Shown here: positions 1 to 64,000 of the stretch, one piece after another | Layout: each line of letters opens with the position of its first letter | Position numbering within the stretch: the first letter of the stretch is position 1 | NCBI GenBank assembly: GCA_965232615.1 | Contig: OZ246985.1 | Coordinates: 847,778-911,777, forward strand | Direction of reading: 5' to 3' | Origin: Spirochaetaceae bacterium | GTDB lineage: Bacteria > Spirochaetota > Spirochaetia > DSM-2461 | DNA: 64,000 nucleotides | Notes under the pieces: model-generated | What the model was told of the DNA's origin: nothing | Databases searched by the model: none | What the model saw: only the letters and a program-made list of their open reading frames with translations | Program-made: the position numbers and the translations under genes

Positions 1-297
1 GATGAATTCCGGGAGAAGGGAAAAATTGTTCTTAATGCACAGATTTCCCGACCAGAATTCCAGGATAAGTTTCAATCCCTGATGAAAGATCCTGAACTGA
101 TAAGGGAACTGTCAACTTCGCTGGAAGAACTCATTGAGGACAGACTGAGGGAACTCACACCGGAGTTGGTGAAAGAACTGATGCAGAAAATAATGCGGAG
201 ACATCTTGGCTGGCTGGTTGTTTGGGGAGGTGTATCTGGAGGTCTGATTGGTGTGGGAATAAGTTTGTTTAGAGGGTACCTCCAGGGCATTGTTTGA
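1..297 (+). CDS. C-terminal part of a membrane protein (DUF445-like; 5' end cut by the window edge)
   Basis: Frame 1 is open from base 1 to the TGA at 295-297. The C-terminus HLGWLVVWGGVSGGLIGVGISL resembles DUF445/YheB-type tails. Confidence 0.4.
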   Translation, partial: DEFREKGKIVLNAQISRPEFQDKFQSLMKDPELIRELSTSLEELIEDRLRELTPELVKELMQKIMRRHLGWLVVWGGVSGGLIGVGISLFRGYLQGIV

Positions 298-365
298 CAG
301 ATGTGGGATTCGAGTGCATGCTTCCACCTTAACAAATCTCCATCCTTCCACTAAAGTTCTTCTTC

Positions 366-1298
366 ATGGAAAGCTATATTCTAGGAACCGGAGGCATGAT
401 GCCTCTCCCTTACCGCAATCTTACATCCATGCTTCTGCGTCGTGAGGGAGAAATTTTTTTGTTTGATAGTGGAGAGGCAACCCAGATAAGTCTACGGCAG
501 TTGAATCTCAGTTGGAAAAAAATATCAGTTATCCTCATCAGTCATACTCACGCGGACCATGTGACTGGCCTGCCGGGTATCCTTATGCTCAATTCCCAGG
601 TAGAGCGCACCGAGCCTCTGGTAATCATCGGCCCTTCGAAGGTGAAGGAATATGTGGAAACAAACCAGAAGATACTGAATATGTATATCAACTATCCCAT
701 AGAGATTCAGGAAATAACCCAGCCAGACATCCCCCAGGAGGTCTATAGAGGCAAGGGTTACTCTATTCGGTCATTTCCTCTGCGACATACCAGAGTATGT
801 GTTGGGTACACATTTCAGGAAGAACCCCGACCTGGAATTTTCTACCCTGAAAAAGCTCGTTCCATCGGAATTCCTGAGGGACCATTGTGGGGAAAACTCC
901 AGAAAGGCAATCCTGTCAGGCTTGAGAACGGTCAGATTATTCAACCTTCCCAGGTAATGGGAGATTCCCGGTCAGGACGTAAGGTTTGCTATGTGACGGA
1001 TACAGCCTGGCGTGATAGTATTCTTCCTGAAGTTTCTGGTGCTGACTTATTGATTTGTGAAGCCATGTTCAGTGAGGAATTCTCCGCATCCGCAAGAGAA
1101 AAGAAACACCTGACAGCCAGACAGGCCGGACGAATAGCCCGTGAAGCGGGAAGAGTGCATCGCATGGGTCTGATTCACTACAGCCCGCGCTATACAGACC
1201 GAGAATTGAAAATCCTCCGTGATGAATGCCGGGAGATCTTTCCCGAAGCATTTCTGTGTCGGGATCGAATGATGATTCCCCTGCCTTTCCTTGAATAG
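366..1298 (+). CDS. rnz: ribonuclease Z (metallo-beta-lactamase fold tRNA 3' endonuclease)
   Basis: 310 aa with the HTHADH (HxHxDH) motif. The N-terminus ILGTGGMMP...RNLTSMLL is typical of short-form RNase Z. Confidence 0.75.
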   Translation: MESYILGTGGMMPLPYRNLTSMLLRREGEIFLFDSGEATQISLRQLNLSWKKISVILISHTHADHVTGLPGILMLNSQVERTEPLVIIGPSKVKEYVETNQKILNMYINYPIEIQEITQPDIPQEVYRGKGYSIRSFPLRHTRVCVGYTFQEEPRPGIFYPEKARSIGIPEGPLWGKLQKGNPVRLENGQIIQPSQVMGDSRSGRKVCYVTDTAWRDSILPEVSGADLLICEAMFSEEFSASAREKKHLTARQAGRIAREAGRVHRMGLIHYSPRYTDRELKILRDECREIFPEAFLCRDRMMIPLPFLE

Positions 1299-1468
1299 AA
1301 GCCCGACTGATCCAATCAGTTATTTCATTCAATCTCTGAAAATGAGTCTCGATTTGAACTTGATCGCCTTATCGGGAAATGGGGTTCTCAGTGTCCATTC
1401 ATAGTAAAATCCGGTATAATGACTGGAAAATCTGAGGATACCATGGTAATTCGGTGTTTATGATTATT

Positions 1469-1588
1469 GGGCACCTCTAAAAAACCTTATTTCGTTTTTA
1501 GCTTGATCTTTTTCCTCGCTGCTACGTTGTCAAAATACTCAACTAAGCATGTGCGTCAATTTCCTAAAGCTGTTTTTTAGAGGTACCC
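1469..1588 (+). repeat. Minimal copy (E1) of the TIR-bounded MITE-like element: GGGCACCTCTAAAA end, 70-bp module A, cgtcaatttcctaaagctg, TTTTAGAGGTACCC end
   Basis: Inverted termini GGGCACCTCTAAAA/TTTTAGAGGTACCC. Module A (gatctttttcctcgctgctacgttgtcaaaatactcaactaagc) recurs in at least 8 other copies in the window. Confidence 0.85.
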
Positions 1589-1775
1589 TTGAGACAATCC
1601 CTGGGATAAGTGGGCACTGAATGTGCTCCGTAAGCCGAAAAAGCCTGATAACGGGTTGAAATCGCTAAGAAAGGTCGAAATTTACAGAAAAAAAATGAAA
1701 AAAGGACGTTATTCCCGAGTCAAAGGTTGCAAAACTATTTTTTTTGAGGTATCCATATATATAAGGAGGACCATA

Positions 1776-1862
1776 ATGAAGAAGAATTTATTTGAGTTGA
1801 TTAGTACGTCAGTATTTAAGACAAGCCGCATAGATGTGGTGAACACAAGGAGTCGTTCATGA
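1776..1862 (+). CDS. 28-codon upstream small ORF (MKKNLFELISTSVFKTSRIDVVNTRSRS) overlapping the start of the downstream lipoprotein gene
   Basis: Strong SD (ataaggagga) 7 nt before the ATG at 1776. Its stop TGA overlaps the ATG of the 1859 gene (tcATGA). Could be a leader peptide or translational-coupling ORF, or spurious. Confidence 0.25.
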   Translation: MKKNLFELISTSVFKTSRIDVVNTRSRS

Positions 1863-2707
1863 AGTTTGAGACCATAACAATTAGTATTCTGACCGCCCTC
1901 ATTCTGCTCGCCGGCTGTCCATCTGCCGATACAGTCGATATTGCAACAGTGCAGGGCTTCTCTATTTCCATTGGTGACCAAACTGTCACCGTCTCGCAAG
2001 CATCAACTTTCACCGTAACGATCAACAATGCCGATCTGACCGCAGGAACTGATTACGGCCTGAGCATAGAGAAAAAAGATGGAACCGCCGTAGAAGCCGT
2101 CACCATAGATAACAGCGGTCTAGTCTCTATAGCAGACACGATCGGCACAGACGATACCGGAACCTACACCGTTACAGCCGCCGGAACGGGCAAGTACACT
2201 GGAGAGACAACAGTCGATTTCGTACTGACGGTAGTGTACAACATAGGCGACACCGGCCCCGCCGGAGGGATAATCTTCTATGTGAATACTAATGCCGCCA
2301 GCGATGGATGGACTTACCTGGAGGCGGCCTCGCAGGATCACGATGTTACTGTTCCATGGGGTGCTGCTGTAACGGTTAACACGGGCACAGCCATAGGAAC
2401 CGGAGAATCCAACACAGCAATGATAGTGACCGCACTTGGTGATAACGGAGGAACGGCTTACGCGGCGAAAATCTGTAACGATTTAGTGCTGGACGGCTAT
2501 GATGACTGGTTTTTGCCGTCCAAGGATGAGTTGAATGAGTTGTATGAGCAGAAAGATTCAGTAGGAGTTTTCGCGTCTTATCACTACTGGTCCTCGTCGG
2601 AGTACAGTGCCAACGACGCGTGGGCTCAGTACTTCAACGATGGCTTCCAGTACAACAGCAGCAACGAGTACGACGGCATCCATGTCCGTGCGGTGAGGGC
2701 TTTTTAA
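1859..2707 (+). CDS. lipoprotein with Thr/Gly-rich repetitive N-terminal region and C-terminal DUF1566 (Lcl C-terminal-like) domain
   Basis: Signal peptide with lipobox LLAGC. The C-terminus DDWFLPSKDELNELY...YWSSSEY...VRAVRAF matches the DUF1566 signature (LPT/S..EL..L, YWSST, terminal VRxVR). Confidence 0.65.
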   Translation: MKFETITISILTALILLAGCPSADTVDIATVQGFSISIGDQTVTVSQASTFTVTINNADLTAGTDYGLSIEKKDGTAVEAVTIDNSGLVSIADTIGTDDTGTYTVTAAGTGKYTGETTVDFVLTVVYNIGDTGPAGGIIFYVNTNAASDGWTYLEAASQDHDVTVPWGAAVTVNTGTAIGTGESNTAMIVTALGDNGGTAYAAKICNDLVLDGYDDWFLPSKDELNELYEQKDSVGVFASYHYWSSSEYSANDAWAQYFNDGFQYNSSNEYDGIHVRAVRAF

Positions 2708-2787
2708 CTATTTGCCCATTTAACTATGGCATTCAGCGTTGGTTAGCCAACGCTGAATGCCGCATTTCTTACACAGCCTGAACTTAC

Positions 2788-3146
2788 GGGCACCTCTAAA
2801 ACCCCATTGAGTTCTTGACTCAGATCTTTTCCGCCGCTACTGCGTTGTCAAAATACTCAACTAAGCTTGAGTTTTTGCCTGCCTGTGCGTGTCCGCACGC
2901 AGACAGGCCGCCTTGCATCAAGAAAAAATTTAATCATGTGTGTACCGCTATCAGGTGTGTACCACTATCAGGTGTGTACCGCTATCAGGTGTGTACCGCT
3001 ATCAGGTGTGTACCGCTATCAGGTGTGTACCGCTATCAGGTGTGTACCGCAGGGCGTAGCCCGAGGAACACACCGCCACAGGGCGTAGCCCGAGGAACAC
3101 ACCGCCAGTGCGCCAAATTCTAAAAATGGTTTTTTAGAATTTGCCT
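2788..3146 (+). repeat. MITE-like element copy E2: GGGCACCTCTAAAA end, module A, palindromic module B, 7 x 16-bp units (gtgtaccgctatcagg), hairpin unit(s), ttttttagaatttgcc end
   Basis: Seen directly. Tandem 16-mers at about 2939-3051, then cagggcgtagcccgaggaacacaccgcca repeated twice. The right end supplies the stop codon of tsaE. The ORFs at 2815-3123 and 2867-3088 are translation artefacts of the repeats. Confidence 0.85.
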
Positions 3147-3631
3147 GAAGCATTGGTAACAGAGATTGATCTTTCACCATCTTTCATCATTTCAATATTG
3201 ACTTGTATCGTCCGATCCGGCAGTTCATTGATCACATGATCACCCCATTCGATAAGGCACACTCCAGACCCGTTAAGCATTTCCTCAATGCCAAGCCAAA
3301 AAAATTCTTCTACCGAATTCAATCGGTAGAGGTCCATGTGATAAAGCTTCATTGTACCACTGTATTCGTTGATCAGTATGAATGATGGACTGGTTACTGG
3401 TTCAATTACTCCAAGAGCTTCAGCGATCCCTTGAGCAAACACGGTTTTCCCGACTCCAAGGACACCTGACAGGGTGACTATATCTCCCGGAACAAGGTGT
3501 TTTCCGAACTGAAATCCTGCCTTTTTCGTTCCAGCAGTATCAAAGGTTTTAATCTCCATGACCTGAGTAGGCCGTCTTTTTCCATAATAAGGATTTTTTA
3601 GAGGTGCCCTTACGATAGTGAAGAGGAACAT
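3134..3631 (-). CDS. tsaE: tRNA threonylcarbamoyladenosine biosynthesis ATPase TsaE (YjeE)
   Basis: P-loop GVLGVGKT. Homology begins at MEIKTF, so the true start is probably the internal ATG at 3559. The annotated N-terminal extension reads through a solo TIR. The stop codon lies inside the E2 right terminus. Confidence 0.7.
   Translation of the reverse strand: MFLFTIVRAPLKNPYYGKRRPTQVMEIKTFDTAGTKKAGFQFGKHLVPGDIVTLSGVLGVGKTVFAQGIAEALGVIEPVTSPSFILINEYSGTMKLYHMDLYRLNSVEEFFWLGIEEMLNGSGVCLIEWGDHVINELPDRTIQVNIEMMKDGERSISVTNASGKF
3594..3609 (+). repeat. solo TIR (TTTTTTAGAGGTGCCC) of the MITE family
   Basis: Exact match to the element terminus, isolated between tsaE and parC. Confidence 0.5.
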
Positions 3632-3701
3632 CTTTCTTTACGAGTTGTTCCATACTTTGAACTAACATTGTGTTCAAGGATAGTAATCCATTGCACTCAG
3701 G

Positions 3702-5630
3702 TCAAGCGTTCTTTTCGAGCGCCTTGATACTGATAAATCGGGCGGATGTAAACTCCCTGGGTTTCAGCCGCACCCCTCTGGCCCTTACACCTTTTACAAG
3801 GTATTCACTCACGGGAAAGGCGTCAGCATTTTTAATGAGACTTTTCTGCTTAAAATCTACAACAGCAGCAACATCTTCCTTCGTAGTGAAGCGGATCATT
3901 TCACCTTCTTCCGGAATCAGTGAATATGATCGATTGAGGATGAACTGAGTTATCTGACAACGTTTGATGTAGGGGAAATTGTTCTCAGTATTTCTGTAAA
4001 TAAGGGAAAAGATCACGGAATCACAGGTGTCCTTATCGGCCAGATTCGCGTAGAGCATACCCTTGCCCACGAAAATCTTGTCCGGTACATCTGTTACCAG
4101 ATACGTACCATCTTTTTTTATGTAGATGACCCTGTCGTACACTGATGCGGAAAAAAGAATCCGACCGCCAGAGGTCTCATACCCCAGGTATCCTGTGTTC
4201 GGATTGTATTTCACTTTCAGATTCTTTTGGGCCACATCCCGGATATCCACTTTCTGCAGCGAAACAATCTCACTGTGTCTGGGATATTTCGACCGGTATT
4301 TCTCAACAATCCCGTCAAGGTAGCGGAGGGCACAGGCCACCAGATGAGTCAGATGATGATCAATTTCAGTGACCCTTTCCTGTAATTGCTGGATTTCATC
4401 CACCATCCGCTTGATGTCAAATTGACTTATACGCCTTATGGGTATTTTGAGAAGGCGTTCGATATCGTCATCACTGACTTCGCGTTCAATCTCCTTCTCA
4501 AATGCTTTAAATTCCCTGTGTACGGTTCGAAATATGCCCGATACGGTTTTAATTGGTTCAATTTGCTTGTAGATTTTCTCAACAATGAAGATTTTCTCCA
4601 GGTTTCGTGCATGAATTTTATCCAGCAAGTGACCTTTTTCGATGAGAAGTTCCTTCTCCAGCAGCTTGAGCAGTCTGTCAGCATGATACTGTATAACGTC
4701 AGGAACATTCATCACCGAGGGCTTATCTTCGTTGATAAGGAGCATGTTTACCGGGATGCTCACTTCACAATCGGTAAAGGCATACAGGGCATCCAGTACA
4801 TCCTCAGTATGCACTCCCCGGGACAGTCTTATTTCTATCTCAACAGACTCTGTGGTGTAATCATTGATGACTCCAACTTTGATCTTATTAGACCTGGCAG
4901 CACTCTCAATCGATGCGATGAGACTTTCTGTTGTAACCCCGTAGGGGAGCTGACGTATCACAATGCTTTTAGGATCGGATGAATCCAGTAGCGCTCTGCT
5001 GAGGATCTTTCCATTTCCTTCATTGTAATTCGTAACATCAATGATGCCCCCGGAAGGAATATCAGGATAAATTGTAAAATCTTCCCCTCTCAAACAGGCC
5101 TGCTCAGCTTCAATAACCTCAATGAGATTATGGGGTAGCAATCGTGTGGACATACCAACGGCAATTCCTTCAGCACCCAGAATTAAAGGTAGGGGAATCT
5201 TTGCTGGAAGAGTGACAGGTTCCTGTCTGCGTCCATCATAGGACTCGGTAAACAAAGTTATTTCCGGTCCGAAGAGCACCTCTTTGGCCATGGGCAATAG
5301 GCGACATTCAATGTACCGAGCTGCGGCAGCTGGATCTCCAGTGAAGGTATTGCCGAAATTTCCCTGCCTGTCGATGAAGAAATCCTTGTTGGCCAGGTTG
5401 ACCAGTGCCTCATAGATGGAGGCATCCCCGTGAGGGTGATACTGCATCGCATGACCAATAACATTGGCCACCTTGTGAAATTTCCCATCGTCAATATCAA
5501 ACAAAGACTGGAGAATCCGCCGCTGGACTGGCTTGAGACCATCTTCCAGATGGGGGATGGCCCTCTCTTTGATAACATACGAGGCATATTCAAGAAAATT
5601 TGTGTTAAAGATTTTACTTATATACGCCAT
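3702..5630 (-). CDS. parC: DNA topoisomerase IV subunit A (short GyrA/ParC-type, lacks the long C-terminal domain)
   Basis: 642 aa with a GyrA/ParC N-terminal catalytic core (AIPHLEDGLKPVQRRIL, YHPHGD). The size matches spirochaete ParC rather than GyrA. Confidence 0.75.
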   Translation of the reverse strand: MAYISKIFNTNFLEYASYVIKERAIPHLEDGLKPVQRRILQSLFDIDDGKFHKVANVIGHAMQYHPHGDASIYEALVNLANKDFFIDRQGNFGNTFTGDPAAAARYIECRLLPMAKEVLFGPEITLFTESYDGRRQEPVTLPAKIPLPLILGAEGIAVGMSTRLLPHNLIEVIEAEQACLRGEDFTIYPDIPSGGIIDVTNYNEGNGKILSRALLDSSDPKSIVIRQLPYGVTTESLIASIESAARSNKIKVGVINDYTTESVEIEIRLSRGVHTEDVLDALYAFTDCEVSIPVNMLLINEDKPSVMNVPDVIQYHADRLLKLLEKELLIEKGHLLDKIHARNLEKIFIVEKIYKQIEPIKTVSGIFRTVHREFKAFEKEIEREVSDDDIERLLKIPIRRISQFDIKRMVDEIQQLQERVTEIDHHLTHLVACALRYLDGIVEKYRSKYPRHSEIVSLQKVDIRDVAQKNLKVKYNPNTGYLGYETSGGRILFSASVYDRVIYIKKDGTYLVTDVPDKIFVGKGMLYANLADKDTCDSVIFSLIYRNTENNFPYIKRCQITQFILNRSYSLIPEEGEMIRFTTKEDVAAVVDFKQKSLIKNADAFPVSEYLVKGVRARGVRLKPREFTSARFISIKALEKNA

Positions 5631-7447
5631 TAAACCAGATTATCCATGATGTATTCACGCCGCTGAGGGGTATTTTTACCCATATAGAACGCAAGAGTCT
5701 CCGGCACGGTTTTCATCGATTTGATACCAATCGGCACAATGCGCATGTCCTCTCCAATAAACTGACCAAATTCCCCGGGGCTGATCTCTCCCAGTCCCTT
5801 GAATCTCGTCACTTCACGTCCCTTGATGGTTGTCATGGCGGAGTTCTTCTCTCTTTCGGAATAGCAATACTGTGTTTCCTTTTTATTTCGTACCCGGAAC
5901 AGCGGTGTCTCAAGGATGTAGATATGCCCGCCGATTACCAACTCCTCGAAGTAATTCAAAAAGAACGTCAGTATCAGATTCCGGATGTGAAATCCATCTG
6001 TATCGGCATCTGTGGCTATTACAACACGTTCGTAGCGCAGGTTGTCAATATCGTTCTCAATTCCAAGAGCCATCATCAGATTGAACAATTCTTCATTCCT
6101 GTAAATGGCTGTACGGCCTTTCCCGTAACTGTTCCAGGGCTTCCCCCGGAGAGAATAGACTGCTTGAGTGTGCACGTCTCTGCAACTGACAATTGAACCT
6201 GCAGCGGACATACCCTCTGTGATGAATATGGTGGTTTCATCACCACGCTTATCTCCCCGGTGATACTTGCAGTCTTTCAGTTTGGGAATGTTCAGAGATA
6301 TTTTTTTTGCCGCAGCTTTAGCTTCTTTTTTTACCGACGCAAGTTCCTTCCGGAGTTTCTCATTATTGACAATCTTCTCCTCAAGAATTCTGGCTGTTTC
6401 GGGGTTCTTATGCAGGTAGTCCACTACAGCTGCCTTGACCTCCCTGACAATCCATGCGCGCACCTCAGTATTTCCAAGCTTGTTTTTAGTCTGACTTTCA
6501 AATACGGGATCCTTCACCTTCACCGCAATGCAGCCGGCAATACCTTCCCGAACATCGGTACCGGAGTAGTTTTTTTTCGTGAATTCGTTCACTCCTTTGA
6601 GCAAGCCCTCCCGGAATGCACTGAGATGAGTTCCCCCATCGGCAGTAAACTGTCCGTTTACAAATGAGAAATGATTTTCTCCATAATTTGCCGTATGCGT
6701 AAAAGCTATCTCCAGTTTATCTCCAGTGTGATAAACTATGGGATAGAGAGCCGTATCACCAACTTCCTGATCCAATAAATCATGTAACCCCTTTTTTGAT
6801 TCAAATCTGGTACCGTTGTAATACAGACTTAGATTTCGGTTCAGACAGGCATACACCCACATGCGCCGTTCAATATACTCATCCATAAATTCATAGTCAG
6901 GAAATATATCCCTATCCGGTATGAACTCGGCGTAAGTACCATCAGCATATCCTTCACAGTTGCCCTTTCTTTCTTTATTGAGAACACCTTTCTCGAACAG
7001 AGCTTCCCTGAATTTCCCATCCCTGTAGGAACGAATGAGAAAAAAACTGGACAAGGCATTCACGGCCTTCGTTCCCACTCCATTGAGGCCCACTGAAAAC
7101 TGAAATACATCATCGTTATATTTTGCGCCTGTGTTGATAACACTCACACATTCAATGAGCTTGCCATGAGGGATCCCCCTGCCATAGTCGCGGCAGGCGA
7201 TCCTCCCGTTCTTGTGTTTGATTTCAATCTTCTTACCGAAGCCCATGATGTATTCATCAATGGCATTGTCCACTACTTCCTTGAGAAGGATGTAGATACC
7301 GTCCTCGGAATTTGAGCCATCACCAAGACGGCCAATATACATACCGGAACGAAGGCGAATATGTTCAAGAGAACTGATCGTTTTTATTTTACTTTCATCA
7401 TAGATCTGAGATGGAGGTGACATGCATCCTATCTTAAAGATTTTCAA
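5630..7447 (-). CDS. parE: DNA topoisomerase IV subunit B (GyrB/ParE family ATPase plus Toprim)
   Basis: 605 aa with GHKL ATPase and Toprim motifs (EGDSAAG-like MSAAGS, PLRGK-type SLRGK). Adjacent to and overlapping parC. Confidence 0.75.
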   Translation of the reverse strand: MKIFKIGCMSPPSQIYDESKIKTISSLEHIRLRSGMYIGRLGDGSNSEDGIYILLKEVVDNAIDEYIMGFGKKIEIKHKNGRIACRDYGRGIPHGKLIECVSVINTGAKYNDDVFQFSVGLNGVGTKAVNALSSFFLIRSYRDGKFREALFEKGVLNKERKGNCEGYADGTYAEFIPDRDIFPDYEFMDEYIERRMWVYACLNRNLSLYYNGTRFESKKGLHDLLDQEVGDTALYPIVYHTGDKLEIAFTHTANYGENHFSFVNGQFTADGGTHLSAFREGLLKGVNEFTKKNYSGTDVREGIAGCIAVKVKDPVFESQTKNKLGNTEVRAWIVREVKAAVVDYLHKNPETARILEEKIVNNEKLRKELASVKKEAKAAAKKISLNIPKLKDCKYHRGDKRGDETTIFITEGMSAAGSIVSCRDVHTQAVYSLRGKPWNSYGKGRTAIYRNEELFNLMMALGIENDIDNLRYERVVIATDADTDGFHIRNLILTFFLNYFEELVIGGHIYILETPLFRVRNKKETQYCYSEREKNSAMTTIKGREVTRFKGLGEISPGEFGQFIGEDMRIVPIGIKSMKTVPETLAFYMGKNTPQRREYIMDNLV

Positions 7448-7518
7448 TCGACAGTAAAGACCAGGGATGACTCAGATGGAAAACAAACCTGAAGTGCCAG
7501 TGTTATGGCTGTCTCCCA

Positions 7519-8499
7519 CTAACGGAAAACTCCAGGAACAGCATGGGAACAATTCGGGCACAAACTGTCGTCCATAATGCTGCACTCGGTTTTGTATCCC
7601 TGCCGTCTGATGAGTATGTTCTGGCATTCTGGACAGTGAGTATGATTTTCAATCCCAATATTTCCAATGTAGACATAGTTGAGATATTGTCTGGCAATAT
7701 CCGTCAGGTTTTTCAGAGTTTTCCCGGAAGTAGCTGGCCTTGAATAGTGGTGAGCGGGATAGTAAGCGGTAAGATGGAAGGGAATGTCTGGCGATATACC
7801 GGCAATCCATGAACACTGTTCATGCATCATCTTATCACTGTCATTGTCATCCGGGACAATCAGAGTGGTTAATTCTATCCATGAAAACTGTTGAGCCAGC
7901 TTAATGAATTCCTTGACAGTTTCAAGACGACCTTTCAGGGTATTTTTGTAATACTGATGGTTCCATGATTTCAGATCAATGTTTACCCCATCCATGTATG
8001 AAAGAATTTCCGCTGCAGGATTCGGATTGACGCAGCCATTAGTCACCATGACTGTAGAAATCTTCTGTTCTTGAGCCAGTTGAGCTGCTTCAATGAGATA
8101 TTCGGCATGTATGCCGGGTTCTGAATAAGTAAAGGCAACTATCCTGGCATGTGATTCCATTGCCCTGTGAATAGATTCCTCTGGTTTCACCAGATAGCCT
8201 TTTCCATCCGGGAAACTGGAAATATTATGATTCTGGCAAAAGGGACAGTCCATATTACATCCAGCAAAACCCATGGACCAGACAGGATGGCCGGGATAGA
8301 AATGGTAAAGAGGCTTCTTCTCCACAGGATCAAGGCTTTCAGCAGTGAGCATGCCCCATGACAGAAGAACAATTCCATCAGGTGATCCCTGCCTCACTCC
8401 ACAGAGACCAGTGGCCCCATCTTCAAGGGAACACTGATGAGGACAGAGCAAACAGGTGGTTTTGCCTTCATTTTTTCTCCACCAGCGCCCCTTCCGCAT
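7519..8499 (-). CDS. radical SAM enzyme, AmmeMemoRadiSam-system / PFL-activase-like
   Basis: CNMDCPFC (Cx3Cx2C) radical SAM cluster motif plus N-terminal CLLCPHQC...GLCGVR typical of the AmmeMemoRadiSam family. Its ATG overlaps the metK stop (TGATG). Confidence 0.65.
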   Translation of the reverse strand: MRKGRWWRKNEGKTTCLLCPHQCSLEDGATGLCGVRQGSPDGIVLLSWGMLTAESLDPVEKKPLYHFYPGHPVWSMGFAGCNMDCPFCQNHNISSFPDGKGYLVKPEESIHRAMESHARIVAFTYSEPGIHAEYLIEAAQLAQEQKISTVMVTNGCVNPNPAAEILSYMDGVNIDLKSWNHQYYKNTLKGRLETVKEFIKLAQQFSWIELTTLIVPDDNDSDKMMHEQCSWIAGISPDIPFHLTAYYPAHHYSRPATSGKTLKNLTDIARQYLNYVYIGNIGIENHTHCPECQNILIRRQGYKTECSIMDDSLCPNCSHAVPGVFR

Positions 8500-9860
8500 C
8501 AGGACAGGGCATCCTTCAAATCGTCTACCCTGTCAGTTTTTTCCCAGGGGAAACCATCCCTGCCGAAATGACCATAGGCGGCTGTGGGGTAGTAAATGGG
8601 ACGCTTAAGATTCAATGCTGAGATGATGCCCGATGGGGTTAGGTCAAATAGCCTGGGAATAATGGATTCAATTTTTTCCGCTTCTATCCTGCCGGAATTG
8701 AAAGTGTTGATATATACCGAAACGGGTTCTGCTATGCCGATGGCATAGGCCAGTTGAACTTCCACTTCGTCAATCAATTCTGTTGCAACAAGATTCTTAG
8801 CCAGATACCGTGCCATGTAAGCAGCCGATCTGTCCACTTTGGAGGGGTCTTTTCCAGAGAAGGCCCCTCCTCCATGTCTGGCATACCCTCCATAAGTGTC
8901 AACGACTATTTTACGGCCTGTAAGACCAACATCCCCTTTGGGGCCGCCAATCACAAATCGGCCTGTCGGGTTTATATGGAACACAGTTTTATTCGTCAGT
9001 AAATTTCGTGGCAGTGCAGGACGTATTACTTCTTCAATGAGTCCCTCTCTCACTTGTTTATGGGTTACACTTTCCAGGTGTTGATGCGATAACACAACAG
9101 TTTCAATGGATACAGGTTTGTGGGATTCATAGCGAACGGTTACCTGGCATTTCCCATCGGGACGAAGAAAATCAAGCTTCCGGGATTTTCTCACTTCTGC
9201 GGCTTTTTTCATAATGCGGTGAGAAAACTCAATGGGAGCAGGCATGAATGAATCAGTCTGCCGACAGGCGTAACCAAACATCAGGCCTTGATCACCAGCA
9301 CCCTGATCCTTGTGTAATCCTTCGCCGAAAGTAACACCCTGGGAGATGTCGGTGGACTGGGGCTTAATCATGGTCAATATAGAACAGGATTTTCGGTCAA
9401 TTCCATCTTCAGGTTTGTCATACCCGATATCCCTCAAAACTTCCTGGGCTGTTTGAATGATATCGATATAGTGACCAGTCGTTATTTCACCACCCACCAG
9501 GACGATGCCGGTCGATGTATAGCATTCGCAGGCCACCCGGGATTCGGGATCCTTTTGCAATACCCTGTCAAGGACTGCATCGGATATTAAATCGCATATT
9601 TTGTCTGGATGACCTTCTCCAACACTTTCAGATGTGAATATATAATCTGAACGTTTCTGCATATTAGGGTATCTTATACTGAATGTGCCGCTGAAGTCAA
9701 TCAGTTTACAGTCCTGTGTATATCGACACTTCCAGGCTTCCTGGAGGTGCCCCGAAGCATTTTCCAGTGTCAGAAAGCTCTCATCAACCAATGTACCCAT
9801 GGCGTTCCTCTCTCTGTGTGAGGTAGATTTTCCTGAATACTTACAGTATGATGCTTCCAT
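8499..9860 (-). CDS. metK: S-adenosylmethionine synthetase
   Basis: Canonical MetK core ([25 protein letters not shown]). Homology starts at the [12 protein letters not shown] motif, so the true start is likely near 9662. The upstream 66 codons are probably leader. Confidence 0.85.
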
Positions 9861-10083
9861 GGATTAGGAAGAATTCACCCTGGAATATAGTTTCTTCAAC
9901 AGGTGATGTTCCTGATGATCTACTCAAAGAATGGATTGAAGCTTCCTGTCACCTGGTCGTGGGTGGATTGCCTGCGGAGTGACAGGCTGAAACTCATTCA
10001 ATCACTGAACATCCGGGAGGTCGTTTCATGTATACGACTACAACGTTACCTGTACCGCCGGGATTCAAGAGAAACCGCCTCCG

Positions 10084-10872
10084 ATGATTCCCCGAATGAA
10101 TCCCAGGTGTAAACCGGCAACAGCTAACCGTAGATTATTCTGGGTGATTCTCTCATCTCTGACAGTCCTGGCGGTATGGACCATTGTTTCCAGGATCCTG
10201 GCAAGGGAAATCATTCTACCGACACCGGGAGCCACTGTTGTTTACCTTATTGAAATGCTCAGAAAGAAAGAAACATGGCTGGCCCTTGGAGCAACGGTCG
10301 GCCGGATGCTTTTCTCCTTTCTTTTGAACATCATATCGGCACTGATCACAGGAGTGATCTCAGGATTTGTCAGCCGAATCGCCTTCATTTTTGAACCGAT
10401 TATTGCAGTAATGAAATCCTTACCGACCATGGGAGTCATTCTTCTATCCCTTATCTGGTTCAAATCCAATACGGCTGTTATCTTTGTGTGTACTCTCATT
10501 GTTTTTCCGGTGCTGTATGCTGCTGTATTAACAGGTATTCGTCATCTGGATTCCAGGCTGATGGAGATGCATCAGATCTTTCGAATCTCCTGGATCAGGA
10601 CTCTGCGGCATTTCATTCTTCCCTCCCTGCGTCCCCACCTTATCTCAGGAATGATGGCTGGTACCGGTTTGACAATGAAGGTCGTTGTTGCAGCTGAAGT
10701 TCTCAGTCAACCTGCGACAGGTATTGGAACGATACTTCAAATTGAACGGGCCCGATTGAATACGACAGGCGTTTTTTCCTGGTCTCTATTAGTTATCCTG
10801 TTAACGGTGGGGATTGATTTATTTTTCTCTATTTTACGCAAGCGCATGGACAGTCAACATGATCAGACTTAA
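10084..10872 (+). CDS. ABC transporter permease (nitrate/sulfonate/taurine/HMP-type, binding-protein-dependent inner membrane component)
   Basis: Six or more TM segments and an EAA-like loop (VAAEVLSQPATGIGT). Confidence 0.65.
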   Translation: MIPRMNPRCKPATANRRLFWVILSSLTVLAVWTIVSRILAREIILPTPGATVVYLIEMLRKKETWLALGATVGRMLFSFLLNIISALITGVISGFVSRIAFIFEPIIAVMKSLPTMGVILLSLIWFKSNTAVIFVCTLIVFPVLYAAVLTGIRHLDSRLMEMHQIFRISWIRTLRHFILPSLRPHLISGMMAGTGLTMKVVVAAEVLSQPATGIGTILQIERARLNTTGVFSWSLLVILLTVGIDLFFSILRKRMDSQHDQT

Positions 10873-11473
10873 AAATATCAACAAATCCTTCGGGGAGAAT
10901 CTTCTGTTCCGGAGTCTGAGTTTATCTGTATCCGATGGGGAGATTATCAGTCTTGCCGGTCCTTCAGGGTGTGGAAAAACGACTCTGTTGAATATCATCG
11001 CGGGTCTTATCCTTCCTGATGATGGAAAGATTAGTTGTACCAAACCTGTTTCCTGTGTTTTTCAGGATGACCGTCTGCTCCCCTGGAGGTCCATCATTGA
11101 AAATGCCATGTATGCTATGGATAACCGCTTATCCAGGAAGACCAGGAGGGAAGAGGCCATGGTTCTTCTGGAAGACCTGGAACTTGGTGATGCCATCAGG
11201 AAACTGCCCGGGCAGATCAGTGGTGGTATGGCTCGCCGTGCTGCCCTGGCCCGTGCGCTTCTGGCTCCAGGTGAAACACTTCTCCTTGATGAGCCATTCT
11301 CTTCTCTGGACCCCTCTCTGAAAAACCGCATTCTGGAGCGTGTCGCCAGACATTTAACTGGAAAAACTGTTGTTCTCGTAACCCATGATCACAGTACAGC
11401 GATAGCCCTGTCTCATCAGATCTACAGTCTATCCCCTCCTCCTGTCCAGATAAAGGCCATCGAAAAGCGGTGA
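10859..11473 (+). CDS. ABC transporter ATP-binding protein
   Basis: Walker A GPSGCGKTT, signature LSGGMARR, Walker B LLLDEP. The likely start MIRLKNINKSF overlaps the permease end. Confidence 0.7.
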   Translation: MIRLKNINKSFGENLLFRSLSLSVSDGEIISLAGPSGCGKTTLLNIIAGLILPDDGKISCTKPVSCVFQDDRLLPWRSIIENAMYAMDNRLSRKTRREEAMVLLEDLELGDAIRKLPGQISGGMARRAALARALLAPGETLLLDEPFSSLDPSLKNRILERVARHLTGKTVVLVTHDHSTAIALSHQIYSLSPPPVQIKAIEKR

Positions 11474-11618
11474 TTTCTTGACTCGAGCTGTTCCGCCATT
11501 ACGATGCGGCTGGAATGCCCGCACGACCTGACAGTGCTCTTTGAGGAATGGGGTGGAGGAGGATTATTTACAATCCTTCTCAATACCTGTATATTCTTTG
11601 AACAGGAGATTTCCGACG

Positions 11619-12221
11619 ATGGAAGCACTTATTATTGTGGATGTCCAGAATGATTTTTGTTCGGGAGGAGCGCTGGCGGTTCCCGGAGGTGAGGATGTTG
11701 TACCCCGGATTAACGCCCTGCATGATCGATTCCCTGTCACAGTGGCCACTCAGGACTGGCATCCCAGGGGCCATATTTCTTTCGCATCCAGTCATGATCG
11801 AAATCCTGGTGAATCAATTGAACTTGCTTCCGGCAGACAGATGCTATGGCCTGATCACTGTATACAGGGCAGTAAAGGGGCTGAGTTCCATCCCGATCTC
11901 AATCTCAATACAGCCAGTATAATCATTCGAAAAGGTAACTCCAGGGATCTTGATTCCTATTCTGCTTTTCTTGAAAACGACCATCGCACATCGACAGGGC
12001 TCACGGCATATTTGAGGGACAGAGGAGTGAACAAGGTGTACCTTTGTGGATTAGCTACAGATTTCTGTGTTTTCTACAGTGCTCTGGATGCACACAGCGC
12101 AGGTTTTGAAACAGTCGTTCTCATTGATGCCACACGGGGTGTGGATTTGCCTGAAGGCAATCTTGAACAGACTATCAAAACCATGGAACACAGGGGAATA
12201 ATCCTTACCGAATCGTGCTGA
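11619..12221 (+). CDS. pncA: nicotinamidase/pyrazinamidase (isochorismatase-fold hydrolase)
   Basis: MEALIIVDVQNDF and the catalytic Cys in LCGLATDFCV. Start chosen at the ATG at 11619, after aacaggag. Confidence 0.7.
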   Translation: MEALIIVDVQNDFCSGGALAVPGGEDVVPRINALHDRFPVTVATQDWHPRGHISFASSHDRNPGESIELASGRQMLWPDHCIQGSKGAEFHPDLNLNTASIIIRKGNSRDLDSYSAFLENDHRTSTGLTAYLRDRGVNKVYLCGLATDFCVFYSALDAHSAGFETVVLIDATRGVDLPEGNLEQTIKTMEHRGIILTESC

Positions 12222-12275
12222 TGTATCCCGAAAAGAATCGTCAAATCCTGGAACTGATGCTAAAATGCAGTAATT

Positions 12276-13940
12276 ATGAGTAGGATCTATATTTCCGGAC
12301 ATAGAAATCCCGACTTCGACTCAATAGCTTCGGCTTATGTATACGCCCATTTGAAGAATAGAGTGGATCCGAACAACAGCTACATTCCTGTTCGCTGTGG
12401 TAATATCAACGCCCAGACCAGGTCAGTTTTTACAAAATTGGGCATTGAACCACCGCAGTATATGAAGGATGTAAGGGCAAAAGTTGCCGATGTGGTGGAT
12501 AGAGATGTACCTCGTCTTGAATTAAAAGACCCTCTACAATCGGCCATAGGAGTACTTGATGAAACAGGAGTGAGTCTGCTGCCGGTCTTTGATGAGGATG
12601 GCAGCTACCAGGGCATTGTCAGCAGTGTTGAAGTGAGCCATTTTCTTATGAGAGAAACTTTTGGTGCCAGACCTGCATACCATTTCCGCATCGATAATCT
12701 TGCCAAGGTGGTACCAGGTTGTATGATGCATAAGGGAATAGCAGAAGATTTCACAGTTCCCATTATGATTGGAGCCATGCCTTTTGAACGAAGCGTTGAG
12801 TGTATAACAGCTTTGAATACAAATCAGGCATTGCTTATTGTCGGTATGCGCCGTGATCTTGTTGATTATGCCATAAGTAATGACTTTCCGGCCGTCATAC
12901 TCACAGGTGCTACCAGGGAGGAAGTTGCGAAGCTTGATTTGTCCCGGTATACGGGTTCTGTTTATCTCTCCGATGTTGATACAGCGGAGACAGTCCGGCT
13001 TTTGCGTTTCAGCACCCCTCTGGAGAAAATTATTGAAACTGATATAGAACTTCTTGAAGCCAGTACAAGTTTTGATCAGGCAAAGTCAATTCTATCCTCA
13101 TCGGGCCTGAGGGGATTACCAGTCTTCGATAATGGGCAATTTGTGGGCATTGTGTCTCGAGGTTCTTTCCTCAATAGGCCCCGGAATAAACTAATCCTGG
13201 TCGATCACAATGAACTGGATCAAAGTATACCTGGAGCCAGGGATGCTGACATCCTTGAGATTATCGATCATCATCGTGTTGGGTCAATCATGTCTCGAAA
13301 CCCCTTCAGTCTGTATACTCGACCTGTGGGCTGTACCTGCACCATCCTCCGTCAATTATACAGACAACACGGTGTGGCCATATCGACAGAAATCGCCCTC
13401 CTTATGCTTTCTGCAATCCTTTCGGATACGGTATTACTCAAATCTCCCACCACCACGGATGAGGACAGACAGACCGCAGAAGGCCTTGCCCGTCATGCCG
13501 ATGTTGACTGGACGGTATGGGGTCAGGAGATTTTCGCTTCAGGTGCCCGCCTGGCAGAAATTGAACCCATGAATGCTATCAATGAAGATTTCAAAATTTA
13601 CGAATCAGGTTCAATTCGTTTCGGTATTGGTCAGGTGGAAGTTCAAACTCTGTCAGGGTTGGAGGATGTCTCCGAAAGTCTGCAGAAGGCCCTCACCCGA
13701 ACGAAGGAATCTCAGACTCTGGATGGTGTAATGCTCCTTATCACCGATATAATGAAGGAAGACAGTGTCCTTTTAACCAGGGGTTTGAATAAAGTTGTCC
13801 GTTCTCTTCCTTATGAGGTGATGCCTGACGGTATCCTCAGCCTTCCCGGTATTCTTTCCCGGAAAAAGCAGCTTCTCCCTGAGATAATTCGAGCTGTTGA
13901 AGAAACCAGGGTCTCTCTGGAGGATGAAGGGCACCTCTAA
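12276..13940 (+). CDS. DHH-CBS-DHHA2 protein, putative CBS-domain-containing manganese-dependent inorganic pyrophosphatase
   Basis: N-terminal DHH (GHRNPDFDSIASA), a central CBS pair and a C-terminal DHHA2. The stop codon (GGG CAC CTC TAA) is supplied by the left TIR of repeat E4. Confidence 0.6.
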   Translation: MSRIYISGHRNPDFDSIASAYVYAHLKNRVDPNNSYIPVRCGNINAQTRSVFTKLGIEPPQYMKDVRAKVADVVDRDVPRLELKDPLQSAIGVLDETGVSLLPVFDEDGSYQGIVSSVEVSHFLMRETFGARPAYHFRIDNLAKVVPGCMMHKGIAEDFTVPIMIGAMPFERSVECITALNTNQALLIVGMRRDLVDYAISNDFPAVILTGATREEVAKLDLSRYTGSVYLSDVDTAETVRLLRFSTPLEKIIETDIELLEASTSFDQAKSILSSSGLRGLPVFDNGQFVGIVSRGSFLNRPRNKLILVDHNELDQSIPGARDADILEIIDHHRVGSIMSRNPFSLYTRPVGCTCTILRQLYRQHGVAISTEIALLMLSAILSDTVLLKSPTTTDEDRQTAEGLARHADVDWTVWGQEIFASGARLAEIEPMNAINEDFKIYESGSIRFGIGQVEVQTLSGLEDVSESLQKALTRTKESQTLDGVMLLITDIMKEDSVLLTRGLNKVVRSLPYEVMPDGILSLPGILSRKKQLLPEIIRAVEETRVSLEDEGHL

Positions 13941-14158
13941 AAAACCCATTGAGTTCTTGACTCGACCTGCCTGCCTGTGCGTGTCCGCACGCAGACAGGC
14001 CGCCTTGCATCAAGAGAAAATTTAAGCAGAGGTGCGTACCGCAGGAGCAAAGCTCCGAGGAACGCACCGCCACTATCAGGTGCGTACCGCAGGAGCAAAG
14101 CTCCGAGGAACACACCGCCATTTCGTCAATTTCCTGAAGCTGTTTTTTAGAGGTACCC
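13929..14158 (+). repeat. MITE-like element copy E4 (TIR, variant-A module, module B, two 41-nt hairpin units of the gcgt/ggagc type, TIR)
   Basis: Hairpin units at 14031-14071 and 14079-14119 (ggtgcgtaccgcaggagcaaagctccgaggaacgcaccgcc). The ORF at 13837-14121 is an artefact. Confidence 0.85.
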
Positions 14159-14300
14159 TGAAGACAAACTCAATCCGACGAAAAATCTGTAGCATCAGGA
14201 AATTGTAGGCGAAAAGTCTCAGAAAAAATCAAGGTAGAAAAAAAATCAAAAAAAAATGATAAAGGATTAATAGTGTTATAGTCGATATTTAGAGTAATCT

Positions 14301-14320
14301 AAACGCTATATATAGCGTTT
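14301..14320. promoter_or_regulatory. perfect 20-bp palindrome AAACGCTATATATAGCGTTT, NrdR-box-like operator candidate upstream of nrdJ
   Basis: The core ACGCTATATATAGCGT differs from the NrdR box consensus acaCtAtATaTaGtgt at 2 symmetric positions. It lies about 100 bp upstream of the nrdJ start. A sigma70-like ttgact...tcattatat follows. Confidence 0.4.
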
Positions 14321-14419
14321 ATCAGAGTTTTATTGACTTGTCAAACTTGATTGTTTCAAGTCATTATATGCGTCTGGGATCAAAAACAATGAGACCCCAA
14401 TGAATAATGGGAGGAAGCT

Positions 14420-16684
14420 ATGACAGACACCAAAAAAGAAGTATTTGAGTTCAAACAGGCTATTTGCAGGGAAATATTCTCAAGAAAATACATGCTGCAC
14501 GGAGAGCAGACTCCACAGGAAGTATTTCGCGAAGTGGCCATTGAAATATCCAGCCCGGAGCCGAAAGATCTTCAGGATGAGTTCACTGAAAAGTTCTATA
14601 ACGAGATTATCTCAGGCCGATTGATACCCGCGGGACGAATACTTGCTAATGCCCGCTCTTACAGTCCAATGAAGAACTATAACAATTGTTTCACAATTGA
14701 CGTGGAAGACTCGCTCGAATCAATTTACGCTTCCCTCGCCGAAGATGCCAGAATCAGTAAAATGGGCGGAGGAGTTGGTTTTGATATTTCTAAACTTCGT
14801 CCCAAAGGAGATCCCCTTTCCCAGGGTGGAGAGTCCTCCGGTGTGGTGAGTTTCCTGAGAATCTTCAATCAAAGTGCAAAAACGATTATGACAGGCGGGC
14901 AGAGGCGCAGTGCTCATATTGCACTTCTGGACATCAGTCATCCTGATGTCGAAGAGTTTATCACTGTCAAGCAGGGTGATAAGAATAAGGAACTCACTCA
15001 GTTCAATATTTCAGTAAAGGTTACGGATGAGTTTATTCGTGCTGTTGAAGAGGATGGAAATTTCAATCTTCAGTTTAATGGAAAGGTGTATAAAACTCTT
15101 AAAGCCCGGGATCTCTACAATAAGCTTTCTCAGAATGCCTATATTCACAACGAACCTGGTATTTTCAATTTCGATACGGTACAAAAGTTTAATAACGGTT
15201 ACTGGGCCTTTCAGATGGATAGAGTTAATCCTTGCGGAGAGCTTGTTATGCCCGCCTATTCCCTCTGTTGCCTGGCGGCCATGAACCTGTCCGCATTCGT
15301 GGTAAACCCATTTACTGAAGAGGCGAAATTTGACTATGACCGTTTCTCTGAGTCTGTGAGTCTGGGGATCCGATTCCTGGATAACGTACTGGATGTCACC
15401 GATTATCCGCTGGATAAAATAGAATCTTTTTCCAAACAATGGCGCCGCGTAGGCCTGGGTTTCACTGCTCTGGGAACGGCAATGAGTTTGCTTCGAATCA
15501 AATATGGTTCCCCTCAGTCCATTGCGTTCGCATCGGAGATGTCGCGTACCCTTCGAGATGCGTCTTATCGGGCATCTTCTGATCTGGCGAGGGAAAAAGG
15601 GACCTTCCCTGCCTTTGATGCCAGGAAAATCCTTAACGCCAATTTCGTCAGGAAACTTCCTGTTGATATACGGGATCAAATCGCAGAGTATGGTCTTCGC
15701 AACATACAGATGAACACCGTTGCCCCCACTGGAACTATCAGTTTATCTGTTGGACAAAACTGCTCAAGCGGTATAGAACCGGCCTTTGCCCTTCAATACG
15801 ACCGAAACATCCGCATCGGCCGGGGTGATGAAATTAAAACCGAAACGGTCTACGACCTGGCATGGCTGCAATGGAAAGAACTCACTGGTGAAGACAACCC
15901 TCCCGACTGGATGGTTACGACAGCTGATATTGATCCCTTTGCATCAATTGACTTACAGGCCGCTATTCAGGAAAACATAGATCATTCCATCTCCAAGACT
16001 TTGAATTTACCGCCGGGAACCACCTTCGATCAGTATCAGAAACTCTTTCTCTACGCCTATAAAAAAGGTCTGAAAGGATTTACCACATTTAATCCCGAAG
16101 GGAGCATGAAAGGTATTCTGGAGTATTCTGACAAGCCTGAAGAAGCAACCATTGCCCGTCATCAAACCCCTGCTCGCCCCCACGAATTACCCTGTGAAAT
16201 TCACCGTATAAAAGTGAGGGGCAAGAGCTATATCATCATTACAGGTCACTTGAACGGCAGCCTTTATGAAGTCTTCTGGATTGATGTTCCAGACCATGAA
16301 GGGGTTAAAATCAATGGATATACCAGGGGTGTCGTCCGTAAAATGAAAAAAAACCGATACGATCTCGTGATGGGTGATACGAATCCGCGAATGGTTCTGG
16401 AGAACTTTACCGCTGTATACGATTCTCCCAATGCCTCCCTGGCTCGATTTGTCTCCATGGCGCTGCGACATGGTGCCCCCCTGCAGTTCATTGTGAAACA
16501 GCTCCAGAAGGACACTCAATTCATGGATTTTGAACGTGTTATCAGCCGTGTGCTTAAAACCTACATACGTGATGGAGAAGAAGTAATTGCCGGGGAGAAA
16601 CGCTGCCCTGAGTGTGAAACAGGTCTGGTGTTTCGGGAGGGATGTGCCACATGTCCGGCCTGTGGATGGTCAAAGTGCAAGTAA
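14420..16684 (+). CDS. nrdJ: adenosylcobalamin-dependent (class II) ribonucleotide reductase
   Basis: 754 aa with the active-site NPCGE motif and a C-terminal CPECETG...CATCPACGW zinc ribbon typical of class II RNR. Confidence 0.8.
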   Translation: MTDTKKEVFEFKQAICREIFSRKYMLHGEQTPQEVFREVAIEISSPEPKDLQDEFTEKFYNEIISGRLIPAGRILANARSYSPMKNYNNCFTIDVEDSLESIYASLAEDARISKMGGGVGFDISKLRPKGDPLSQGGESSGVVSFLRIFNQSAKTIMTGGQRRSAHIALLDISHPDVEEFITVKQGDKNKELTQFNISVKVTDEFIRAVEEDGNFNLQFNGKVYKTLKARDLYNKLSQNAYIHNEPGIFNFDTVQKFNNGYWAFQMDRVNPCGELVMPAYSLCCLAAMNLSAFVVNPFTEEAKFDYDRFSESVSLGIRFLDNVLDVTDYPLDKIESFSKQWRRVGLGFTALGTAMSLLRIKYGSPQSIAFASEMSRTLRDASYRASSDLAREKGTFPAFDARKILNANFVRKLPVDIRDQIAEYGLRNIQMNTVAPTGTISLSVGQNCSSGIEPAFALQYDRNIRIGRGDEIKTETVYDLAWLQWKELTGEDNPPDWMVTTADIDPFASIDLQAAIQENIDHSISKTLNLPPGTTFDQYQKLFLYAYKKGLKGFTTFNPEGSMKGILEYSDKPEEATIARHQTPARPHELPCEIHRIKVRGKSYIIITGHLNGSLYEVFWIDVPDHEGVKINGYTRGVVRKMKKNRYDLVMGDTNPRMVLENFTAVYDSPNASLARFVSMALRHGAPLQFIVKQLQKDTQFMDFERVISRVLKTYIRDGEEVIAGEKRCPECETGLVFREGCATCPACGWSKCK

Positions 16685-16685
16685 A

Positions 16686-16716
16686 GGGCACCTCTAAAAA
16701 CCTTATTTCGTTTCTG
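16686..16716 (+). repeat. truncated left end of the MITE-like element (E5)
   Basis: gggcacctctaaaaaccttatttcgtttctggc matches the variant-B left end, then homology stops. Confidence 0.55.
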
Positions 16717-16726
16717 GCAGAAGTCA

Positions 16727-16918
16727 TTGGAAAACTATCTGACTCTGTGCAGGGCGGGGGGAAGCCTGTCATTTATTGAATTGGTAAAATTGGCTGATCT
16801 TCACAATCCTTTTGAAAGTGGGACTATTGAAAAGATTATAACCCCTGTCTCTCAATGGTTGGATCAGGTTGATGACAGGGCATTGCAGTTGGAACACAGA
16901 TTGTTATCCATGAAGTAA
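16727..16918 (+). pseudogene. C-terminal remnant of an M3-family oligoendopeptidase F-like gene
   Basis: A 63-aa ORF (..LCRAGGSLSFIELVKLADLHNPFE...) resembles the PepF C-terminus. It has no upstream body and abuts the truncated repeat. Confidence 0.35.
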
Positions 16919-17229
16919 ATGGTTTGAATATCGAGTCTTGTGGCACATTCAGCACAGGTAAGCTGGTAGGGGAATGCCTTCTTTCTAAGGATGATGAGTA
17001 CTCCAAGAACAATGAGAACGCCGATGGCAAGGATGGTATCGTTGAGTCCCTTCTGGACAATGAAGGCGGCCATTGCCGTTACAGCAAACACAGAAAGAGT
17101 ATGATACAGAGATGCCATTCTTTTTTTGATGGCAGCCTTGCCGTATCGACGAAACATAAGATTGAGGACAAGAGCCACGATGAGGGGCCACATTCCAAGG
17201 TTGAATATCCATGAAGATACACTGTTCAT
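16864..17229 (-). CDS. hypothetical membrane protein with C-terminal CxxC...CxxC zinc-ribbon
   Basis: Three predicted TM helices followed by CAECATRLD...CSNCNAL. Confidence 0.4.
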   Translation of the reverse strand: MNSVSSWIFNLGMWPLIVALVLNLMFRRYGKAAIKKRMASLYHTLSVFAVTAMAAFIVQKGLNDTILAIGVLIVLGVLIILRKKAFPYQLTCAECATRLDIQTIYFMDNNLCSNCNALSST

Positions 17230-17259
17230 ACTGGATTATATGTCCTGTCCAGTGTTAGA

Positions 17260-18171
17260 TCAAGCTTTGAAAAACTGGAAAGCCTTTGAATCGGTGCTGG
17301 CCTCAATGGGAGTGCTTCCAAAATTCTCTCCATCGGGAGTAAGGGCCATGGGACGTTCAGACTCCAGTTTTATATGATGACCACGGAATACTTCAAATTC
17401 GGGTGTCTCCAGATGGGCTCCAGTGAAAATTGTCGGCAACAGTTTCAATGCTCTAAACCTCGTGGTTTCTTTCATTACAACCACATCAAGTAAGCCATCA
17501 TCGATCTTTGCTGATGGAGCTATGAGCATATTTCCGCCTGTATACCGGGAGTTGCAGATTTCTACAAAGATGGCACGTCGTTCAATTATTTCATCGTCCA
17601 CCTGGAGCCGAATTGGAACAGGATCAAGATGGATAATTTCTTCAATAATACCGAAGACATAGCTCCTGGTGCCAAATAGCTTATACCTTGCTGATCGACG
17701 CGCGACATTAGAAACAAACCCCACCCCAAGGAGGTTGATGAAGTGGTAGTGGACAGAATCACAGGTAAACCACCCAAGGTCTACCAGACGGCATTCGCCC
17801 GCTATAATTGACTGAACAGCTACGTCCACAGAGGATATTCCCAAATCCCTGATATAGGAGTTGCCGGTTCCCACAGGAATTTGACCAATGGGAATGGAAA
17901 TTACAGATTTATCAGAGCACAGGCCGTTGAGAACCTCAAAAAGGGAACCATCTCCGCCCACAACAATGACACCAGACCAATCTGTCTGTTCGAGAGATTG
18001 GGCGATGGAAAGAGTATCACCTGGTTTTTCTGATATGAACATCTGTACGGACAAACCAGCATCATTCAACCGGGCAGCAGCGTTTTTAGCTGTTTGACGG
18101 CCAATTTTTCTACCAGCATTTGGATTGACAATCATTGCCAGTGGAACTTTCGATTTCATTGGGAATACCAC
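17260..18171 (-). CDS. lipid kinase, diacylglycerol-kinase catalytic domain (YegS/BmrU family)
   Basis: N-terminus IVNPNAGR and the GGDGS motif (VVGGDGSLFEVLNGL). Confidence 0.7.
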   Translation of the reverse strand: MVFPMKSKVPLAMIVNPNAGRKIGRQTAKNAAARLNDAGLSVQMFISEKPGDTLSIAQSLEQTDWSGVIVVGGDGSLFEVLNGLCSDKSVISIPIGQIPVGTGNSYIRDLGISSVDVAVQSIIAGECRLVDLGWFTCDSVHYHFINLLGVGFVSNVARRSARYKLFGTRSYVFGIIEEIIHLDPVPIRLQVDDEIIERRAIFVEICNSRYTGGNMLIAPSAKIDDGLLDVVVMKETTRFRALKLLPTIFTGAHLETPEFEVFRGHHIKLESERPMALTPDGENFGSTPIEASTDSKAFQFFKA

Positions 18172-18251
18172 CTGGAGTTTTCAGAAAGCATAGTCAATGA
18201 TAGGCTTCCTGACACTCCATACAGATATAGTTCCTGAATATGATTCTTATC

Positions 18252-20147
18252 CTACCCCTTAAAATCACCCGGTTTAATCTCATCACCATACTTGTTTCTG
18301 GCGGCTTCAATCTCACCAATGGCCTTGTCCCATGAGTCATAGATGTGCTGTGGAACATTGGCGTCCATTCTGGCAAAAAAGGATTTCGTGCGTTCCAGCT
18401 TTTCCACCCATTTTGTACAGCGGAAAGTGAAGAGATACTGGTAGTCAGCTTCCGAAAAATCTTCATCCAGGAGCTCTTTGAAGAGTTTTTTCAGATCGGC
18501 ATACAATGGGATGGTTCCAGTGGGGGTGGCAAAGCCTTCATACTCACCATGCACCCGGCCCTCTGCCCAGTGCAGCCATACTCTTTTTGCCAGTTTACTG
18601 GTCATGAATTTACCCTCTGGATTGAGCATGAAATAGTTCGTGCTGAACACTCTGGGTTCTGCCTTCATCCCTTTGGTGAACTTAAGGTTGTTTTCCGTAT
18701 ACTCTCCCAGGGGATAGGATACAAAGTCCATGTTGGCCATGGGACTGGCCACCCGTACACCTTCGGCGCCCAAAGTTGCAGCGGTTGTTTCCGATTCCAG
18801 TGTGGCGGCCTTCAGAAGGATGCCGCTGGCATAGGAAGGGGATTCTTCAACAGGAACGGTGGTGTCCGAGTCGCGGCCTCCGTAAAGCAGTCCTTCAATT
18901 ACAACTCCATTTTTGGCATCGAAGCCTTTTTGATCAAAGTTGGAGAGGTAATCCAAACGCATGGTGTAACGGCTGTTGGGATGGGCAATGCCCACTTCTT
19001 TGCCTTTTGAATCCCTGTCACCTTTCTTCCAGGGACCATGATGGTTTTTGCCGCTGTCGGGGGTATCCTCACCCATGCCCATCCAGTAGGGATTATTATC
19101 CGCGCCCTGGAGAACATTGGAGAAGATGAGTTCCTGAGGCTTCTTGAGATTCTCGAAAATGACAGGGTCATCCTCTGCATTCACGTCCTTGATAATTCCA
19201 AAGATCCCCTGTTCAACATTGACGGCCCGGAACTCGTTATCAATGTTGCGGAAATAAGCGATATCGTCACCTACAACTTCTTCTCCCGGTACCATGGCGG
19301 TGGAGGTTTTGCCACAGGCTGATGGATAGGCACCGGCAAAATATGTTTTACGTTTGGATTTGTTGACAATGGCCATGATGAACATGTGTTCGCAAAGCCA
19401 ATTCTCCTGGCCTGATTTATTGATGGCCAACCGCATGGCATGTTTTTTGAGACCGACTGAGTTACCGGCATACTGGGCATTCATGGAGTACACCATGTTG
19501 TTCTGAAGATCCATATAGATACGGCGTTTATCCAGATTGACAACGCAGCCTCTTTCATCAAGTTGACCGGCGGAATGGATGAAGCGGAAGAAGTCATCTT
19601 TTTCATCTTCCTTCATGTTCAAAAAATGATTATACCCGGGACGGTACAGGATGGACTCGGAGTGAGCAACATACCAGGAGTCAGTGAACTGTACACAGGG
19701 AATGGTGAAGGGGCTTTCTGTCGGTCCTTCGGCGAAGAATTTAACGATACAGTCCTTTCCTTTCATGTTCCCTCTGGCAATGTCCATGATTTCTTTGTAG
19801 CCATCATCGTAGGGCAGGGCGTTGAGAGATTTCATTCGTTCCATGTTTTCTGGATAAACAATGTACTTGGTGTTTCCTTTGTCTCGCGCCTGATCCCCAT
19901 AACCATCCCAATGGATGGTGCGTCCATCAAGGGCAAGCTTGTGTTCTTCTCCCTTGGCCAGAGCCTGTTCTCTGATGTATTGTTCATCTTCCAGGCTGTC
20001 ATTGGCAACATAGATGGTGGCTGGTTCACAATGCTCCGCAAATTTCCCAATGAAATCATAAACTTTCTGATTTTTGAGTACAGCCAGTCGCTGATAACTC
20101 TCATCAGACATCTTACCCTTCAACAGGGCATCGTACTTGGGGTTCAT
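18252..20147 (-). CDS. pckG: phosphoenolpyruvate carboxykinase (GTP)
   Basis: 631 aa with the kinase-1a motif YPSACGKTS and the overall GTP-PEPCK architecture. Confidence 0.85.
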   Translation of the reverse strand: MNPKYDALLKGKMSDESYQRLAVLKNQKVYDFIGKFAEHCEPATIYVANDSLEDEQYIREQALAKGEEHKLALDGRTIHWDGYGDQARDKGNTKYIVYPENMERMKSLNALPYDDGYKEIMDIARGNMKGKDCIVKFFAEGPTESPFTIPCVQFTDSWYVAHSESILYRPGYNHFLNMKEDEKDDFFRFIHSAGQLDERGCVVNLDKRRIYMDLQNNMVYSMNAQYAGNSVGLKKHAMRLAINKSGQENWLCEHMFIMAIVNKSKRKTYFAGAYPSACGKTSTAMVPGEEVVGDDIAYFRNIDNEFRAVNVEQGIFGIIKDVNAEDDPVIFENLKKPQELIFSNVLQGADNNPYWMGMGEDTPDSGKNHHGPWKKGDRDSKGKEVGIAHPNSRYTMRLDYLSNFDQKGFDAKNGVVIEGLLYGGRDSDTTVPVEESPSYASGILLKAATLESETTAATLGAEGVRVASPMANMDFVSYPLGEYTENNLKFTKGMKAEPRVFSTNYFMLNPEGKFMTSKLAKRVWLHWAEGRVHGEYEGFATPTGTIPLYADLKKLFKELLDEDFSEADYQYLFTFRCTKWVEKLERTKSFFARMDANVPQHIYDSWDKAIGEIEAARNKYGDEIKPGDFKG

Positions 20148-20430
20148 ATTAACTCCTTAGTTTGTAACCACGGTGCAATCCTGAAATTCAGGTAATTGAG
20201 ATTGAGTGCACCGAACTGAATTGGATGTATTGTAAAGAGTTCTCCATAATTTCTTCCACCCCCTGGAGTCTCCAATGTGTAGAATACTTGTTATTTATCT
20301 GGATAATGACCTCCCGGACAGGGTTTTTTACTGTATCAGTGGAGTCTGGACACACTGACGATTGCCACTACATGAAACCTTCTCAGCATGCCGGTGGATT
20401 TCCAGTTCGCCGTAGAGAGAACCGTTATCG

Positions 20431-22521
20431 TCATGTGCTATCATAGTTTTTACGTAGAACACGGCGCATGATTTTGTTCGAAGCGGTACGCGGCAGTTCT
20501 GCTGTTATTACCACATCATATATCCTGAAGAGGGGATTCAACTGTTCCTTGATTATTTTCTGCATCAACTTTTTGAGTGCATTGGCAGTAACAGGTTCAT
20601 CAGTTACCGCATAAATCACCAGACGGCTGGGACCGCCGCTGGAGTCAGACACCGCAATGGCCGCAGTCTGCTGAACCTCATCCATTTTATTCAGTATTCG
20701 TTCAATTTCTATCGAGCTTACTTTAATGCCGCCAAGATTCATTGTATCATCAACTCGGCCATGCATACGGAAATATCCCCCTCCCAGATGTTCACACTGA
20801 TCTCCATGGCGGCGAAGCCGTACTGTGTATTCCTGTCCATCTTCCCGGAGGATACCAGCCAGCCGTGATGGTGGGGCAGGAGTGTCAGCATAATAGATTT
20901 TATGGTGATTACGGTTGATCAGATTGATTGAAAGCCCTATGGATGGAGCGATTAAAAAGACTTCTCCGCTTTCCGCTTCATATCCATCCTCATCCAGAAT
21001 AACAAACTCCATACCGAGTGAGGGTGTTGAAAAGATTCCGGGAACGGACGGCCTTACTACTGTCCCGGAAATATAACCGCCTCCTATTTCGGTGCCGCCA
21101 CAGTACTCTATGACAGGCCGGTATCCTGCGAGGGTCATGAGATAGAACATATCATCGGCGTTGGAGCACTCCCCGGTTGAACTGAACACCCGCACGGAAC
21201 TCCAGTCGAGTCCGAGCATGCAGTCCGTGCTCCGCCAGGAGCGGATCATACTCGGCACAAGTCCCAGAATATTGACACCAGCATTCTGAACAAATCTACC
21301 GAATTGTCTGTCAGTTGGGGCCTCACTGTAAAGGGCGATAGTTCCCTGATTGATCAGAGTAGCAAAAATGATCCAGGGGCCCATCATCCAGCCGAGATTA
21401 GTTGGCCATGCCGCAACATCGCCAGGACGAATGTCATGATGGAGATGACCGTCAGCGGCACATTTGACGGGTGTTGTCTGGGTCCAGGGTATGGCTTTCG
21501 TGTCGCCCGTTGTTCCTGAAGAGAAGAGGATGTTGATAATCGCATCCGGAGTACATTTAACAGAGTCGAAATTCGTATCATTGCAGAGGAAGTCTTTCCA
21601 TGTTAAGTCGCCGTTGCGAAGTGTTATTCTCCGCGACTCATCATCGGCGCTCACGGAGGAGGTCAGTACAATAGTCAATGGGGAGTCCGCAGCAGTAACT
21701 TTTTCGTACAAGGGTAAAACCTTGTCCCCTCTTGTCAGGTAATCCTGGGTAAAAACAGCTCTGGCATTGCTAATTCTGATGCGTTTGGCAATTTCCTCCG
21801 GAGCGAAACTGTCCGCTATCGATACCGCTGTACATCCGGCCTTGATGATGCCAAGGTAGATAAAACATGATTCTGCTGTCATAGGCATGTCAATGGCAAT
21901 GGCGGTACCAGGAGGTAGTCCCACGCGGCACAGGCTGTTAGCGACACGGTTTACCTGACAGAGGAGTTCATGGCGGCTGATCGTTTTCAACGAACCTGAT
22001 TCCTCGGATAGTAATATGGCTGGAGCATTAACGTCTGTATCAATGCATGAATCGACGATGTTGAGTGTTGCTCCTGGAAACCACTCTGGATGCTCAATAC
22101 CCTGGGATAAGTCCATCGTTCTGGAGGGAAGATCAGAAAAACGAATATTGAGTGTTGAGGTCATGCTTTTCCAGAATTCACTGCGATTCCCGGCAGTCCA
22201 CGCATGGAATTGATTGTATGATTCAAATCCCATGCTCTTCATCATTCGGCCAACATTGGTTTGGTCAATGAATGCTTCGGTTGGGAACCATGCTGGGGGT
22301 GGTCCTTCGGAGTGGTCCCAATCCTTAAACACTGCTTCATGCAGTTTCTGGTGCATTTCGAATGGGTGGTTTTGTGTCAGAACAGAAGTACAAAGCTCAA
22401 TCCAGCATTCCTTCGGCGGCTTCATTGTGAGTAATTCATTGATACGCGGTAATACAGCTTTGGCCTCTTCTGATTTGAGTCCTGCATCTATCAACAGGTT
22501 AATGGTGATCTTTTCTGGCAT
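20431..22521 (-). CDS. AMP-dependent synthetase/ligase (acyl-CoA synthetase family, about 100-aa N-terminal extension)
   Basis: A3 motif SSGTTGDTKAIP and A8 motif GRVDDTMNLGGIKVSSIEIE. A solo TIR 12 nt upstream contributes the aaggaa SD. Confidence 0.75.
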   Translation of the reverse strand: MPEKITINLLIDAGLKSEEAKAVLPRINELLTMKPPKECWIELCTSVLTQNHPFEMHQKLHEAVFKDWDHSEGPPPAWFPTEAFIDQTNVGRMMKSMGFESYNQFHAWTAGNRSEFWKSMTSTLNIRFSDLPSRTMDLSQGIEHPEWFPGATLNIVDSCIDTDVNAPAILLSEESGSLKTISRHELLCQVNRVANSLCRVGLPPGTAIAIDMPMTAESCFIYLGIIKAGCTAVSIADSFAPEEIAKRIRISNARAVFTQDYLTRGDKVLPLYEKVTAADSPLTIVLTSSVSADDESRRITLRNGDLTWKDFLCNDTNFDSVKCTPDAIINILFSSGTTGDTKAIPWTQTTPVKCAADGHLHHDIRPGDVAAWPTNLGWMMGPWIIFATLINQGTIALYSEAPTDRQFGRFVQNAGVNILGLVPSMIRSWRSTDCMLGLDWSSVRVFSSTGECSNADDMFYLMTLAGYRPVIEYCGGTEIGGGYISGTVVRPSVPGIFSTPSLGMEFVILDEDGYEAESGEVFLIAPSIGLSINLINRNHHKIYYADTPAPPSRLAGILREDGQEYTVRLRRHGDQCEHLGGGYFRMHGRVDDTMNLGGIKVSSIEIERILNKMDEVQQTAAIAVSDSSGGPSRLVIYAVTDEPVTANALKKLMQKIIKEQLNPLFRIYDVVITAELPRTASNKIMRRVLRKNYDST

Positions 22522-22532
22522 GAGAGAATTCC

Positions 22533-22546
22533 TTTTAGAGGTGCCC
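22533..22546 (+). repeat. solo TIR TTTTAGAGGTGCCC immediately upstream of the acyl-CoA synthetase start
   Basis: Exact terminus sequence. Confidence 0.45.
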
Positions 22547-22678
22547 TTATGAAGATTATACTGTTATCAGTCATTTTAATGAACTCTTAGATTGAAACTC
22601 TGAGGGAATGCTTCCCCATTGAAGACCCAGGGCAATCGCAAGGGAGCTATTCTTTGCAAAAGTTGTTAAATATAATAA

Positions 22679-22711
22679 GGGCAGCTCTAAAAAACAGCTT
22701 TAGAGGTGCCC
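22679..22711 (+). repeat. 33-bp mini-palindrome formed by fused left and right TIRs (gggcagctctaaaaaacagctttagaggtgccc)
   Basis: Both termini present with no internal modules. Confidence 0.55.
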
Positions 22712-22935
22712 TCAGATAAAAACTGCTCTGTGTAAGGCCCTGAGAGTGCTCCTGTGCTATTCTGTATTTCCCCTCCAGCAACAAAGGTGTGGCACCCGAT
22801 TTGGTACAACTCCGATGCAATACGAAGATCGCTTGTTATAGCAGTGATATTCTTCTTCGTACCAAGAAGACGGGCAACCTCTGCATCTGAAGGTTCAGGA
22901 GAGAACTGAAATCTCTGGATGGGTTGAATGAGGTT
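22688..22935 (-). pseudogene. remnant of a DeoR-family transcriptional regulator (start of the sugar-binding domain)
   Basis: A 76-codon open frame (...ITAITSDLRIASELYQIGCHTFVAGGEIQNSTGALSGPYTEQFLSEGTSKAVF*) resembles the DeoR C-terminal domain. It has no N-terminal HTH and its stop lies inside the mini-palindrome. Confidence 0.35.
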
Positions 22936-23005
22936 TTACAGACTTTCTGACACGATGAAATTACTACCAATTTCCTGATATCTGCCAGACTTACGCCTCC
23001 CGGCT

Positions 23006-23098
23006 CGATTTTTGCCCTTTTTCCTGCTAATGCGTTGCCAAATACTCACATAGCCCAGCTACACTCCGTTTTTTGCCTTGCATCAGGATGAAATCATT
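23006..23098 (+). repeat. degenerate copy of MITE modules A and B
   Basis: gatttttgccctttttcctgctaatgcgttgccaaatactcacatagcccagctacac...ttgccttgcatcaggatgaaatcatt aligns at about 75% with the modules of E7 and E11. Confidence 0.4.
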
Positions 23099-23211
23099 AA
23101 TAATCGCCTTAAAGTCTTAAAGCCCGACAGATCCCGTGGAAAAAGTGATAATAAATACTCAGAAATCAATAAAACACTGCCTGGGGATCGTCTTGGGAAT
23201 CAAAGAGGTGA

Positions 23212-24747
23212 ATGAACATGGAAATCTATGCGTATGCAGCTTCCGGTTACGCAGGCCAGCTTGTTTCGGTGGAAGTAGACATCCGAAGAGGGATTCCTGG
23301 TCTGGACATCGTTGGTCTGCCCGATGGAGCTGTTCGAGAATCCCGCGAAAGGGTTCGCATCGCAGTTAATCGAAGCGGATTCAATTTCCCAATGGACAGG
23401 ATTCTCGTCAATCTTTCACCTGCTGACCTGAAGAAAGAAGGGGCTTCTTATGATTTGCCCATAGCTTTGGGTATTCTGATCGTGTCAAATCAACTGCATT
23501 ACACAAGTAAGCAACCCATCCTCTGCATTGGGGAATTAATGCTTGATGGTTCAGTTCGTCCTGTGCATGGAATTCTGCCGGCAGTGGCCGCGGGCAGAAG
23601 CAACGGTATCAAGCGATTCATTGTTCCAAAAACTAATCTTCCAGAAGCCAGTACATTGGCCAATCAGTATTCCTCAGGGATAGCTCATCTTACTGAACTC
23701 CAGCAAGTACTGATGGAATCCCGGAAGACTGTTTCCAGTCAACAATACACAACTGAGCCAGCCGATTCCACACTGTGCCGGGACATTTCGGAATTACATG
23801 GTCAACCTATACTAAAAAGAGTTCTGGAACTATGTGCCTCAGGAGGTCATCACCTCATCGTTTTTGGACCTCCGGGGAGCGGTAAGACGATGGGCATGCG
23901 AACACTACCTGGATTACTTCCCAACCTTGATGTCAAAAAATCAATCGAAGTAACACGAATCTGGTCTCAAGCCGGAAACCTGAATGAGAAACAGGGACTC
24001 ATCCTCCGCCCCCCTTTTCGGGAGCCTCATCATACTTCCACCAGTGAAGGACTGGTGGGTGGAGCAGCCGGGAAACCCGGCGAAGCATCCCTTGCCCATG
24101 GAGGGATTCTTTTTCTGGATGAAGCTCCTGAATTTGGCAGCCGGGTTCTGCAATCCCTGAGGGAACCGCTTGAATCAGGCCGTGTGGACATGGCACGGGC
24201 TGGAAGGCAGTGGTGGTATCCGGCAGAATTCCAACTCGTCATGGCCATGAATCCCTGTCCATGCGGCAATCTTGGTCGTGAGGAAGTATCCTGCTGCATC
24301 TGCACCCCTCCCGAAATAAGCCGCTACTGGCGAAGGATAGGCGGAGCCCTGATGGATAGGATTGATCTCCGGGTGCCTGTTTCACCTGTTGACCCCCAAA
24401 CCCTTCTCGATCCACCTGGAGAGGATTCTCAAACGGTGAGAGCCAGGGTGGAAGGGGCCAGAAGTAGACAGTATCACCGATACAGAAACTGCCAGTGGAG
24501 AATAAATGCCGACATTCCTCCGGGAGAATTTAAAAATTTTGTACAATTGGATGAGTCAACATCCCTATTATTCACCGAAGCGGTACGGAAACTTGGTTTT
24601 TCTTCAAGGGCCGCCCATGGTGTCTTACGGATTGCCCGAACCATGGCAGATCTGGAAGGACGTCAAGATGTCAACACAGAGGATATTCTGGAGGCAGTGC
24701 AACATCGGCGTTTTGGTAATCGGGATCTCTTCTGGACAACCATTTGA
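23212..24747 (+). CDS. comM: Mg-chelatase-like AAA+ ATPase YifB/ComM
   Basis: Lon-like N-terminal domain, Walker A GPPGSGKTM, and the ChlI-like C-terminus. Confidence 0.8.
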   Translation: MNMEIYAYAASGYAGQLVSVEVDIRRGIPGLDIVGLPDGAVRESRERVRIAVNRSGFNFPMDRILVNLSPADLKKEGASYDLPIALGILIVSNQLHYTSKQPILCIGELMLDGSVRPVHGILPAVAAGRSNGIKRFIVPKTNLPEASTLANQYSSGIAHLTELQQVLMESRKTVSSQQYTTEPADSTLCRDISELHGQPILKRVLELCASGGHHLIVFGPPGSGKTMGMRTLPGLLPNLDVKKSIEVTRIWSQAGNLNEKQGLILRPPFREPHHTSTSEGLVGGAAGKPGEASLAHGGILFLDEAPEFGSRVLQSLREPLESGRVDMARAGRQWWYPAEFQLVMAMNPCPCGNLGREEVSCCICTPPEISRYWRRIGGALMDRIDLRVPVSPVDPQTLLDPPGEDSQTVRARVEGARSRQYHRYRNCQWRINADIPPGEFKNFVQLDESTSLLFTEAVRKLGFSSRAAHGVLRIARTMADLEGRQDVNTEDILEAVQHRRFGNRDLFWTTI

Positions 24748-25009
24748 GTCAATAGTTCCAATTTTAGTCCACTCTATCCCGGACTTTCAATCCTGATTAC
24801 AAGTCGAATAGAATCTTCTGGTTATTTCAAAACGTTTTTCAGTTGAACGATCACAATTTCATTCTCAAACGCTTGACCACAAAATAGATTCACCTATACT
24901 GAATGATGAGCGTCTCTCTCAAAAGTCACTCCTGGAATCTGTTAAGAGGATTATTCTTTAATGTAAGAGTTTTGAGATGTGCTCACAAAAATAAAAGGAG
25001 AAGTGATAT

Positions 25010-26626
25010 ATGAAAAGAACATGGGTTTTTATTATCGGTATTGCCATCCTTACAGCAGCTTTCTTAATGAGCTGTAGCAGGGAACCTGAAGTACAGGCGG
25101 TTGTGATGAACTGGAATCTCAGCAGCTCCGGGCCGAAAACCATTGATCCCGGACTTAACGGTGCCAGTGATGGTGGCCATGTGGGGAATCAACTCTTTGA
25201 AGGTCTGGTTCGAGAGCAGGATGGTGTTGTGGTTCCCGGTATTGCCGAAGACTGGGAATTCTCCAGCGACAACAAAACTCTTACCTTCCATCTCAGAGAG
25301 TCCAAATGGTCCGATGGCTCCAAACTCACAGCCAATGACTTCGTCTACTCATGGAAAAGAGGCATGAACCCCGAAACCGGATCGGAGTATTCCTGGATTT
25401 GGGAATATACCAACATCGTTGGCGCTCAGGATGCGGCCGAAGGGAATGGAAGTCTGGATGCTGTCGGTGTATCGGCCATTGATGATCAAACTCTTGAGAT
25501 CAAACTGAAAAACCCAACGAACTACCTGGTATCCCTTTTGTCCTTTTACCACTTCCATCCGGTGAAAAAATCTGCTGTTGAAGCTGGACCTGATGGAACA
25601 TGGGCATCTAATCCTGAAATCTTTGTGGGAAATGGTCCATTCAAGGTGACCGCGTACAACATTGGTGATGGTATGGTTATAGAAAAGAATCCCCATTACT
25701 GGAATACCGGCAATGTACAAATTGATGTTATAAACATTGGGTTTATCAACGATCACTCAACAGCATACCAGGCATACCTTAATGGCGAGTTTGATTTTCT
25801 TAACGAAGTACCTCCAGCAGAAGTCCCGCGGCTGGTTGCCGAAGAACCAGAATTTTACATATTCCCGCAATTGGGAACCTATTACTACAACTTCAACATG
25901 GATCTGGATATGTGGCAGGATGTGCGTGTCCGTAAAGCTCTCACTCTTGCAATAGACCGCAATAAAATTGTCGAAGTTATGGCTAAGGGCAACATACCAG
26001 CTTCTGGATTTGTACCTCCCGGATTCCCGGACCATGAAGGCAATGATTTTTTCGAGAAAGCAGGAACATATGGTATTGTCAACGATGGCAGCAAGATTGA
26101 TGAAGCGAAAGTGCTTATTGCTGAAGCTGGCTATCCTGACGGTGAAGGATTCCCAAAATTCACCCTGATGTACAATACATCCGAAGGTCATCAACTTGTT
26201 GCTGAAATGGTACAGGAGATGTGGAAAACCAATCTGGGCATTGAGTGTGATCTGGAGAACCAGGAATGGGCTGTATTTCAAGACACAAGGAAGGAAGGTG
26301 ACTATGAAGTGGCTCGGGGTGGTTGGATAACGGACTTCCTGGATCCCATGGGTTTACTGGCAATTTTCCAGTCCAACAATGATTATAATGATCCCAATTA
26401 TTACAATAGTACTTATGATGAACTTGTATCGGCTGCCAATGAATCTGTGGGAGCTGATCATTTTGAGAAGCTGTACGAGGCTCAGGAAATTCTTATGACA
26501 GATCTTCCCATTGTGCCAGTTTATCATTATACAAGGATGTTCCTTTCTTCTCCTCAGGTGAAAAACTGGACACGCTCCAAGTTGGGAACACTGGATTTCT
26601 CGTCGGCTTATATTGAAAGGGAATAA
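25010..26626 (+). CDS. oppA: oligopeptide ABC transporter substrate-binding lipoprotein (SBP family 5)
   Basis: Lipobox LMSC and a 538-aa family-5 SBP. It heads the oppBCDF operon. Confidence 0.8.
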   Translation: MKRTWVFIIGIAILTAAFLMSCSREPEVQAVVMNWNLSSSGPKTIDPGLNGASDGGHVGNQLFEGLVREQDGVVVPGIAEDWEFSSDNKTLTFHLRESKWSDGSKLTANDFVYSWKRGMNPETGSEYSWIWEYTNIVGAQDAAEGNGSLDAVGVSAIDDQTLEIKLKNPTNYLVSLLSFYHFHPVKKSAVEAGPDGTWASNPEIFVGNGPFKVTAYNIGDGMVIEKNPHYWNTGNVQIDVINIGFINDHSTAYQAYLNGEFDFLNEVPPAEVPRLVAEEPEFYIFPQLGTYYYNFNMDLDMWQDVRVRKALTLAIDRNKIVEVMAKGNIPASGFVPPGFPDHEGNDFFEKAGTYGIVNDGSKIDEAKVLIAEAGYPDGEGFPKFTLMYNTSEGHQLVAEMVQEMWKTNLGIECDLENQEWAVFQDTRKEGDYEVARGGWITDFLDPMGLLAIFQSNNDYNDPNYYNSTYDELVSAANESVGADHFEKLYEAQEILMTDLPIVPVYHYTRMFLSSPQVKNWTRSKLGTLDFSSAYIERE

Positions 26627-26632
26627 TTAGAG

Positions 26633-26665
26633 CAGGGCTGCTTATCCGAGCATGCCCTGTTTTTC
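26633..26665 (+). terminator. candidate intrinsic terminator/attenuator between oppA and oppB
   Basis: cagggc...gccctg stem followed by TTTTT. Confidence 0.35.
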
Positions 26666-26688
26666 CCCGAAGAAGATGAAATAGCTGA

Positions 26689-27618
26689 ATGAGAAACTAC
26701 TTTATAAAACGTTTCATACAATCTCTATTAACAGTCATTCTTATTGCTTCCGTAACATTTTTCATGATGCACTCCATCCCTGGAGGTCCATTTACAAGAG
26801 AACGCCCTGTCCCTGATGAAATCATGCGTGCTCTGAACGCCAAGTATAATCTGGATGCTCCTCTCATCATTCAGTATTACGATTATATGAAGAGTCTGGT
26901 AACTTTCGACCTGGGTCCTTCCTTCTCAAAGATTGGTGTATCAGTTAATGAGCTGATTGCCACTGGTTTTCCTGTTACAGCTCGAATCGGTCTCCTTGCT
27001 GCTCTTTTCATCATTGTCATTGGAGTTCCTGTTGGCATAGTTTCCGCCATCAGACAGAACAAGCCGATTGATTACTTTGTGATGTTTATGGCCACTCTTG
27101 GAGTAACGATACCAAGTTTTGTTCTGGCAACACTTTATATATTTGTATTCGCGGGAAAACTTGGATGGGTTCCAACCTATGGTGTGAAAACACCGGCATC
27201 ATACATCGGTCCGATGATTGCCCTGAGTGGTTATTCATTGTCCTTTGCTGCCAGACTTACCCGGTCTTCCATGCTTGAAGTCCTACGTCAGGATTACATA
27301 AGAACCGCGAAGGCCAATGGGCTTTCCAGACTTTCCGTTATCGGCAAGCACGCGTTAAAGAATGCTCTCATTCCAGTTGTAACTTATCTTGGACCAACTA
27401 TAGCCGCAATCATGACGGGTTCTTTCGTTGTGGAACGCATTTTTGCCATCCCGGGGATTGGTCAATATTTTGTAGAAAGTGTCTCCAACAGGGATTATAC
27501 CATGATCATTGGTATAACTGTATTCTACGCCATATTCTATGTTATGATGGTTTACTTTGTCGATATATTGTATGCCATTATCGACCCTCGAATAAAATTT
27601 GAACGGAAAAACCACTGA
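26689..27618 (+). CDS. oppB: oligopeptide ABC transporter permease
   Basis: Typical OppB/DppB N-terminus and an EAA loop. Confidence 0.8.
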   Translation: MRNYFIKRFIQSLLTVILIASVTFFMMHSIPGGPFTRERPVPDEIMRALNAKYNLDAPLIIQYYDYMKSLVTFDLGPSFSKIGVSVNELIATGFPVTARIGLLAALFIIVIGVPVGIVSAIRQNKPIDYFVMFMATLGVTIPSFVLATLYIFVFAGKLGWVPTYGVKTPASYIGPMIALSGYSLSFAARLTRSSMLEVLRQDYIRTAKANGLSRLSVIGKHALKNALIPVVTYLGPTIAAIMTGSFVVERIFAIPGIGQYFVESVSNRDYTMIIGITVFYAIFYVMMVYFVDILYAIIDPRIKFERKNH

Positions 27619-28805
27619 TGAGTACCAATGATTTTAGCTTCGTGCCCCGGGAGGAGTGTTCCAATCAGGAAGTGTTAAGAAAATCGCATACATACTGGCA
27701 GGATGCGTGGCGAAGATTGTGCTGTCACAAACTCGCCATGACAGGACTGGTGGGCGTGGTTTTCATAATACTGACGGCTGTATTCGGCCCATTATTCTTC
27801 CAGCGCTCCTATTCCGATCAAAATCTAGATTTCTCCAATGTTCCTCCCCGAATGGATATCTACAAAATCGCTGATAACTATTATGTTTATCTTACTCACG
27901 ACTACAAACTTCTGCGGATCAGTGAAAAAGGCGAAATTCTTCATCGTCTGGAACTAAAAGACAAGGATGTTGTCAATAAGATATACACCTATGTCGACGG
28001 TGAACAATCCGTTGAGCTGGATTTCTCCTATAATCTGCTGCCGGGGAAAGCCGCTGACTATGACTATACCTTTTCAGCCAATGGCGGCCCGATAATCTCA
28101 GAGAAGTATAAAAAGGTTCGGAATAAAACGTATCCCTTCGGCAGCGATATTGTTGGACGCGGTCTTCTCATACGGGTGATTTACGGCGCCAGAATATCCC
28201 TCACCATAGCCTTTGTCGCCACCATTGCCAATCTTCTTATAGGAGTAACATGGGGAAGTCTAGCCGCCTGGGAAGGGGGGCGGGTTGATACTCTGATGAT
28301 GCGTTTTGTTGATATTCTCACCACCATTCCATTGGTAATCTACGTCATACTCATCATGGTTCTCATCGGTAATCGTGGACTCTGGACTATGACTATCGCT
28401 CTGGGATCTATTTATTGGGTTGTGATGGCACGGCTGGTCCGTGGTCAGGTACTCACCCTTAAAGAGCAGGAATTTGTTTTCGCAGCCATCGCCCTTGGCG
28501 TGAGCCGAAGACAGATCATCGTCCGGCATCTTATTCCCAATGCCATAGGACCCATCATTGTTACCATGACGATGATGATCCCCCGGGCAGTTTTTACCGA
28601 AGCCTTTATTGGATTCATAGGATTAGGTGTTTCAGCACCCATGGCTTCCTGGGGAACCCTGGCAAGCGATGCTCTTTCCGGACTGCTGTCCTACCCCTAC
28701 CAGTTGTTCTTTCCAGCACTGGCCATCGCGTTCACCATGCTTTCATTCAACTTCCTGGGAGATGGCCTGCGGGATGCTCTTGATCCCCGATTGAGGAAGG
28801 GTTAG
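27618..28805 (+). CDS. oppC: oligopeptide ABC transporter permease (long periplasmic N-terminal region)
   Basis: OppC/DppC C-terminal conserved region. ATGA overlap with oppB. Confidence 0.8.
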   Translation: MSTNDFSFVPREECSNQEVLRKSHTYWQDAWRRLCCHKLAMTGLVGVVFIILTAVFGPLFFQRSYSDQNLDFSNVPPRMDIYKIADNYYVYLTHDYKLLRISEKGEILHRLELKDKDVVNKIYTYVDGEQSVELDFSYNLLPGKAADYDYTFSANGGPIISEKYKKVRNKTYPFGSDIVGRGLLIRVIYGARISLTIAFVATIANLLIGVTWGSLAAWEGGRVDTLMMRFVDILTTIPLVIYVILIMVLIGNRGLWTMTIALGSIYWVVMARLVRGQVLTLKEQEFVFAAIALGVSRRQIIVRHLIPNAIGPIIVTMTMMIPRAVFTEAFIGFIGLGVSAPMASWGTLASDALSGLLSYPYQLFFPALAIAFTMLSFNFLGDGLRDALDPRLRKG

Positions 28806-28817
28806 GGGCATAGAATC

Positions 28818-29843
28818 ATGGATCAAACTGTGTTGAAAGTAGAAAACCTTCGAACTTCTTTTTATTCTCATCTTGGTGAGATACAGGCTGTGCGCGGTTC
28901 ATCATTTACATTGAAGCGAGGCGATGTTCTGGGCATCGCAGGCGAATCGGGTTCAGGGAAAAGTGTAACGGCCCTGTCCATCATGGGACTTATTGAACAT
29001 CCAGGGGAAATCAAGTCAGGAAGTATCCATTTCAACGGGAAGGATCTCACCAGGTTGTCCGGGAATGAACTTCGTGCAATCAGGGGTAAGGAGATCTCAA
29101 TGATATTCCAGGATCCCATGACTTCGCTCAATCCTGTGTATACCATTGAAAACCTGATGATGGAAGTTCTGAGAAAACACAACAGGGGCATGACCAGGAA
29201 ACAGGCTGCCGCTCGGGCTGTCGAAATGTTGGAACTTGTTGGTATTCCAGAACCCCATATTCGGATAAAAAGCTATGCTCATGAGTTTTCAGGAGGAATG
29301 AGACAGCGTGTGATGATAGCAACGGCCCTGTCCTGTGGGCCTCAACTACTCATTGCCGATGAACCAACCACGGCATTGGATGTTACAATTCAGGCCCAGA
29401 TTCTGGAGCTGATGAACAATCTCAAAGAGCAGATTAATACCTCAATCATCCTCATCACTCATGATCTTGGAGTAATTGCCGAGATATGCGACCAGATTAT
29501 TGTTATGTATGGGGGAACCATTATGGAAAAAGGTACGGTGGATGAAATCTTCTATAACCCCCAGAATCCCTACACAGTGGGCCTTCATCAATCGGTCCCG
29601 AAGATGGCAGACTCAGGCAGCAAAAAGCGTCTGATTCCCATTAAAGGCTCTCCTCCCGATCTACTCAACCCTCCCGGAGGATGTCCATTCTTCCCGCGCT
29701 GCCCCCATACAATGCGGGTCTGTATGGAGAAACCACCACCCTGTACTCAGCTCAGTGATACCCATACCTCATTTTGCTGGCTCTTTGACCGGAATGCTCC
29801 TGGAGTGGAAAATTACAGGAAGGAAGAGGTTATCAATGCCTGA
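28818..29843 (+). CDS. oppD: oligopeptide ABC transporter ATP-binding protein
   Basis: Walker A GESGSGKS, signature SGGMRQR, and the C-terminal oligo_HPY Cys motif. Confidence 0.8.
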   Translation: MDQTVLKVENLRTSFYSHLGEIQAVRGSSFTLKRGDVLGIAGESGSGKSVTALSIMGLIEHPGEIKSGSIHFNGKDLTRLSGNELRAIRGKEISMIFQDPMTSLNPVYTIENLMMEVLRKHNRGMTRKQAAARAVEMLELVGIPEPHIRIKSYAHEFSGGMRQRVMIATALSCGPQLLIADEPTTALDVTIQAQILELMNNLKEQINTSIILITHDLGVIAEICDQIIVMYGGTIMEKGTVDEIFYNPQNPYTVGLHQSVPKMADSGSKKRLIPIKGSPPDLLNPPGGCPFFPRCPHTMRVCMEKPPPCTQLSDTHTSFCWLFDRNAPGVENYRKEEVINA

Positions 29844-30828
29844 GACGGACGCTCTGTTAATAGTCAACAACCTCAGAAAACACTTTCCGATAGGCAACAG
29901 AGGTATTTTGAGCAGGCAAAAATCCCTGGTCAAATCTGTAGACGGAGTATCTTTTTCCATCACCCGGGGAAAAACTCTGGGACTGGTAGGAGAATCCGGA
30001 TGTGGAAAATCCACAACGGGCCGTACAATCCTTCGGCTGTATAAACCCACAGATGGAGATGTCCTGTTCGATGGTAAAAACATCTCCCATACTCCCCAGA
30101 AGGACCTTTTTCCCTACCGCAAAAGAATGCAGATGATTTTTCAGGATCCTTATGCCTCCCTGAATTCCCGCATGACAGTAACAGACATAATTGGAGAAGG
30201 CATCACGACTCACAATATTTATAAAGGAAATGAAAAGCAGGAACGAATATTTGATTTACTTCATCGAGTCGGATTGAAAAGAGAACACGCGAACCGATAC
30301 CCCCACGAGTTTTCCGGCGGGCAAAGGCAGCGAGTTGGTATCGCCCGTGCCCTGGCGGTAGAACCTGAACTGATTATTTGTGATGAGCCCATATCGGCCC
30401 TTGATGTATCCATTCAGGCTCAAGTCGTCAACATGCTGGAAGATCTGCAGGATGAGATGAATCTGACCTACCTGTTTATCGCTCACGACCTTTCCATGGT
30501 GAAGCATATCTCAGACCATATCGCGGTGATGTATCTGGGTATGCTGACAGAAACAGCAGACAGCGATGAACTCTATAAGAATCCCCAGCACCCCTATACA
30601 CAGGCTCTCCTCTCCGCCATACCCTATCCGGATCCAGAGATTACCCGTCAAAAGAAACGGATTGTACTTGAAGGGGATGTTCCTTCCCCTGTTGATCCTC
30701 CGGGAGGATGCCGATTTGCATCCCGTTGTCCTCTGAACAAGGATGGGATAAGTGAGATCTGTCAGACTGTTACACCGGAATTGGTGGAAAGAGATTCGGG
30801 GCACTTTGTTGCCTGCCACAAAGTCTGA
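29836..30828 (+). CDS. oppF: oligopeptide ABC transporter ATP-binding protein
   Basis: Walker A GESGCGKST and signature SGGQRQR. The likely start MPETDALL overlaps the oppD stop. Confidence 0.8.
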   Translation: MPETDALLIVNNLRKHFPIGNRGILSRQKSLVKSVDGVSFSITRGKTLGLVGESGCGKSTTGRTILRLYKPTDGDVLFDGKNISHTPQKDLFPYRKRMQMIFQDPYASLNSRMTVTDIIGEGITTHNIYKGNEKQERIFDLLHRVGLKREHANRYPHEFSGGQRQRVGIARALAVEPELIICDEPISALDVSIQAQVVNMLEDLQDEMNLTYLFIAHDLSMVKHISDHIAVMYLGMLTETADSDELYKNPQHPYTQALLSAIPYPDPEITRQKKRIVLEGDVPSPVDPPGGCRFASRCPLNKDGISEICQTVTPELVERDSGHFVACHKV

Positions 30829-31010
30829 ACCCGTTGCTTCATTGTAGCCACTACTGTTTCAATCCGTTCAATCAGAAGAACTTGCCCCCTCAAACACCAC
30901 GCGCAGTGGCGCGTTGATTGTATGAAAAAAAATACAAAAATTTCCCGAGAAACCCTTGACGGAAAATTGCACTATAGTCATATTGTATTAAAGAATTGGT
31001 ACAATAGGAG

Positions 31011-31433
31011 ATGAGACAGGTAATGGCGTCGGATCGGTTTTCAAACGGCCTGGAATTTGCCCTCGACCAATCAAGCGGGGTGCCGTACTACAGGCAAATC
31101 ATCAAACAGGTCGAGATGGCAATCGTCGATGGCCGACTGCGGCAGGGAGGACAGCTCCCAACAGTGCGAAGTCTGGCGGTGGTTTTGCAGATCAACCCCA
31201 ACACGGTAGCCCGGGCGTACAACGAGCTTGAGATTCGAGGCATCGTCAACACCCAACAGGGGACCGGCACCTTCATCAGCGATAAAACCATTGAACTGAC
31301 CGAGGAGGAACGGTCCAGGATACTGGATTCTCTCATACGGACCTTCCTGTCTAACGCGTCATCCTATGGTTTCGGTCTCAAAGAAATCGTTGAACAATTC
31401 AATGCTCTGAAGAAGGAGGAAAGGGATAAATGA
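31011..31433 (+). CDS. GntR-family transcriptional regulator, YtrA subfamily (short C-terminal domain)
   Basis: wHTH LPTVRSLAVVLQINPNTVARAYNELE. 140 aa. First gene of a tight 7-gene operon. Confidence 0.7.
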   Translation: MRQVMASDRFSNGLEFALDQSSGVPYYRQIIKQVEMAIVDGRLRQGGQLPTVRSLAVVLQINPNTVARAYNELEIRGIVNTQQGTGTFISDKTIELTEEERSRILDSLIRTFLSNASSYGFGLKEIVEQFNALKKEERDK

Positions 31434-32572
31434 AGGTATTCAAAAAATTAAAAGAAGGGCCCCCGGTTTCTGCCACTCACAGCCGCAGGCATTTTCACTA
31501 CAACGCAATATCCGCTCTGATGATCTTTGCGTCTCTGATTCTGGGACTTAGTCTGGAGTATGCCCTGTCGGCGAACATCAGTCAGGCGGAGGTGGGCTAC
31601 ATTGTCGCCGGGGTTATTTCGGCCATCGCGTTACTGTTTTTCCTGCCCTGGTGGCCAGTTGTGCTCACCATCGTGGCCGGGCTCTGGGCCGCTTCCATGG
31701 CATTGGGAACCGGCCTGATCGTATTTCCGGCCGTTGTGTCTTTGGGTTTTCTTATCACGCCGGGTTTCATGGTGGTGTCCCAGTGGGACAAGATTGTCGT
31801 TTTAAGACTTGGCCGCTTCCACGGGGTGAAGGGACCGGGTCTCATTTTTCTCGTTCCATTCATCGATACCGCTGCCGGAACCATTGATACCCGGATTCGT
31901 GTCACAGACTTTTCCGCCGAGAAAAGCCTGACTCTGGATACTGTTCCGGTTCACATCGACGCGCTGGCGTTCTGGATGATATGGGATGCCGGAAAAGCAG
32001 TTCTTGAGGTTCAGCACTTCGAAGACGCGGTGGTGCTCAGCGCTCAAACGGCCCTGCGCTCTACGATAGGCTCAAACAGTCTCACGGCACTTCTCAGCGA
32101 GAGAGAGCGTCTGGGGCGGGAGATACAGAGTATCGTTGACGCGAAAACCAACCCCTGGGGGATTACCATAATTTCTGTCGAGTTCAAGGAAATCCTTGTG
32201 CCCAGGGAGCTTGAGGACGTACTGAGCCGGGAGGCACAGGCCGAGCGGGAGCAGAAGGCACGGACTATTCTCAGTAAAACCGAGTCTGAAATATCCTCGC
32301 TGTACGAAAAGGCCGCCGAAGCCTATAAGAACAATCCGACAGCCCTGAGACTCAGGGCCATGAACATGATCTACGAAAGTATGAGGAACAAGGGCGGCCT
32401 GATTCTCACTCCGGCGTCCGCTCTTGAAACGATGAATCTGGGCTCTGTACTCGGCGCGGCAGCTTACGGTGCCAGTACCGGCCTTACCCCGGAGATTTTG
32501 CCGGCGATTGACTCTGAAGAAGATGGCAATTCGCCGGATGCAATACCGCAAGAAGAAGGAGAGAAAAAATGA
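31430..32572 (+). CDS. SPFH/band-7 (stomatin-HflK-like) membrane protein with multi-TM N-terminal extension
   Basis: SPFH core (VVLRLGRF...GPGLIFLVPFID) followed by a coiled-coil tail. Confidence 0.7.
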   Translation: MKVFKKLKEGPPVSATHSRRHFHYNAISALMIFASLILGLSLEYALSANISQAEVGYIVAGVISAIALLFFLPWWPVVLTIVAGLWAASMALGTGLIVFPAVVSLGFLITPGFMVVSQWDKIVVLRLGRFHGVKGPGLIFLVPFIDTAAGTIDTRIRVTDFSAEKSLTLDTVPVHIDALAFWMIWDAGKAVLEVQHFEDAVVLSAQTALRSTIGSNSLTALLSERERLGREIQSIVDAKTNPWGITIISVEFKEILVPRELEDVLSREAQAEREQKARTILSKTESEISSLYEKAAEAYKNNPTALRLRAMNMIYESMRNKGGLILTPASALETMNLGSVLGAAAYGASTGLTPEILPAIDSEEDGNSPDAIPQEEGEKK

Positions 32573-33246
32573 TTTCAGTTAAAGACCTCTACAAGACTTA
32601 TGCAACAGGAGACATGAAGGTACAGGCGCTTCAGGGCGTTTCGTTGGAGATCGACAGGGGGGAATTTATCGCTTTGGCCGGACCTTCCGGCTCGGGAAAG
32701 ACGACGATGCTCAACATCATCGGCTGTATAGATTCGGCTGATTCCGGCGAAGTCACCATTGCCGGACAATCGGTGATGAAACTCAAGAAGAACGAGCAGG
32801 CGATGTTTCGCCGGGACAACCTCGGATTTGTTTTTCAGAGTTACAACCTGATTCCGGTACTCACCGCGTTTGAAAACGTCGCTTTCAGCCTGAACCTGAT
32901 GAATGTCGATGACAGAGAAGTGCAGGAGAGAACCATGGCGATTCTCAAAGAAGTCGGCCTGGAGGGTATGGAAAATCGTCGGCCTGGAAAACTCTCCGGG
33001 GGTCAGCAGCAGAGAGTGGCGATAGCCCGGGCCATTGTCAAGGACCCGGAAATCCTTTTGGCGGATGAGCCCACAGCGAACCTCGATTCCAACACCGGAC
33101 AGGAGATTCTGGAATTGATGAAGGCACTCAACGAAAGGCATAAAAGCACCTTTATCTTCTCAACCCACGATCCCATGGTGATGGATTTTTCCAGTCGGCT
33201 CGTGCGGCTTCATGACGGCGTTATTCAGCACGATGAACGGAGGTGA
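32569..33246 (+). CDS. ABC transporter ATP-binding protein (MacB/LolD type)
   Basis: GPSGSGKTT, LSGGQQQR, LLADEP. 225 aa. Confidence 0.8.
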   Translation: MISVKDLYKTYATGDMKVQALQGVSLEIDRGEFIALAGPSGSGKTTMLNIIGCIDSADSGEVTIAGQSVMKLKKNEQAMFRRDNLGFVFQSYNLIPVLTAFENVAFSLNLMNVDDREVQERTMAILKEVGLEGMENRRPGKLSGGQQQRVAIARAIVKDPEILLADEPTANLDSNTGQEILELMKALNERHKSTFIFSTHDPMVMDFSSRLVRLHDGVIQHDERR

Positions 33247-33249
33247 AAG

Positions 33250-34494
33250 ATGTTTTTCATTCCTAAAATGGCTTTTTTGAATCTGGCCCGTTACAAGAAG
33301 CGAACCATGATTACCGCCGGGGCCATCGCCTACGGGCTGTTGATGCTTATCATCATGCGGTCTCTTCTTACCGGAATAGACTCCGAGTCAATTACGAATT
33401 TGCGGCTCTATGAAACCGCGACTGGACGCATCATGGTTCCAGGGTATTGGGAGGACAGGGAAACTTTTCCCCTGGAAAAATCCTTCGATCCCGCCATGAT
33501 CGAGCCCCTCCTCTCTGCATCCGGCGCCGGTTATTCCCCCAGGGTGAGTTTCGGCGGCGATTTAATCTTCTACAAAGATCCCTTCCCGGAGGACGGAAGC
33601 ATTCCGGGACTGTTCACTGCGATCGACCCCGTACAGGATGCCAACGTGTTCAAAATACAGGACAGCCTCGTCGAGGGTGAATGGCTGGTGGACGGTGAGC
33701 AGGGCCTGGTTCTTGGACATTGGCTTGCCGAAGATATCGGCGGCAGCATCGGCAGCACGGTGCTCGTCGAAACTCAAACCCGGGACGGTTACGCACAGGT
33801 GTTTGAACTGGAAATTGTGGGCATCATAAACTGCCCCAATCCCGAAATTACGCGCTCTGGTATGTTTCTTCCCCTGTCAATCGCCAACGAGTTCCTGGAA
33901 ATGGACGGTAAGGTAACGGAAATGAATGTGAATTACGGTGAAGATTCCTCCGCCGATACACGTTTCAGCGCCTTAAGCCGGGATATCGAGGCCCTCGGCC
34001 TGGAGGCTGTCGATTGGCGGGTTCTGGGGGAGGATTTTATTGCCATCTCCCAGACGAAAGCCGGCAGTTCATTCGTTCTCATTCTGCTTATTCTCATTAT
34101 TGCCGGCGTTGGGATATCCAATACCATGCTGATGGCTGTGTATGAACGCGTGAGGGAGCTGGGGATGATGAGAGCTCTCGGTATGAAAAATAATCAGATT
34201 CGCAGCCTGTTTCTCTGGGAGTCGGCGGGGATAGGCCTTCTCGGCGGCGTATACGGAGTTGGACTTGGTGCCCTGATAAACTGGCCGCTGGTGAAGTTCG
34301 GGATTGACTACTCCTTTCTTCTCCGGGAGTCCAACTTCGGTTACAGGATCCAGGGACAGATGTACGGGGCATGGGAGATTCCAACGATGATAGCCGCATT
34401 CTTAATGGGGGTGGGAATGGCCGTCCTGGTGGCCGCATTCTCCACGCATAGAATCCTGCGCCTGAACATCCCGGCCAGTCTGAGGTTTCAATAG
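33250..34494 (+). CDS. ABC transporter permease, FtsX/MacB/LolC-E family
   Basis: N-terminal TM, a large periplasmic domain and a C-terminal FtsX-type 3-TM bundle (RELGMMRALGMKNNQIRSLFLWE). Confidence 0.7.
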   Translation: MFFIPKMAFLNLARYKKRTMITAGAIAYGLLMLIIMRSLLTGIDSESITNLRLYETATGRIMVPGYWEDRETFPLEKSFDPAMIEPLLSASGAGYSPRVSFGGDLIFYKDPFPEDGSIPGLFTAIDPVQDANVFKIQDSLVEGEWLVDGEQGLVLGHWLAEDIGGSIGSTVLVETQTRDGYAQVFELEIVGIINCPNPEITRSGMFLPLSIANEFLEMDGKVTEMNVNYGEDSSADTRFSALSRDIEALGLEAVDWRVLGEDFIAISQTKAGSSFVLILLILIIAGVGISNTMLMAVYERVRELGMMRALGMKNNQIRSLFLWESAGIGLLGGVYGVGLGALINWPLVKFGIDYSFLLRESNFGYRIQGQMYGAWEIPTMIAAFLMGVGMAVLVAAFSTHRILRLNIPASLRFQ

Positions 34495-34501
34495 GAGGTG
34501 A

Positions 34502-35755
34502 ATGATGAAGCTTTATAAAATCGCTCTACGGAACATCCGCAGAAACAAACGGCGGAGTCTACTGTCCGCAACGGCTATTACCATTGCGGCATTTGCCATC
34601 GTTTTCCTTTTCGGCTTCCTTGCCGGAATGCTGAATGACATGGAGTCCAACCTCTGGACCTACATGACCGGCGCCGTCCGGGTGCGGCATTCGGAATTCG
34701 ACAAGTACGAACGCCTGAACCCCCTGCACCTGGCCATCCCCAACTACGAAGACTTACTGAAGGAGATTCAGGCCGACCCGGCAGTAACCGCGGTCAGTCC
34801 CAGGATCAATTTCCCTGGAAGGCTTCCTGTAGGAGGAATCGGCAGTGACAAAAAGGTTAATGTCATGGGTCTGGGGGTGGACTTCACCACCGAAGCGTCC
34901 TATCAGGATTACCGGCAAACCCTCGCCCTTGGGCGCTTGCCCCGGATGGGGACGCGCGAGGCATTGGTGGGACGCGTGCTGGCCGATAAGATTGACGTGA
35001 GTCCTGGAGACAAGTTTACAGTGCTCTCTCAATCAGGCTCCCGGGGCAGCAACGCCTACACCTTTACCGTTGTGGGCATACTCGCGCTGCCCCTTTCCGG
35101 CCTTGAAGCCGTCATGGTCCAGGCGCCCCTGGACACGGTACAGCGCTTCCTCTGGCTGCCGGATCAGGTACAAGAGATTCTGATCAAGATCGACCCAAAG
35201 ATTGATTCACCAAAGAAACTCGCCGCACGGCTGGGCAATGCACTGGAATCTAAGGTTCCGCTGAATGTCCGGGATTACAAGGAGGTGAACGGGATGGCAT
35301 CGATGATGGACCTGGCGTCCAGGATGTATGATATCATCGCGATTATCTTCTTCCTGCTGGCCAGCACAGTCATCATCAACACCACCATCATGGTGATTTT
35401 CGAGAGGATGAAGGAAATCGGGACTCTTGGTGCCATGGGTATGACAGGGAAGCAGTTGATGCGGCTCTTCTTCTTCGAGGCCCTGTTTATCAGCATGGCC
35501 GGGGCCATTGTCGGCATCCTTGGAGGTATCGCCCTTACCGGTTACCTCGGGAAGGTGGGCTTCTCCGCGATGGCGGACGCGATGAGAGGCATGGACACTG
35601 TGATGGGGCTAGGTTCGACCATCTACCCTGTTCTGAATTTCAAGTCAACCATAGGGGTGTTCCTGTACTCTCTGGCCGTTACCGGAGTGGCGACGTGGTG
35701 GCCGTCCAGGCGGGCGGCAAAGATAACGCCGGTTGAGGCGTTAAGGCATGTTTAA
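34502..35755 (+). CDS. ABC transporter permease, FtsX/MacB/LolC-E family (second copy)
   Basis: Same architecture (KEIGTLGAMGMTGKQLMRLFFFE). Confidence 0.7.
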   Translation: MMKLYKIALRNIRRNKRRSLLSATAITIAAFAIVFLFGFLAGMLNDMESNLWTYMTGAVRVRHSEFDKYERLNPLHLAIPNYEDLLKEIQADPAVTAVSPRINFPGRLPVGGIGSDKKVNVMGLGVDFTTEASYQDYRQTLALGRLPRMGTREALVGRVLADKIDVSPGDKFTVLSQSGSRGSNAYTFTVVGILALPLSGLEAVMVQAPLDTVQRFLWLPDQVQEILIKIDPKIDSPKKLAARLGNALESKVPLNVRDYKEVNGMASMMDLASRMYDIIAIIFFLLASTVIINTTIMVIFERMKEIGTLGAMGMTGKQLMRLFFFEALFISMAGAIVGILGGIALTGYLGKVGFSAMADAMRGMDTVMGLGSTIYPVLNFKSTIGVFLYSLAVTGVATWWPSRRAAKITPVEALRHV

Positions 35756-35773
35756 GGAGATAGGAGGAAAAAA

Positions 35774-36505
35774 ATGTTAAGAACTATTATGACCGGCCTG
35801 ATCACTATGGCTGCAGCATCGTCGCTTTTCGCGCAAAGCGCCGAAGAAATCATTCGGAAGATGGACGAGATGCAGACATTTGAGACCCTTTACAGCGAAG
35901 GAACGATGATCAGCGTTGACCGGTTCGGCGAAAAAAGAAGTACCTATAACGCGTGGTCGCGGGGGAGCACGGACTTCCTCATCGAATTTACCAACGTGGA
36001 AGAACGAGGGCAGAAGCTACTCCGGGTGGAGGACGAACTCTACCTCTTCTATCCGGATGCTGAAGACATCATTCCCATGCATGGAGCGGCGCTGAAACAA
36101 TCCTTGTTCGGGGATGTTTCCTATGAAGACATTACCGAGGGAAAGAACACCCTGGATAAATACAAAGTTTCGATAAAGGGGAGCCGGAATGTCGATGGTG
36201 TAGATTGTTGGGTTATAGAGATGATCGCGACCAGCCGGGATGTTCCCTATCCCAAACAAATTATACAGGTGGGAAAGGTCGATAACGTTCTCCGTGCCGC
36301 GGAGTACTATGCCAGGTCCGGGCGGCTACTCAAAATTGCCGATGTAAAGTCTTTTCGAGAATTCGACGATGGGCACGTCTTAATCACCGAAATGGAGCTG
36401 GCGGATCAACTTCGCCGAGGCTCCAGCACAAGAATGCGCATCGATACGGTGGAGGTCAATCCTGATCTTGACGACGATGTGTTTTCCCTGAGGTCTCTGT
36501 ACTAA
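35774..36505 (+). CDS. LolA-like outer-membrane-lipoprotein-sorting family protein (periplasmic)
   Basis: Signal peptide. Recalled similarity to the outer membrane lipoprotein-sorting protein family that co-occurs with FtsX-type ABC systems. Confidence 0.45.
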   Translation: MLRTIMTGLITMAAASSLFAQSAEEIIRKMDEMQTFETLYSEGTMISVDRFGEKRSTYNAWSRGSTDFLIEFTNVEERGQKLLRVEDELYLFYPDAEDIIPMHGAALKQSLFGDVSYEDITEGKNTLDKYKVSIKGSRNVDGVDCWVIEMIATSRDVPYPKQIIQVGKVDNVLRAAEYYARSGRLLKIADVKSFREFDDGHVLITEMELADQLRRGSSTRMRIDTVEVNPDLDDDVFSLRSLY

Positions 36506-36506
36506 T

Positions 36507-37721
36507 ATGAAGACCTTAAGACGCCGCTTTGCGTGTCTGTTTCTCCTGGGAAGTCTACTTACTTCCTACCTGGCGGCTGAGAGCGAAACCCGGGCCAATC
36601 TTCAGCTCTATAACACCGTATATCGCGGCAAAGGGACCAACTGGTACTATGGCGCCACCGGCCTGGCCGATCTCCGTTTCGCCTCCACGGGAAACAAAAA
36701 CATGAAGGCCCAGGTCGCGGTGGAATTCATGCCCAGGGACATCGCCGGCGGCGGTGGGTCGTCGGCTCCGGCGGTATCGCTGAAAAGGCTGTGGATAAAG
36801 GCGAACTTTCCCTCATGGCGACTCACCGCCGGCAAAACCAGGGTGACCTGGGGAAATGGTTTCGTTTTCAATTCCGGTGATATTCTCTTCGGCAGTCTGT
36901 CCCCCTATCTGAATTTCACCCAGTCGACGGTGAGAGATGATACGGCATTTCTCACCTCCCTGAACTTTCCCCTCGGGCAATTCAGCTATCTGGAAGCCAT
37001 CGTACTGCCCCCGGACCTGGTGCAAGACAGCCTGACAGGAAATTTTGCTTTCCAATCCATCGACCATATTTCGGGGGGAGTACGCTTCTTCTTTCGAATC
37101 AAAGGTTTCCGCCTGGAAGGCGGCTACCTTTACAAGGGTGATAAGAAGGTTACGAATGACATGCTGGGCCATCGGCCTTACCTGTCATTTCACGGCCACG
37201 CGGGGGTGGATTTCTATGGCGCGGTTTCCCTGGCGGCCGGTTACGATTCGAGCCTGAGGGGGGATCAGCACAGGGATACCTGGGACGAAATTTCCCGAAC
37301 GGTGAATATCAGCCTTGGTGCCTTCCACCAGTTTCAGGTCGGCTATGACGGCACCCTCTCGTTTCGTCTGGAAGCCCTCATCATGCCCTGGCAGAACTGG
37401 AATTCCCAGGATTTCACGGAAATCCTGGCCGGTTCGGCCTACGGTATCATGATTTATCCCATGATGAGCTGGAATTTCCGGTCCTCCTGGACCATTACGC
37501 TCCAGTCGGTTATCTCACCAGTGGATGCCTCCGCCCAGGTGACCGGCAGTGTGGGCTGGCAGGTGTTCCAGGGCTTCACTCTCCTTGGATATGTCAGCGC
37601 CAGCATTGGTGGTGAACAGTCCCTGTTCGCCTGGGACCGAACAGGCGCATGGCCGGAATCATGGCCGGAAGACCGTCCCAATGGGATGAGTTTTACTCTG
37701 GGAGGACGGTATAGTTATTAG
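36507..37721 (+). CDS. putative outer-membrane beta-barrel protein (unknown family)
   Basis: Signal peptide, alternating amphipathic beta-like segments and a C-terminal ...GGRYSY aromatic terminus. Confidence 0.35.
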   Translation: MKTLRRRFACLFLLGSLLTSYLAAESETRANLQLYNTVYRGKGTNWYYGATGLADLRFASTGNKNMKAQVAVEFMPRDIAGGGGSSAPAVSLKRLWIKANFPSWRLTAGKTRVTWGNGFVFNSGDILFGSLSPYLNFTQSTVRDDTAFLTSLNFPLGQFSYLEAIVLPPDLVQDSLTGNFAFQSIDHISGGVRFFFRIKGFRLEGGYLYKGDKKVTNDMLGHRPYLSFHGHAGVDFYGAVSLAAGYDSSLRGDQHRDTWDEISRTVNISLGAFHQFQVGYDGTLSFRLEALIMPWQNWNSQDFTEILAGSAYGIMIYPMMSWNFRSSWTITLQSVISPVDASAQVTGSVGWQVFQGFTLLGYVSASIGGEQSLFAWDRTGAWPESWPEDRPNGMSFTLGGRYSY

Positions 37722-37781
37722 GCAGAATCAATGGGGCAGGCTTCGTCCATTGACCTTAGATTAGCATTCAGAGTAACGGTT

Positions 37782-37919
37782 TGTACTTGAAGGGAATGAT
37801 CCTTTCCCCTGTTGATCCGTCGAGAGGATGCCGAATTGCATCCCGTTGTCCTCTGAACGTGGAAAGAGATTCGGGGCACTTTGTTGCCTACCGCGAAGTC
37901 TGAACCCATTGCTTCATGG
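37782..37919 (+). pseudogene. duplicated fragment of the oppF 3' end (about 90% identity to 30662-30850, with a 47-bp internal deletion)
   Basis: Direct sequence comparison. ttgtacttgaagg..cccctgttgatcc..ggatgccga.ttgcatcccgttgtcctctgaac..tggaaagagattcggggcactttgttgcct.cc.c.aagtctgaaccc.ttgcttcat. Confidence 0.55.
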
Positions 37920-37926
37920 AAAACAG

Positions 37927-38295
37927 TTATCCCATGCCTAACAGCTTGAAAATAGTACTTAACACCTTATCCGCTTCAAAGGGTTTAACAATGAAATCCT
38001 TTGCCCCTAAGGAAAGTGCTTCAAAAACCTGCTTCTTCTGACCGACGGCACTCACAATAACTATACGAGCTTCAGAATTATGCTGTATCATCTTTTTAAG
38101 AGTTTCAATTCCATCCATTTTCGGCATGGCAATGTCAAGTGTTACAAAGTCAGGGTTGTGAATTTTGAAATTTGCAAGACCATCCACACCATTGACAGCT
38201 TCGCTTACGATCTCAAAATGTGGTCCCAGAATATCCCTCAACCTCATCCTCATCACTGCCGCGTCATCAACAATCATCCCCTTATACATGCTCAA
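37927..38295 (-). CDS. cheY: single-domain response regulator CheY
   Basis: 122 aa receiver domain (DD...D...K pattern: IVDDAAVMR, DIAMPKMDG, KPF). Confidence 0.8.
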   Translation of the reverse strand: MSMYKGMIVDDAAVMRMRLRDILGPHFEIVSEAVNGVDGLANFKIHNPDFVTLDIAMPKMDGIETLKKMIQHNSEARIVIVSAVGQKKQVFEALSLGAKDFIVKPFEADKVLSTIFKLLGMG

Positions 38296-38767
38296 CCTCT
38301 GAAACCTGACTCTGTAGTGCCAGATTCAACTCCAATTCACCAATAATGGAATTAAAAGATAGAAAAACTGCCGGAATACCATCAATATCAAGGTTTCTTC
38401 CTGGATGAGTAATAATGGAAGGAGTCGTGATTTTAATCAGCTTATCATCTCCAGCCAAACCGATGCTGGCCTGACCTGTTATCATATTGGCAAGCTCACA
38501 GACCGCACTCTGGACCATCTCCTGTACCTCATGGGGCTGTTTTTTACCTGTCATGGCAGTGGCAACAGAATATGCAAAATCCCAATCCATTGAATAGATC
38601 ACCTGTCCGTATATGGGACCTTTTATACCAATGAGAATTGAAACCGGCATGGAAGATTGAGTATTTTTTTTTCTGCCAATACCACTTCTCTCCAAATTGA
38701 TATGTATTTCCTTGTCAAATATCAATTTTGCACTATTAACAAAGAAATTGATATACTCGTATCTCAT
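38282..38767 (-). CDS. cheX: CheY-P phosphatase CheX
   Basis: 161 aa of CheX/CheC-like fold. Overlaps cheY and follows the kinase gene. Confidence 0.65.
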   Translation of the reverse strand: MRYEYINFFVNSAKLIFDKEIHINLERSGIGRKKNTQSSMPVSILIGIKGPIYGQVIYSMDWDFAYSVATAMTGKKQPHEVQEMVQSAVCELANMITGQASIGLAGDDKLIKITTPSIITHPGRNLDIDGIPAVFLSFNSIIGELELNLALQSQVSEVEHV

Positions 38768-38782
38768 CCAGTCACCATATCC

Positions 38783-40522
38783 TTACTGAAATGGTACAAA
38801 CATACTGATCGAGGTTCCCTTGTCTATGGCTGTTTCTATTGATAATCTGCCTTTCAATCTATCGATCTCAGTCTTTACAGCCCAGAGCCCAAGCCCCCTG
38901 CCTGAAATTTCTGTCAGGTTTTCTGCTGTCGAAAAATCTCTTAAAAAAAGTAATCCCAACACCTCATCGGAGTTATAGATTTTATCATCGGAAAGAATCC
39001 CTTTACGCCTGCCAATGGCTTCAATATCCTGTACAGAAATACCTCTGCCGTCATCAATGAAGCTGATTTCCATGCCATCATGATGCACTTTAATATCGAT
39101 AAAAACCTCCCCCTGATCGGGTTTATTCTTCTTCTTTCTCTCCAGAGGAGTTTCAATACCATGATCAATCATGTTTCTCACCAGATGCGCAAAAGTACAT
39201 AGCAAATCATCGTAGATTTCAGGCAGAATCTGGATATCGTCCCCTCTAATCTCAAGAGGTTTAACTTCCTTGCCCAGAGACTTCGCCAGTCTCTGGCTCA
39301 TGGGAGGGTATGGAGCCAGCAAGGCATGTAGAGAAATTCTTCTGAACTGTTGAACAGATCCAAAAATCTCATTATCACTACCATATTTTTTCGCGATAGA
39401 CTCCTCTAACTGGAGGTAATGGTGGTATGGAATAGAGACCTGGTCAATTCTGTTCAGCCATTGTTCGCCAAACAAATTCAGTACAATACCTGACTCATCC
39501 TTATATGCTTTCTTCAAGGAACTGGCCTGGGAAGGGATGTCGATTGTTTCATTACAGGCAATTTTACCGGATATATAGTTCTCAAAATCATTCGCGGCAG
39601 TATGTGTTGCTTCAAATGCGAAAAAAGAAGCGCTCCCCTTAAATGTATGAATCATTCTCTGAAGGGTTTCGTAATCCTTATTCTCCACTTTTTCCAACCT
39701 GCTGAAAGTTTGAAAGACTTCCTCGGCCTCCTTCAGGAAAGAGGAGAAAAATTTCTGGTGAGACAATATCTGAAAGACCATATTTCTGAGTTTCTCTTCT
39801 TTTTCCTCTTTTTCCTTCAACAGTAACTGGAGGGTAATATCTGTCATAATACCAAGAACTTGAATCCTGTCGATCATCCTGTATTCAATCTCTATGGTTC
39901 TATTGTTAATAATGATTTCCCTGTCCATCAGCTTAAAAACAACATCGGCCTTACTGATATCAGTGAAGAGAAGTGAAAACCCATCGATGAACTCTTCCTG
40001 TTTCCTCTTAGTGCTGAATAGAAGCTCTGGAAGAAAGAGTCCAACAGGTTTTTTATTGAAGATTTCCTCGCATTTTCGTGAATAATTCTCCTTAACAACA
40101 AAGTCTGCTCCAAACAGAAAAAATCCCTGACCAGTAACATCAAGCATGTTCTTGATTTTACTGGTCCGTTCCTGAACCAGTTTTTCAAGGTTTACGTTTA
40201 TCTCCTGCAAATTATCCTGCCGTACTCCGATCATCCGGGCAAACCAGCCCAGAAAAAATGGTGCCGAGCTTATAATGGAAAAAAGAATCCAGGGATTGTT
40301 CGGGAAAAATGAAATAACAAAGAGTGCGATAAGGGGAAAAAGAAATCCAAAGGATATTCCATAAATCAAGTATTTTTTCGTGTAATTTGACAGCATTCTC
40401 AGTATATTGAAGCGTATTATCCTATTTAAATCAAGGTCTGTGATCCTGACAATAAAGATCCCTGTCCAGTATAGGAGACGACACCAGAAAATATGGCAAT
40501 TCCATGTATTTGAAATCAACAA
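38783..40522 (-). CDS. membrane-anchored CheA-like histidine kinase (TM region, PAS-like region, HPt domain, CheA-type P4 kinase domain; no P5/CheW domain)
   Basis: HPt motif HTFKGSASFF. P4 motifs HLVRNMIDHGIE, DDGRGI and GRGLGLWAV. The protein ends right after P4. The probable true start is MLSNYTKKY at about 40396. Confidence 0.65.
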   Translation of the reverse strand: MLISNTWNCHIFWCRLLYWTGIFIVRITDLDLNRIIRFNILRMLSNYTKKYLIYGISFGFLFPLIALFVISFFPNNPWILFSIISSAPFFLGWFARMIGVRQDNLQEINVNLEKLVQERTSKIKNMLDVTGQGFFLFGADFVVKENYSRKCEEIFNKKPVGLFLPELLFSTKRKQEEFIDGFSLLFTDISKADVVFKLMDREIIINNRTIEIEYRMIDRIQVLGIMTDITLQLLLKEKEEKEEKLRNMVFQILSHQKFFSSFLKEAEEVFQTFSRLEKVENKDYETLQRMIHTFKGSASFFAFEATHTAANDFENYISGKIACNETIDIPSQASSLKKAYKDESGIVLNLFGEQWLNRIDQVSIPYHHYLQLEESIAKKYGSDNEIFGSVQQFRRISLHALLAPYPPMSQRLAKSLGKEVKPLEIRGDDIQILPEIYDDLLCTFAHLVRNMIDHGIETPLERKKKNKPDQGEVFIDIKVHHDGMEISFIDDGRGISVQDIEAIGRRKGILSDDKIYNSDEVLGLLFLRDFSTAENLTEISGRGLGLWAVKTEIDRLKGRLSIETAIDKGTSISMFVPFQ

Positions 40523-40571
40523 CAGCGCCTATGATTGACACTTGCACAGGCATTAAACAAGATACAATTCA

Positions 40572-41675
40572 ATGAATGAAAAAATCAATGTGGGGATACT
40601 CTGTGGAGGACGTTCCTGCGAACACGAAGTCTCGGTTGCTTCCACCCGTTCCGTTCTGGACGCTATCAACCGAGACAAATACAACATTACTCTTATTGGA
40701 ATATCAAAAAAAGGCCAGTGGCTGACCCCTTCCGGAGATGCCTTGAAACTTCTCCAGGGTGGTACAGTTGAGAAAGAAGATAATCATTCAGTCATATTAG
40801 ATTATTCCGGTTCCAGAAAATTGTTGACCCCTGAAACATTGCAATCACTCAGCCAGCCCATTGATGTGCTTTTCCCCCTGCTCCATGGTCCATTTGGCGA
40901 AGATGGCACTGTTCAAGGTTTACTTGAACTATCCGGCATACCCTATGTAGGATCCGGTGTGACAGGATCTGCTGTTGGCATGGACAAGGAAATGATGAGG
41001 CGCGTGTTTCGATCGGAAAACCTGCCCCAGGTGAATTACACAGTTGTTACCCGCAAAAGGTGGGAAGCCTGCCCGGAAGAAGTTCAGCATGACACAGAAA
41101 AACAACTCACCTATCCACTTTTTATAAAACCTGTCAATTCGGGTTCATCGGTGGGTGTCAGCAAAGTACACAATTCCAGTGAGTTCACCGGGGGAATGGA
41201 TGAAGCCTGCAGCTTTGACTACAAGGTGATGATAGAAGAAGAAGCAGCCAACTGCCGTGAAATTGAAGCCGCAGTTCTTGGAAATGAAACTCCGGAATCA
41301 GCATCAACCATAGGCGAGATTGTTCCCCATAACGATTTTTATGACTACGAAGCCAAGTATACCGAAGGCAGCACAGAGTTAATAATTCCAGCTCGAATTT
41401 CCCCGGAAACCATGGCTGAGATACGAAAAATAGCCATCACGGCATTCAAAACCATAGGTGCGGCTGGTCTGGCCCGTGTGGATTTCTTCGTCCGCAAAGA
41501 TGATGAGGCCATTTTCCTCAACGAGATAAACACTATGCCAGGCTTCACACCGGTTAGCATGTATCCCCAACTCTGGACTGAATCAGGTGTGTCCTACACA
41601 GAACTCATCGACCGCCTGATTCAATACGCCCTTGAGTATCATAGCACCAGACAAAACATACGTGTCGTTCTTTAA
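40572..41675 (+). CDS. ddl: D-alanine--D-alanine ligase
   Basis: 367 aa with an ATP-grasp fold, N-terminus VGILCGGRSCEHEVS and the C-terminal FLNEINTMPGFT motif. Confidence 0.85.
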   Translation: MNEKINVGILCGGRSCEHEVSVASTRSVLDAINRDKYNITLIGISKKGQWLTPSGDALKLLQGGTVEKEDNHSVILDYSGSRKLLTPETLQSLSQPIDVLFPLLHGPFGEDGTVQGLLELSGIPYVGSGVTGSAVGMDKEMMRRVFRSENLPQVNYTVVTRKRWEACPEEVQHDTEKQLTYPLFIKPVNSGSSVGVSKVHNSSEFTGGMDEACSFDYKVMIEEEAANCREIEAAVLGNETPESASTIGEIVPHNDFYDYEAKYTEGSTELIIPARISPETMAEIRKIAITAFKTIGAAGLARVDFFVRKDDEAIFLNEINTMPGFTPVSMYPQLWTESGVSYTELIDRLIQYALEYHSTRQNIRVVL

Positions 41676-41683
41676 CCAGTACT

Positions 41684-42082
41684 ATGGCAGTTCGTTCTAT
41701 AAAAAAGCACATGGTAACCCAGATGACACACTACCTGTTTCTTCTTCCCTTCCTGCCAGGAATTCGTTCACTGATCACAAGGCACAGTACCTCTGATATC
41801 ATGATTTACTTCTCTGGTTTGTTTCTCGTGCTTATGTTGATTATTTTCAGCAATCATAAACCTTTATTGAAAATGGAAGAAACCCGGATTTCCCTCTACC
41901 TCAACCACCGTCGTACAGTCACATATCTTCCCTACAAAGAAATATATGCCTACAGGAAGCTGTCATCAGACCGTATCAGAGTTCTTTCTCAATACCATCA
42001 TCCCGTCAATCTTTACATTGGCAGAAAAGATATGAAACATCTTGTAGACAAACTCCAGGAGATGAACATTGCGATGCAGTAG
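41684..42082 (+). CDS. hypothetical small membrane protein (possible bacterial PH-like domain)
   Basis: Two TM helices then about 70 aa soluble. No recognisable motif. Confidence 0.3.
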   Translation: MAVRSIKKHMVTQMTHYLFLLPFLPGIRSLITRHSTSDIMIYFSGLFLVLMLIIFSNHKPLLKMEETRISLYLNHRRTVTYLPYKEIYAYRKLSSDRIRVLSQYHHPVNLYIGRKDMKHLVDKLQEMNIAMQ

Positions 42083-43034
42083 AACTGTATTCTTCTCAGG
42101 AATGATCATCATTGCGTCGGCATTGTTAACCTCCTGTAAGGAAGAAAAGGTGCTGCTAACGGAGCACCAGATATCTCTGCTGAATAAGTGGCTTGATTCA
42201 TCTTATCAGACTCCGGCAGAGCGCATAATTCAGGAATTCCAGCAAGGCCGCTCCGTTATACTTGCCCAGGATATGATTCTCCGTGGAGATACCGTAGATC
42301 TTGTCCGCTCCCTGGTACCTCTATTCTACAGTCTTGGAATAAGAAACATCGGACTGTATCAATTTAACACAACCAGCCAGAAAGAACTGGACTGGTATTG
42401 CCGTGATGCCAATCCCGGCCAGAATGATGCTATCAGCTCACCCATGCCATTTCTGGCATACATCGAATACAGAGAGTTCCTGGATTATATTAAAGACTTG
42501 AACAACCATAAGAAGCTTGGGGAAGAAGCCATCAATATCATAGCTCTGGGTGAACGGGGAAGCATCTCTTCCCCCAGAGTCAATCAACTTCTGGAGGAAG
42601 AAAACTGCTTTTTATGGCTGAAATCTACCGATCTTGCATCAATACCACATACAGAAACTGATGAAGTGAAACCCCTTGTTCTTTTACATCACGGTCCTGG
42701 ACCTGATGGTTTGATCTGGAATGAACTGATACTGCATACAAGAAATCAGCGGCCATTAAGAGATGCCACTTTTGCCTTCAACCCGGATACTCCGCCATTT
42801 CACCTCTGGAAATACAATCATCCTGCAAAACCGGACATTGTTATCGTCACAGTTTTTCCATATCGTGCTGTTACCACAGTACCTGGTTACTTAACCAGAG
42901 ATATTACTGATGAAGTGTTGGCAAATTTCCCTGAGATCCAAATTCGCAACCCTCAGAATCTGCTACCATCTCGATTGAACAGGATTGTATACCGGCAGGT
43001 GAAGCGGTATGCTCGATCCCTGAGAAACTTTTAA
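42069..43034 (+). CDS. hypothetical lipoprotein
   Basis: Signal peptide plus lipobox LLTSC. 321 aa with no confident family assignment. Confidence 0.4.
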   Translation: MRCSRTVFFSGMIIIASALLTSCKEEKVLLTEHQISLLNKWLDSSYQTPAERIIQEFQQGRSVILAQDMILRGDTVDLVRSLVPLFYSLGIRNIGLYQFNTTSQKELDWYCRDANPGQNDAISSPMPFLAYIEYREFLDYIKDLNNHKKLGEEAINIIALGERGSISSPRVNQLLEEENCFLWLKSTDLASIPHTETDEVKPLVLLHHGPGPDGLIWNELILHTRNQRPLRDATFAFNPDTPPFHLWKYNHPAKPDIVIVTVFPYRAVTTVPGYLTRDITDEVLANFPEIQIRNPQNLLPSRLNRIVYRQVKRYARSLRNF

Positions 43035-43042
43035 ATACGGCT

Positions 43043-43918
43043 CTAATGAATTCTGAAATTCTCCAGCCCCAGCAATTCAAAAATCCGCAATACCGCGAGG
43101 GAATTGTTCAAGGTGTAAAGATGGATACCGGGAACACTGCTATCCAATAAATCCCTTACCTGTTCGGCTGCCCAGTGTATACCTGCCTTGCATACACCCT
43201 CATCGGATTCTGCCCATTTGACAGCCCGAAGCAATCCGGCCGGGAATCGGGATCGTGGCGCCAGTTTCGCCATTCTTTCCATGTTATGAATTCCGGAAAT
43301 CGGCATTATTCCTGCAATGACAGGTATGTTAATACCTGCGATTGCACACCTTGAGACATAATCAAAATAATCCCTGTTATCAAAAAAAAGTTGAGTAACC
43401 ATATAATCGGCTCCGGCATCAACTTTGCTCTTTAGATGCGTCATCTCATCAAGACGGTTTAACGAATCAGGATGCCCTTCCGGAAAACCGGCCACACCAA
43501 CTCCCATCTCCGGATGCTGATTGCGGATGAAGGACACCAGTTCAGCGGCATGGGAAAAGTCCCCCTGTATGGAAGTGGTATCAGCAGGCATATCACCTTT
43601 GAGAGCCAGGATATTTCTCACGCCACTTTCGGCATATTCATCAAGGATTTCCCTGATTTCATCCTGTGTATGGCTGACACAGGTGAGATGGGCCACGACA
43701 TCAACACCTGTCAATTGTTGTATTTTTGTAACGAGTTGGTGAGTGAGAGACCGTGTAGATCCGCCTGCACCATATGTAACACTCACATAGGTTGGTTTGA
43801 GATGGGTCAGATCTTCTATAGTCCGGAATAGCTTTTCTTCTCCCTTTGGGGACTTAGGCGGAAAGAATTCAAAACTTACCGCTGTTTTCTGTGAGGTTAA
43901 CAGGTCAATAATCGGCAT
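43043..43918 (-). CDS. metF: 5,10-methylenetetrahydrofolate reductase
   Basis: 291 aa TIM-barrel MTHFR (FEFFPPK, SVTYGAGGS). Confidence 0.8.
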   Translation of the reverse strand: MPIIDLLTSQKTAVSFEFFPPKSPKGEEKLFRTIEDLTHLKPTYVSVTYGAGGSTRSLTHQLVTKIQQLTGVDVVAHLTCVSHTQDEIREILDEYAESGVRNILALKGDMPADTTSIQGDFSHAAELVSFIRNQHPEMGVGVAGFPEGHPDSLNRLDEMTHLKSKVDAGADYMVTQLFFDNRDYFDYVSRCAIAGINIPVIAGIMPISGIHNMERMAKLAPRSRFPAGLLRAVKWAESDEGVCKAGIHWAAEQVRDLLDSSVPGIHLYTLNNSLAVLRIFELLGLENFRIH

Positions 43919-43924
43919 ATGCTG

Positions 43925-44359
43925 CTACTTCTGAAGATTGATCAATGCATGGATTGCCAGAATGTAGCTGTGTTTTCCAAAACCAAAGATCCCCCCCTCA
44001 CAAACTGGAGCTATTACTGAAGAATGACGGAATTCTTCCCGTTTATATAAATTGGAAAGATGCACTTCTATAACAGGGATCCGGACTGCGGCAACGGCAT
44101 CACGAATGGCATGTGAATAGTGGGAGTATGCAGCAGCATTGAGTATAATACCATCAAGTCGATCATTTCCCTTCTGTATCAAAGTGATGAGTTCCCCTTC
44201 GGAGTTTGACTGATGAAACTCCAGCTCTATGCCGAGCTTATCACCTTCAGCAGCAACTTCTTTGTTGATTTCGTCTAGAGTCTGGTTGCCGTAAATGTGT
44301 ATTTCCCTTTGACCAAGCATGTTAAGATTCGGACCATTGATAACCGATATTCGCTTCAT
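43925..44359 (-). CDS. aroQ: type II 3-dehydroquinate dehydratase
   Basis: 144 aa with I(N)GPNLNMLGQRE and HLSN motifs. Confidence 0.8.
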   Translation of the reverse strand: MKRISVINGPNLNMLGQREIHIYGNQTLDEINKEVAAEGDKLGIELEFHQSNSEGELITLIQKGNDRLDGIILNAAAYSHYSHAIRDAVAAVRIPVIEVHLSNLYKREEFRHSSVIAPVCEGGIFGFGKHSYILAIHALINLQK

Positions 44360-44503
44360 AACAGAATTACAATAGAAAGATGACAGGTTAAAGTCAAGCA
44401 GGTTTTCAATCAGGGCAATCGCATCTAATTCTATCCCAAAGGGGAATTCCAGGAGTCTGTCGGACTCCTGGAATCCTTCACGGGAGACCAGAAAGTTATT
44501 ATA

Positions 44504-44723
44504 GGCAACCTCTAAAAAACAGCTTTAGGAAATTGACGCATTGGCGGTGTGTTCCTCGGGTTACGCTCTGCGGTACACACCTGGTAGCGGTACACACCGG
44601 ATTAAATTTTTGTCGATACAAGGCAGGCAAAATCTAAGGGCGTAGCTGGGCTTAGTTGAGTATTTTGACAACGCAGTAGCGGCGGAAAAGACCTGAGTCA
44701 AGAACTCAATGGGTTTTTTAGAC
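44504..44723 (-). repeat. MITE-like element copy E7 (minus orientation), private terminus variant ttttttagactgaag
   Basis: Starts ggcaacctctaaaaaacagctttaggaaattgacg and contains rc hairpin units, module B and module A. Shares its odd left-TIR variant with E8. Confidence 0.8.
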
Positions 44724-44936
44724 TGAAGTTTTAAGGGAATTTCGGTCTAAATACTTATATAGAAAGAAGTTGAGCTAGTTTTGCCCTCAAAACGCCCCCA
44801 TGTAATATTGCAATTTTATTATATTATTGTATTGACAATTATGTAGATATAATTCATAATGCACCCATGTATATTCAAATAGTACCAAACAGAAATTCGC
44901 CTCCCTGCATTCTGCTGCGGGAAGACCACCGAGAGA

Positions 44937-45911
44937 ATGGCCGCGTTATCAAAAAGACTCTGGCTAATTATAACCAAACTGCCAGGTCATGCCGTTGAAG
45001 GCCTTCGACGGTTGCTTAAAGAAGGACCAGAAGCCCTATCTGGAAATGATTTCAAAATCACTCGAACTCTACCGCATGGTCATGCCGTTGCCATCCTCAA
45101 GGTTATGAAAGATCTTGATATTCCTCGGTTAATTTCCTCCCGCCGAACTCCCGAACGTAATTTGATTATCGCCCTTATTGCCCAACGTATTCTTCATCCA
45201 CAATCGAAACTGGCCACTTTTTAAGAGGGGCAAGCTACAAATTGAAGTGGGTCTTCTTTGTGACTCAGAAGGACGTCCTGTGGGGGTTGAAGTCTTTGAA
45301 GGCAACACAGCCGATCCGATGACGGTTTCCAGCCAGATTGAAAAACTCCGAAATCGCTTCGGTCTTGAACGGATCACAGTGGTCGGTGACCGAGGAATGC
45401 TAACTGAAGCGAGCATTGACAGGGAAATCCGGAAGAACTCTCTGACGAAAAGGTTGTATTTGCGTACAAACGGCTCTCCAGCGTTGAACAGGCATTTCGC
45501 TACATAAAGTTGGTGGACTTGAAGCTACGGCCCGTTTATCACCGCCTGGAGGACAGGGTTCGGGCGCATGTATTGGTTTGTATGCTTGCCTACTATGTTG
45601 AATGGGAAATGCGGAAACGGATGGCTCCCATTCTCTTTGAAGATGAAGCTTCTGCCATTGAAAGGGAGAAGAAAAAGAAATCCATCGTTTCTCCTGCGGA
45701 AAAATCTGGTAAAGCCCTGGCGAAAGCATCAACAAAACAAACAGACGATGGAGAACTCGTCCATAGTTTCCGAACGGCGTTAAATTGTCTTGCGACTATT
45801 TGCCAAAACACAATTGAATTCGATTGTAAAGAATCCGCATCCTTCACGCGGATTACAGAACCAGTAAACCATCAAAGAGTAATCCTGAATCTTTTGGGGG
45901 TCAGTATGTAG
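44937..45911 (+). mobile_element. degraded IS1634-family (IS4 superfamily) transposase pseudogene, C-terminal part in 3 frames
   Basis: The fragment ...RVRAHVLVCMLAYYVEWEMRK... is a hallmark of IS1634-type transposases. The frame is broken at least twice and the N-terminus is missing. The insert has inverted ends agactgaagtttt(a/t)a. Confidence 0.6.
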
Positions 45912-45994
45912 TCGCCAGGTCCCCAGTATCGTAACATTGGGGAATTGGCTAAATGCTTTCTCTGTATGGAAATATGGTGGTCTTGCGATAAAAA

Positions 45995-46384
45995 CTTCAG
46001 TCTAAAAACCTCATTGTGTTCTTGACTCGATCTTTTCTGCCGCTACTGCGTTTTCAAAATGCTCACGTAATCAGGTGTGTACCGCAGGGCGTAGCCCGAG
46101 GAACACACCGCCACTATCAGGTGTGTACCGCAGGGCGTAGCCCGAGGAACACACCGCCACTATCAGGTGTGTACCGCAGGGCGTAGCCCGAGGAACACAC
46201 CGCCACTATCAGGTGTGTACCGCAGGGCGTAGCCCGAGGAACACACCGCCACTATCAGGTGCGTACCGCAGGAGCAAAGCTCCGAGGAACACACCGCCAC
46301 TATCAGGTGTGTACCGCAGGGCGTAGCCCGAGGAACACACCGCTACTGCGCCAAATTCCAAAAACGATTTTTTAGAGGTTGCCT
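45995..46384 (+). repeat. MITE-like element copy E8 with six tandem 46-bp hairpin units
   Basis: Left end cttcagtctaaaaacc is the exact inverse of the E7 end. Units ctatcaggtgtgtaccgcagggcgtagcccgaggaacacaccgcca x6, one of them the gcgt/ggagc variant. The ORF at 46209-46442 is an artefact. Confidence 0.8.
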
Positions 46385-46481
46385 GGAGAAATCCAAATCT
46401 CAGATTTTTCCCAAACAGTGAACGGACGTGAGTTCGACTCATTCAGTCATGCCCAGCGTATCACATCAAAACCACAGCTGA

Positions 46482-47648
46482 TCAGCGTGGTAGCTCGGTG
46501 CCTTCATTCATAATTCGGATGTATTCTACATAGGAATAGAGACGGTTTCGCTTCTGGCCGGACACCTCCTTGACAATGCCAATCTGCTCCAATTTACGCA
46601 GGCACGCGTTGACGGTTGCTGGTGAAAGTTGGGCCTTTTCCTGAATCCAATTGGGAGAGGCCATCGGTCGTTCCAGCATCGCTTTGTGAATCAGGTGTGC
46701 CGAGCCGGAAATACGCTTCAGTCCATTAATCCGCTGGCCATCCTTAGCTGAAAGCCTCATCAATTGTTGAGCTGTATCCACCGCCTGAGTTGCGGTGTGA
46801 ATAACCGCATCGGCAAAGAAATGCAGCCATGCCTCCCAGTTACCAGTCAAGCGGACCTCATTCAGCAGCTCATAGTACTGCTGCCGATGAGTCTTGAAAT
46901 ATAAACTCAGGTAGAGCATGGGTTCCTTCAATACCTTCTCAGAACAAAGCAATAAGGTAATTATCAGACGGCCAAGACGCCCGTTACCATCGAGAAACGG
47001 GTGGATTGTTTCAAACTGAACATGCGCCAATGCCGCTTTGATTAGAACCGAGGTCTTTTCCGGCTGGTTGTGTAAAAACAGCTCCAGCTTATCCATGCAC
47101 TCCTGAACATATTCCGGAGGCGGAGGAACGAACGCCGCTGTACCGGGGAGACTGCCACCAATCCAGTTCTGGCTTCTGCGAAACTCCCCCGGATCGCACT
47201 CCTTACCACGCCCCTTTGACAGAAGGACGCTGTGAATCTCTTTCAGCAATCGGAGTGAGATTGGGAAATCATCATACAACCGCTTCAAGCCATGGTTCAA
47301 CGCCGCCACATAATTACTGACCTCCTGCACGTCATCAAGCGGCACACCGGGTTGATGTTCAAATTCAAATAGCAGCAAATCTGAAAGGGAGGACTGAGTT
47401 CCCTCGATCATTGAGGAAAGCACCGCTTCTTTGCGCACATATATGTAAAGGAAGAGCGAAGTGTCCGGCAGCAATACCGAAACGCTGTCCAGACGACCAA
47501 GAGCCAGCAGGGCCTTATCAAATTTATCCCGGAGCTCTGATGACCACTCAATCAGTGGCGTTGGGGGCAACGGAGCCGGAACAAAGGCTTGTGCTTTTTC
47601 CCCAACGGTCGAAATGGTTATGTAATGGCCTTGTAGATCACGGTTCAT
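46482..47648 (-). CDS. fic: Fic-family AMPylase/adenylyltransferase, class II (N-terminal inhibitory S-x3-E-G motif), C-terminal winged-HTH
   Basis: Fic motif HPFLDGNGRLGR. Inhibitory motif SSMIEGT upstream. wHTH-like C-terminus. Confidence 0.8.
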   Translation of the reverse strand: MNRDLQGHYITISTVGEKAQAFVPAPLPPTPLIEWSSELRDKFDKALLALGRLDSVSVLLPDTSLFLYIYVRKEAVLSSMIEGTQSSLSDLLLFEFEHQPGVPLDDVQEVSNYVAALNHGLKRLYDDFPISLRLLKEIHSVLLSKGRGKECDPGEFRRSQNWIGGSLPGTAAFVPPPPEYVQECMDKLELFLHNQPEKTSVLIKAALAHVQFETIHPFLDGNGRLGRLIITLLLCSEKVLKEPMLYLSLYFKTHRQQYYELLNEVRLTGNWEAWLHFFADAVIHTATQAVDTAQQLMRLSAKDGQRINGLKRISGSAHLIHKAMLERPMASPNWIQEKAQLSPATVNACLRKLEQIGIVKEVSGQKRNRLYSYVEYIRIMNEGTELPR

Positions 47649-47869
47649 GCTCTTATTTCACTTATCGAATTAATGAATTCTTTATTTTAATTTACACTGT
47701 AATGTAAAATAATAACCTGACCGTCGATTGTCAAGGGATTGTCAGGAATGTCTCTCAGACCTGGGTTGAGAAATGATGTACATCCTACAGGCGGAGCAGA
47801 CTTGACATGGGTTATATTCCATTAACAGGCTTTCTGACACTGGATAAATGCCCCCAGAGCTTTTTCAAT

Positions 47870-48880
47870 TCAAGGGTAGTAGAACTCCTCGCCAGGTAGT
47901 TTCCCTCCGATGGATGCAGGATCAAAGGACTCAAGAACTCGGAAATAGTCTTCAAATGAAGTTAGAGCAGCAGTTGCCGGTACAAATCTCAAATTCATCC
48001 GGGGGATGGCAGCAGCAAAGGTGTCGGAATTCAGCTGTGGAGACAGGACAACGGCAGCCAGACCAGCCTTTTCCGGTTGGTTTCTGGCATCTTCGACAGC
48101 GGTCGCATAGGCATGGATGAACAGTCTGGTAAATTCCCTATTGGCATTTGCGAACTCCCTGTCGACAACCAGAGAAGCTTGGGGATATGATGATCCATAG
48201 TGGTCAGTCCATTCCGCCTGAATATCTATCAGTATGCGGGTGTCTGGTTTCTTTGTCAGGACGGTTGTCAACATGGGTTCAGGCATCAATGATACAGTAC
48301 TCCTGCTGGTGAGAAATGCCGGGGCTAACTCAGCAGCCGACGATGCGTATTGAATAGTCAAATCCTGCTCTGGATCAATGCCGTTCAGATTCAATAGATG
48401 ACGGAATGTGATGTCAGGGGTAAGCCCTCGTCCGAATGTATGCACAGTTTGTCCTTTCAAGTCTTCCCAACTCTCTATGTCCAGAGATGTTACGATGTAG
48501 AGAATGCCCCATATAACAGGACCGATAGCTTGAGTATTGGTATTCTTGTTTGAGAGGATTGCGGCCAGATTACTGGGAATAACAGCAAAATCGGCCTCAC
48601 CGGAAATAATCTTCGCAGCCAGAAGATCGGCGGCAGTGATAATGGATATTTGAACGTCGTATCCGGTGGTGATGGAATCAAGGTCAAGGAGGGCTACGGT
48701 GGCTATCGTGGCCCCATTGGGAACAATAAGACGAACCTGAGTGTTCTTTTCAGAGATCGGTTCCTTTACTCCCTGGGAGTAAAGGAATGCTGGAAGAGCC
48801 AGTGATAGAATCAGAAAGAATCCAATTATGTGATTTCTGCCAGGTTCCTTCTGTGACTGTGAATCAGTAAATATATCCAT
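47870..48880 (-). CDS. ABC transporter substrate-binding protein (NMT1/THI5-like, nitrate/sulfonate/HMP family), orphan
   Basis: Signal peptide and an NMT1-like fold. No adjacent permease or ATPase. Matching-type components are 37 kb away at 10084-11473. Confidence 0.55.
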   Translation of the reverse strand: MDIFTDSQSQKEPGRNHIIGFFLILSLALPAFLYSQGVKEPISEKNTQVRLIVPNGATIATVALLDLDSITTGYDVQISIITAADLLAAKIISGEADFAVIPSNLAAILSNKNTNTQAIGPVIWGILYIVTSLDIESWEDLKGQTVHTFGRGLTPDITFRHLLNLNGIDPEQDLTIQYASSAAELAPAFLTSRSTVSLMPEPMLTTVLTKKPDTRILIDIQAEWTDHYGSSYPQASLVVDREFANANREFTRLFIHAYATAVEDARNQPEKAGLAAVVLSPQLNSDTFAAAIPRMNLRFVPATAALTSFEDYFRVLESFDPASIGGKLPGEEFYYP

Positions 48881-48891
48881 AAATATCTCCT

Positions 48892-49050
48892 GGGCACCTC
48901 TAAAAACCTTATTTCGTTTTTGGCTTGATCTTTTTCCTCGCTGCTACGTTGTCAAAATGCTCACGTAATCAGGTGCGTACCGCATGAGCAAAGCTCCGAG
49001 GAACGCACCGCCACTTCGTCAATTTCCTAAAGCTGTTTTTAGAGGTACCC
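48892..49050 (+). repeat. MITE-like element copy E9 (one hairpin unit)
   Basis: Full TIRs. Variant-B module A, one gcgt/ggagc-type hairpin and the cgtcaatttcctaaagctg end. Confidence 0.85.
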
Positions 49051-49174
49051 TGTAGGGTCATACCATTAATCATATATTTTGTATACTTGAGAATTGGTTT
49101 TCAAAAAAGCTCAATATACGGGTTGTGAACTGGAGTGATCAGGAGTATACAGGTATCTTTATGGAAGGAATTTC

Positions 49175-49948
49175 ATGAGTCGTCAAATCAAAGCACCAGC
49201 CCTTATACTGAAAATGAATCCTGTTGGTGAAAATCACCGAGGGCTGTTCATGCTTGTAGCTGGTGAGGGTCTTTTAAGAGTTCTGGCATTTGGTGCTCAA
49301 GGGAGACGAAACTCATTACGAGCCACGGCAGTTCCTTATAATACAGGTCTTGCGAATCTTCACTTTGATGGAGCCAGAGACAGATGGCGTTTGACTACCT
49401 TTGATCCAGAGGGGAGTACAGATGGTCTCAGAGAAGACCTTGACAGGTTTTACACGGCAACAGCATGGGCTGAAATACTGCTTAAAAGTCATGGAAGTGG
49501 GGGCGACTCAGTTCAATTGTATCATTTGGCTGCCAATAGTTTTTCACTTTTATCAAGTATTTCCGGGAAGGATGTAAGGAAACTCAATACAGGATTTCTA
49601 TGGCACTTCCTATCGATTGAAGGAGTTAAACCGGATGTAATGAGATGTGGCCGCTGCGGCAGAATTCTTCCTGTCGATATGAATGGTGATTCAGCCCTGT
49701 TCTGGCCAAATGGTTTGCTTGTTGGGCCGGAATGTGCTGAATCGAAGGGACGGGAGATTTCTGACGGAGCTCGGGTCTGGCTTCAGCGTATATCGGGCAG
49801 CATTGAAGATTCGTTAAGTATTGATTTGGAGAACGACAATCTTCCAGTGGTTGAGGAGTGGGTTATCTCTATTATTCAAGGACTTCTTGACTATCAGCTC
49901 AAGGTGATTTCTCAATACCCCCGAGGGTTTCGTTCCCTGATTGGATGA
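49175..49948 (+). CDS. recO: DNA repair protein RecO
   Basis: 257 aa. OB-fold N-terminus plus a CxxC...CxxC zinc motif (CGRCGR...C). Confidence 0.55.
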   Translation: MSRQIKAPALILKMNPVGENHRGLFMLVAGEGLLRVLAFGAQGRRNSLRATAVPYNTGLANLHFDGARDRWRLTTFDPEGSTDGLREDLDRFYTATAWAEILLKSHGSGGDSVQLYHLAANSFSLLSSISGKDVRKLNTGFLWHFLSIEGVKPDVMRCGRCGRILPVDMNGDSALFWPNGLLVGPECAESKGREISDGARVWLQRISGSIEDSLSIDLENDNLPVVEEWVISIIQGLLDYQLKVISQYPRGFRSLIG

Positions 49949-50120
49949 ACAATGAAAAAGAATGAGACTGGCTTTCTGTTCTGAATTAGGATGTGAAACA
50001 GTTCCTACAGTTTAGAGAATGATTTACACCATTGCTTTTCACATCGTCCGGCAGGTATACAATAATGCTCTTCAGAGGTACCCTGTGTAATCATGAATAT
50101 CAAATTCCGGAGGAATATGG

Positions 50121-51443
50121 ATGTATGATTCTTTGCGAACAGTTGATATCATTGCGGCAAAGCGGAATGGAAAAGCTCTCAAATCAGAACAAATTGCTTC
50201 ATTTATTTCCGGCTATGCCAGGGGTGATATACCCGATTATCAGGCTGCAGCCTGGTGCATGGCTGTTTTTCTCAAGGGGATGACACCTGAAGAAACAGGA
50301 TATCTTACCCAGGCCATGATAGACTCAGGTGAGGTTATCAACTTTTCTTCACTCAGAGGACCATTGGTCGATAAGCATTCCACAGGCGGTGTGGGCGATA
50401 AAATCTCTCTGGTTCTTGCGCCTGTTGCTGCGGCGTGTGGTGTTAAAGTTCCCATGATGAGCGGCCGTGCTCTTGGACACACTGGCGGAACACTGGACAA
50501 ACTTGATTCTATTCCCGGCTATTCAACAGTACTTTCTCCTCAACAGTTTGTGGAATGTGTTGACAAAGTTGGCTACGCCATGACAGGACAAAGTGAAAAA
50601 ATCGTTCCGGCCGATAGAAAACTGTATGCCCTTCGGGATGTCATTGCGGCTGTGGAATCAATTCCTTTGATTACAGGAAGCATTCTCTCCAAGAAATTTG
50701 CAGAGGGCGCTGATGCTCTGGTTATGGATGTGAAGTGTGGTAAGGGAGCATTTATGAAAACGAGAGAAGATGCCAGAGCTTTAGCACAATCCCTGGTTCA
50801 TACCGGCAGGAAGCTTAATCGCCAGGTAATTGCAGTACTCACCGATATGTCAGAACCTCTTGGCCGGAAAGTTGGCAACTTCCTGGAGGTAGAAGAAGCA
50901 GTTGATTGCCTCAGAGGTAATGGTCCGGTAGATGTAATGGAAGTCACTTACAGACTGACAGCATGGATGCTAGTTGCTGCCGGATTGCGGAAGAGTATTC
51001 CAGAAGCTGAAAACCTCTGTAGAAATGTGATTTCTGATGGATCAGCGATGAAGAAATTCCGTGAAAACATAAAACGACAGGGAGGAAGACTGGATGAACT
51101 GGACGCCATGCTGGGAAGTGCCAGGGCAAGGTTTTCACGGGATATTAACGCAAAGAAATCCGGGTACATATCCGGTATGGATGCCCTTGCAGTTGGATCA
51201 GCCAGTGTCGCATTGGGAGTTGGTCGGGATACGGCTGCCGATTCTGTGGACCCTTTGGCTGGAATCGAAATTATTAAGAAAGCAGGAGAGATCGTCCAGA
51301 CTGGTGAGACCGTATTACGTCTATGGACCAATGAAGAAAAACGGCTGGATACGGCAGAAGATCATCTGAGAACTTTTATGCAGATAGATTCAAAGACTCA
51401 TATTCTGCGAGGCACTCTTATCATCGAGGAGATATCTCATTGA
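50121..51443 (+). CDS. pdp: pyrimidine-nucleoside (thymidine) phosphorylase
   Basis: 440 aa with the HSTGGVGDK and SGRALGHTGGTLDKL motifs. Confidence 0.8.
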   Translation: MYDSLRTVDIIAAKRNGKALKSEQIASFISGYARGDIPDYQAAAWCMAVFLKGMTPEETGYLTQAMIDSGEVINFSSLRGPLVDKHSTGGVGDKISLVLAPVAAACGVKVPMMSGRALGHTGGTLDKLDSIPGYSTVLSPQQFVECVDKVGYAMTGQSEKIVPADRKLYALRDVIAAVESIPLITGSILSKKFAEGADALVMDVKCGKGAFMKTREDARALAQSLVHTGRKLNRQVIAVLTDMSEPLGRKVGNFLEVEEAVDCLRGNGPVDVMEVTYRLTAWMLVAAGLRKSIPEAENLCRNVISDGSAMKKFRENIKRQGGRLDELDAMLGSARARFSRDINAKKSGYISGMDALAVGSASVALGVGRDTAADSVDPLAGIEIIKKAGEIVQTGETVLRLWTNEEKRLDTAEDHLRTFMQIDSKTHILRGTLIIEEISH

Positions 51444-53614
51444 AAAAATGGATAAAACCGCCTGTTGATTCTGACAGGGTGCGGGCTGTGGCAGAATTAT
51501 ACAATCTGGATCTTCTTACTGCAACCATTCTTACTCGCCGAAACATGTCTGAACCCGAACAAATCGGTTTTTTTCTGGAGGATGATGAGCGATTCCTTCA
51601 CAACCCCTTTTTATTTCCCCAGATGGAGAGAGCAGTTGAACGAGTATTATCCGCCGTGGAAGAAGGTGAGAAGGTTCTGGTTTGTGGGGATAAGGATGCC
51701 GATGGCATCACAAGTACAGTCCTCATGATCCAGGCACTTTGTTCGGTGGGTATTGAACCGGAATGGCGTGTGCCTGTTGGAGAAGAAACATATGGTTTAA
51801 GTGTTGAAGTCCTGGAGGCAAAGGCCGCAGAGAATATTACACTTGTGATAACGGTGGACTGTGGCATCACTGAGTTTGCGGAAATTGAACTGGCGAATCG
51901 TCTTGGTATGGATGTATTAGTATTTGATCACCACATGCCCAGAGGAAATGAGATTCCCGGGGCATATGCCATAGTCAACCCCAGGATGCCAGGAGATTAT
52001 CCCTTCAATGGACTGTGTGCCGCTGGTGTTGTTTCCAAGTTTCAGTGGGCACTGTGTTTTGCAGGAACAGAGCTTTGGTGTGAAGAATTCTGTCTCATTC
52101 ATGTCAGTATTGATAACAGAACGAACCCTGAAAACAACAGTCGTGAGTCATTACTTATTTTCGAAGCCCTTAGAATGCGCAACCTGGTCGAGATCCAGCG
52201 CCTTCATGTCTCTCAGGATGAAGGTGAAACTGGAAGGAACATAGCACTGCGTTTCATCGATGGACAGCTGTTGTTTACTTATGGAAAATCTGACCAGGTC
52301 CCATTGATTTCAAGTTTTTTTGGGACAAGTGATGTTCATGTCATTGATATTGAACCCGATTTAACTTCTACATTTCCCGGCCTCAAAGGTCATTCAGTAG
52401 AGAAACTGGAAGGACAAAGTCGCTTAGCTCAATACTTCCCAGGTCAAAAAGGCATACTGTCCACCCTGGGTAATCTCCTTATAACTTTGTATATCAGAAA
52501 ATTTTCTAATTCTTTCAATATGTGGCGTAGAGACCTGGATCTGGTTGCCATCGCCACTCTTGCCGATCTTATGCCCCTGCTTGATGAAAATCGTATTCTT
52601 GTTGGCCTGGGAATTAATCGCCTCAATGCCATAGATGGAATTAAAGAGCGAAGAACCGCATTGCGGGAGCTGTTGATTCAGCAGGAGTTTCATGAAGGAC
52701 AACTTGACAGTGTTGAAATAGCCTGGCAGTTGTGTCCTATCATCAATGCTTCCGGCCGGATGGGACGGGCTGATGTGGCTGTTGAATTCCTGCTCTCCAA
52801 TGATACCTCGAGAATCACCGCGTTATCCAGTGAGTTAATCGGTTTCAATAAGAAAAGACGTACTCTTGGAAACCAGATCTGGGAGAGAATTCTCCCAGCA
52901 GCATATCAATCCAGGGATGAATTCAGTGGGCGAATGGCCATTGTTGCCGATAATGAGATACCCAGAGGGATAACGGGCATTTTAGCCAGCCGTCTCCAGA
53001 AGACTCTTGGTGTTACATCGGTCGTTATTTCTCAGAGAACGGAAAATTCTTCAGGATCAATTCGTAGCAATGCTGGTATTAATGCACTCATCTGGCTGGA
53101 AGCCATGTCATCTTTGTTTGACAGTTATGGAGGTCATCCCCAGGCTGGTGGATTCCAGATCGACAGAAATAAAGTGGATGAGTTAATCACAAAATGCAGG
53201 GAATGGATAGCTGAAACACCTATATCATCGGTGCAGGAGGAACCCGTTATCATTGATGCAGAGCTGTCTCATGGAGAATTCATTAAAATGGGTTCTCAGG
53301 GACTTGAATCCCTGTTGGATCGTCTTGAGCCCTACGGGAAAGAATTCCAACCCCTTACTTTTCTTACTCGATCTGTGCCTGTTCAAAGCGCGAACCTTGT
53401 TGGGAAAGAAAAAAGCAATCATCTCAAGCTTGTCGTCTCTTTGGGAAAGGAGAAATGGCCTGCCCTCTGGTGGGATGGAGCTGACCACTATGGTAAAGAT
53501 ATCCATATTGGTAAGGATATAGATCTTGTCTATACAATTGACAAAGACCGCTGGCGAGGAGAAATCTCCCGTCGATTAACCATATTGGAGGCAATGCCTT
53601 GCTTAAAAAGTTGA
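51440..53614 (+). CDS. recJ: single-stranded-DNA-specific exonuclease RecJ
   Basis: DHH motif region VDCGITEF...VFDHH, DHHA1, and C-terminal OB. 724 aa. Confidence 0.8.
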   Translation: MKKWIKPPVDSDRVRAVAELYNLDLLTATILTRRNMSEPEQIGFFLEDDERFLHNPFLFPQMERAVERVLSAVEEGEKVLVCGDKDADGITSTVLMIQALCSVGIEPEWRVPVGEETYGLSVEVLEAKAAENITLVITVDCGITEFAEIELANRLGMDVLVFDHHMPRGNEIPGAYAIVNPRMPGDYPFNGLCAAGVVSKFQWALCFAGTELWCEEFCLIHVSIDNRTNPENNSRESLLIFEALRMRNLVEIQRLHVSQDEGETGRNIALRFIDGQLLFTYGKSDQVPLISSFFGTSDVHVIDIEPDLTSTFPGLKGHSVEKLEGQSRLAQYFPGQKGILSTLGNLLITLYIRKFSNSFNMWRRDLDLVAIATLADLMPLLDENRILVGLGINRLNAIDGIKERRTALRELLIQQEFHEGQLDSVEIAWQLCPIINASGRMGRADVAVEFLLSNDTSRITALSSELIGFNKKRRTLGNQIWERILPAAYQSRDEFSGRMAIVADNEIPRGITGILASRLQKTLGVTSVVISQRTENSSGSIRSNAGINALIWLEAMSSLFDSYGGHPQAGGFQIDRNKVDELITKCREWIAETPISSVQEEPVIIDAELSHGEFIKMGSQGLESLLDRLEPYGKEFQPLTFLTRSVPVQSANLVGKEKSNHLKLVVSLGKEKWPALWWDGADHYGKDIHIGKDIDLVYTIDKDRWRGEISRRLTILEAMPCLKS

Positions 53615-54522
53615 ATATCACCGCTCTTCTCTTCATTACCACAGGGTTTTCGCTGGGTGCAGTCGATCCCGTACTTATTGCACCAGACTATGCTGATCCA
53701 GGGAATGCGGTACAGGTTTCGGTGTATGGAATACTACTCGACGATGTGTCTGTGTCACTGTTTAATGGGCAGGGGAAGGCTGTCAGCAGGGCTTCAGGAT
53801 TTGTGTGGACAAGACCTGATGGCTCAGGGATAAATATCGCCTTGCTCGGAATTCCTTCGGATCTACCTCAGGGACGTTACACAATTGCCCTTTATGCCAG
53901 GGATGGTCTGGCTCAGTGGAACCTGGAGAACACCATTACAGTTCGCCGTTCTTCATATCCTGAGAATGTCATTCATTTGAATGAAACGATGAATACTCTG
54001 TATACTGAAAACTCAGATCGGAAAAAGAAGGAAGCCAGAGCTTTGTGGGGAGTGCTGAATCAGTTTAACTCCAATGAGATTTATCATACTGGAGTATTTC
54101 TGAAGCCAGTAATCAAAGGAATAGTCACTTCTGATTTTGGTGAACGGCGTCTGTATCAAAAGTTGGATGGTTCTGGGAATTCTTCTATCCACCTGGGTCA
54201 GGATCTTTGGGAAAAACCTGGAACCAGCATCCTTGCCGCTGGTAAGGGGCGTGTTGTGATGGCTGTCGAACGGTATCTTACGGGTAATACGGTCATCCTT
54301 GAACATCTTCCCGGAGTATATACCCTGTATTACCACCTGGATACGATCAAAGCAAGTTTGGGACAGATTGTTGAGGCGGGGGATGAAATTGGGACTCTGG
54401 GCGCAACCGGGTTCGCGACAGGTGAGCATCTGCATTGGGAGCTCAGGACAAGTACGACAGCAATCCAGCCGTCTCAATATCTTGATCGTCCCCTTCTTGA
54501 CATTGAATCCCTGTATCCCTAG
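53599..54522 (+). CDS. M23-family peptidoglycan endopeptidase (LytM domain)
   Basis: C-terminal HxxxD...HLHWE motif (HLGQD, GEHLHWE). Confidence 0.7.
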   Translation: MLKKLNITALLFITTGFSLGAVDPVLIAPDYADPGNAVQVSVYGILLDDVSVSLFNGQGKAVSRASGFVWTRPDGSGINIALLGIPSDLPQGRYTIALYARDGLAQWNLENTITVRRSSYPENVIHLNETMNTLYTENSDRKKKEARALWGVLNQFNSNEIYHTGVFLKPVIKGIVTSDFGERRLYQKLDGSGNSSIHLGQDLWEKPGTSILAAGKGRVVMAVERYLTGNTVILEHLPGVYTLYYHLDTIKASLGQIVEAGDEIGTLGATGFATGEHLHWELRTSTTAIQPSQYLDRPLLDIESLYP

Positions 54523-54555
54523 ACTGTTCTAGCATTTTTAATTCAGACTATTGAA

Positions 54556-54792
54556 TTGAAATCCATAGAAAGGGGGGTGATTCAAATCGCCTATATAAGA
54601 GTTAATGAGGATGAGCCCTTGGAAAAAGCTGTCAAGCGATTCAAGCGCATGGTGGAAAAAGAAGGGATAATCAGGGAATTCAAACGACGAGAGTATTTTG
54701 AGAAACCATCGACAATCAAAAATCGAAAGAAGAAGGCTTTGGTAAGAAAGCAAATGAAAAAACTCCGAAAAGTAACACCGCAGGGCCGATAG
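54556..54792 (+). CDS. rpsU: 30S ribosomal protein S21
   Basis: Core ...[33 protein letters not shown]. The likely real start is the GTG at 54577, after aaagggggg. Confidence 0.7.
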
Positions 54793-54799
54793 GTTTCTT

Positions 54800-55195
54800 T
54801 TGAAGAATGATTGTCTTTTTGGTGTACTCGTTACTGTTGCGGTATTCACTTTAATAGGAGCGAGACACCTTAAACAGCACTTACACCGTTTACATGTTGA
54901 ACAGGAACTCATAAGACTTCTTGAAAAGAATGAATATCAGTTTACCATTATTGATGTTCGGAATCCAATGGACTTCAAGACTGAACATGTTCCAGCTTCC
55001 TTAAACAATCCCTACCCACTTCCTCAGAGGTTTTTTCCGGTTGAAAACCTATTTGAAAAAATCTTTGTATTCGGTCCAAACCAACGAACAGTGCAGAAAT
55101 CTGCGAAACAACTGAGAGAAAATGGATATTATAATGTAACATACTACGGTGCTTATCATCACTGGAGAGGTCCAATTATCAAGGATACGCTATGA
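54800..55195 (+). CDS. rhodanese-homology domain protein (catalytic Cys apparently absent)
   Basis: Rhodanese-like fold (FTIIDVRNPMDF...HVPASLN), but the active-site loop reads FGPNQRT with no Cys. Confidence 0.5.
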   Translation: MKNDCLFGVLVTVAVFTLIGARHLKQHLHRLHVEQELIRLLEKNEYQFTIIDVRNPMDFKTEHVPASLNNPYPLPQRFFPVENLFEKIFVFGPNQRTVQKSAKQLRENGYYNVTYYGAYHHWRGPIIKDTL

Positions 55196-58134
55196 AAAAA
55201 GACGTCAGTTTCCCGGGATTTGAAACGATTTCCATAGATTCACTTGCTGAATATCAAGCTGATGGTATTCATCTCCGGCATATCCAGACAGGCGCAGAGA
55301 TATACAAAGTCAACACCAGCGATGAAGAAAATCTTTTTGCATTCATTTTCCGCACTCCACCTTCTGACCATACAGGTGTCCCCCATATAATGGAACATAC
55401 CGTCCTGTGTGGATCGCAGCGATACCCGTTAAAAGACCCCTTCCTGGTTCTTCTCAAGGGCAGTACTCATACTTTCCTCAATGCCATGACTTATCCGGAT
55501 AAAACTGTTTACCCTGCATCAAGTACTGTCAAGGCTGATTTTTTTAATCTCTTACGTGTCTATGGAGATGCTGTTTTCTTTCCGAATCTTAAAAAGGAAG
55601 CCTTTGAGCAGGAAGGGCATAGACTGGAAATTGAAAAAGATGGCTGGTTGGTACGTTCCGGCATTGTTCTTAATGAAATGAAGGGCAACTACTCATCCCC
55701 TGAATCTGTAGCGGAGGATTTAACTGTGAGGTCAATTCTTCCTGATACACCTTATCGATGGGATTCTGGTGGTGCTCCGGAACACATCCCTGAACTCACT
55801 TATGAAAGCTTTATTAACTTCCATAAAACTTATTACCAACCCTCGAATACACGGATATTCCTGTATGGAAATCACAATCTGGAAGAGGTGTTGACCGTAC
55901 TGGATTCAGAATACCTCAATAAATTTCAGCATCGGAAGATTGTGTCACAGATTTCCATGCAGAGCCCCTGGTCTGAACCTAAGCGTATGACGGGGTACTG
56001 GCCCTGTCGTCCCGATGAGAGAGTTCAAGGTAAGTCCATCGTCAGCCTGAATTGGCTCTGGGGTGATACAACCGATTTGAAACAGTTTCTTGACGCACAG
56101 GTTCTTTCGTATATCCTGCTGGGTCACAGTGGTTCTCCTCTACAACAAGCCCTGATTGACAGTGCCCTTGGAGAGGACCTTTCTCCCATCAGTGGTTTAG
56201 ATACCAATCTTCGACAGATGATTTTCACAGCCGCTCTCAGGGGAACCGATCCAGGGAAGGATGTCGAGATAGAGAAAGTTATCTTTGACTCCCTGGAGAA
56301 ATCCTCGCGTAAACTGGATGATGATCTTGTCGAAGGAGCTTTGAGGAGTGTCGAATTCCGTTCTCGGGAAATCAGTGGCAGTATCCCTTTCGGACTTCGT
56401 TTAATGCAGAGGGCTGTCAGGGGCTGGCTGCATGATAAACCTCCCGGGGAAAGTATGTCCTTCGAGCGACCAATGAAGAATCTCCGAGAAAATCGGGGTA
56501 AAAACTATTTTGAAGACTTGATAAGAAGATCTCTTATCAATAATTCGCATCGTACTACTGTTGTGCTCAGTCCAACTCCGGGTTTGAATGAACGGCGTGA
56601 AGAGGAAGATAGAATCCACCTGAGGGAAGTCTATGGAAAGCTCAGTCCTGAAGATTTGGTGGCTCTGGAACTATCCAATGAGAACCTTAAATCTTTTCAG
56701 GAAACTCCAGACAAACCTGAAGATCTTGCTCGAATCCCTTTCCTCTCTCCGGAAGACCTCCCCTCGAAAGTGACTGAAATCCCTTTAGAATCCGGAACAC
56801 ACAGTTTGATAAACTGGTACAGTCATGAAACCCTGACTAATGGTATTTCCTACCTGGAAATGGCCTTTGATCTTGAGGGCTTGAGCCCGGAGCTGCAAAT
56901 CTGGATGCCTTTATTCGGGTTTGCTCTGACTGATGTCGGGTTACCGGGTTTGCGGCACAGCGAAGTGTCACGCATGCTGGCAATGCAGATTGGTGGCCTG
57001 AATTGCTCCCTGGAAGCCTCACCAATCCACAAGAGCAGAGGAAACAGGATCAGTCTCCGATTGTTTCTTCATCTGAAAGCTCTTACCAGCCAGTGGGATA
57101 AGGCCCTTGGTATCACGATGGAAATCCTTCATTCTGCAGATTTTGATAATTTGAAGAGAGTTGATGATCTGTTAGTAGAACTCCGTAACGATTATCGTGC
57201 CGCCATCGTTCCTTCTGGCAGTGCATTTGCATCTATGCGTGCAAGTGCAAAGCATTCTATAAGCTCTTCATGGGAAGATTTATGGTATGGCATCAGTCAA
57301 TATCAGTTTCTTCAATCAATTACTCAGAATAAGAAACGAGCCAGAATCGCTTCCAGGGCCTTGAAGAGAATTAGAGAATCCATTCTGCAGCAGACCAATC
57401 TTTCCCTCGCCGTTACATCTGATTTTGACGACAATTCAACAGTTCTAAACAGGACACTGGAAAGAGTATCCTCCCTGCCTGTTGGATCAATCGTGCCTTC
57501 CAGAAAGCCGACACTTTTTCGCCATGAGACTGTTGCCGAATCGATATCGATCAGCACGGCAGTTTCATATTCAGCCCTGAGCCTGCCAGCTCCCCACACT
57601 GGATCTCCAGAACATGCCATGGCTGTTCTCCTGGCCCATATTTTAAGGACTGGCTACCTCTGGGAGAATATACGGATGAAAGGAGGGGCTTATGGCACTT
57701 CTGCTTCTGTTTCGGGACTTGAGGGAACTTTTACTTTTTCCACCTACAGGGATCCCCTTATTATACCCAGTCTCACAGCCTTCCGTGAATCATTGGAATG
57801 GGCCGCAGGGAACCTCGACAATGATACAGTAAAAATGGCAATAATTGGTTCAACAGGCCGGGAACTTAAACCTCTTAAGCCAAAAGAGAGAGGGGCGATA
57901 GCCTTTAAGCGTAAACTCTATGGTATAACGGATGAAATGAGACAGTTGGGCAGGGATACACAATTAAATGCAACGGCAGAAGATGTGAGAAAAGCCGCAG
58001 AAACCCTCCTTGATTCGTGGGACAGCCGTTCAATTTCTGTTATAGCTGGAGATGTGGATTTACAGGAAGCCAGTAAGGTCAATCAGGCATTGAACGAATC
58101 AAAGATTACTCTGGAAATATCCTCACCAGCCTAA
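55192..58134 (+). CDS. M16-family zinc metallopeptidase, PreP/M16C-like (about 980 aa)
   Basis: Inverted zinc motif HIMEHTVLCGS (HxxEH) and the M16C-associated size. Confidence 0.75.
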   Translation: MKKDVSFPGFETISIDSLAEYQADGIHLRHIQTGAEIYKVNTSDEENLFAFIFRTPPSDHTGVPHIMEHTVLCGSQRYPLKDPFLVLLKGSTHTFLNAMTYPDKTVYPASSTVKADFFNLLRVYGDAVFFPNLKKEAFEQEGHRLEIEKDGWLVRSGIVLNEMKGNYSSPESVAEDLTVRSILPDTPYRWDSGGAPEHIPELTYESFINFHKTYYQPSNTRIFLYGNHNLEEVLTVLDSEYLNKFQHRKIVSQISMQSPWSEPKRMTGYWPCRPDERVQGKSIVSLNWLWGDTTDLKQFLDAQVLSYILLGHSGSPLQQALIDSALGEDLSPISGLDTNLRQMIFTAALRGTDPGKDVEIEKVIFDSLEKSSRKLDDDLVEGALRSVEFRSREISGSIPFGLRLMQRAVRGWLHDKPPGESMSFERPMKNLRENRGKNYFEDLIRRSLINNSHRTTVVLSPTPGLNERREEEDRIHLREVYGKLSPEDLVALELSNENLKSFQETPDKPEDLARIPFLSPEDLPSKVTEIPLESGTHSLINWYSHETLTNGISYLEMAFDLEGLSPELQIWMPLFGFALTDVGLPGLRHSEVSRMLAMQIGGLNCSLEASPIHKSRGNRISLRLFLHLKALTSQWDKALGITMEILHSADFDNLKRVDDLLVELRNDYRAAIVPSGSAFASMRASAKHSISSSWEDLWYGISQYQFLQSITQNKKRARIASRALKRIRESILQQTNLSLAVTSDFDDNSTVLNRTLERVSSLPVGSIVPSRKPTLFRHETVAESISISTAVSYSALSLPAPHTGSPEHAMAVLLAHILRTGYLWENIRMKGGAYGTSASVSGLEGTFTFSTYRDPLIIPSLTAFRESLEWAAGNLDNDTVKMAIIGSTGRELKPLKPKERGAIAFKRKLYGITDEMRQLGRDTQLNATAEDVRKAAETLLDSWDSRSISVIAGDVDLQEASKVNQALNESKITLEISSPA

Positions 58135-59313
58135 ACGTCTTTTAAGAAGAAGGCCGGGATATGATGCGGCTAGAGTGATGGGACCATACAGTGCCCAGAA
58201 TGCACTGACATCTTGATAAACCTCACCGCTCAGTCGCAAATAAATGGATGAAATCAGTCCGATTGCATTGATTGTCCAAATCCAGGCTATAACAGATTCC
58301 TGGTATTTCCACCTTGAAGCAAAGAGGGGTATCGTGCATAAGAGGACTGTGGGTAGGGTTGACCAGAAATTGATGTTTCCATAGCCGGCATTATGATTGG
58401 TGAAGAACATAAAAAAACCGATCGTTGCTCCTGGCAAGCCAACGATTAACACAATGGGCAGCTGTATGAGCCCCCCCCATTTCAAATTTGAGGCCTGGAA
58501 CCAGACGATTGACATGAACAAACTTAAGCACAATAACAACGGCCATAGTTTCGTGGGTTTATCAGGTACTGGTGGACGAATTGCTTTTTTGAGAATTGTT
58601 TTTTCATCGGACAATGTTCGGATTACTCCATCCCGACCTGTATATTCCAGTTTTGTTGCATAGTCTGCGACTGCATAAGGCAGGAACATCAATTCCCATC
58701 CATTGATGGTTTTATCGGTATAAGGACCAAGTAGATAATGAAGCATAATCTCTGCTGGTAATGATTGATAAGACATAGTTCGTGCATAAAATCGGAAGCT
58801 TTTGTCTTTGAGAGAGAGCGTTTGATTTTTCAGTTGATTGTCAAGAACTTCGTTCAGTATATCCCGTATGATTGTCGAACAGTTATTTGTGAAGTAATTA
58901 TAGAGATATACCCGGTTTTCCGGTAATACCCACCATCGAAGTTTTTTATCAAGTATTTCCAGTTCTTCATTACCCAGATTGAGGTTATACATTGTTAAAT
59001 CCATGTTATTCAGCATGGATTGGGCAATGAATCTGTCCGTCGGTGAAACAACGGCCAGGTACGGCATGTATCCTTTCATGAAGTCTTCGTAAAAATTTTC
59101 CGAATAAAAGGAAAAATTTCCAAAGTCATAGAATAAATCTTCACCTGTATCGTTATTCTTCAATGCTAATCCTATGTGTCCCCAATAGGTGTATAGAAGA
59201 TCGCCAGGCCCGGCAATTATCATTCTTGCACTTATATTTCCTGCCCATCCTGAGGTGATGGAGAATCCCAGTAGAACAGCTGAAAGCATTATTCGTACAT
59301 GTTTTTTCATCAA
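58123..59313 (-). CDS. DUF4105-like (Lnb N-terminal) membrane protein
   Basis: Signal peptide, an N-terminal domain (YWGHIGLALKNNDTGE) and several C-terminal TM helices. Confidence 0.45.
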   Translation of the reverse strand: MMKKHVRIMLSAVLLGFSITSGWAGNISARMIIAGPGDLLYTYWGHIGLALKNNDTGEDLFYDFGNFSFYSENFYEDFMKGYMPYLAVVSPTDRFIAQSMLNNMDLTMYNLNLGNEELEILDKKLRWWVLPENRVYLYNYFTNNCSTIIRDILNEVLDNQLKNQTLSLKDKSFRFYARTMSYQSLPAEIMLHYLLGPYTDKTINGWELMFLPYAVADYATKLEYTGRDGVIRTLSDEKTILKKAIRPPVPDKPTKLWPLLLCLSLFMSIVWFQASNLKWGGLIQLPIVLIVGLPGATIGFFMFFTNHNAGYGNINFWSTLPTVLLCTIPLFASRWKYQESVIAWIWTINAIGLISSIYLRLSGEVYQDVSAFWALYGPITLAASYPGLLLKRRLGW

Positions 59314-59418
59314 TCATCCTGAATTTCAATAAAGTTAGTTCAATTCCAGTACAATAAGGAGGACATAATCAACTATAGCAAGTATACTATAATCAAATAC
59401 ACAATAAAAGGAGTCATT

Positions 59419-59604
59419 ATGGCTGAAAATGAAAATCTGGTTGTTGCTTCCAAGGTAAAGGCTTATATCAAAACGACAGCTGATATGAAGTGTTCTGCAA
59501 CCGTCATAGACGCACTCTCCAATGCCGTTCGTGAAATGTGTGACAAAGCGATTGACAATGCAAAAAGTGCAAGACGGAAAACTGTTCAGGACAAAGATTT
59601 CTAA
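59419..59604 (+). CDS. small basic histone-fold-like protein (DUF1931-like)
   Basis: Strong SD (aaaaggag) 7 nt upstream. 61 aa (ASKVKAYIKTTADMKCSATVIDALSNAVREMCDKAIDNAKSARRKTV). Followed by a hairpin. Confidence 0.45.
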   Translation: MAENENLVVASKVKAYIKTTADMKCSATVIDALSNAVREMCDKAIDNAKSARRKTVQDKDF

Positions 59605-59708
59605 TTTACGGTACCTCCTCTGGAAACTTGTTTTCGGAATCTGATGAGATGAAGTATTCAAGACGAAACTGAAATGAATACTTCCTGGGGTAACCATCAT
59701 TCGATAAT

Positions 59709-59739
59709 CCGGGATTGGAAAGCAGTCCCGGATTGTTTT
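59709..59739 (+). terminator. candidate intrinsic terminator after the small protein gene
   Basis: ccggga-ttggaaagcag-tcccgg followed by attgtttt. Confidence 0.35.
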
Positions 59740-59762
59740 CCAATATAATACCATACTTGAGC

Positions 59763-60220
59763 TCTATCTTAAGGCAACCTCTAAAAACCGTTTTTGGAAT
59801 TTGGTGCAGTGACGGTGCGTTCCTCGGAGCTTTGCTCCTGCGGTACGCACCTGCTTAAATTTTTTCTTGATGCAAGGCGGTAAAAGCGGAGCTAGCCTGA
59901 GCGGTTGGCGGTGCGTTCCTCGGAGCTTTGCTCCTGCGGTACGCACCTGTTTAAATTTTTTCTTGATGCAAGGCGGTAAAAGCGGAGCTAGCCTGAGCGG
60001 TTGGCGGTGCGTTCCTCGGAGCTTTGCTCCTGCGGTACGCACCTGTTTAAATTTTTTCTTGATGCAAGGCGGTAAAAGCGGAGCTAGCCTGAGCGGTTGG
60101 CGGTGCGTTCCTCGGAGCTTTGCTCCTGCGGTACGCACCTGTTTACGTGAACATTTTGACAACGTAGCAGGGAGGAAAAAGATCAAGCCAAAAACGAAAT
60201 AAGGTTTTTTAGAGGTGCCC
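59763..60220 (-). repeat. MITE-like element copy E10 (minus orientation) with 4 x about 96-bp tandem units (hairpin plus module B)
   Basis: Unit ggcggtgcgttcctcggagctttgctcctgcggtacgcacctgtttaaattttttcttgatgcaaggcggtaaaagcggagctagcctgagcggtt. The ORFs at 59764-60258 and 59867-60202 are artefacts. Confidence 0.85.
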
Positions 60221-60337
60221 TTATAGATGACCTCACAAGATCGCGCAGTTTCATTCATGATTAGTTTTCCATTTTCACCGATTCCAAATGGGGGAGATTC
60301 CTGTGGATATTAGTGTTAAGGCACCGAATCTGTTTTC

Positions 60338-60901
60338 TTATTCCCACTTCAAAGAGATTCTGATCCGAATAAGTGCAATTTCCTGTCGCAGGTTTTCAGG
60401 CAGATCCATTTCTGAAAGACGATCAAGAATTTTGTTTCGCTCTTCATCTTTCCCTGAGTCTCTGAAACTATAGTTCAATGCAAAAAGTGTTCTATAATCA
60501 CCTGGATTGATACGCATGGATTTCTGAAGGAAGGCAAGTCCTTCTTCATGAGATCCCTCCATACTCTTCAGTATTCCCAGATTACGGAAAGCTGAAAAAT
60601 TTTCAGGTTTCATTTCAATTGCCTTCATCAGACTTTTTCGAGCTTGTTCCAGATTCCCAGTTCTCAGCTGAGCACAACCCATGGCTTCCCAGGCATAGGT
60701 ATTTGTTTCATCATTCTTAATATAGAATTCTAATGCTTTAATAGCTTTGTGATTTTCCCCAGTTTCAGTATATGCAATCCCAATATCGCATATTGCCCGT
60801 AAATCATCAGGGTATTCGGAGATTATTTCTGAAAGGATTGCTTTGGCCGATTGAAAGGCTCCTTCCCTCATCAGGTGTTCAGCGTGTTCAAGTGTGGGCA
60901 T
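60338..60901 (-). CDS. TPR-repeat protein
   Basis: 187 aa with at least 4 TPR-like helices (AWEAMGCAQLRTGNLEQARKSLMKAIE...). Confidence 0.6.
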   Translation of the reverse strand: MPTLEHAEHLMREGAFQSAKAILSEIISEYPDDLRAICDIGIAYTETGENHKAIKALEFYIKNDETNTYAWEAMGCAQLRTGNLEQARKSLMKAIEMKPENFSAFRNLGILKSMEGSHEEGLAFLQKSMRINPGDYRTLFALNYSFRDSGKDEERNKILDRLSEMDLPENLRQEIALIRIRISLKWE

Positions 60902-61505
60902 GTCTCCTCCTGATTCAATATCGGTTAGAGGTAGCTCATCATAAAATCAATTCTCAGTGTCAGAAAGCCTATAAAATCTCCTTCAAGCCATTCCAGAATT
61001 TCAATTCCCCCCTGGACCATCATATATAACGGAGCATAACGATCAGATCCCACCTCCGGATTTCGCCACTCGTACACCAGGTTTATTCTCATCCACACAT
61101 GGATTGACCTTGCTAGACTGAGTGTATGCCCCATTCATATCTGGAAAGAGCAAATTATATATAACTCGTTCTGCCAATGGTTTCCAGTATTCTGTGTATC
61201 GAAAACCAGTTTTTTGCTTCTGGGCACTGAAATTGATATATCTCGGGTTGGAGCAGTGAGGGAATGACAAAGTAAATCTCCTGATAAATTGTTTTCTTAC
61301 TACGCTATAACGAGTTTGATATGGGTTTTGATTTCGCTAACAAGCTTTCTGGCTCTGATATTTTCATAATAAGTTGAGGAAGATTGGATTTCTGGATATG
61401 ACGTATTCCCAGGTTAGACGAATCGGACAAAATCAGGATATCAGTCGTCAATGTGAGTGATTAAAAGACAGATAGTGGATGTATCGCTCATTCAAGCATA
61501 ATTAA

Positions 61506-61756
61506 GGGCACCTCTAAAAAACAGCTTTCAAAAATTGACGAAATGGCGGTGTGTTCCTCAGGCTATGCCCTGCGGTACACACCTGTTAGTGGCGGTATGT
61601 TCCTCAGGCTACGCCCTGTGGTACACACCTGGTTAAATTTTTGTCGATACAAGGCGGCAGAAGCTCAAGCGTAGCTGGGCTTAGATGAGTATTTTGACAA
61701 TGCAGTAGCGGCGGAAAAGATCGAGTCAAGAACTAAAGGGGTTTTTAGAGGTGCCC
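61506..61756 (-). repeat. MITE-like element copy E11 (minus orientation), perfect TIRs, two degenerate hairpin units
   Basis: GGGCACCTCTAAAA...TTTTAGAGGTGCCC, flanked by TTAA on both sides. Confidence 0.85.
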
Positions 61757-61845
61757 TTAAGTCAATTCAGTTTCGAGCAGATTTCAATATATGAAGCAAT
61801 TTGAATAGTTGACCCAGGATGCCGTTGAGTATAGGATAAGCTGTA

Positions 61846-61918
61846 CGGAATGTAGCCCAGCGGCCAGGGCACCTGCTTTGGGAGCAGGAGATCGGAGGTT
61901 CGAGTCCTCTCATTCCGA
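61846..61918 (+). tRNA. tRNA-Pro (anticodon TGG)
   Basis: Manual fold. Acceptor cggaatg/cattccg, D-stem gccc/gggc, anticodon stem cctgc/gcagg with loop ttTGGga, T-arm ggagg-ttcgagt-cctct and discriminator A. 73 nt, no encoded CCA. Confidence 0.75.
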
Positions 61919-61928
61919 GTAATGAACT

Positions 61929-63248
61929 TTAGTTTGTCAATGCTGCTGCCGCAGCTCCAATCAGTGGGGCATCGTTAACCCGTACTGTTTCATAGTACTT
62001 ATTCTTATTTGAGAGGTAGGGTCGGAGATAGCTTTCCACCCGCTGCTGAAACCTGTAATACCAATAATACGTTGTTCCATCGATAGTGAGACAATTTGCT
62101 TCCAGTGGACCACTTCCGCTGGGTCCTTTCAGGATGGATGCTGCTATGTTTGCTGCTGATAGTTTTGCGGCACGCTCCAGCAGGGCATCAAAAAGAAACC
62201 ACAACCGTTGCCGGTCGGATTCATTGGCATGAGTTTTCATTACTCTGGCAATAGCATTGTCCCTGGTATCTGCAGGATTATGGCAGTAATTATCAGCATC
62301 TTTTGTTGAAAACATACCGAGTTCAGTCAGTGAATGAACAGTTCTGGGAGAGAATAGTCCTTTACTGCCAGCGAGCATTGCACTTTGAGTTGCAAGAGCT
62401 CCAAAGTAGCCACCAGATAGCATTTTTTCCAGCAGATATGCATTGGCATCAGATGTTATTCTACCCAGCATTAAATCGGCTTCACCCCTGTTTGGGTATG
62501 CGTAATTTCCAGTTTCACAATTTATAATCTGCTTCCCGGAAGGGTTAAGATCAGGGACTTTCCCTATGGCGGAGTTTGATTCCACATAGCAGGTATTGGT
62601 TCCTGTTCCAAGGATGAATCCTGCGTATCCTCCCCAGGGGCGGGTTGGATTGGAGAGTTTACCGGTCAGTAGAGTCGCTACGGCATCATTAAGAATAACA
62701 ATATCTGGTACATCCTGTATTCCTCTGTTGCGGAGAGCATCTTTGAAATCTGAGCCAATCATACGACCAACAACATCAGGAGCTTTTATTTCTTTTGACC
62801 AATGAAGCAGTCGACCATCCCTGTCTGGAAATATTTCTGTTGGATAGGAAAAACAGAATCCTATGCCTGAATCCCGTGAGATGAGAGGTTCTACCAATGC
62901 TGCTAGAGTATCAAAGAATTCCTCCCTGCCCACTGTGGAATCCCTGGAACCAGGCATGGGATGCTTTGAATAATTGTCGATAACTGGTTTCTTCCCATCT
63001 TTGAATGTTACAAGTGCTACACGCAGGTTCGTTCCACCAGCATCCAGAACTACGGTTGGTTTTTCCATGGGAATATCGGTATCAGTTTCAATATATGTGG
63101 GGAGCATTTTCAGAGAGGATGGTTGTCCATTGAGACCAAGAGTCATCTCTTCCAGCATATGGTCAACAGTGTTCTCCATATTCACCATATCAGGATGCAT
63201 ATGGACTTCCAGGAGAAATTTTTCGACAGTGTTTCTATGTTTATTCAT
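61929..63248 (-). CDS. hexokinase (eukaryote-type hexokinase family, as found in some spirochaetes)
   Basis: 439 aa. Hexokinase_1-like N-terminus (LKMLPTYIE..., VVLDAGGTNLRVALV) and C-terminal lobe. Confidence 0.55.
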   Translation of the reverse strand: MNKHRNTVEKFLLEVHMHPDMVNMENTVDHMLEEMTLGLNGQPSSLKMLPTYIETDTDIPMEKPTVVLDAGGTNLRVALVTFKDGKKPVIDNYSKHPMPGSRDSTVGREEFFDTLAALVEPLISRDSGIGFCFSYPTEIFPDRDGRLLHWSKEIKAPDVVGRMIGSDFKDALRNRGIQDVPDIVILNDAVATLLTGKLSNPTRPWGGYAGFILGTGTNTCYVESNSAIGKVPDLNPSGKQIINCETGNYAYPNRGEADLMLGRITSDANAYLLEKMLSGGYFGALATQSAMLAGSKGLFSPRTVHSLTELGMFSTKDADNYCHNPADTRDNAIARVMKTHANESDRQRLWFLFDALLERAAKLSAANIAASILKGPSGSGPLEANCLTIDGTTYYWYYRFQQRVESYLRPYLSNKNKYYETVRVNDAPLIGAAAAALTN

Positions 63249-63352
63249 CTTTTCAGTATGACCATCGAACGCTGTGAATGCAAGCTGAATCCAGCATTAC
63301 AATGGTAAAATTCTATCTGATTAAATCTCTAACTCAGGAGATTCTCATTCAA

Positions 63353-63900
63353 GGGTACCTCTAAAAAACAGCTTTAGGAAATTGACGAAATGGCGGTGTG
63401 TTCCTCGGAGCTTTGCTCCTGCGGTACGCACCTGCTTAAATTTTTTGTCGATACAGGGTGGCAAAAGCTCAAGCGTAGCCTAAGCGGTTGGCGGTGCGTT
63501 CCTCGGAGCTTTGCTCCTGCGGTACGCACCTGCTTAAATTTTTGTCGATACAGGGTGGCAAAAGTTCAAGCGTAGCCTAAGCGGTTGGCGGTGCGTTCCT
63601 CGGAGCTTTGCTCCTGCGGTACGCACCTGCTTAAATTTTTGTCGATACAGGGTGGCAAAAGTTCAAGCGTAGCCTAAGCGGTTGGCGGTGCGTTCCTCGG
63701 AGCTTTGCTCCTGCGGTACGCACCTGCTTAAATTTTTGTCGATACAGGGTGGCAAAAGTTCAAGCGTAGCCTAAGCGGTTGGCGGTGCGTTCCTCGGAGC
63801 TTTGCTCCTGCGGTACGCACCTGCTTACGTGAGCATTTTGACAACGCAGTAGCGGCAGAAAAGATCGAGTCAAGAACTAAATGGGTTTTTAGAGGTGCCC
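63353..63900 (-). repeat. MITE-like element copy E12 (minus orientation) with 5 x about 118-bp tandem units
   Basis: Unit ggcggtgcgttcctcggagctttgctcctgcggtacgcacctgcttaaatttttgtcgatacagggtggcaaaagttcaagcgtagcctaagcggtt. The ORF at 63390-63575 is an artefact. Confidence 0.85.
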
Positions 63901-64000
63901 TCAATTTATATAGTGTCAGGAAGCTTGTTGTAACCTGGTTTCATTAAAATTCTGCTATGTGAGGATCCTTGTCAGATAGAGTAATTTGATGTTGAATAAC

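Follow-up and report, generated by a model that had tools for sequence, protein, structure and literature searches.

The window analysed here, a 64-kb stretch of DNA from an uncultured spirochaete, contains a dense family of short repeats interspersed among its genes (Table 1), and self-BLAST indicates that these loci make up almost all of its repeated DNA. Ten copies have two ends and three further loci are solo ends, with copy lengths of 33–548 bp, as a first-pass annotation had given them, and a density of about one copy per 5–6 kb. The terminus, GGGCACCTCTAAAA, is found 17 times on the two strands with at most one mismatch, at the places where the first-pass annotation had described shared inverted termini; 0.03 occurrences are expected from shuffled sequences, and no shuffle attained 17.

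Several boundaries differ from those proposed earlier. The copy at 59763–60220 is genuine, with its start better placed at 59772, and 44504–44723 and 45995–46384 are likewise copies, without the complete left terminus ascribed to them; the outer 7 bases are missing in both because an IS1634-family element lies inside. The segment 23006–23098, previously taken for a further copy, does not have these termini and comes from a second family, with the terminal repeat GGAGYCTGTCGGACT, as the core of one degraded element. The copies are nearly all intergenic, as had been claimed, with the exception of two that reach into genes. Copy 13929 took the place of the final nine codons of an upstream DHH-family gene, the stop codon TAA of which comes from within the terminus, and tsaE takes its final codons and its stop from the right end of copy 2788, which overlaps that stop codon. 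Open reading frames running through the arrays contain no Pfam domain above cutoff, in agreement with the earlier view that no protein is encoded.

Table 1. Repeat elements and the associated insertion sequence in the window.
Feature	Coordinates	Strand	Composition and context
Minimal complete copy, 120 bp	1469–1588	+	Left arm type 1, 5′ half of core, right arm type alpha; no target duplication
Complete copy, 359 bp	2788–3146	+	Left arm type 2, core, GC-rich palindrome, 17-bp repeat x 6.9, one hairpin, 29-bp repeat x 2, degenerate beta right end
Solo terminus, remnant of copy	3596–3609	-	In place of 164 bp found in the sister genome
Copy, 230 bp	13929–14158	+	Two hairpin units and palindrome; 4-bp duplication TGAA
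Truncated left end, 31 bp	16686–16716	+	Directly 3′ of ribonucleotide reductase gene stop codon
Solo terminus	22533–22546	-	12 bp upstream of acyl-CoA synthetase-like gene start
Mini-element, 33 bp	22679–22711		Two terminal repeats, nothing else; no duplication
Degraded second-family element	22985–23140	+	Core shared with main family; termini relate to GGAGYCTGTCGGACT
Solo palindromic terminus, second family	44452–44468		GGAGTCTGTCGGACTCC
Copy, 220 bp	44504–44723	-	Left terminus cut after TCTAAA by IS1634-family element
Decayed IS1634-family insertion sequence, ~1.27 kb	44724–45994	+	Frameshifts and internal deletion; ends CTGAAGTTTTAAGGG... and ...GCGATAAAAACTTCAG
Copy, 390 bp	45995–46384	+	46-bp hairpin unit x 6; beta right end; left terminus cut by same IS1634-family element as copy 44504
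Copy, 159 bp	48892–49050	+	One hairpin; 11 bp upstream of gene start, divergent intergenic region; no duplication
Copy, 449 bp	59772–60220	-	Four hairpin units, 96-bp tandem repeat (hairpin and half of core); between two co-directional genes
Copy, 251 bp	61506–61756	-	Two hairpin units; duplication TTAA; adjoins tRNA-Pro
Largest copy, 548 bp	63353–63900	-	Five hairpin units, 97-bp tandem repeat; duplication TCAA; upstream of hexokinase gene

Interior modules and tandem arrays

The interiors are mosaics of a core of about 85 bp, a GC-rich palindrome that some copies lack, and tandem arrays (periods of 17, 46 and 96–97 bp) that are built on a stable hairpin. The modules named in the first-pass annotation (a left arm with module A, the palindromic module B, two right subtermini, and hairpin units) are all present, and the variable-number tandem arrays it described are recovered by Tandem Repeats Finder, which reports 6.9 copies at period 17, 2.0 at period 29, two arrays of 6.0 and 1.9 copies at period 46, 3.5 copies at period 96 with 99% matching positions (copy 59772), and 4.5 copies at period 97 (copy 63353). 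Units of one array are 95–100% alike, and the earlier term 'expandable hairpin array' fits such near-identical tandem units; expansion and contraction by slippage is suggested by this unit identity. The units are arranged head-to-tail without unique spacers, which rules out a CRISPR array.

The hairpin unit itself is 36–38 nt long with folding energies of -22 to -24.5 kcal/mol (z = -3.6 to -5.2), and the 96–97 bp unit consists of the hairpin together with the stretch between two hairpin sites, both of which have TAAGCA. The minimal copy at 1469 folds into a long terminal-repeat hairpin (z = -5.2). The beta right end bears a variant terminus, AGGCAACC, that may be recognised by the same enzyme as the standard one. 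We also note a close resemblance, previously overlooked, between the hairpin unit and an insertion in one metagenomic 23S rRNA.

Target duplications, empty sites and a terminus shared with IS5-family elements

Among the matches listed, a perfect 4-bp direct duplication flanks 38 of the 78 termini pairs at all loci taken together; the most frequent is TTAA, and the pattern T..A is seen in 23 of the 38. A 4-bp target duplication is a hallmark of the IS5 group. In the window duplications are seen at copies 13929, 61506 and 63353, and six copies have two clean GGG(C/T)ACC termini, three of which (1469, 22679 and 48892) are without a duplication. Copy 59772 has one beta terminus and its flanks match over 3 bp only. 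Elements of 33–65 bp composed of two termini alone also occur elsewhere (L010, L060, L062 and L106), and because some of these carry target duplications the termini suffice for movement.

A sister genome, with about 92% DNA identity (90–94% in aligned blocks) and 95% amino acid identity in ParC, provides orthologous sites for comparison, and its alignments break exactly at the element ends. Clean empty sites with a single TGAA and a single TCAA correspond to copies 13929 and 63353 respectively, and copy 61506 is absent from its orthologous site; at copy 1469 the left junction is exact and the right flank is non-homologous. No intact terminus or copy was found in 44 kb of syntenic sister sequence. 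There is a degraded copy in one sister locus (L123, at about 15510–15690), and the presence of this decayed copy indicates that the family predates the split. The sister genome also contains the second family, which escaped notice in the first-pass annotation; it has a homologous interior with different termini and 2-bp duplications, and one such element occupies the spacer of window copy 48892, at a distance of about 40 bp from it.

A scan for the 17-mer terminus across one genome per species gave at least 119 stretches, and the matches listed fall in Spirochaetota, Campylobacterota, Nitrospirota, Nitrospinota, Bacteroidota, Clostridia and Proteobacteria. Among these, the same terminal inverted repeat of about 15–17 bp bounds some 60 short elements in many phyla, as well as five full-length elements of 1208–1320 bp (L018, L094, L057, L020 and L088) in phyla other than that of the host. 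The open reading frames of L018 and L057 (342 and 346 amino acids) score 259–264 bits against the NCBIfam IS5-family model NF033581 (cutoff 140), and transposase homologues in L094, L020 and L088 were matched by tblastn. Weaker transposase matches, at less than 60% identity, come from thousands of Escherichia and Klebsiella plasmid records and are taken to be IS5-type copies. No IS5-group transposase gene was found by tblastn in the 64-kb window, nor in about 100 kb of DNA from close relatives.

The relationship to the full-length elements is confined to the termini, as BLASTN of all five against all loci aligns them with short elements nowhere outside the terminal repeat, and the IS5 parentage rests on 15–17 bp. 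This pattern is not that of type I MITEs, the interiors of which derive from a parent insertion sequence by internal deletion; if the parentage holds, the copies would be 'type II' MITEs, having only termini in common with an insertion sequence.

Insertions of an IS1634-family element

The decayed insertion sequence at 44724–45994, which was also unnoticed in the first-pass annotation, sits within the left terminus of the repeat, between the inverted copies 44504 and 45995. Its homologues of 576 and 428 amino acids are each 98% identical over the aligned part, and an intact homologue (P0002) scores 317 bits against the NCBIfam IS1634 model NF033559 (cutoff 100). The same element is present at three other, metagenomic loci (L001, L002 and L003), with ends CTGAAGTTTT... 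and ...AAAACTTCAG, in each case within a single terminus; it is flanked there by a 6-bp duplication of TCTAAA, perfect in one and with a single mismatch in two, and leaves a GGGCACC stub on its far side. The family-model transposase of P0002, together with terminal repeats of its own and duplications in the 5–6 bp range at L001–L003, places the element in the IS1634 family. Insertion is at the TCTAAA of the terminus in all four junction sets, including that of the window; the element inserts specifically into the MITE terminus, and is a parasite of it and not its parent. The earlier annotation had missed that this transposase-bearing stretch (44.7–46.0 kb) is not the parent element of the repeats.

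Nature of the family and comparison with known systems

We conclude that the repeats are very probably non-coding MITEs with IS5-type termini that have spread recently in an uncultured spirochaete, and that carry internal hairpin repeats variable in number. The copies are small, multicopy and without coding capacity, their termini match those of transposase-encoding insertion sequences (the five full-length elements), and they have the 4-bp target-site duplication of the IS5 group and a presence/absence polymorphism at orthologous sites, with 13929, 61506 and 63353 missing in the sister genome. The first-pass reading of a non-autonomous, recently mobile MITE-like family is thus upheld by the termini, the duplications and the precise empty sites. 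A match to a named family had been set as the test of its novelty, and this counts against novelty in part: the terminus is not private, being that of an IS5-group lineage spread over many phyla. Neither a search by terminus sequence nor a review of prokaryotic MITEs from 2024 (PMC10969869) yielded a published name for the repeat.

We propose that an IS5-type transposase acting in this host would recognise nothing but the terminal inverted repeat of about 15–17 bp, GGGCACCTCTAAAAA(C)C, cut the element out and insert it at AT-rich sites, chiefly TNNA, a staggered cut of 4 bp giving rise to the 4-bp duplication. The interior would be non-coding cargo, comprising the core, the optional palindrome and at least one hairpin; where an element has two hairpins, slippage during replication or unequal recombination between them could make the arrays grow or shrink with their several periods. 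The family was present before the split from the sister genome and multiplied in the host lineage afterwards, with the IS1634-family element specialising later on the TCTAAA of the terminus.

Other origins for the repeats are far less probable. The least credible is that the IS1634-family element is their autonomous parent, with the repeats being its long terminal arms freed as one-ended derivatives; it is the sole transposase-related sequence of the window and lies exactly between two inverted copies, but the junction sequences contradict this reading: at L001–L003 it has its own ends and its own TCTAAA duplication inside a single terminus, the duplications of the repeats are 4 bp and not 6 bp, and their termini match IS5-group elements instead. 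It is also very improbable, and for the element as a whole contradicted by the data, that the family consists of palindromic units of the REP/BIME kind mobilised by a RAYT-type (Y1 HUH) transposase, or of structural repeats maintained by the host without transposing, even though the modular mosaic make-up, the stable GC-rich hairpins, the dense intergenic occurrence and the targeting by an insertion sequence, as several do with REP (e.g. ISPpu9), are all reminiscent of such repeats. REP/BIME units have neither terminal repeats nor duplications, whereas here the terminal inverted repeats are long, the duplications measure 4 bp and the empty sites are precise; moreover, hairpin units in the window and L001–L003 are confined to elements bounded by terminal repeats, the terminus is common to DDE-type IS5 elements, and Pfam scans of 20 of the larger open reading frames together with the IS5 tblastn found no transposase except the decayed IS1634-family element.

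A further reading, compatible with that of mobile MITEs and in our view rather unlikely, is that the elements are also domesticated, such that the transcribed core and arrays influence nearby genes (for instance by stabilising mRNA, by serving as RNase targets or protein-binding sites, or as regulators in the 5′-UTR) and selection keeps the hairpin. Eight of nine full copies are oriented left-to-right relative to a flanking gene that would transcribe through them, a count that is small and partly ambiguous, and several are located either between two genes of the same direction or within a few bases of a start or stop codon. The core recurs in elements bearing two distinct sets of termini and, more loosely, in one Bacteroidota genome; its small central hairpin has two compensatory pairs, all from one clade, and RNAalifold gave no consensus structure for the core. 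Between the two hairpin variants there are paired changes in the outer stem (T-A to C-G) and in the inner stem (GGGC/GCCC to GGAGC/GCUCC), but the compensatory changes amount to very few events, the variants are duplicated in blocks inside the arrays, and there are also mixed units with C/A mismatches. There is also no consensus promoter or terminator within the scanned copies; Rfam matched no family within the three copies at 59.7–64.0 kb at E ≤ 1, and across the whole window tRNA-Pro alone reaches threshold.

Several known systems invite comparison with these MITEs. The full-length IS5-group elements described above share the terminus, with lengths of about 1.2–1.3 kb and transposases of 342–346 amino acids matching NF033581, but the copies in the window have no coding content, their terminus is unlike that of E. 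coli IS5 (GGAAGGTGCGAA...), and their targets are a loose TNNA, TTAA being the commonest, compared to the YTAR preferred by IS5. The Correia elements of Neisseria, ERIC and the pneumococcal BOX elements are likewise dense, intergenic, non-coding repeats, the transcripts of which fold into long hairpins; BOX elements are built of modules, with boxB units in varying number, and Correia elements can change the expression of nearby genes (PMC10969869). None has sequence similarity to the present family or is tied to an IS5-group terminus; Correia elements have 26-bp terminal repeats and a TA duplication, and BOX has neither terminal inverted repeats nor duplications. The IS1634-family element, with one fixed position in a repeat, resembles the repeat-targeting insertion sequences IS1397 and ISKpn1 (REP/BIME) and ISPpu9, which inserts into REP sequences (PMC12288879), but its target is a MITE terminal repeat and not a REP hairpin, its family is IS1634 and not IS3 or IS110, and the duplication it makes is an ordinary one of 6 bp.

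The nearest known systems are BrickBuilt and MITEPgRS (MITE464) of Porphyromonas gingivalis, MITEs carrying minisatellites that provide a precedent for the arrays (Klein et al. 2015, PMC4596501). These are also non-coding and intergenic, with short terminal repeats matching IS5-family elements, 'leader' and 'tail' arms around a variable-length tandem array (of 23-nt or 41-nt units), many partial copies, and no transposase remnant inside (PMC4596501). Their terminal repeats are unrelated (GAGACCTTTGCA, of ISPg1 and ISPg9, as against GGGCACCTCTAAAA) and their host belongs to a different phylum; BrickBuilt has duplications of varying length and 19 copies per genome, compared to 4 bp and about one copy per 5–6 kb here, and the present arrays are built on a stable hairpin with three periods. 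The kind of element is already known, and this family is a further, well-documented example of it.

Copies and internal arrays of family 1

The family 1 terminus, GGGCACCTCTAAAA, occurs 17 times in the window with at most one mismatch, compared with 0.03 occurrences expected from shuffled sequence, and this search found again every terminus site listed in the first-pass annotation. Family 1 loci account for nearly all of the repeated DNA revealed by self-BLAST of the window, and make up about 4% of its length. The copies were set in a common left-to-right orientation and dissected into the parts listed in the table; all four pairings of left-arm subtype with right-arm subtype are found among them, and the copies have thus recombined.

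Parts of the family 1 elements, and positions of second-family elements and other repeated features
Feature	Location	Sequence or variants	Size or number
Family 1 left arm		two subtypes: ...AAACCTTATTTCGTTTTTRGCTTGATC or ...AAACCCATTGAGTTCTTGACTC	
Family 1 core		contains GCGTTGTCAAAATRCTCA	~85 bp
Family 1 GC-rich palindrome		optional	32 bp
Family 1 A-rich tail		CGCCTTGYATCRASAAAAAATTTAA	
Family 1 hairpin units			0–6 per copy
Family 1 right arm		two kinds: alpha CGTCAATTTCCTAAAGCTGTTTTTTAGAGGTRCCC, beta GCGCCAAATTCYAAAAAYGRTTTTTTAGAGGTTGCCT	
Second-family elements	L123: 1003–1165, 1168–1351, 15208–15262		
Second-family elements	L125: 5962–6123, 7464–7627, 13090–13253		
Second-family element	L127: 2670–2830		
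Lcl_C-domain genes	window 1859–2790; L001 7952–8811; L003 3160–4036		
Direct repeats	window 30653–30842, 37772–37917		~146–190 bp
Motif	window 9766, 18200, 22938, 47825, 60956, 61340, 63912	AGTGTCAGAAAGCYTGT	7

Tandem Repeats Finder identifies six arrays, bearing out the earlier description of hairpin units repeated in varied number; the periods are 17 (6.9 copies), 29 (2.0 copies) and 46 (6.0 and 1.9 copies), with longer periods of 96 (3.5 copies) and 97 (4.5 copies), and 92–100% of positions match. Units inside one array are 95–100% alike, so the expansions are recent. The hairpin units fold at −21.8 to −24.5 kcal/mol (z = −3.6 to −5.2), and are confined to the window and three contigs of the ENA metagenome assembly ERZ25084522, a long-read assembly with near-identical elements; they always lie within elements bounded by terminal repeats. 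They occupy two sites, both with TAAGCA, one within the core and the other behind the A-rich tail. The 96–97 bp repeat corresponds exactly to one hairpin plus the stretch separating these two sites, which is the product that would be expected of unequal exchange between the two hairpins of one element.

The two main hairpin variants have paired changes in both stems, and this is weak evidence of selection on the fold, since mixed units also exist and the independent events are few. Within the core RNAalifold found no consensus structure, and a hand-specified central 6-bp helix has two compensatory pairs, both from one clade, lending weak support to a central hairpin; on these grounds we rejected a conserved RNA structure in the core. 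The copies match no Rfam family, and those scanned have no match even in a permissive Rfam search and contain no consensus promoters or terminators. The ORFs running through the arrays contain no domains above cutoff, in agreement with the earlier statement that no protein is encoded.

Termini, empty sites and candidate parents

The family 1 terminus is widespread. A scan of one genome per species yields at least 119 stretches matching GGGCACCTCTAAAAAMC, and those listed come from the Spirochaetota, Campylobacterota, Nitrospirota, Nitrospinota, Bacteroidota, Clostridia, and Alpha-, Beta- and Gammaproteobacteria. Among the matches listed, five (L018, L094, L057, L020 and L088) are elements of 1208–1320 bp bounded by the family 1 terminus; the ORFs of L018 and L057 (342 and 346 aa) score 259 and 264 bits against NCBIfam NF033581 (IS5-family transposase; cutoff 140), and related transposase genes, 35–76% identical, are found by tblastn in at least nine further loci. 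Short elements of 33–290 bp with family 1 termini are present at a minimum of about 60 loci. A 4-bp target duplication is a signature of the IS5 group, and in the window and all loci listed a perfect 4-bp direct repeat flanks 38 of 78 pairs of termini, most commonly TTAA and with a T..A pattern in 23 of the 38. Elements of 50–65 bp, consisting of two termini and little more, also carry duplications, and the termini therefore appear to be all that movement needs. The terminus GGGCACCTCTAAAAACC marks out a lineage of the IS5 group that has many MITE offshoots and is found in at least seven phyla.

The window itself is ordinary chromosome, containing parC/parE-type topoisomerase genes, metK, tsaE, ribonucleotide reductase, recO, recJ, hexokinase and one tRNA-Pro, and the best named matches of its ParC-like protein are from uncultured Spirochaetaceae and Spirochaetales; exact look-ups of three window proteins gave no recorded match. 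A sister genome (circular, 3.0 Mb; ENA ERZ25073285 ctg8249) encodes ParC and RecJ proteins 95% and 94% identical to those of the window, and two syntenic stretches of it, L123 and L125 (44 kb in total), align to window positions 157–15377 and 47820–63352 in blocks of 90–94% DNA identity. No intact family 1 terminus is present in these 44 kb, and the alignments stop exactly at the ends of family 1 elements. At 13929–14158 the sister reads ...gaagaTGAAgacaaactc... and the window ...gaggaTGAA[element]TGAAgacaaactc..., and at 63353–63900 the window has TCAA[element]TCAA and the sister a single TCAA. The sister likewise lacks the copy at 61506–61756, although the surrounding context there is less tidy, and copy 1469 has an exact left junction and a non-homologous right flank. 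In place of the solo terminus at 3596–3609 the sister has 164 bp, which indicates a deletion beside a former copy. The empty sites, the 4-bp duplications and the IS5-group termini together support the MITE interpretation of the first-pass annotation. A decayed family 1 copy in the sister (L123, ~15510–15690) makes the family older than the split between the two genomes.

A DHH-family gene lost its last nine codons to the insertion at 13929, whose terminus supplies a new in-frame TAA, and the end of tsaE, stop codon included, is furnished by the right end of copy 2788. Family 1 copies also occupy 5′ leaders, such as that of hexokinase (63353–63900), as well as spacers within operons (59772–60220), and mark points of deletion or rearrangement relative to the sister; for these reasons the family should be masked and annotated in genomes of uncultured Spirochaetaceae.

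Several elements were weighed as the autonomous parent of these MITEs. The inverted copies 44504–44723 and 45995–46384 are separated by 1271 bp encoding an IS1634-family transposase with frameshifts and a deletion, whose closest homologues, of 576 and 428 aa, each show 98% identity in the part that aligns and come from ERZ25084522; the longer of the two reaches 317 bits with the IS1634 model. Where three contigs of the assembly (L001–L003) contain the IS, it has ends of its own, CTGAAGTTTTAAGGG... and ...GCGATAAAAACTTCAG, and lies within one MITE terminus, GGGCACCTCTAAA[IS]TCTAAAAACCC, with a 6-bp duplication, TCTAAA, that is perfect in L003 and one base off in L001 and L002; it occurs in both orientations and at either MITE end. 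These junctions exclude the remnant as parent and show instead an element that targets the terminus, on which, from its sequence context, it is apparently specialised. The second DDE gene in L001 (3865–5370) has flanks without the family 1 terminus, and was set aside. The possibility that the MITEs are deletion derivatives of the full-length IS5-group elements sampled was tested and found not to hold. No IS5-group transposase is detected in the window by tblastn. The two flanks of the IS1634 remnant in the window come from two different MITE copies, an arrangement in keeping with recombination between a pair of IS copies. At window ~47800 (L125 ~6350), beside a Fic-domain gene and the IS1634/MITE composite, synteny with the sister stops, and this end at ~47.8 kb is consistent with a repeat-mediated rearrangement.

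Several other features of the locus were noted. TTAC flanks both the left terminus of copy 2788 and the solo right terminus at 3609, which lie 822 bp apart with tsaE between them; a true flanking duplication around tsaE was considered, and the match is probably a coincidence because the left flank is a paralogous gene-end block also present in L001 and L003. The Lcl_C-domain (DUF1566) surface-protein paralogues of the window and these two contigs have a common 3′ hairpin, gcattcagcgttgg...ccaacgctgaatgc, with a MITE copy behind it, and gene and copy were apparently duplicated as a unit; the orthologue in the sister is not alignable. The motif AGTGTCAGAAAGCYTGT, with 0.29 occurrences expected in the window, is found in inverted pairs around ~230–400 bp (e.g. 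60956..61356, and also L123 15270–15500), and this arrangement, together with its excess, suggests that it is the terminal repeat of another small mobile-element family, the third in the clade. Two direct repeats, 90–93% identical, enclose a 7-kb block with a G+C content of 0.50–0.54, compared with 0.41–0.48 around it, which may be an inserted island.

The second family and the shared interior

The 44 kb of the sister contain six second-family elements of 55–184 bp with the termini GGAGYCTGTCGGACT, and 2-bp duplications (CA, CA, AT, TT) accompany four of the five full-length elements. The orthologous window positions are empty (e.g. 54529), and the window retains second-family remains only as relics at 22985–23140 and 44452–44468; the site 23006–23098, previously annotated as a family 1 copy, falls within the first of these. 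The second family is also present in L127, from a more distant relative (RecJ 76% identical). When aligned, the two families agree in the ~85-bp core and over much of the right arm, and are unlike in the outer 20–40 bp of each end. The core with family 1 ends is found in other spirochaete genomes as well (L005, L048, L062, L066, L085), with a looser core match in one Bacteroidota genome (L027, L036, L041). We read the two families as probable products of terminus replacement on a common interior, for which nesting of one element in another, with the inner ends later lost, would be one possible route, and selection for the core may have acted alongside. Expansion has been reciprocal, of family 1 in the genome of the window and of the second family in the sister.

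A strict hairpin pattern has a single match among JGI metagenome contigs, and this is no MITE but part of a bacterial 23S rRNA fragment (Ga0207797_1052162; 1160 bits on the Rfam LSU model), in which a hairpin loop carries an insertion of 42 nt at 143–186, in the 5′ domain. The insertion agrees with the MITE hairpin at 34 of ~36 positions, excluding the apical stem-loop, and the 36–38 nt MITE hairpin resembles it in the outer stem and internal loop. Some 0.02–0.09 matches to the pattern alone are expected by chance, an estimate that assumes a collection of ~10^12 bases, and fewer when the additional bases that match are allowed for.

Two families with unrelated termini, with 4-bp as opposed to 2-bp duplications and with reciprocal expansion have in common the core and most of the sequence of the arms, and from this one may speculate that the interior modules are more than filler, with the core exchanging its ends for an available transposase or being kept for a host function. 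A separate part of this speculation, from the rRNA match, is that the hairpin is either an insertion module in its own right, able to enter MITEs as well as loops of rRNA, or a piece of rRNA that was captured; we regard the whole reading as rather improbable. A literature search turned up no MITE families that pair one interior with different termini.

Relation to known elements

The window family is new and unnamed, and is of a kind already known. Full-text searching for the family 1 terminus returned no relevant paper, the sole match being an unrelated plant primer, and spirochaete elements are unmentioned in a 2024 review of prokaryotic MITEs (PMC10969869). Insertion sequences that target repeats are known, as with ISPpu9 in REP sequences (PMC12288879); a limited literature search produced no description of a MITE terminus being the target of an IS1634-family element. 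The details recorded here, namely the apparent swapping of termini between two families, the hairpin-based growth of a minisatellite and an IS seemingly specialised on a MITE terminus, leave the accepted MITE mechanism unchanged. They add a bacterial MITE for which terminus swapping and minisatellite growth are well supported, and a clean natural experiment in which two genomes ~92% identical each have a different MITE family expanded on the same interior.

The closest published parallel is the BrickBuilt and MITEPgRS pair of Porphyromonas gingivalis, which are intergenic and non-coding, have IS5-family terminal repeats, and consist of leader and tail arms around an inner minisatellite whose length varies (PMC4596501). 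The window family is like them in all of these respects, namely intergenic location, lack of coding, IS5-family termini, arms and inner minisatellite, and unlike them in its sequences, its termini and its hosts.

Follow-up and report, generated by a model that had tools for sequence, protein, structure and literature searches.

BOX elements of Streptococcus pneumoniae (boxA - n x boxB - boxC) combine fixed end modules with a variable number of tandem ~45-nt units, have stable predicted folds, and are transcribed with their neighbors (PMC3184786). A similar design is found here for a repeat family in the window, the term used below for the whole 64-kb stretch of DNA that was analyzed. The window family resembles BOX in being modular, MITE-like, intergenic, and non-autonomous (PMC3184786). 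It also shares the BOX layout, with 0-6 units (0, 1, 2, 4, 5, or 6) at a period of 46 nt or 96-97 nt between conserved end modules. In contrast to boxB, the window unit belongs to a cross-phylum motif with an invariant loop, and clear 4-bp duplications are observed. BOX belongs to another phylum and has no apparent sequence relationship to the window family, and the likeness is one of analogy only.

A second comparison is offered by the REP, BIME, REPIN, and SMAG repeats. Compensatory stem changes between subfamilies are seen in these repeats as they are here, and effects on transcript stability are documented for SMAG and REP (PMC3184786). Like these repeats, the hairpin units are imperfect ~35-40-nt palindromes that lie after genes as single, tandem, or inverted copies, and all of the 38-nt units in the window are intergenic, which places them among the 20-40-nt extragenic imperfect palindromes of the REP type. 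Unlike REP, they have no GT[AG]G head (CA or AA stands 5' of the outer stem, P1), their conserved letters are internal rather than at the foot, and in the window they form direct tandem repeats in an element with inverted-repeat ends and target duplications. In addition, their loop letters stay the same from phylum to phylum, whereas each REP is confined to its lineage, and no RAYT is encoded in the 64-kb window.

The BrickBuilt MITE of Porphyromonas gingivalis is likewise a MITE with a minisatellite, or variable tandem repeat, inside it (PMC4596501); its leader and tail subunits carry small inverted repeats at their ends, and it is always intergenic (PMC4596501). Its unit, however, is a 23-nt spacer-less repeat with promoter activity and no conserved-loop hairpin, whereas the window elements have no promoter consensus. 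Finally, bcr1 and related repeats of the Bacillus cereus group and Correia of Neisseria are transcribed MITEs, and the RNA structure of bcr1 is kept by compensatory changes (PMC3184786). Those structures comprise the whole element or its inverted-repeat ends and are genus-specific, whereas the structure described here is a self-contained 40-nt module found in unrelated carriers and different phyla.

Anatomy of the repeat family

From its architecture, the repeat at 13929-14158 appears to be a small non-autonomous transposon (MITE) that carries the hairpin as a tandem module (Table 1). The family layout is a left end, an optional second hairpin with linker, n tandem units, and a right end, and the elements are 36-550 bp in size, small and without coding capacity as is typical of MITEs. 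The second hairpin (13968-14000) folds as a hairpin in structure prediction, and the right-end module pairs with the left end in the predicted fold. A 97% identical copy of the modules at 13968-14028 is located at 2876-2936 (D18), and these modules are found also in a MAG locus (L003). The preliminary description of this DNA had not recognized the units as part of the interior of a MITE bounded by inverted repeats and target duplications.

Table 1 Positions of the repeat elements and their parts in the window
Feature	Position	Strand	Details
Element without hairpin unit	1469-1588	+	Left and right modules only
Element with half-units	2788-3150	+	Seven 17-nt half-units (2933-3050), one full type-1 unit (3039-3074), 29-nt 3' half x2 (3050-3107)
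Solo inverted-repeat ends	3595-3609, 16686-16700, 22532-22546		
Target-site duplication, left	13925-13928		TGAA, identical directly outside both inverted-repeat ends
Left-end module	13929-13967	+	Includes terminal inverted repeat GGGCACCTCTAAAAAAC; repeat families D8-D14
Optional internal modules	13968-14028	+	Second imperfect hairpin (13968-14000) and A/T-rich linker ending TTTAAGCA
Hairpin unit 1, type 2	14031-14068	+	All paired; 62.6 bits (covariance model); P1 GGTGCGT/ACGCACC, loop ACCGCA/GAGGA, P2 GGAGC-AAA-GCTCC
Hairpin unit 2, hybrid	14079-14116	+	57.1 bits (covariance model); type-2 5' arm and P2, type-1 3' arm ACACACC; one C·A mismatch
Right-end module	14117-14158	+	Ends in terminal inverted repeat GTTTTTTAGAGGTACCC; D11, D15
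Target-site duplication, right	14159-14162		TGAA
Minimal element	22679-22711		Both inverted-repeat ends fused, ~33-36-bp palindrome, no internal modules
Element with one decayed type-1 unit	44504-44731	-	Unit at 44546-44581; degenerate left end
Element with 46-nt-period array	46001-46383	+	Five type-1 units within 46074-46341; hybrid, sixth of the array, at 46258-46295
Element with one type-2 unit	48892-49050	+	Unit at 48972-49009; G>T mismatch in P2
Element with 96-nt-period array	59773-60220	-	Four type-2 units (59814-60139), linker module after each
Element with two divergent type-1 units	61506-61756	-	Units at 61548-61583 and 61594-61629; G·U pairs, ACCACA loop variant; TTAA duplication
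Element with 97-nt-period array	63353-63900	-	Four type-2 units (63493-63821) and a hybrid (63395-63432); TCAA duplication

Approximately 12 copies or fragments of the family are present in the 64 kb and make up roughly 5% of the window. The terminal inverted repeats are 15-18 bp long, with GGGCACCTCTAAAAA(AC) at one end and the complement at the other. This end sequence occurs 20 times in the window, mostly as inverted pairs with a few solo ends, and more occurrences are found in seven MAG loci. Perfect 4-bp duplications (TGAA, TTAA, TCAA, GTAA, TTAC, TTAA, and TAAT) accompany seven of the ~16 complete copies in the window and the MAG, with a chance match of 1/256 per copy. These ends and duplications do not fit IS200/IS605-derived palindrome elements, which have subterminal hairpins and lack both features, and a CRISPR array is excluded by inter-unit segments that are themselves 99% identical repeats. 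A transposase was not found in the 64-kb window, and neither the window nor 56 kb of MAG loci contains an autonomous IS with the same ends. Viral contigs yielded matches at chance level (11 to the loop pattern, and 40 to the end sequence, where the matches are 15-mers), and carriage by phage was rejected. The family would spread by cut-and-paste into 4-bp targets, and its elements would be remodeled by slippage and inter-copy recombination.

The number of units changes between close relatives. At orthologous sites in a ~95%-identical relative, the presence of hairpin units differs: a MAG site orthologous by its right flank to the unit-less element at 1469-1588 contains the second hairpin, the linker, and one unit, and the MAG element orthologous to 2788-3150 has no unit. 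In Clostridia, a 944-bp array is missing from a relative with a 96% identical L2 protein. Because copies are gained and lost between close relatives in both spirochaetes and Clostridia, individual copies are dispensable, and because of this turnover, conservation acts on the family and not on each locus. Such family-level conservation suits a mobility signal equally with a host RNA function.

Hairpin units within the window

A covariance model search identified 22 full-length hairpin units in the window (E values of 4e-7 to 7e-16), where GGTGYGTACCGCA (at most one mismatch) has 27 occurrences versus 0.05 expected. The two unit types of the preliminary description, type 1 (GGTGTGT...GGGC-GTA-GCCC...ACACACC) and type 2 (GGTGCGT-ACCGCA-GGAGC-AAA-GCTCC-GAGGA-ACGCACC), are both found among the covariance-model units, and the unit sequences agree with its statement that both stem differences between the types keep pairing. 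Its coordinates required revision, some being wrong by 2-6 nt and the ends being 2-3 nt overlong. Thus, the type-1 unit given as 3039-3077 is of that type but ends at 3074, and the type-2 unit given as 14031-14071 is indeed fully paired type 2 but ends at 14068. A type-2 unit placed at 48978-49018 is present at 48972-49009, with an uncompensated G>T change in the inner stem, P2 (TGAGC/GCTCC). From six type-1 copies described in 46064-46340, five are retained, and the sixth (46258-46295) is a hybrid. Hybrids with a C·A mismatch had been described at 14079-14119 and for one E8 unit; they do exist, three being found in the window, and the first of them ends at 14116. The 3' arm and downstream flank of the hybrids match type-1 contexts, and for this reason they look like recombination or conversion mosaics instead of the mutational intermediates proposed before. 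Three divergent units had been overlooked. The unit at 44546-44581 has two inner-stem changes, both uncompensated, and those at 61548-61583 and 61594-61629 show G·U pairs and a loop change.

The window lineage itself shows just two compensated differences, and its remaining variants look like neutral decay. An excess of G·U over A·C is not seen in this lineage (3 vs 1 among distinct sequences, with A·C at 2-3 on an alternative reading), and covariation evidence from the window lineage alone would be thin. The small number of compensated differences speaks for a hairpin without function, in which the units would be young selfish palindromes and their apparent compensation would arise from shared ancestry, subfamily recombination, or template-switch 'correction' of quasi-palindromes. 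The same reading accommodates the hybrids as recombinants, the decayed copies with uncompensated changes (44546-44581 and 48972-49009), the amplification of half-units that are unable to fold, and the dispensability of copies.

The hairpin motif across lineages

The window unit is one lineage's version of a widespread ~40-nt motif (~38 nt in the window hairpin). Among the matches listed, the same hairpin is present in Alkalispirochaeta alkalica, a Spirochaetaceae MAG, one Clostridia contig, and about 20 metagenome contigs of 35-76% GC, with contig L025 at 76%. The motif reads P1 – GUACC-N-S-A – P2 – loop – P2' – GA-GGAAC – P1', in which P1 has 5-7 bp and P2 has 3-7 bp and is usually C-G-closed with a 3-4-nt loop. 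In an alignment of 71 hits (45 distinct sequences), standard pairs make up 97.8% of the pair cells among the distinct sequences, and nine of the 12 pairs have changed on both sides. The number of cells changed on both sides is 97, whereas shuffled controls give 23.7±3.8 and slid partners no more than 24. RNAalifold, unaided, returns the same fold, plus C-G pairs within the 'loop'. Positions Y7 and R47 covary, and therefore G-C and U-A extend P1. GUACC probably pairs with GGAAC in a 5-bp helix that encloses an A·A mismatch, leaving a 3x2 loop (NSA/GA).

The 21 loci from outside the window lineage contribute 30 distinct sequences. Among these, 21 P1 stems differ from one another, and of the 15 positions scored in GUACCNSA/GAGGAAC, 13 never vary. 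The variable positions are N (29 G, 1 A) and S (27 C, 3 G). GUACC and GAGGAAC are kept also in copies that lay outside the reach of the retrieval pattern (two copies in L015, the second copy in L018, and copies in L019, L024, L025, L104, L106, and L127). When retrieval used the loop letters only, and was thus free of ascertainment, 16 of 118 matches had 5/5 paired flanks, versus 1.3 expected. G·U exceeds A·C by 20:2 (p = 1e-4). Since an invariant internal loop and freely covarying stems recur in other spirochaetes, in Clostridia, and in rRNA and tRNA flanks, the comparison of sequences indicates that the hairpin structure is under selection; the G·U:A·C asymmetry indicates that the fold is clearly selected on one strand only. 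The cross-lineage stems, loop, and asymmetry thus bear out the earlier view of a selected hairpin that is not just a degenerate direct repeat, and this support rests on cross-lineage evidence that was absent when that view was proposed.

The changes on both sides, the G·U:A·C asymmetry, and the excess of paired flanks largely refute the proposal that the hairpin is functionless, which is now very unlikely. All 21 unrelated P1 stems pair, and shuffled and slid controls fail. Template-switch correction would erase the asymmetric loop, yet this loop is invariant at 35-76% GC in two phyla, and a 20:2 asymmetry is unexpected without strand-specific selection. A role in double-stranded DNA, as an operator or cruciform to which a dimeric protein binds, which the palindromic sequence and the half-site-like GTACC and GGAAC elements might suggest, is less probable still, and we consider it extremely unlikely. 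The two loop strands are asymmetric, the GTACC-GGAAC spacing measured on the alignment varies from 16 to 27 nt, and the stems covary, which duplex recognition does not need. Furthermore, a G·T in a cruciform implies an A·C on the other strand, yet G·T alone is tolerated.

In its covarying helices around invariant unpaired nucleotides, the motif is like curated Rfam 15 families, with no family match. No Rfam 15 family covers any copy at the gathering score, focused searches at E<10 gave no relevant match, and an Rfam search of the window and 29 loci found only tRNA, rRNA, and one S10 leader. A full-text literature search with the motif letters returned unrelated primers only, and a keyword search found no description of such a repeat in spirochaetes. 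The hairpin motif is previously uncatalogued. The loop was also compared with known motifs, namely the sarcin-ricin/loop-E bulged-G motif, kink-turns, 23S H11 (GUACCCCGAGGAA), 16S h23/h27, SRP domain IV, hairpin-ribozyme loop B, guanidine-III, RAT antiterminator sites, attC R boxes, and dif. Each of these appears to fail on register (Y7-R47 covaries), strand order, or known rRNA pairing partners.

Genomic context and candidate roles

Copies in several loci lie near stable RNA genes, and all of these are co-oriented with those genes. In L015, three diverged and perfectly paired copies lie between promoter-like sequence (judged by eye) and a 16S gene that is ~80% identical to both Treponema and Bacillus sequences. 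In L018, two copies are located directly 3' of the 16S end; copies abut or precede tRNAs in L011, L021, and L091 and are found 3' of 5S in L001, L006, L007, and L073. The distance of copies from tRNA and 16S ends is 0-15 nt. Along the 64 kb of the window, the elements change orientation four times, each time with the genes around them, and none of them runs antisense to both of its neighbors. The elements scanned contain no promoter or terminator consensus; both roles were rejected, and read-through is therefore expected. An intrinsic terminator is rejected also, as no terminator-like site occurs in the elements scanned and the units are followed by GCCA or GA, with no U tract.

We tentatively favor a role as an RNA docking or processing module in read-through transcripts over a role as a single-stranded DNA enzyme site. 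The unit would act as RNA in transcripts that read through from the neighboring gene, and a conserved RNase or RNA-binding protein would dock at its invariant loop or process the transcript there. Docking or processing would set local transcript ends or stability, as for REP, BOX, SMAG, and Correia hairpins. Correia elements are processed by RNase III. The identity of the loop in two phyla, at 35-76% GC, in rRNA operons, tRNA flanks, and unrelated repeats, points to a conserved loop reader; we infer that a conserved partner, presumably a protein, recognizes the letters of the loop in a sequence-specific way. Several observations argue against action as RNA. Copies after 5S in A. alkalica and in L073 are positioned beyond terminator-like hairpins, units of a second lineage (L019, L104, and L113) stand in inverted pairs or antisense to both neighbors, and one MAG copy (L010) is antisense. 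The dispensability of individual copies and the lack of a G·U excess in the window lineage also count against it, as do the P2 loops, which are mostly C-G-closed triloops, with GNA in 11 of 22. Such C-G-closed triloops (GNA) are a signature of very stable DNA mini-hairpins.

The same loops are consistent with a hairpin that works as single-stranded DNA on a displaced or lagging strand, as the site of a strand-specific enzyme, which is possible but a less probable reading. Candidate enzymes would be Y1/Y2 HUH transposases of the RAYT/IS200-IS605 or IS91 kind, or other recombinases, which would contact the loop and copy or move the units, and the MITE would be just one of several carriers. This proposal would account for the mobile, selfish character of copies, whose presence varies among close relatives in each of two phyla, for tandem arrays and, in some lineages, inverted pairs, and for the occurrence of one hairpin in repeats with unrelated ends (GGGCACCTCTAAAAA in the window and GGGGAGACTC in L024). 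The asymmetry, as G·T over A·C, is equally expected, and a non-template strand that folds would likewise fit the co-orientation with highly transcribed genes. In L083, a weakly matching IS91-type zinc-finger ORF adjoins one motif copy and is broken by another; this single match (E = 5e-5, below the Pfam cut-off) was rejected as a lead. However, no HUH, RAYT, or IS200 gene is present in the 64-kb window, and no such enzyme or other mobile-element protein recurs among the 96 ORFs near other copies (best 25 of 103 families). The flanking genes of motif copies are unrelated to one another; ORF calls in the 76%-GC contig L025 proved to be out of frame and were left aside. The inverted-repeat ends and 4-bp duplications of the window elements are not products of HUH transposition, and no GTAG-type head precedes the palindrome. 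In addition, a REP/RAYT pair is normally restricted to one lineage, whereas Spirochaetota and Clostridia have this loop in identical form, and orientation in the window flips with the genes, unlike a single replication-strand bias.

A small catalytic or self-processing RNA, with the invariant loop as the active core that would cut tandem arrays and rRNA and tRNA flanks to yield units or mature ends, is improbable. Approximately 15 invariant nucleotides between freely covarying helices match the profile of small ribozymes, as do the spread over phyla, the tandem arrays, and the mobile contexts, and copies lie at the short distances from tRNA and 16S ends given above. Nevertheless, one 3x2 to 6x5 internal loop without a tertiary partner is simpler than any known self-cleaving class, and no Rfam ribozyme family matches.

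Most extragenic repeat hairpins are restricted to a lineage and are accounted for by a transposase of their own, and this motif differs. A somewhat speculative extension is that the GUACC-NSA/GA-GGAAC hairpin represents a class of structured nucleic-acid element that has not been described before and has a conserved trans-acting partner to itself. Spirochaetota, Clostridia, and high-GC bacteria would have this class in common; it would reside in rRNA leaders, in spacers, and beside tRNAs, and mobile repeats of unrelated kinds would have picked it up or colonized it again and again. A universal factor that binds or processes RNA could be the partner, or catalysis could reside in the loop itself. 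If true, this would add a new RNA family and bear on rRNA and tRNA processing, transcript insulation, or a new mobility mechanism, with a biology directly testable in the cultivable A. alkalica. The reader, once found, would define either a new cis-acting RNA module in stable-RNA or mRNA processing or a new route of hairpin mobilization.

Finally, the element matters for genome annotation because of its share of the window, because it supplies the stop codon of at least one gene, and because it gives rise to spurious ORFs. The upstream gene at 12276-13940, which is DHH/CBS pyrophosphatase-like (ORF and Pfam), ends with the TAA at 13938-13940, inside the left-end module. The ORFs across arrays at 59764-60258 and 3134-3631 are read here as probable artefacts of repeat translation, and they cluster solely with other element-overlapping ORFs.

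The MITE that carries the hairpin in the window lineage

All hairpin units in the window sit in a composite element with the ends GGGCACCTCTAAAAA(AC) and its reverse complement. The copy under study spans exactly 13929-14158 and is bordered by TGAA on either side (13925-13928 and 14159-14162). Of about 16 complete copies counted over the window and the loci of a related Spirochaetaceae MAG, CBDDOY01, 7 are flanked by perfect 4-bp duplications (TGAA, TTAA, TCAA, GTAA, TTAC, TTAA and TAAT). The upstream DHH/CBS pyrophosphatase-like gene (12276-13940) takes its three final codons and its TAA stop from the left end of the copy (13929-13940); read across the TGAA duplication, the frame before the insertion would have run on for another 10 codons, ending at a TAG (14190-14192). 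This arrangement suggests that the insertion may have replaced nine C-terminal codons of that gene. The 64-kb window contains housekeeping genes only; neither a transposase nor a RAYT, an integrase or a reverse transcriptase is found there. We classify the element as a new family of MITEs. The pneumococcal BOX element (PMC3184786) and the BrickBuilt MITE (PMC4596501) are built likewise, with end modules on either side of a variable tandem core.

Modules of the MITE and hairpin units in the window
Feature	Position	Size or number	Description
Hairpin unit 1	14031-14068	38 nt	fully paired
Hairpin unit 2	14079-14116	38 nt	ACACACC 3' arm against GGTGCGT, giving one C·A mismatch
Decayed units	44546-44581 and 61548-61629
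Left module		~90 nt	two variants
Second hairpin and A/T-rich linker			optional internal modules
Hairpin units		0-6 per element	period of 46 nt, or 96-97 nt with a linker per unit
Right module		~40 nt
Ends-only element	22679-22711	33-36 bp
Solo ends	3595-3609, 16686-16700, 22532-22546

Within the copy, each unit is laid out as P1 (outer stem, 7 nt), ACCGCA, P2 (inner stem, 5 nt), AAA, P2', GAGGA and P1'. The 13-nt 5' portion of the unit occurs 27 times in the window, relative to an expectation of 0.05, and a covariance model made from ten units detects 22 full-length units when the window is searched with filters off. In agreement with the preliminary description, the window contains two unit types (GGTGTGT/ACACACC and GGTGCGT/ACGCACC outer arms), pair-preserving differences between them and hybrid units. 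The units listed there are real, but several of the coordinates are 2-6 nt off; the six type-1 copies reported for the 46-kb array are five type-1 units and one hybrid, and the type-2 unit placed at 48978-49018 is present at 48972-49009 but carries an uncompensated G>T. The hybrids originally listed are joined by a third, in the 63-kb array. Rather than the mutational intermediates for which they had been taken, the hybrids are best read as recombinants, because their 3' arm and flank are those of type-1 contexts. The non-type differences among units of this lineage show no G·U excess. At 2933-3107, an array of seven tandem 17-nt 5' half-units (ATCAGGTGTGTACCGCT, 2933-3050), which are not foldable, is followed by two 29-nt 3' halves of the hairpin, and unfoldable hairpin fragments have thus been amplified by slippage. 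In this lineage, the hairpin is carried by the MITE, and its arrays are remodelled by slippage and recombination.

Several other features adjoin the repeats. ORFs of 164-165 aa cross the arrays at 59764-60258 (-) and 3134-3631 (-) and cluster solely with other repeat-derived ORFs; annotation is likely to list them wrongly as hypothetical proteins. Paralogues with an Lcl C-terminal (DUF1566) domain adjoin repeat elements in six of seven MAG loci (L002, L003, L004, L005, L008 and L009), one such gene lies beside an element in the window (1859-2707), and in L003 the gene-plus-element cassette is in tandem duplicate with identical junctions. The elements may be what duplicates or shuffles these surface-protein-like genes. 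Finally, two ~60-nt blocks, each 90-93% identical between 30684-30842 and 37804-37917, flank a 7-kb stretch of higher GC content (50-54% versus ~45%) that encodes GntR, SPFH, ABC/FtsX and LolA-like proteins; this stretch is possibly an island that was inserted and is bordered by direct repeats.

Covariation of the hairpin beyond the window lineage

The matches listed in a search of genomes with the unit pattern include MAG CBDDOY01, whose genes share up to 95.6% identity with the window, and Alkalispirochaeta alkalica DSM 8900 (58% GC). The identity to the MAG places the window organism near it, as an uncultured member of the Spirochaetaceae; the window's ddl gene is matched only by an ENA metagenome contig. 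In A. alkalica, the unit is located after the 5S rRNA gene and has the loop letters of the window, with stems of either GGTGYGT/ACGCACC and GGGGC-GGA-GCCCC or GGCGCGT/ACGCGCC and GGGAC-AAC-GTCCC. A metagenome scan by loop letters alone (GTACCGCAGG-N7-14-CGAGGAAC) returned 118 distinct matches, mostly chance; in 16 of them the flanks pair at all five positions, compared to 1.3 in shuffles (maximum of 6 in 2000). The covariance model recovered extra copies in the retrieved loci that were outside the reach of the retrieval pattern, with 5'-loop variants that include ACCAGA, ACCGGA and ACCCCA. Hits of at least 40 bits are safe, whereas those of 33-35 bits are less secure because their loci were chosen by loop letters; five loci (L032, L088, L105, L116 and L118) were left out of the counts.

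In the pooled alignment, which was fitted to the covariance model and holds 71 hits (45 distinct sequences), standard pairs make up 97.8% of pair cells, compared to 76.6% in shuffles. Changes on both sides are seen at 9 of 12 pairs and in 97 cells, relative to 23.7±3.8 cells in shuffles and at most 24 with slid partners. Outside the window lineage, 30 distinct sequences from 21 loci show 21 different P1 stems and 308 Watson-Crick, 20 G·U, 2 A·C and 5 other pairs. The excess of both-side changes and the diversity of P1 bear out the earlier proposal of a selected hairpin structure. In these same sequences, 13 of the 15 scored positions of GUACCNSA/GAGGAAC are invariant, with variation at N (29 G, 1 A) and S (27 C, 3 G) only. 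It is hardly credible that the hairpin is without function, since the invariant unpaired loop and the shuffled and slid controls exclude neutral palindrome drift. RNAalifold recovers the fold unaided and adds C-G pairs joining ACC to GGA, so GUACC and GGAAC probably form a 5-bp helix with A·A in the middle, which reduces the loop to 3x2 (NSA/GA). One strand (GUACC...GGAAC) folds, its helices are kept by compensation, and the sequence of the loop is strongly constrained across phyla. The asymmetry excludes a duplex operator and a cruciform.

The hairpin is filed with the repeated extragenic hairpins; its size, its position and its compensatory subfamilies recall those of REP/SMAG hairpins. Unlike REPs, it is without the GTAG head of their definition, its conserved letters are internal, no RAYT is seen in the 64-kb window, and it is conserved across phyla. 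No Rfam family matches the hairpin in the window or the retrieved loci, and viral contigs yielded no genuine copy. In age and in distribution, the hairpin goes far beyond the MITE.

Genomic settings and turnover of copies

At all 7 independent loci near rRNA or tRNA genes, copies have the orientation of the stable RNA gene. In L015, three copies that have diverged but pair perfectly lie between what read as promoter-like hexamers and a 16S gene, and two occupy a 16S-tRNA-Ile spacer, the first beginning 15 nt past the 16S 3' end (L018). Copies also follow 5S genes, past terminator-like hairpins (L073 and A. alkalica), stand immediately upstream of tRNAs (L091 and L021) or abut a tRNA 3' end (L011). 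At other loci the neighbours are unrelated genes, and in L024 (66% GC) the hairpin is inside a repeat with different ends, GGGGAGACTC. At the A. alkalica rRNA operon ends (L001, L006 and L007), repeats of the last ~13 nt of 5S, of terminator-like palindromes with A/T flanks and of hairpin units follow one another in an order that varies between operon copies, a pattern that suggests local duplication and shuffling.

In a Clostridia contig (L127), an array with a 244-nt period and three hairpin variants per period (4767-5620) lies between lipA, on whose stop codon it starts, and the S10 operon, whose leader is downstream of it. The L2 protein of this contig is 100% identical to a Clostridiales MAG protein, which extends the motif to two phyla at least. 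A route for this sharing is offered by the documented gene flow between Clostridia and spirochaetes (PMC3372971). Where L127 has the 944-bp array, a close relative (L183, L2 96% identical) has 163 bp of unrelated, motif-free spacer (3468-3630). Similarly, the MAG orthologue of the window element with half-unit arrays plus a unit is without any unit, and at a neighbouring orthologous site the reverse is observed, with a unit in the MAG element and none in the window. Individual copies are dispensable; such presence and absence between close relatives indicates that selection keeps the form of the hairpin wherever it persists or spreads, not its presence at each locus.

RNA or single-stranded DNA

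The placement of the copies makes it quite possible, if tentatively so, that the hairpin acts as RNA. In support of this reading, copies are found inside rRNA precursors and co-oriented with stable RNA genes, the elements of the window change direction together with the genes, none of them is antisense to the genes on both sides, neither a promoter nor a terminator is found inside the elements, and the MITE moves without need of the hairpin. That the hairpin represents a new class of structured RNA with a partner of its own is less likely but has a real chance; a ribozyme-like role is very unlikely. The hairpin could instead be a single-stranded DNA site recognized by an enzyme, which we consider rather unlikely. 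This alternative is consistent with the turnover of copies, with the inverted pairs and some antisense copies of another lineage and with the carriage of the hairpin by unrelated repeats; folding of a displaced non-template strand would likewise account for the co-orientation with heavily transcribed genes. In addition, the P2 loops are mostly C-G-closed triloops, half of them GNA, and C-G-closed GNA-type triloops are a hallmark of stable DNA mini-hairpins.

In a lineage of 46-49% GC (L019, 5694-5809; L104, 3377-3532), the motif occurs as a convergent inverted pair of two stem subtypes, GCAGC/GUUGC and GGGUC/GAUCC, that encloses a conserved linker, itself containing a palindrome. This REPIN/BIME-like arrangement is absent from the window. 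Another contig (L083) contains an ORF (400-984, -) with a weak IS91-type transposase zinc-finger signature (E = 5e-5); one motif copy lies ~90 nt upstream of the ORF, and another, which is degenerate (GTCCCGCAGC-ACA-GCGAGGAAC), apparently cuts the ORF short.

Follow-up and report, generated by a model that had tools for sequence, protein, structure and literature searches.

Three co-directional minus-strand genes in a stretch of spirochaete DNA of 64,000 nucleotides, which we call the window, probably form one operon for a phosphorelay that works independently of receptors and is of class III histidine kinase (HKIII) type. The genes specify a CheA-derived sensor kinase that lacks the CheW-like P5 domain, a CheX-type phosphatase and a single-domain CheY. 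The textbook CheA has no sensing ability, and P5 and CheW convey to it the switching input of receptor arrays. The kinase in the window carries its own membrane anchor and input region, belongs to a large family of P5-less relatives, and keeps the same two partner genes in other spirochaetes.

Gene layout of the trio

The open reading frames of kinase, cheX and cheY lie where an earlier, sequence-only reading had placed them. The mechanically called frames, the genes as we define them and the upstream region are as follows.

40522-38783, minus strand: kinase open reading frame as mechanically called, beginning at TTG 40522
38783-40396, minus strand: kinase gene, 537 aa; P5-less CheA-type (HKIII-like) sensor kinase with Pfam Hpt and HATPase_c
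38282-38767, minus strand: cheX, CheX-type CheY-P phosphatase, 161 aa; Pfam CheX
38295-37927, minus strand: cheY open reading frame as mechanically called in the ORF list
37927-38289, minus strand: cheY gene, single-domain CheY, 120 aa; Pfam Response_reg
40397-40571, no strand: 175-bp intergenic region from which the kinase gene and ddl diverge, with weak promoter-like hexamers for the trio

The true start of the kinase is ATG 40396 rather than TTG 40522, because the kinase homologues, of 537-555 aa, begin at the corresponding Met, and because the relative L001, with a kinase 93% identical, has two in-frame stops within the 42-codon TTG extension. The start of CheY is most likely ATG 38289, as placed by gene callers. 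The sequence-only reading described ATGA-type overlaps between the genes; only cheX and cheY overlap, by 8 nt (ATGTATAA), and the kinase and cheX are separated by a gap of 15 nt. The spacing of the three genes suggests that they form one operon. Promoter-like sites lie on the minus strand of the kinase/ddl intergenic region at 40444-40416 and 40430-40401; promoter and terminator scans at the trio locus gave site counts no higher than in shuffles, and Rfam gave no match near the locus.

Domains of the kinase and its partners

Pfam, the family profile and an AF2 model of the kinase (pLDDT 82), which supplies the domain order, give the sequence membrane anchor, long helix, PAS-like fold, P1-type HPt, degenerate P3 remnant and CheA-type P4.

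40217-40387, minus strand: membrane anchor, aa 4-60; TM1 and a weaker TM2 with a loop of ~5 residues, PNNPW, between them (AF2, hydropathy)
39839-40126, minus strand: PAS-like fold, aa 91-186, cytoplasmic, conserved family core (AF2)
39470-39835, minus strand: P1-type HPt helical bundle, aa 188-309, with His250 in HTFKG (Pfam Hpt, 6e-08)
39332-39469, minus strand: degenerate P3 (dimerisation-domain) remnant, aa 310-355 (family-profile alignment)
38786-39331, minus strand: CheA-type P4 ATP-binding domain, aa 356-537, with N, G1, F and G2 boxes, to the protein end

The HPt and P4 assignments made earlier from motifs are confirmed. The motifs HTFKGSASFF, HLVRNMIDHGIE, DDGRGI and GRGLGLW are all found in the kinase, its Pfam matches are Hpt (6e-08) and HATPase_c (1.7e-14), and CheA P1 and P4 structures are among its best PDB matches. 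With the family profile, the best HPt-type matches are the CheA P1 structures 1tqg, 1i5n and 2ld6. His250, the phospho-acceptor predicted from the HTFKG motif, is encoded at 39647-39649. H250, K253 and E272, along with all the P4 boxes, are invariant among homologues 25-93% identical, and the spacing of the three residues is that of H48, K51 and E70 of E. coli CheA. Among PDB structures, T. maritima CheA P3P4/P4 matches the kinase at E about 1e-30, improving to 3e-55 with the family profile, and CheA P4 structures match at 2e-29, or 1e-53 with the profile; the same profile finds two matching stretches in E. coli CheA, P1 and P3P4. A Foldseek search with the kinase model has T. maritima CheA P3P4 as its top match, and P4 superposes at a TM of ~0.9 on 1i5d and 6mi6.

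Might the protein nevertheless be a conventional two-component kinase of the HisKA type with no more than a resemblance to CheA, the reclassification that the sequence-only reading had named as fatal to its case? The layout of anchor, helix, PAS, helical bundle and ATPase can indeed be loosely superposed on that of PAS-histidine kinases, YF1 (4gcz) for example. However, there is no HisKA match, the HPt carries an HxxKG motif, and CheA P4 domains match at 1e-30 to 1e-55, versus 1e-8 at best for classical kinases. The HisKA identity is extremely improbable, and we reject it on domain and conservation evidence.

P2 and P5 are missing from the kinase, and P3 appears to survive only as a vestige. 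The family profile aligns through the P3 of T. maritima CheA, beginning at residue 10 in 1b3q and at residue 14 in 4xiv, and in the AF2 model this segment consists of short helices only (311-316, 324-338 and 342-352). Pfam H-kinase_dim, a model of low sensitivity (PMC10782961), has no match in the kinase even at E<=1. NCBIfam CheA models match within P3/P4 only, covering 331-523 of the 670 positions in the E. coli model. The absence of P5, first read from the letters, holds in the domain scan: there is no Pfam CheW/P5 match in the kinase even at E<=1, and the C-terminus lies 2 residues past the P4 alignment. P5 has no room, because cheX begins 15 nt beyond the kinase stop.

In the N-terminal portion AF2 gives helices at 4-30 and 35-88, the hydropathy maximum falls at aa 17-25, and the invariant columns of the anchor in the homologue alignment are G13-x3-G17, F20 and P21. 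TM2 is only moderately hydrophobic, so that the membrane topology is uncertain; the anchor is best modelled as a hairpin with an outer loop of ~5 residues and, probably, no periplasmic domain. The strands of the PAS-like fold (91-95, 100-105, 160-163, 166-174 and 180-186; pLDDT about 90) are visible only in the AlphaFold model and Pfam matches no PAS domain in the kinase, so that the PAS-like region described earlier, next to the N-terminal TM helices, stands as a modelled fold and not as a Pfam domain. Pfam also places Glyco_hydro_57 over this region at E 0.0085, a match that falls short of the cut-off and was taken as noise. Cys109, within the PAS-like fold, is nearly invariant.

With the non-P4 half of the kinase as query, 1,928, 665 and 50 cluster representatives (50%-identity clusters) were found at E<=1e-3, 1e-10 and 1e-30, respectively. 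Most of these family representatives match query aa ~60-354, and the PAS-like fold is part of a core common to hundreds of relatives that bear other N-terminal sensor modules, with dCache, CHASE4, HAMP, GAF, PAS and 7TMR-DISM found upstream. Direct sensing by the membrane domain of the kinase, as the sequence-only reading proposed, is doubtful, given a hairpin that seems to have no periplasmic domain and a PAS-like fold that lies in a widely common core.

The two downstream proteins look active, as judged from their conserved residues, and Pfam agrees with their earlier identification as a CheX phosphatase and a single-domain CheY. CheX matches Pfam CheX (3.1e-16) and CheC (6.6e-08); CheX structures from T. 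maritima and B. burgdorferi match it at 2-3e-10, and ELxN is aligned in them. Its active-site motif S87-AVC-E91-LA-N94 (S87-x3-E91-x2-N94) is intact and kept in all trio orthologues. The motif lines up with B. burgdorferi CheX (3hzh) and, in T. maritima CheX (1squ/1xko), with SAIGELGN. CheY matches Response_reg (3.2e-26) and is closest to T. maritima CheY (5e-29, 45% identity), with B. burgdorferi CheY3 at 4e-20; it has D8, D9, D52, S80, F99 and K102, and its catalytic residues are intact.

How might such a phosphorelay work? The kinase would be tethered to the inner membrane by its hairpin, and the long helix and cytoplasmic PAS-like fold would control the CheA-derived catalytic unit. We infer that P4, with ATP, would phosphorylate His250 on the adjacent P1-type HPt, that the phosphoryl group would pass from His250 to Asp52 of CheY, and that the kinase would dimerise by way of its long helix and the transmembrane helix that carries the conserved GxxxG. 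CheA-type kinases lack an intrinsic phosphatase activity, and so CheX, presumably co-transcribed and with its E91/N94 site, would be the protein that dephosphorylates CheY-P and sets the signal lifetime. The pair of kinase and CheX would do the job of a bifunctional classical sensor kinase, and a single protein would take the place of MCP, CheW and CheA.

Conservation of the trio and the P5-less lineage

The trio is kept in six other spirochaete contigs: L001, L002 (Salinispira), L003 (a Treponemataceae MAG), L082/L083, L084 and L085. For cheY this refers to the loci that reach past cheX, as the L085 contig ends before the cheY position. The flanks are unrelated from locus to locus and never place the trio next to flagellar or che genes, the identities of kinase, CheX and CheY co-vary across loci, and kinase orthologues down to 31% identity retain the same length and the same partners. 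The sequence-only reading saw no cheW or mcp adjacent to the trio; tblastn extends this to the whole 64-kb window, where no MCP, CheW, P5 or PilT was found with queries that matched 64/65 canonical loci. Flagellar and che genes are likewise absent from the window apart from the trio itself, and no MCP signalling domain or pilT-like gene was found by tblastn in any trio locus. Conserved amid unrelated flanks, the trio appears to behave as an autonomous cassette. The proposal that the phosphorelay is complete in itself and does without MCP/CheW arrays stands, because P5, cheW and mcp are absent, the cassette is conserved and the CheX motif is intact.

Is the P5-less kinase part of a lineage or a casualty? 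In a neighbour-joining tree of P4 domains, 37 canonical CheAs with P5 and 83 kinases without it are perfectly split. The P5-less proteins in the tree set have at most 21 aa after P4, or have CheX or REC there instead, and a canonical P5 used as a phmmer query matched none of the 83 P5-less relatives and none of 144 sampled representatives. In the sample, P4 was present in 135/144 and P5 in 0/144, and 120/144 end within 30 aa of P4. PF02895 is absent from the listed P5-less relatives, while nearly all of the listed P5-containing matches have it. Among the matches listed, the family occurs in many phyla, with full-length relatives in Bdellovibrionota, Myxococcota, Oligoflexus and Bacillota. These relationships place the kinase in a P5-less lineage of its own, and not among truncated CheAs.

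One might have thought that the kinase is a decayed, non-functional CheA, the relic of a canonical cheA-cheW-cheX-cheY operon, since the trio's gene order resembles that of spirochaete che operons and the trio region has the lowest GC of the window (0.407). Decay is very improbable, however, and effectively refuted by conservation: every catalytic motif is intact and invariant, orthologues to 31% identity keep their length and partners, and the P5-less proteins form their own clade in a family of hundreds of clusters.

The lineage is linked to phosphatases. In six relatives of the kinase CheX is fused C-terminally, at the position of P5, and in other relatives genes for a response regulator and CheX, or a response regulator and CheZ, adjoin the kinase gene. 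The order is CheX, response regulator, kinase in one proteobacterial MAG, and kinase, response regulator, CheZ, response regulator, CheZ in one metagenome contig. This recurrent link with CheX or CheZ indicates that kinases of this kind always recruit a separate off-switch.

The lineage retains the P1 and P4 chemistry of CheA, apparently gated by its own input modules, and as such may serve as a natural experiment in how the P4-P1 reaction is controlled without arrays. At 537 aa the spirochaete kinase is about the smallest version, and a convenient candidate for biochemistry and structure. In annotation, neither 'CheA' nor a bare 'ATP-binding protein' is a fitting label for P5-less kinases.

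Output and relation to known systems

What does the cassette control? We would guess that CheY-P binds, and so acts on, some target related to motility, and in a spirochaete we tentatively consider the flagellar switch slightly likelier than a type IV pilus target. The cassette may be an extra, receptor-free input to the periplasmic-flagellar motor, with CheY-P binding FliM/FliN beside the canonical F2-system CheY, and a cytoplasmic or membrane cue (redox or energy state, through the PAS-like fold) biasing swimming. We think this possible, though somewhat short of probable. In its favour, the trio's CheY is nearest to motor-binding CheYs, with T. maritima CheY nearer than B. burgdorferi CheY3, and trio orthologues hardly vary in its segment VSAVGQK..GAKDFI(V/I)KPF, the counterpart of the alpha4-beta5-alpha5 face. 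Canonical Treponema operons run cheA..cheX-cheY, the order of the trio, and the nearest named relatives are Spirochaetales/Spirochaetaceae MAGs, from groups that are usually motile. However, the window lacks other flagellar and che genes, the similarity of CheY to motor-binding CheYs does not identify its target, and HKIII systems are reported from genomes that have no chemotaxis genes. Should the cassette act on the flagellar motor, spirochaete motility, a virulence trait in pathogenic relatives, would gain an input that needs no receptor.

Control by CheY-P binding of type IV pilus motility, or of some other process that does not involve flagella (surface behaviour or the envelope, for instance), has been proposed for HKIII generally. 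For the cassette we consider it rather unlikely. All HKIII genomes are said to contain pilT, and a type IV pilus target is reported to have been proposed on that account. The full-length relatives noted above among the matches listed belong to groups rich in pili, and the trio never adjoins flagellar or che genes. On the other side, neither the window nor any trio locus contains a pilT-like gene, the pilT link is a correlation only, and type IV pili are uncommon in Spirochaetia. The paraphrase of HKIII in PMC6501615 gives the same picture, with CheX and a single-domain regulator, genomes without chemotaxis genes, and co-occurrence with pilT.

A non-motile Sphaerochaeta host, which would exclude flagellar output, was considered and dropped: the PEPCK of the window is ~73% identical to that of Sphaerochaetaceae and equally to those of Clostridiales and Chitinispirillaceae, versus 84% to Spirochaetales/Spirochaetaceae MAGs. 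The Sphaerochaeta genome paper (PMC3372971) is not applicable as a consequence.

The boldest version of the flagellar reading, which we hold to be unlikely and offer as speculation, is that the minimal spirochaete form is a complete array-free pathway of the chemotaxis style, carrying a membrane or cytoplasmic cue to the periplasmic-flagellar switch by a second CheY. The P5-less lineage, whose 50%-identity clusters number in the hundreds and span many phyla, would then be an overlooked major branch of CheA evolution, gated by the PAS-like fold and not by P5, and using CheX and CheZ as interchangeable off-switches.

The architecture is not new. By the HKIII description reportedly given by Adebali et al. 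in 2017, the cassette appears to be a new member of the HKIII systems, not a new pathway. An HKIII is said to consist of an input region fused to an HPt and a CheA-like kinase domain, with no dimerisation domain, and to work with CheX and a single-domain regulator. An unorthodox soluble chemoreceptor is reportedly present 'in many instances' but optional, and the distribution is reportedly 'narrow'. The cassette likewise joins input region, HPt and CheA-like kinase domain in one protein, has neither CheW nor P5, shows no dimerisation domain by standard models, has a single-domain response regulator and a CheX phosphatase as partners, and lies outside che clusters. It differs in that a P3-derived remnant can be aligned by profile, the neighbourhood of the trio has no gene for a soluble chemoreceptor, its host is a spirochaete, the kinase is minimal, with the membrane hairpin alone ahead of the conserved core, and the family is large, with many phyla among the matches listed. 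Is this then a well-characterised family, a finding that the sequence-only reading had named as a refutation? It is known computationally; HKIII is experimentally unexplored as far as we found, and our literature search returned nothing relevant on a CheA without the P5/CheW domain or on a membrane-bound or transmembrane CheA.

Canonical CheA (T. maritima 1b3q and 4xiv; E. coli 6s1k) shares with the kinase the P1-type HPt with its catalytic His/Lys/Glu, the P4 domain (about 30-35% identity, TM ~0.9) and, as predicted for the trio, phosphotransfer to CheY and the need for a separate phosphatase. Unlike canonical CheA, the kinase lacks P5 and P2, has an apparently vestigial P3, and bears its own membrane anchor and PAS-like input N-terminal to the HPt. 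In the survey of Berry et al. 2023 (PMC10782961), 100% of CheAs have the CheW domain, CheA is described as having no sensor domains, and the combination of HATPase_c and CheW 'uniquely distinguishes' CheA.

The spirochaete F2 operon cheA-cheW-cheX-cheY (3hzh; Treponema loci L012, L025 and L074) also uses CheX rather than CheZ and has kinase, cheX and cheY in the same order. The trio, however, has no cheW between its genes, its CheX is only ~30% identical to canonical Treponema CheX, and its CheY is nearer to T. maritima CheY than to CheY3; it is not part of the F2 array system of PMC7666581. In the Leptospirae, F1 fusions of CheA with CheC/CheX have been proposed to be dual kinase/phosphatases (Berry et al. 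2023, PMC10782961), and these resemble the trio in combining kinase and phosphatase in one unit. The F1 fusions keep P5 and work with receptors, whereas the fused P5-less relatives have CheX at the P5 position, and in the window CheX is encoded by a separate gene.

The three-gene cassette and its surroundings

An ORF scan of the window finds three co-directional minus-strand ORFs between 40522 and 37927:

38783..40396, minus strand, kinase
38282..38767, minus strand, cheX: CheX with a CheC-like stretch (Pfam CheX, 3.1e-16)
37927..38289, minus strand, cheY: response regulator (Pfam Response_reg, 3.2e-26)

As scanned, the kinase ORF is 579 aa. Because eleven aligned homologues (25-93% identity) all start at or near its Met43, and because locus L001, whose kinase is 93% identical, has two in-frame stops within the 42 codons matching the upstream extension, the true kinase begins at ATG 40396 and has 537 aa; given this start, 175 bp of divergent intergenic region separate it from ddl. 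The cheX ATG lies 15 nt past the kinase stop, so that no CheW-like P5 domain is concealed by a frameshift. Gene callers place the cheY start (120 aa) at ATG 38289, overlapping the cheX stop by 8 nt (ATGTATAA). The tight spacing and conserved gene order argue for a single operon; trio promoter and terminator scans gave nothing beyond chance.

Both partners in this tight cluster are intact. CheX aligns with the CheX of T. maritima (1squ/1xko, 2e-10) and with B. burgdorferi CheX of the CheX-CheY3 complex (3hzh, 3e-10); its S87-x3-E91-x2-N94 superimposes on their SAIGELGN active site, and every trio orthologue retains the S-x3-E-x2-N motif. CheY is nearest to T. maritima CheY (5e-29, 45% identity) and archaeal CheYs, with B. 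burgdorferi CheY3 further off (4e-20), and retains D8, D9, D52, S80, F99 and K102.

What surrounds the cassette? Within the window GC is lowest in the trio region (38001-40000), at 0.407, and GC skew there is strongly negative (-0.166), in contrast with an adjoining GC-rich block of ~6.7 kb (31011-37721; GC 0.53-0.54 versus ~0.41-0.47 around it) between cheY and the opp operon. The block encodes a GntR regulator, an SPFH/Band-7 protein, an ABC ATPase with two FtsX-type permeases, a LolA_like/TP_0789-like protein and a 404-aa protein without Pfam match. It looks like an inserted island, since in L001 the opp genes directly adjoin cheY. Gene order at 14420-22521 and 40572-44359 is also unlike L001, where RNR, DAGK, PEPCK and acyl-CoA synthetase adjoin DHquinase, MTHFR and ddl. 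The window has the opp operon, island and trio between these two groups. This arrangement points to an inversion or other rearrangement relative to L001, with one end near 44.4-46 kb. At the suspected breakpoint three short ORFs follow one another in different frames (44937-45911; 95, 109 and 133 aa; no Pfam family); they resemble pieces of a single gene split by frameshifts, perhaps a transposase in decay. Just past them is a Fic/DOC-family protein (46482-47648, minus strand; Fic_N plus Fic) with a C-terminal winged-helix domain. The host is an uncultured member of the Spirochaetia; the window's PEPCK shares 84-87% identity with proteins from other contigs and from MAGs labelled Spirochaetales or Spirochaetaceae, and about 73% with Sphaerochaetaceae as well as with non-spirochaete matches.

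Domains of the kinase

The sequence-only reading described a membrane-anchored CheA-like kinase that lacks P5, and this observation holds and stands well above chance. All the kinase motifs it quoted are found in the window. Pfam detects Hpt (aa 259-320 of the 579-aa ORF, 6e-08) and HATPase_c (aa 445-578, 1.7e-14); the Pfam scan for P3 and P5 that it proposed finds neither H-kinase_dim nor CheW even at E<=1. The NCBIfam CheA equivalog models match in the P3/P4 part only, positions 331-523 of 670 in the E. coli model (3e-28, far below the full-length cut-off). The sole significant relatives of solved structure are CheA P3P4 or P4 fragments (T. maritima 4xiv, 1.6e-30; 1i5d, 2e-29), and this alignment reaches the second-to-last kinase residue. 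An AlphaFold2 model with the family alignment as input (mean pLDDT 82) gives the following layout.

Segments of the kinase in the AlphaFold2 model (numbered from Met43 of the ORF; 537 aa)
aa 4-30: helix, TM1
aa 35-88: helix, TM2 and long stalk
aa 91-186: PAS-type alpha/beta fold, pLDDT ~90
aa ~188-309: helical bundle with HPt
aa 311-352: three short helices
aa 356-535: alpha/beta ATP-binding domain

The PAS-like region of the earlier reading is thus present as a modelled fold, although it is invisible to Pfam. TM1 is strong by hydropathy (peak aa 17-25), and TM2, at a mean of ~1.3 by hand calculation, falls below the usual threshold of 1.6. As the loop between them is just PNNPW, neither topology leaves room for a periplasmic sensor domain, and a periplasmic ligand site is excluded. 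Within TM1, G13-x3-G17, F20 and P21 (aa 13-21; window ~40334-40360) are invariant across the homologues of 25-93% identity; GxxxG is a classical helix-packing motif and may contribute to dimerisation or intramembrane signalling. Over the same range Cys109 (YSRKCEEIF; window ~40070-40072), in the first helix of the PAS-like fold, is nearly invariant. Cys109 and GxxxG..FP are candidate sites for sensing or dimer contacts.

The HPt is P1-type. Against full-length E. coli CheA the family profile matches two stretches, P1 and P3P4, and the best HPt-type structure matches are CheA P1 domains (1tqg, 3e-06; 1i5n; 2ld6), ahead of non-CheA HPt proteins. H250, K253 and E272 are invariant in the homologue alignment, with the +3/+22 spacing of His48/Lys51/Glu70 in E. 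coli CheA. In the N-terminal direction the profile alignment runs on to residue 10 of 1b3q and so covers most of P3 in T. maritima, but the modelled helices there are short and broken, and we therefore call this region a degenerate P3 remnant. Foldseek ranks CheA P3P4 first, with CheA P4 at TM ~0.9; for PAS-histidine kinases, YF1 among them, the match is a loose whole-chain resemblance only.

A P5-less lineage and its cassettes

Is the kinase simply a broken CheA? We reject this explanation, as the P5-less kinases form a lineage with a conserved core. P5 is missing from 83 of the 120 best database matches, which end at most 21 aa past P4 or bear a tail of ~160-180 aa instead. In six relatives (sensor-Hpt-HATPase_c-CheX, with dCache, CHASE4 or HAMP inputs) the tail is a CheX domain exactly at the P5 position; in two others a receiver domain in precomputed Pfam would explain it. 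A neighbour-joining P4 tree, without bootstrap and on a sample picked by similarity to the query, splits the 37 P5-containing CheAs perfectly from the 83 P5-less kinases.

The non-P4 half (aa 1-355), searched against 1.84 billion cluster representatives, gave 1,928 matches at E<=1e-3, 665 at 1e-10 and 50 at 1e-30. Because most align to query residues ~60-354, the stalk, PAS-like fold, HPt and P3 remnant are a conserved core rather than a variable sensor. Among 144 sampled representatives P4 follows the core in 135, P5 in none, and in 120 of them at most 30 aa come after P4. Ahead of the core lies a stretch of median 270 aa (maximum 1,459), and only 21 are minimal like the window kinase. Full-length relatives among the matches listed come from Spirochaetota, Bdellovibrionota/Oligoflexia, Myxococcota, Planctomycetota, Bacillota, Desulfobacterota and Pseudomonadota.

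Other kinase-cheX-cheY loci, with kinase identity to the window
L001, 3.0-Mb contig: 93%
L084, metagenome: 45%
L085, metagenome, contig ending past cheX: 38%
L002, Salinispira sp.: 37%
L082 and L083, Spirochaetota MAGs: 36%
L003, Treponemataceae MAG: 31%

The flanks are unrelated at each locus (sugar kinases, 2-oxoglutarate dehydrogenase, peptidases or Opp transporters), and the protein identities co-vary (kinase 31-93%, CheX 42-92%, CheY 54-97%). No tblastn match to an MCP signalling domain, CheW or PilT (hand-entered queries) or to canonical P5 occurs in the 64-kb window or any trio locus; in the same scan the P5 query matches 64 of 65 canonical cheA loci. The earlier statement that no cheW or mcp is adjacent thus holds across the window, and its interpretation as a stand-alone phosphorelay is essentially right.

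Outside spirochaetes the scheme recurs in other arrangements: CheX-RR-kinase in a proteobacterial MAG, RR-kinase in Desulfolutivibrio, and some orphan kinases. A JGI metagenome contig (L090, 8622-11046) has kinase-RR-CheZ-RR-CheZ with a P5-less HAMP-Hpt-HATPase_c kinase; here a receptor-free CheA-derived kinase accompanies CheZ-type, not CheX-type, phosphatases, and the RR-CheZ pair is duplicated. In a Symbiobacteriaceae MAG (L004, 2708-5410) the P5-less kinase is preceded by genes for a response regulator of 271 aa, whose C-terminal extension is uncharacterised, and for a cNMP-binding/sigma-54-AAA/patatin fusion protein. This setting is unusual and may point to an output other than motility.

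Proposed mechanism and comparison with known kinases

The kinase joins a CheA-derived P1/P4 catalytic pair to its own input region, without a receptor-coupling domain, and this kinase type is evolutionarily coupled to a dedicated CheY-P phosphatase. A membrane-tethered dimer would autophosphorylate His250 and pass the phosphate to Asp52 of CheY. DHp-type kinases have an intrinsic phosphatase activity that is missing from CheA-type kinases, so CheX would supply the off-reaction. Kinase plus CheX may then be the modular equivalent of a bifunctional sensor kinase, a unit made literal by the CheX fusions at the P5 position. Sensing through the kinase's own membrane domain, as first proposed, is one possibility only, since the PAS-like fold, with Cys109, and TM1 are both candidates for receiving the stimulus.

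Four core domains are invariable in CheA, which has no sensor domain; CheW occurs in 100% of CheAs, and HATPase_c plus CheW "uniquely distinguishes" CheA (Berry, Andrianova and Zhulin, PMC10782961). By that combination the window kinase is not a CheA, and should not be named one. It resembles instead the class III histidine kinases (HKIII), in having an input region and, as partners, CheX and a single-domain regulator. Adebali et al. reportedly describe HKIII kinases as having sensory domains and no dimerisation domain, and as partnered by CheX and a single-domain regulator, in many cases together with a soluble chemoreceptor; the systems are reported to be frequent in genomes without chemotaxis genes, always with pilT, and to be narrow in phyletic distribution. 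A passage in a citing paper paraphrases the occurrence in genomes lacking chemotaxis genes and the pilT co-occurrence (PMC6501615). On the dimerisation domain the window kinase is ambiguous, with a P3 remnant that aligns by profile while Pfam H-kinase_dim is absent; of the optional soluble chemoreceptor tblastn finds none in the window or trio loci.

The architecture fits, by this description, an already described and purely computational class; the family is thus known, and literature searches found no experimental study of any member. The window kinase is of moderate interest, chiefly because it offers a tractable system in which CheA chemistry is controlled independently of arrays. To the class we add a spirochaete-wide, three-gene minimal version, evidence for the PAS-like/HPt/P3-remnant block as its conserved core, CheX fusions at the P5 position and CheZ-linked variants, and a family size and phyletic spread larger than are known to have been reported.
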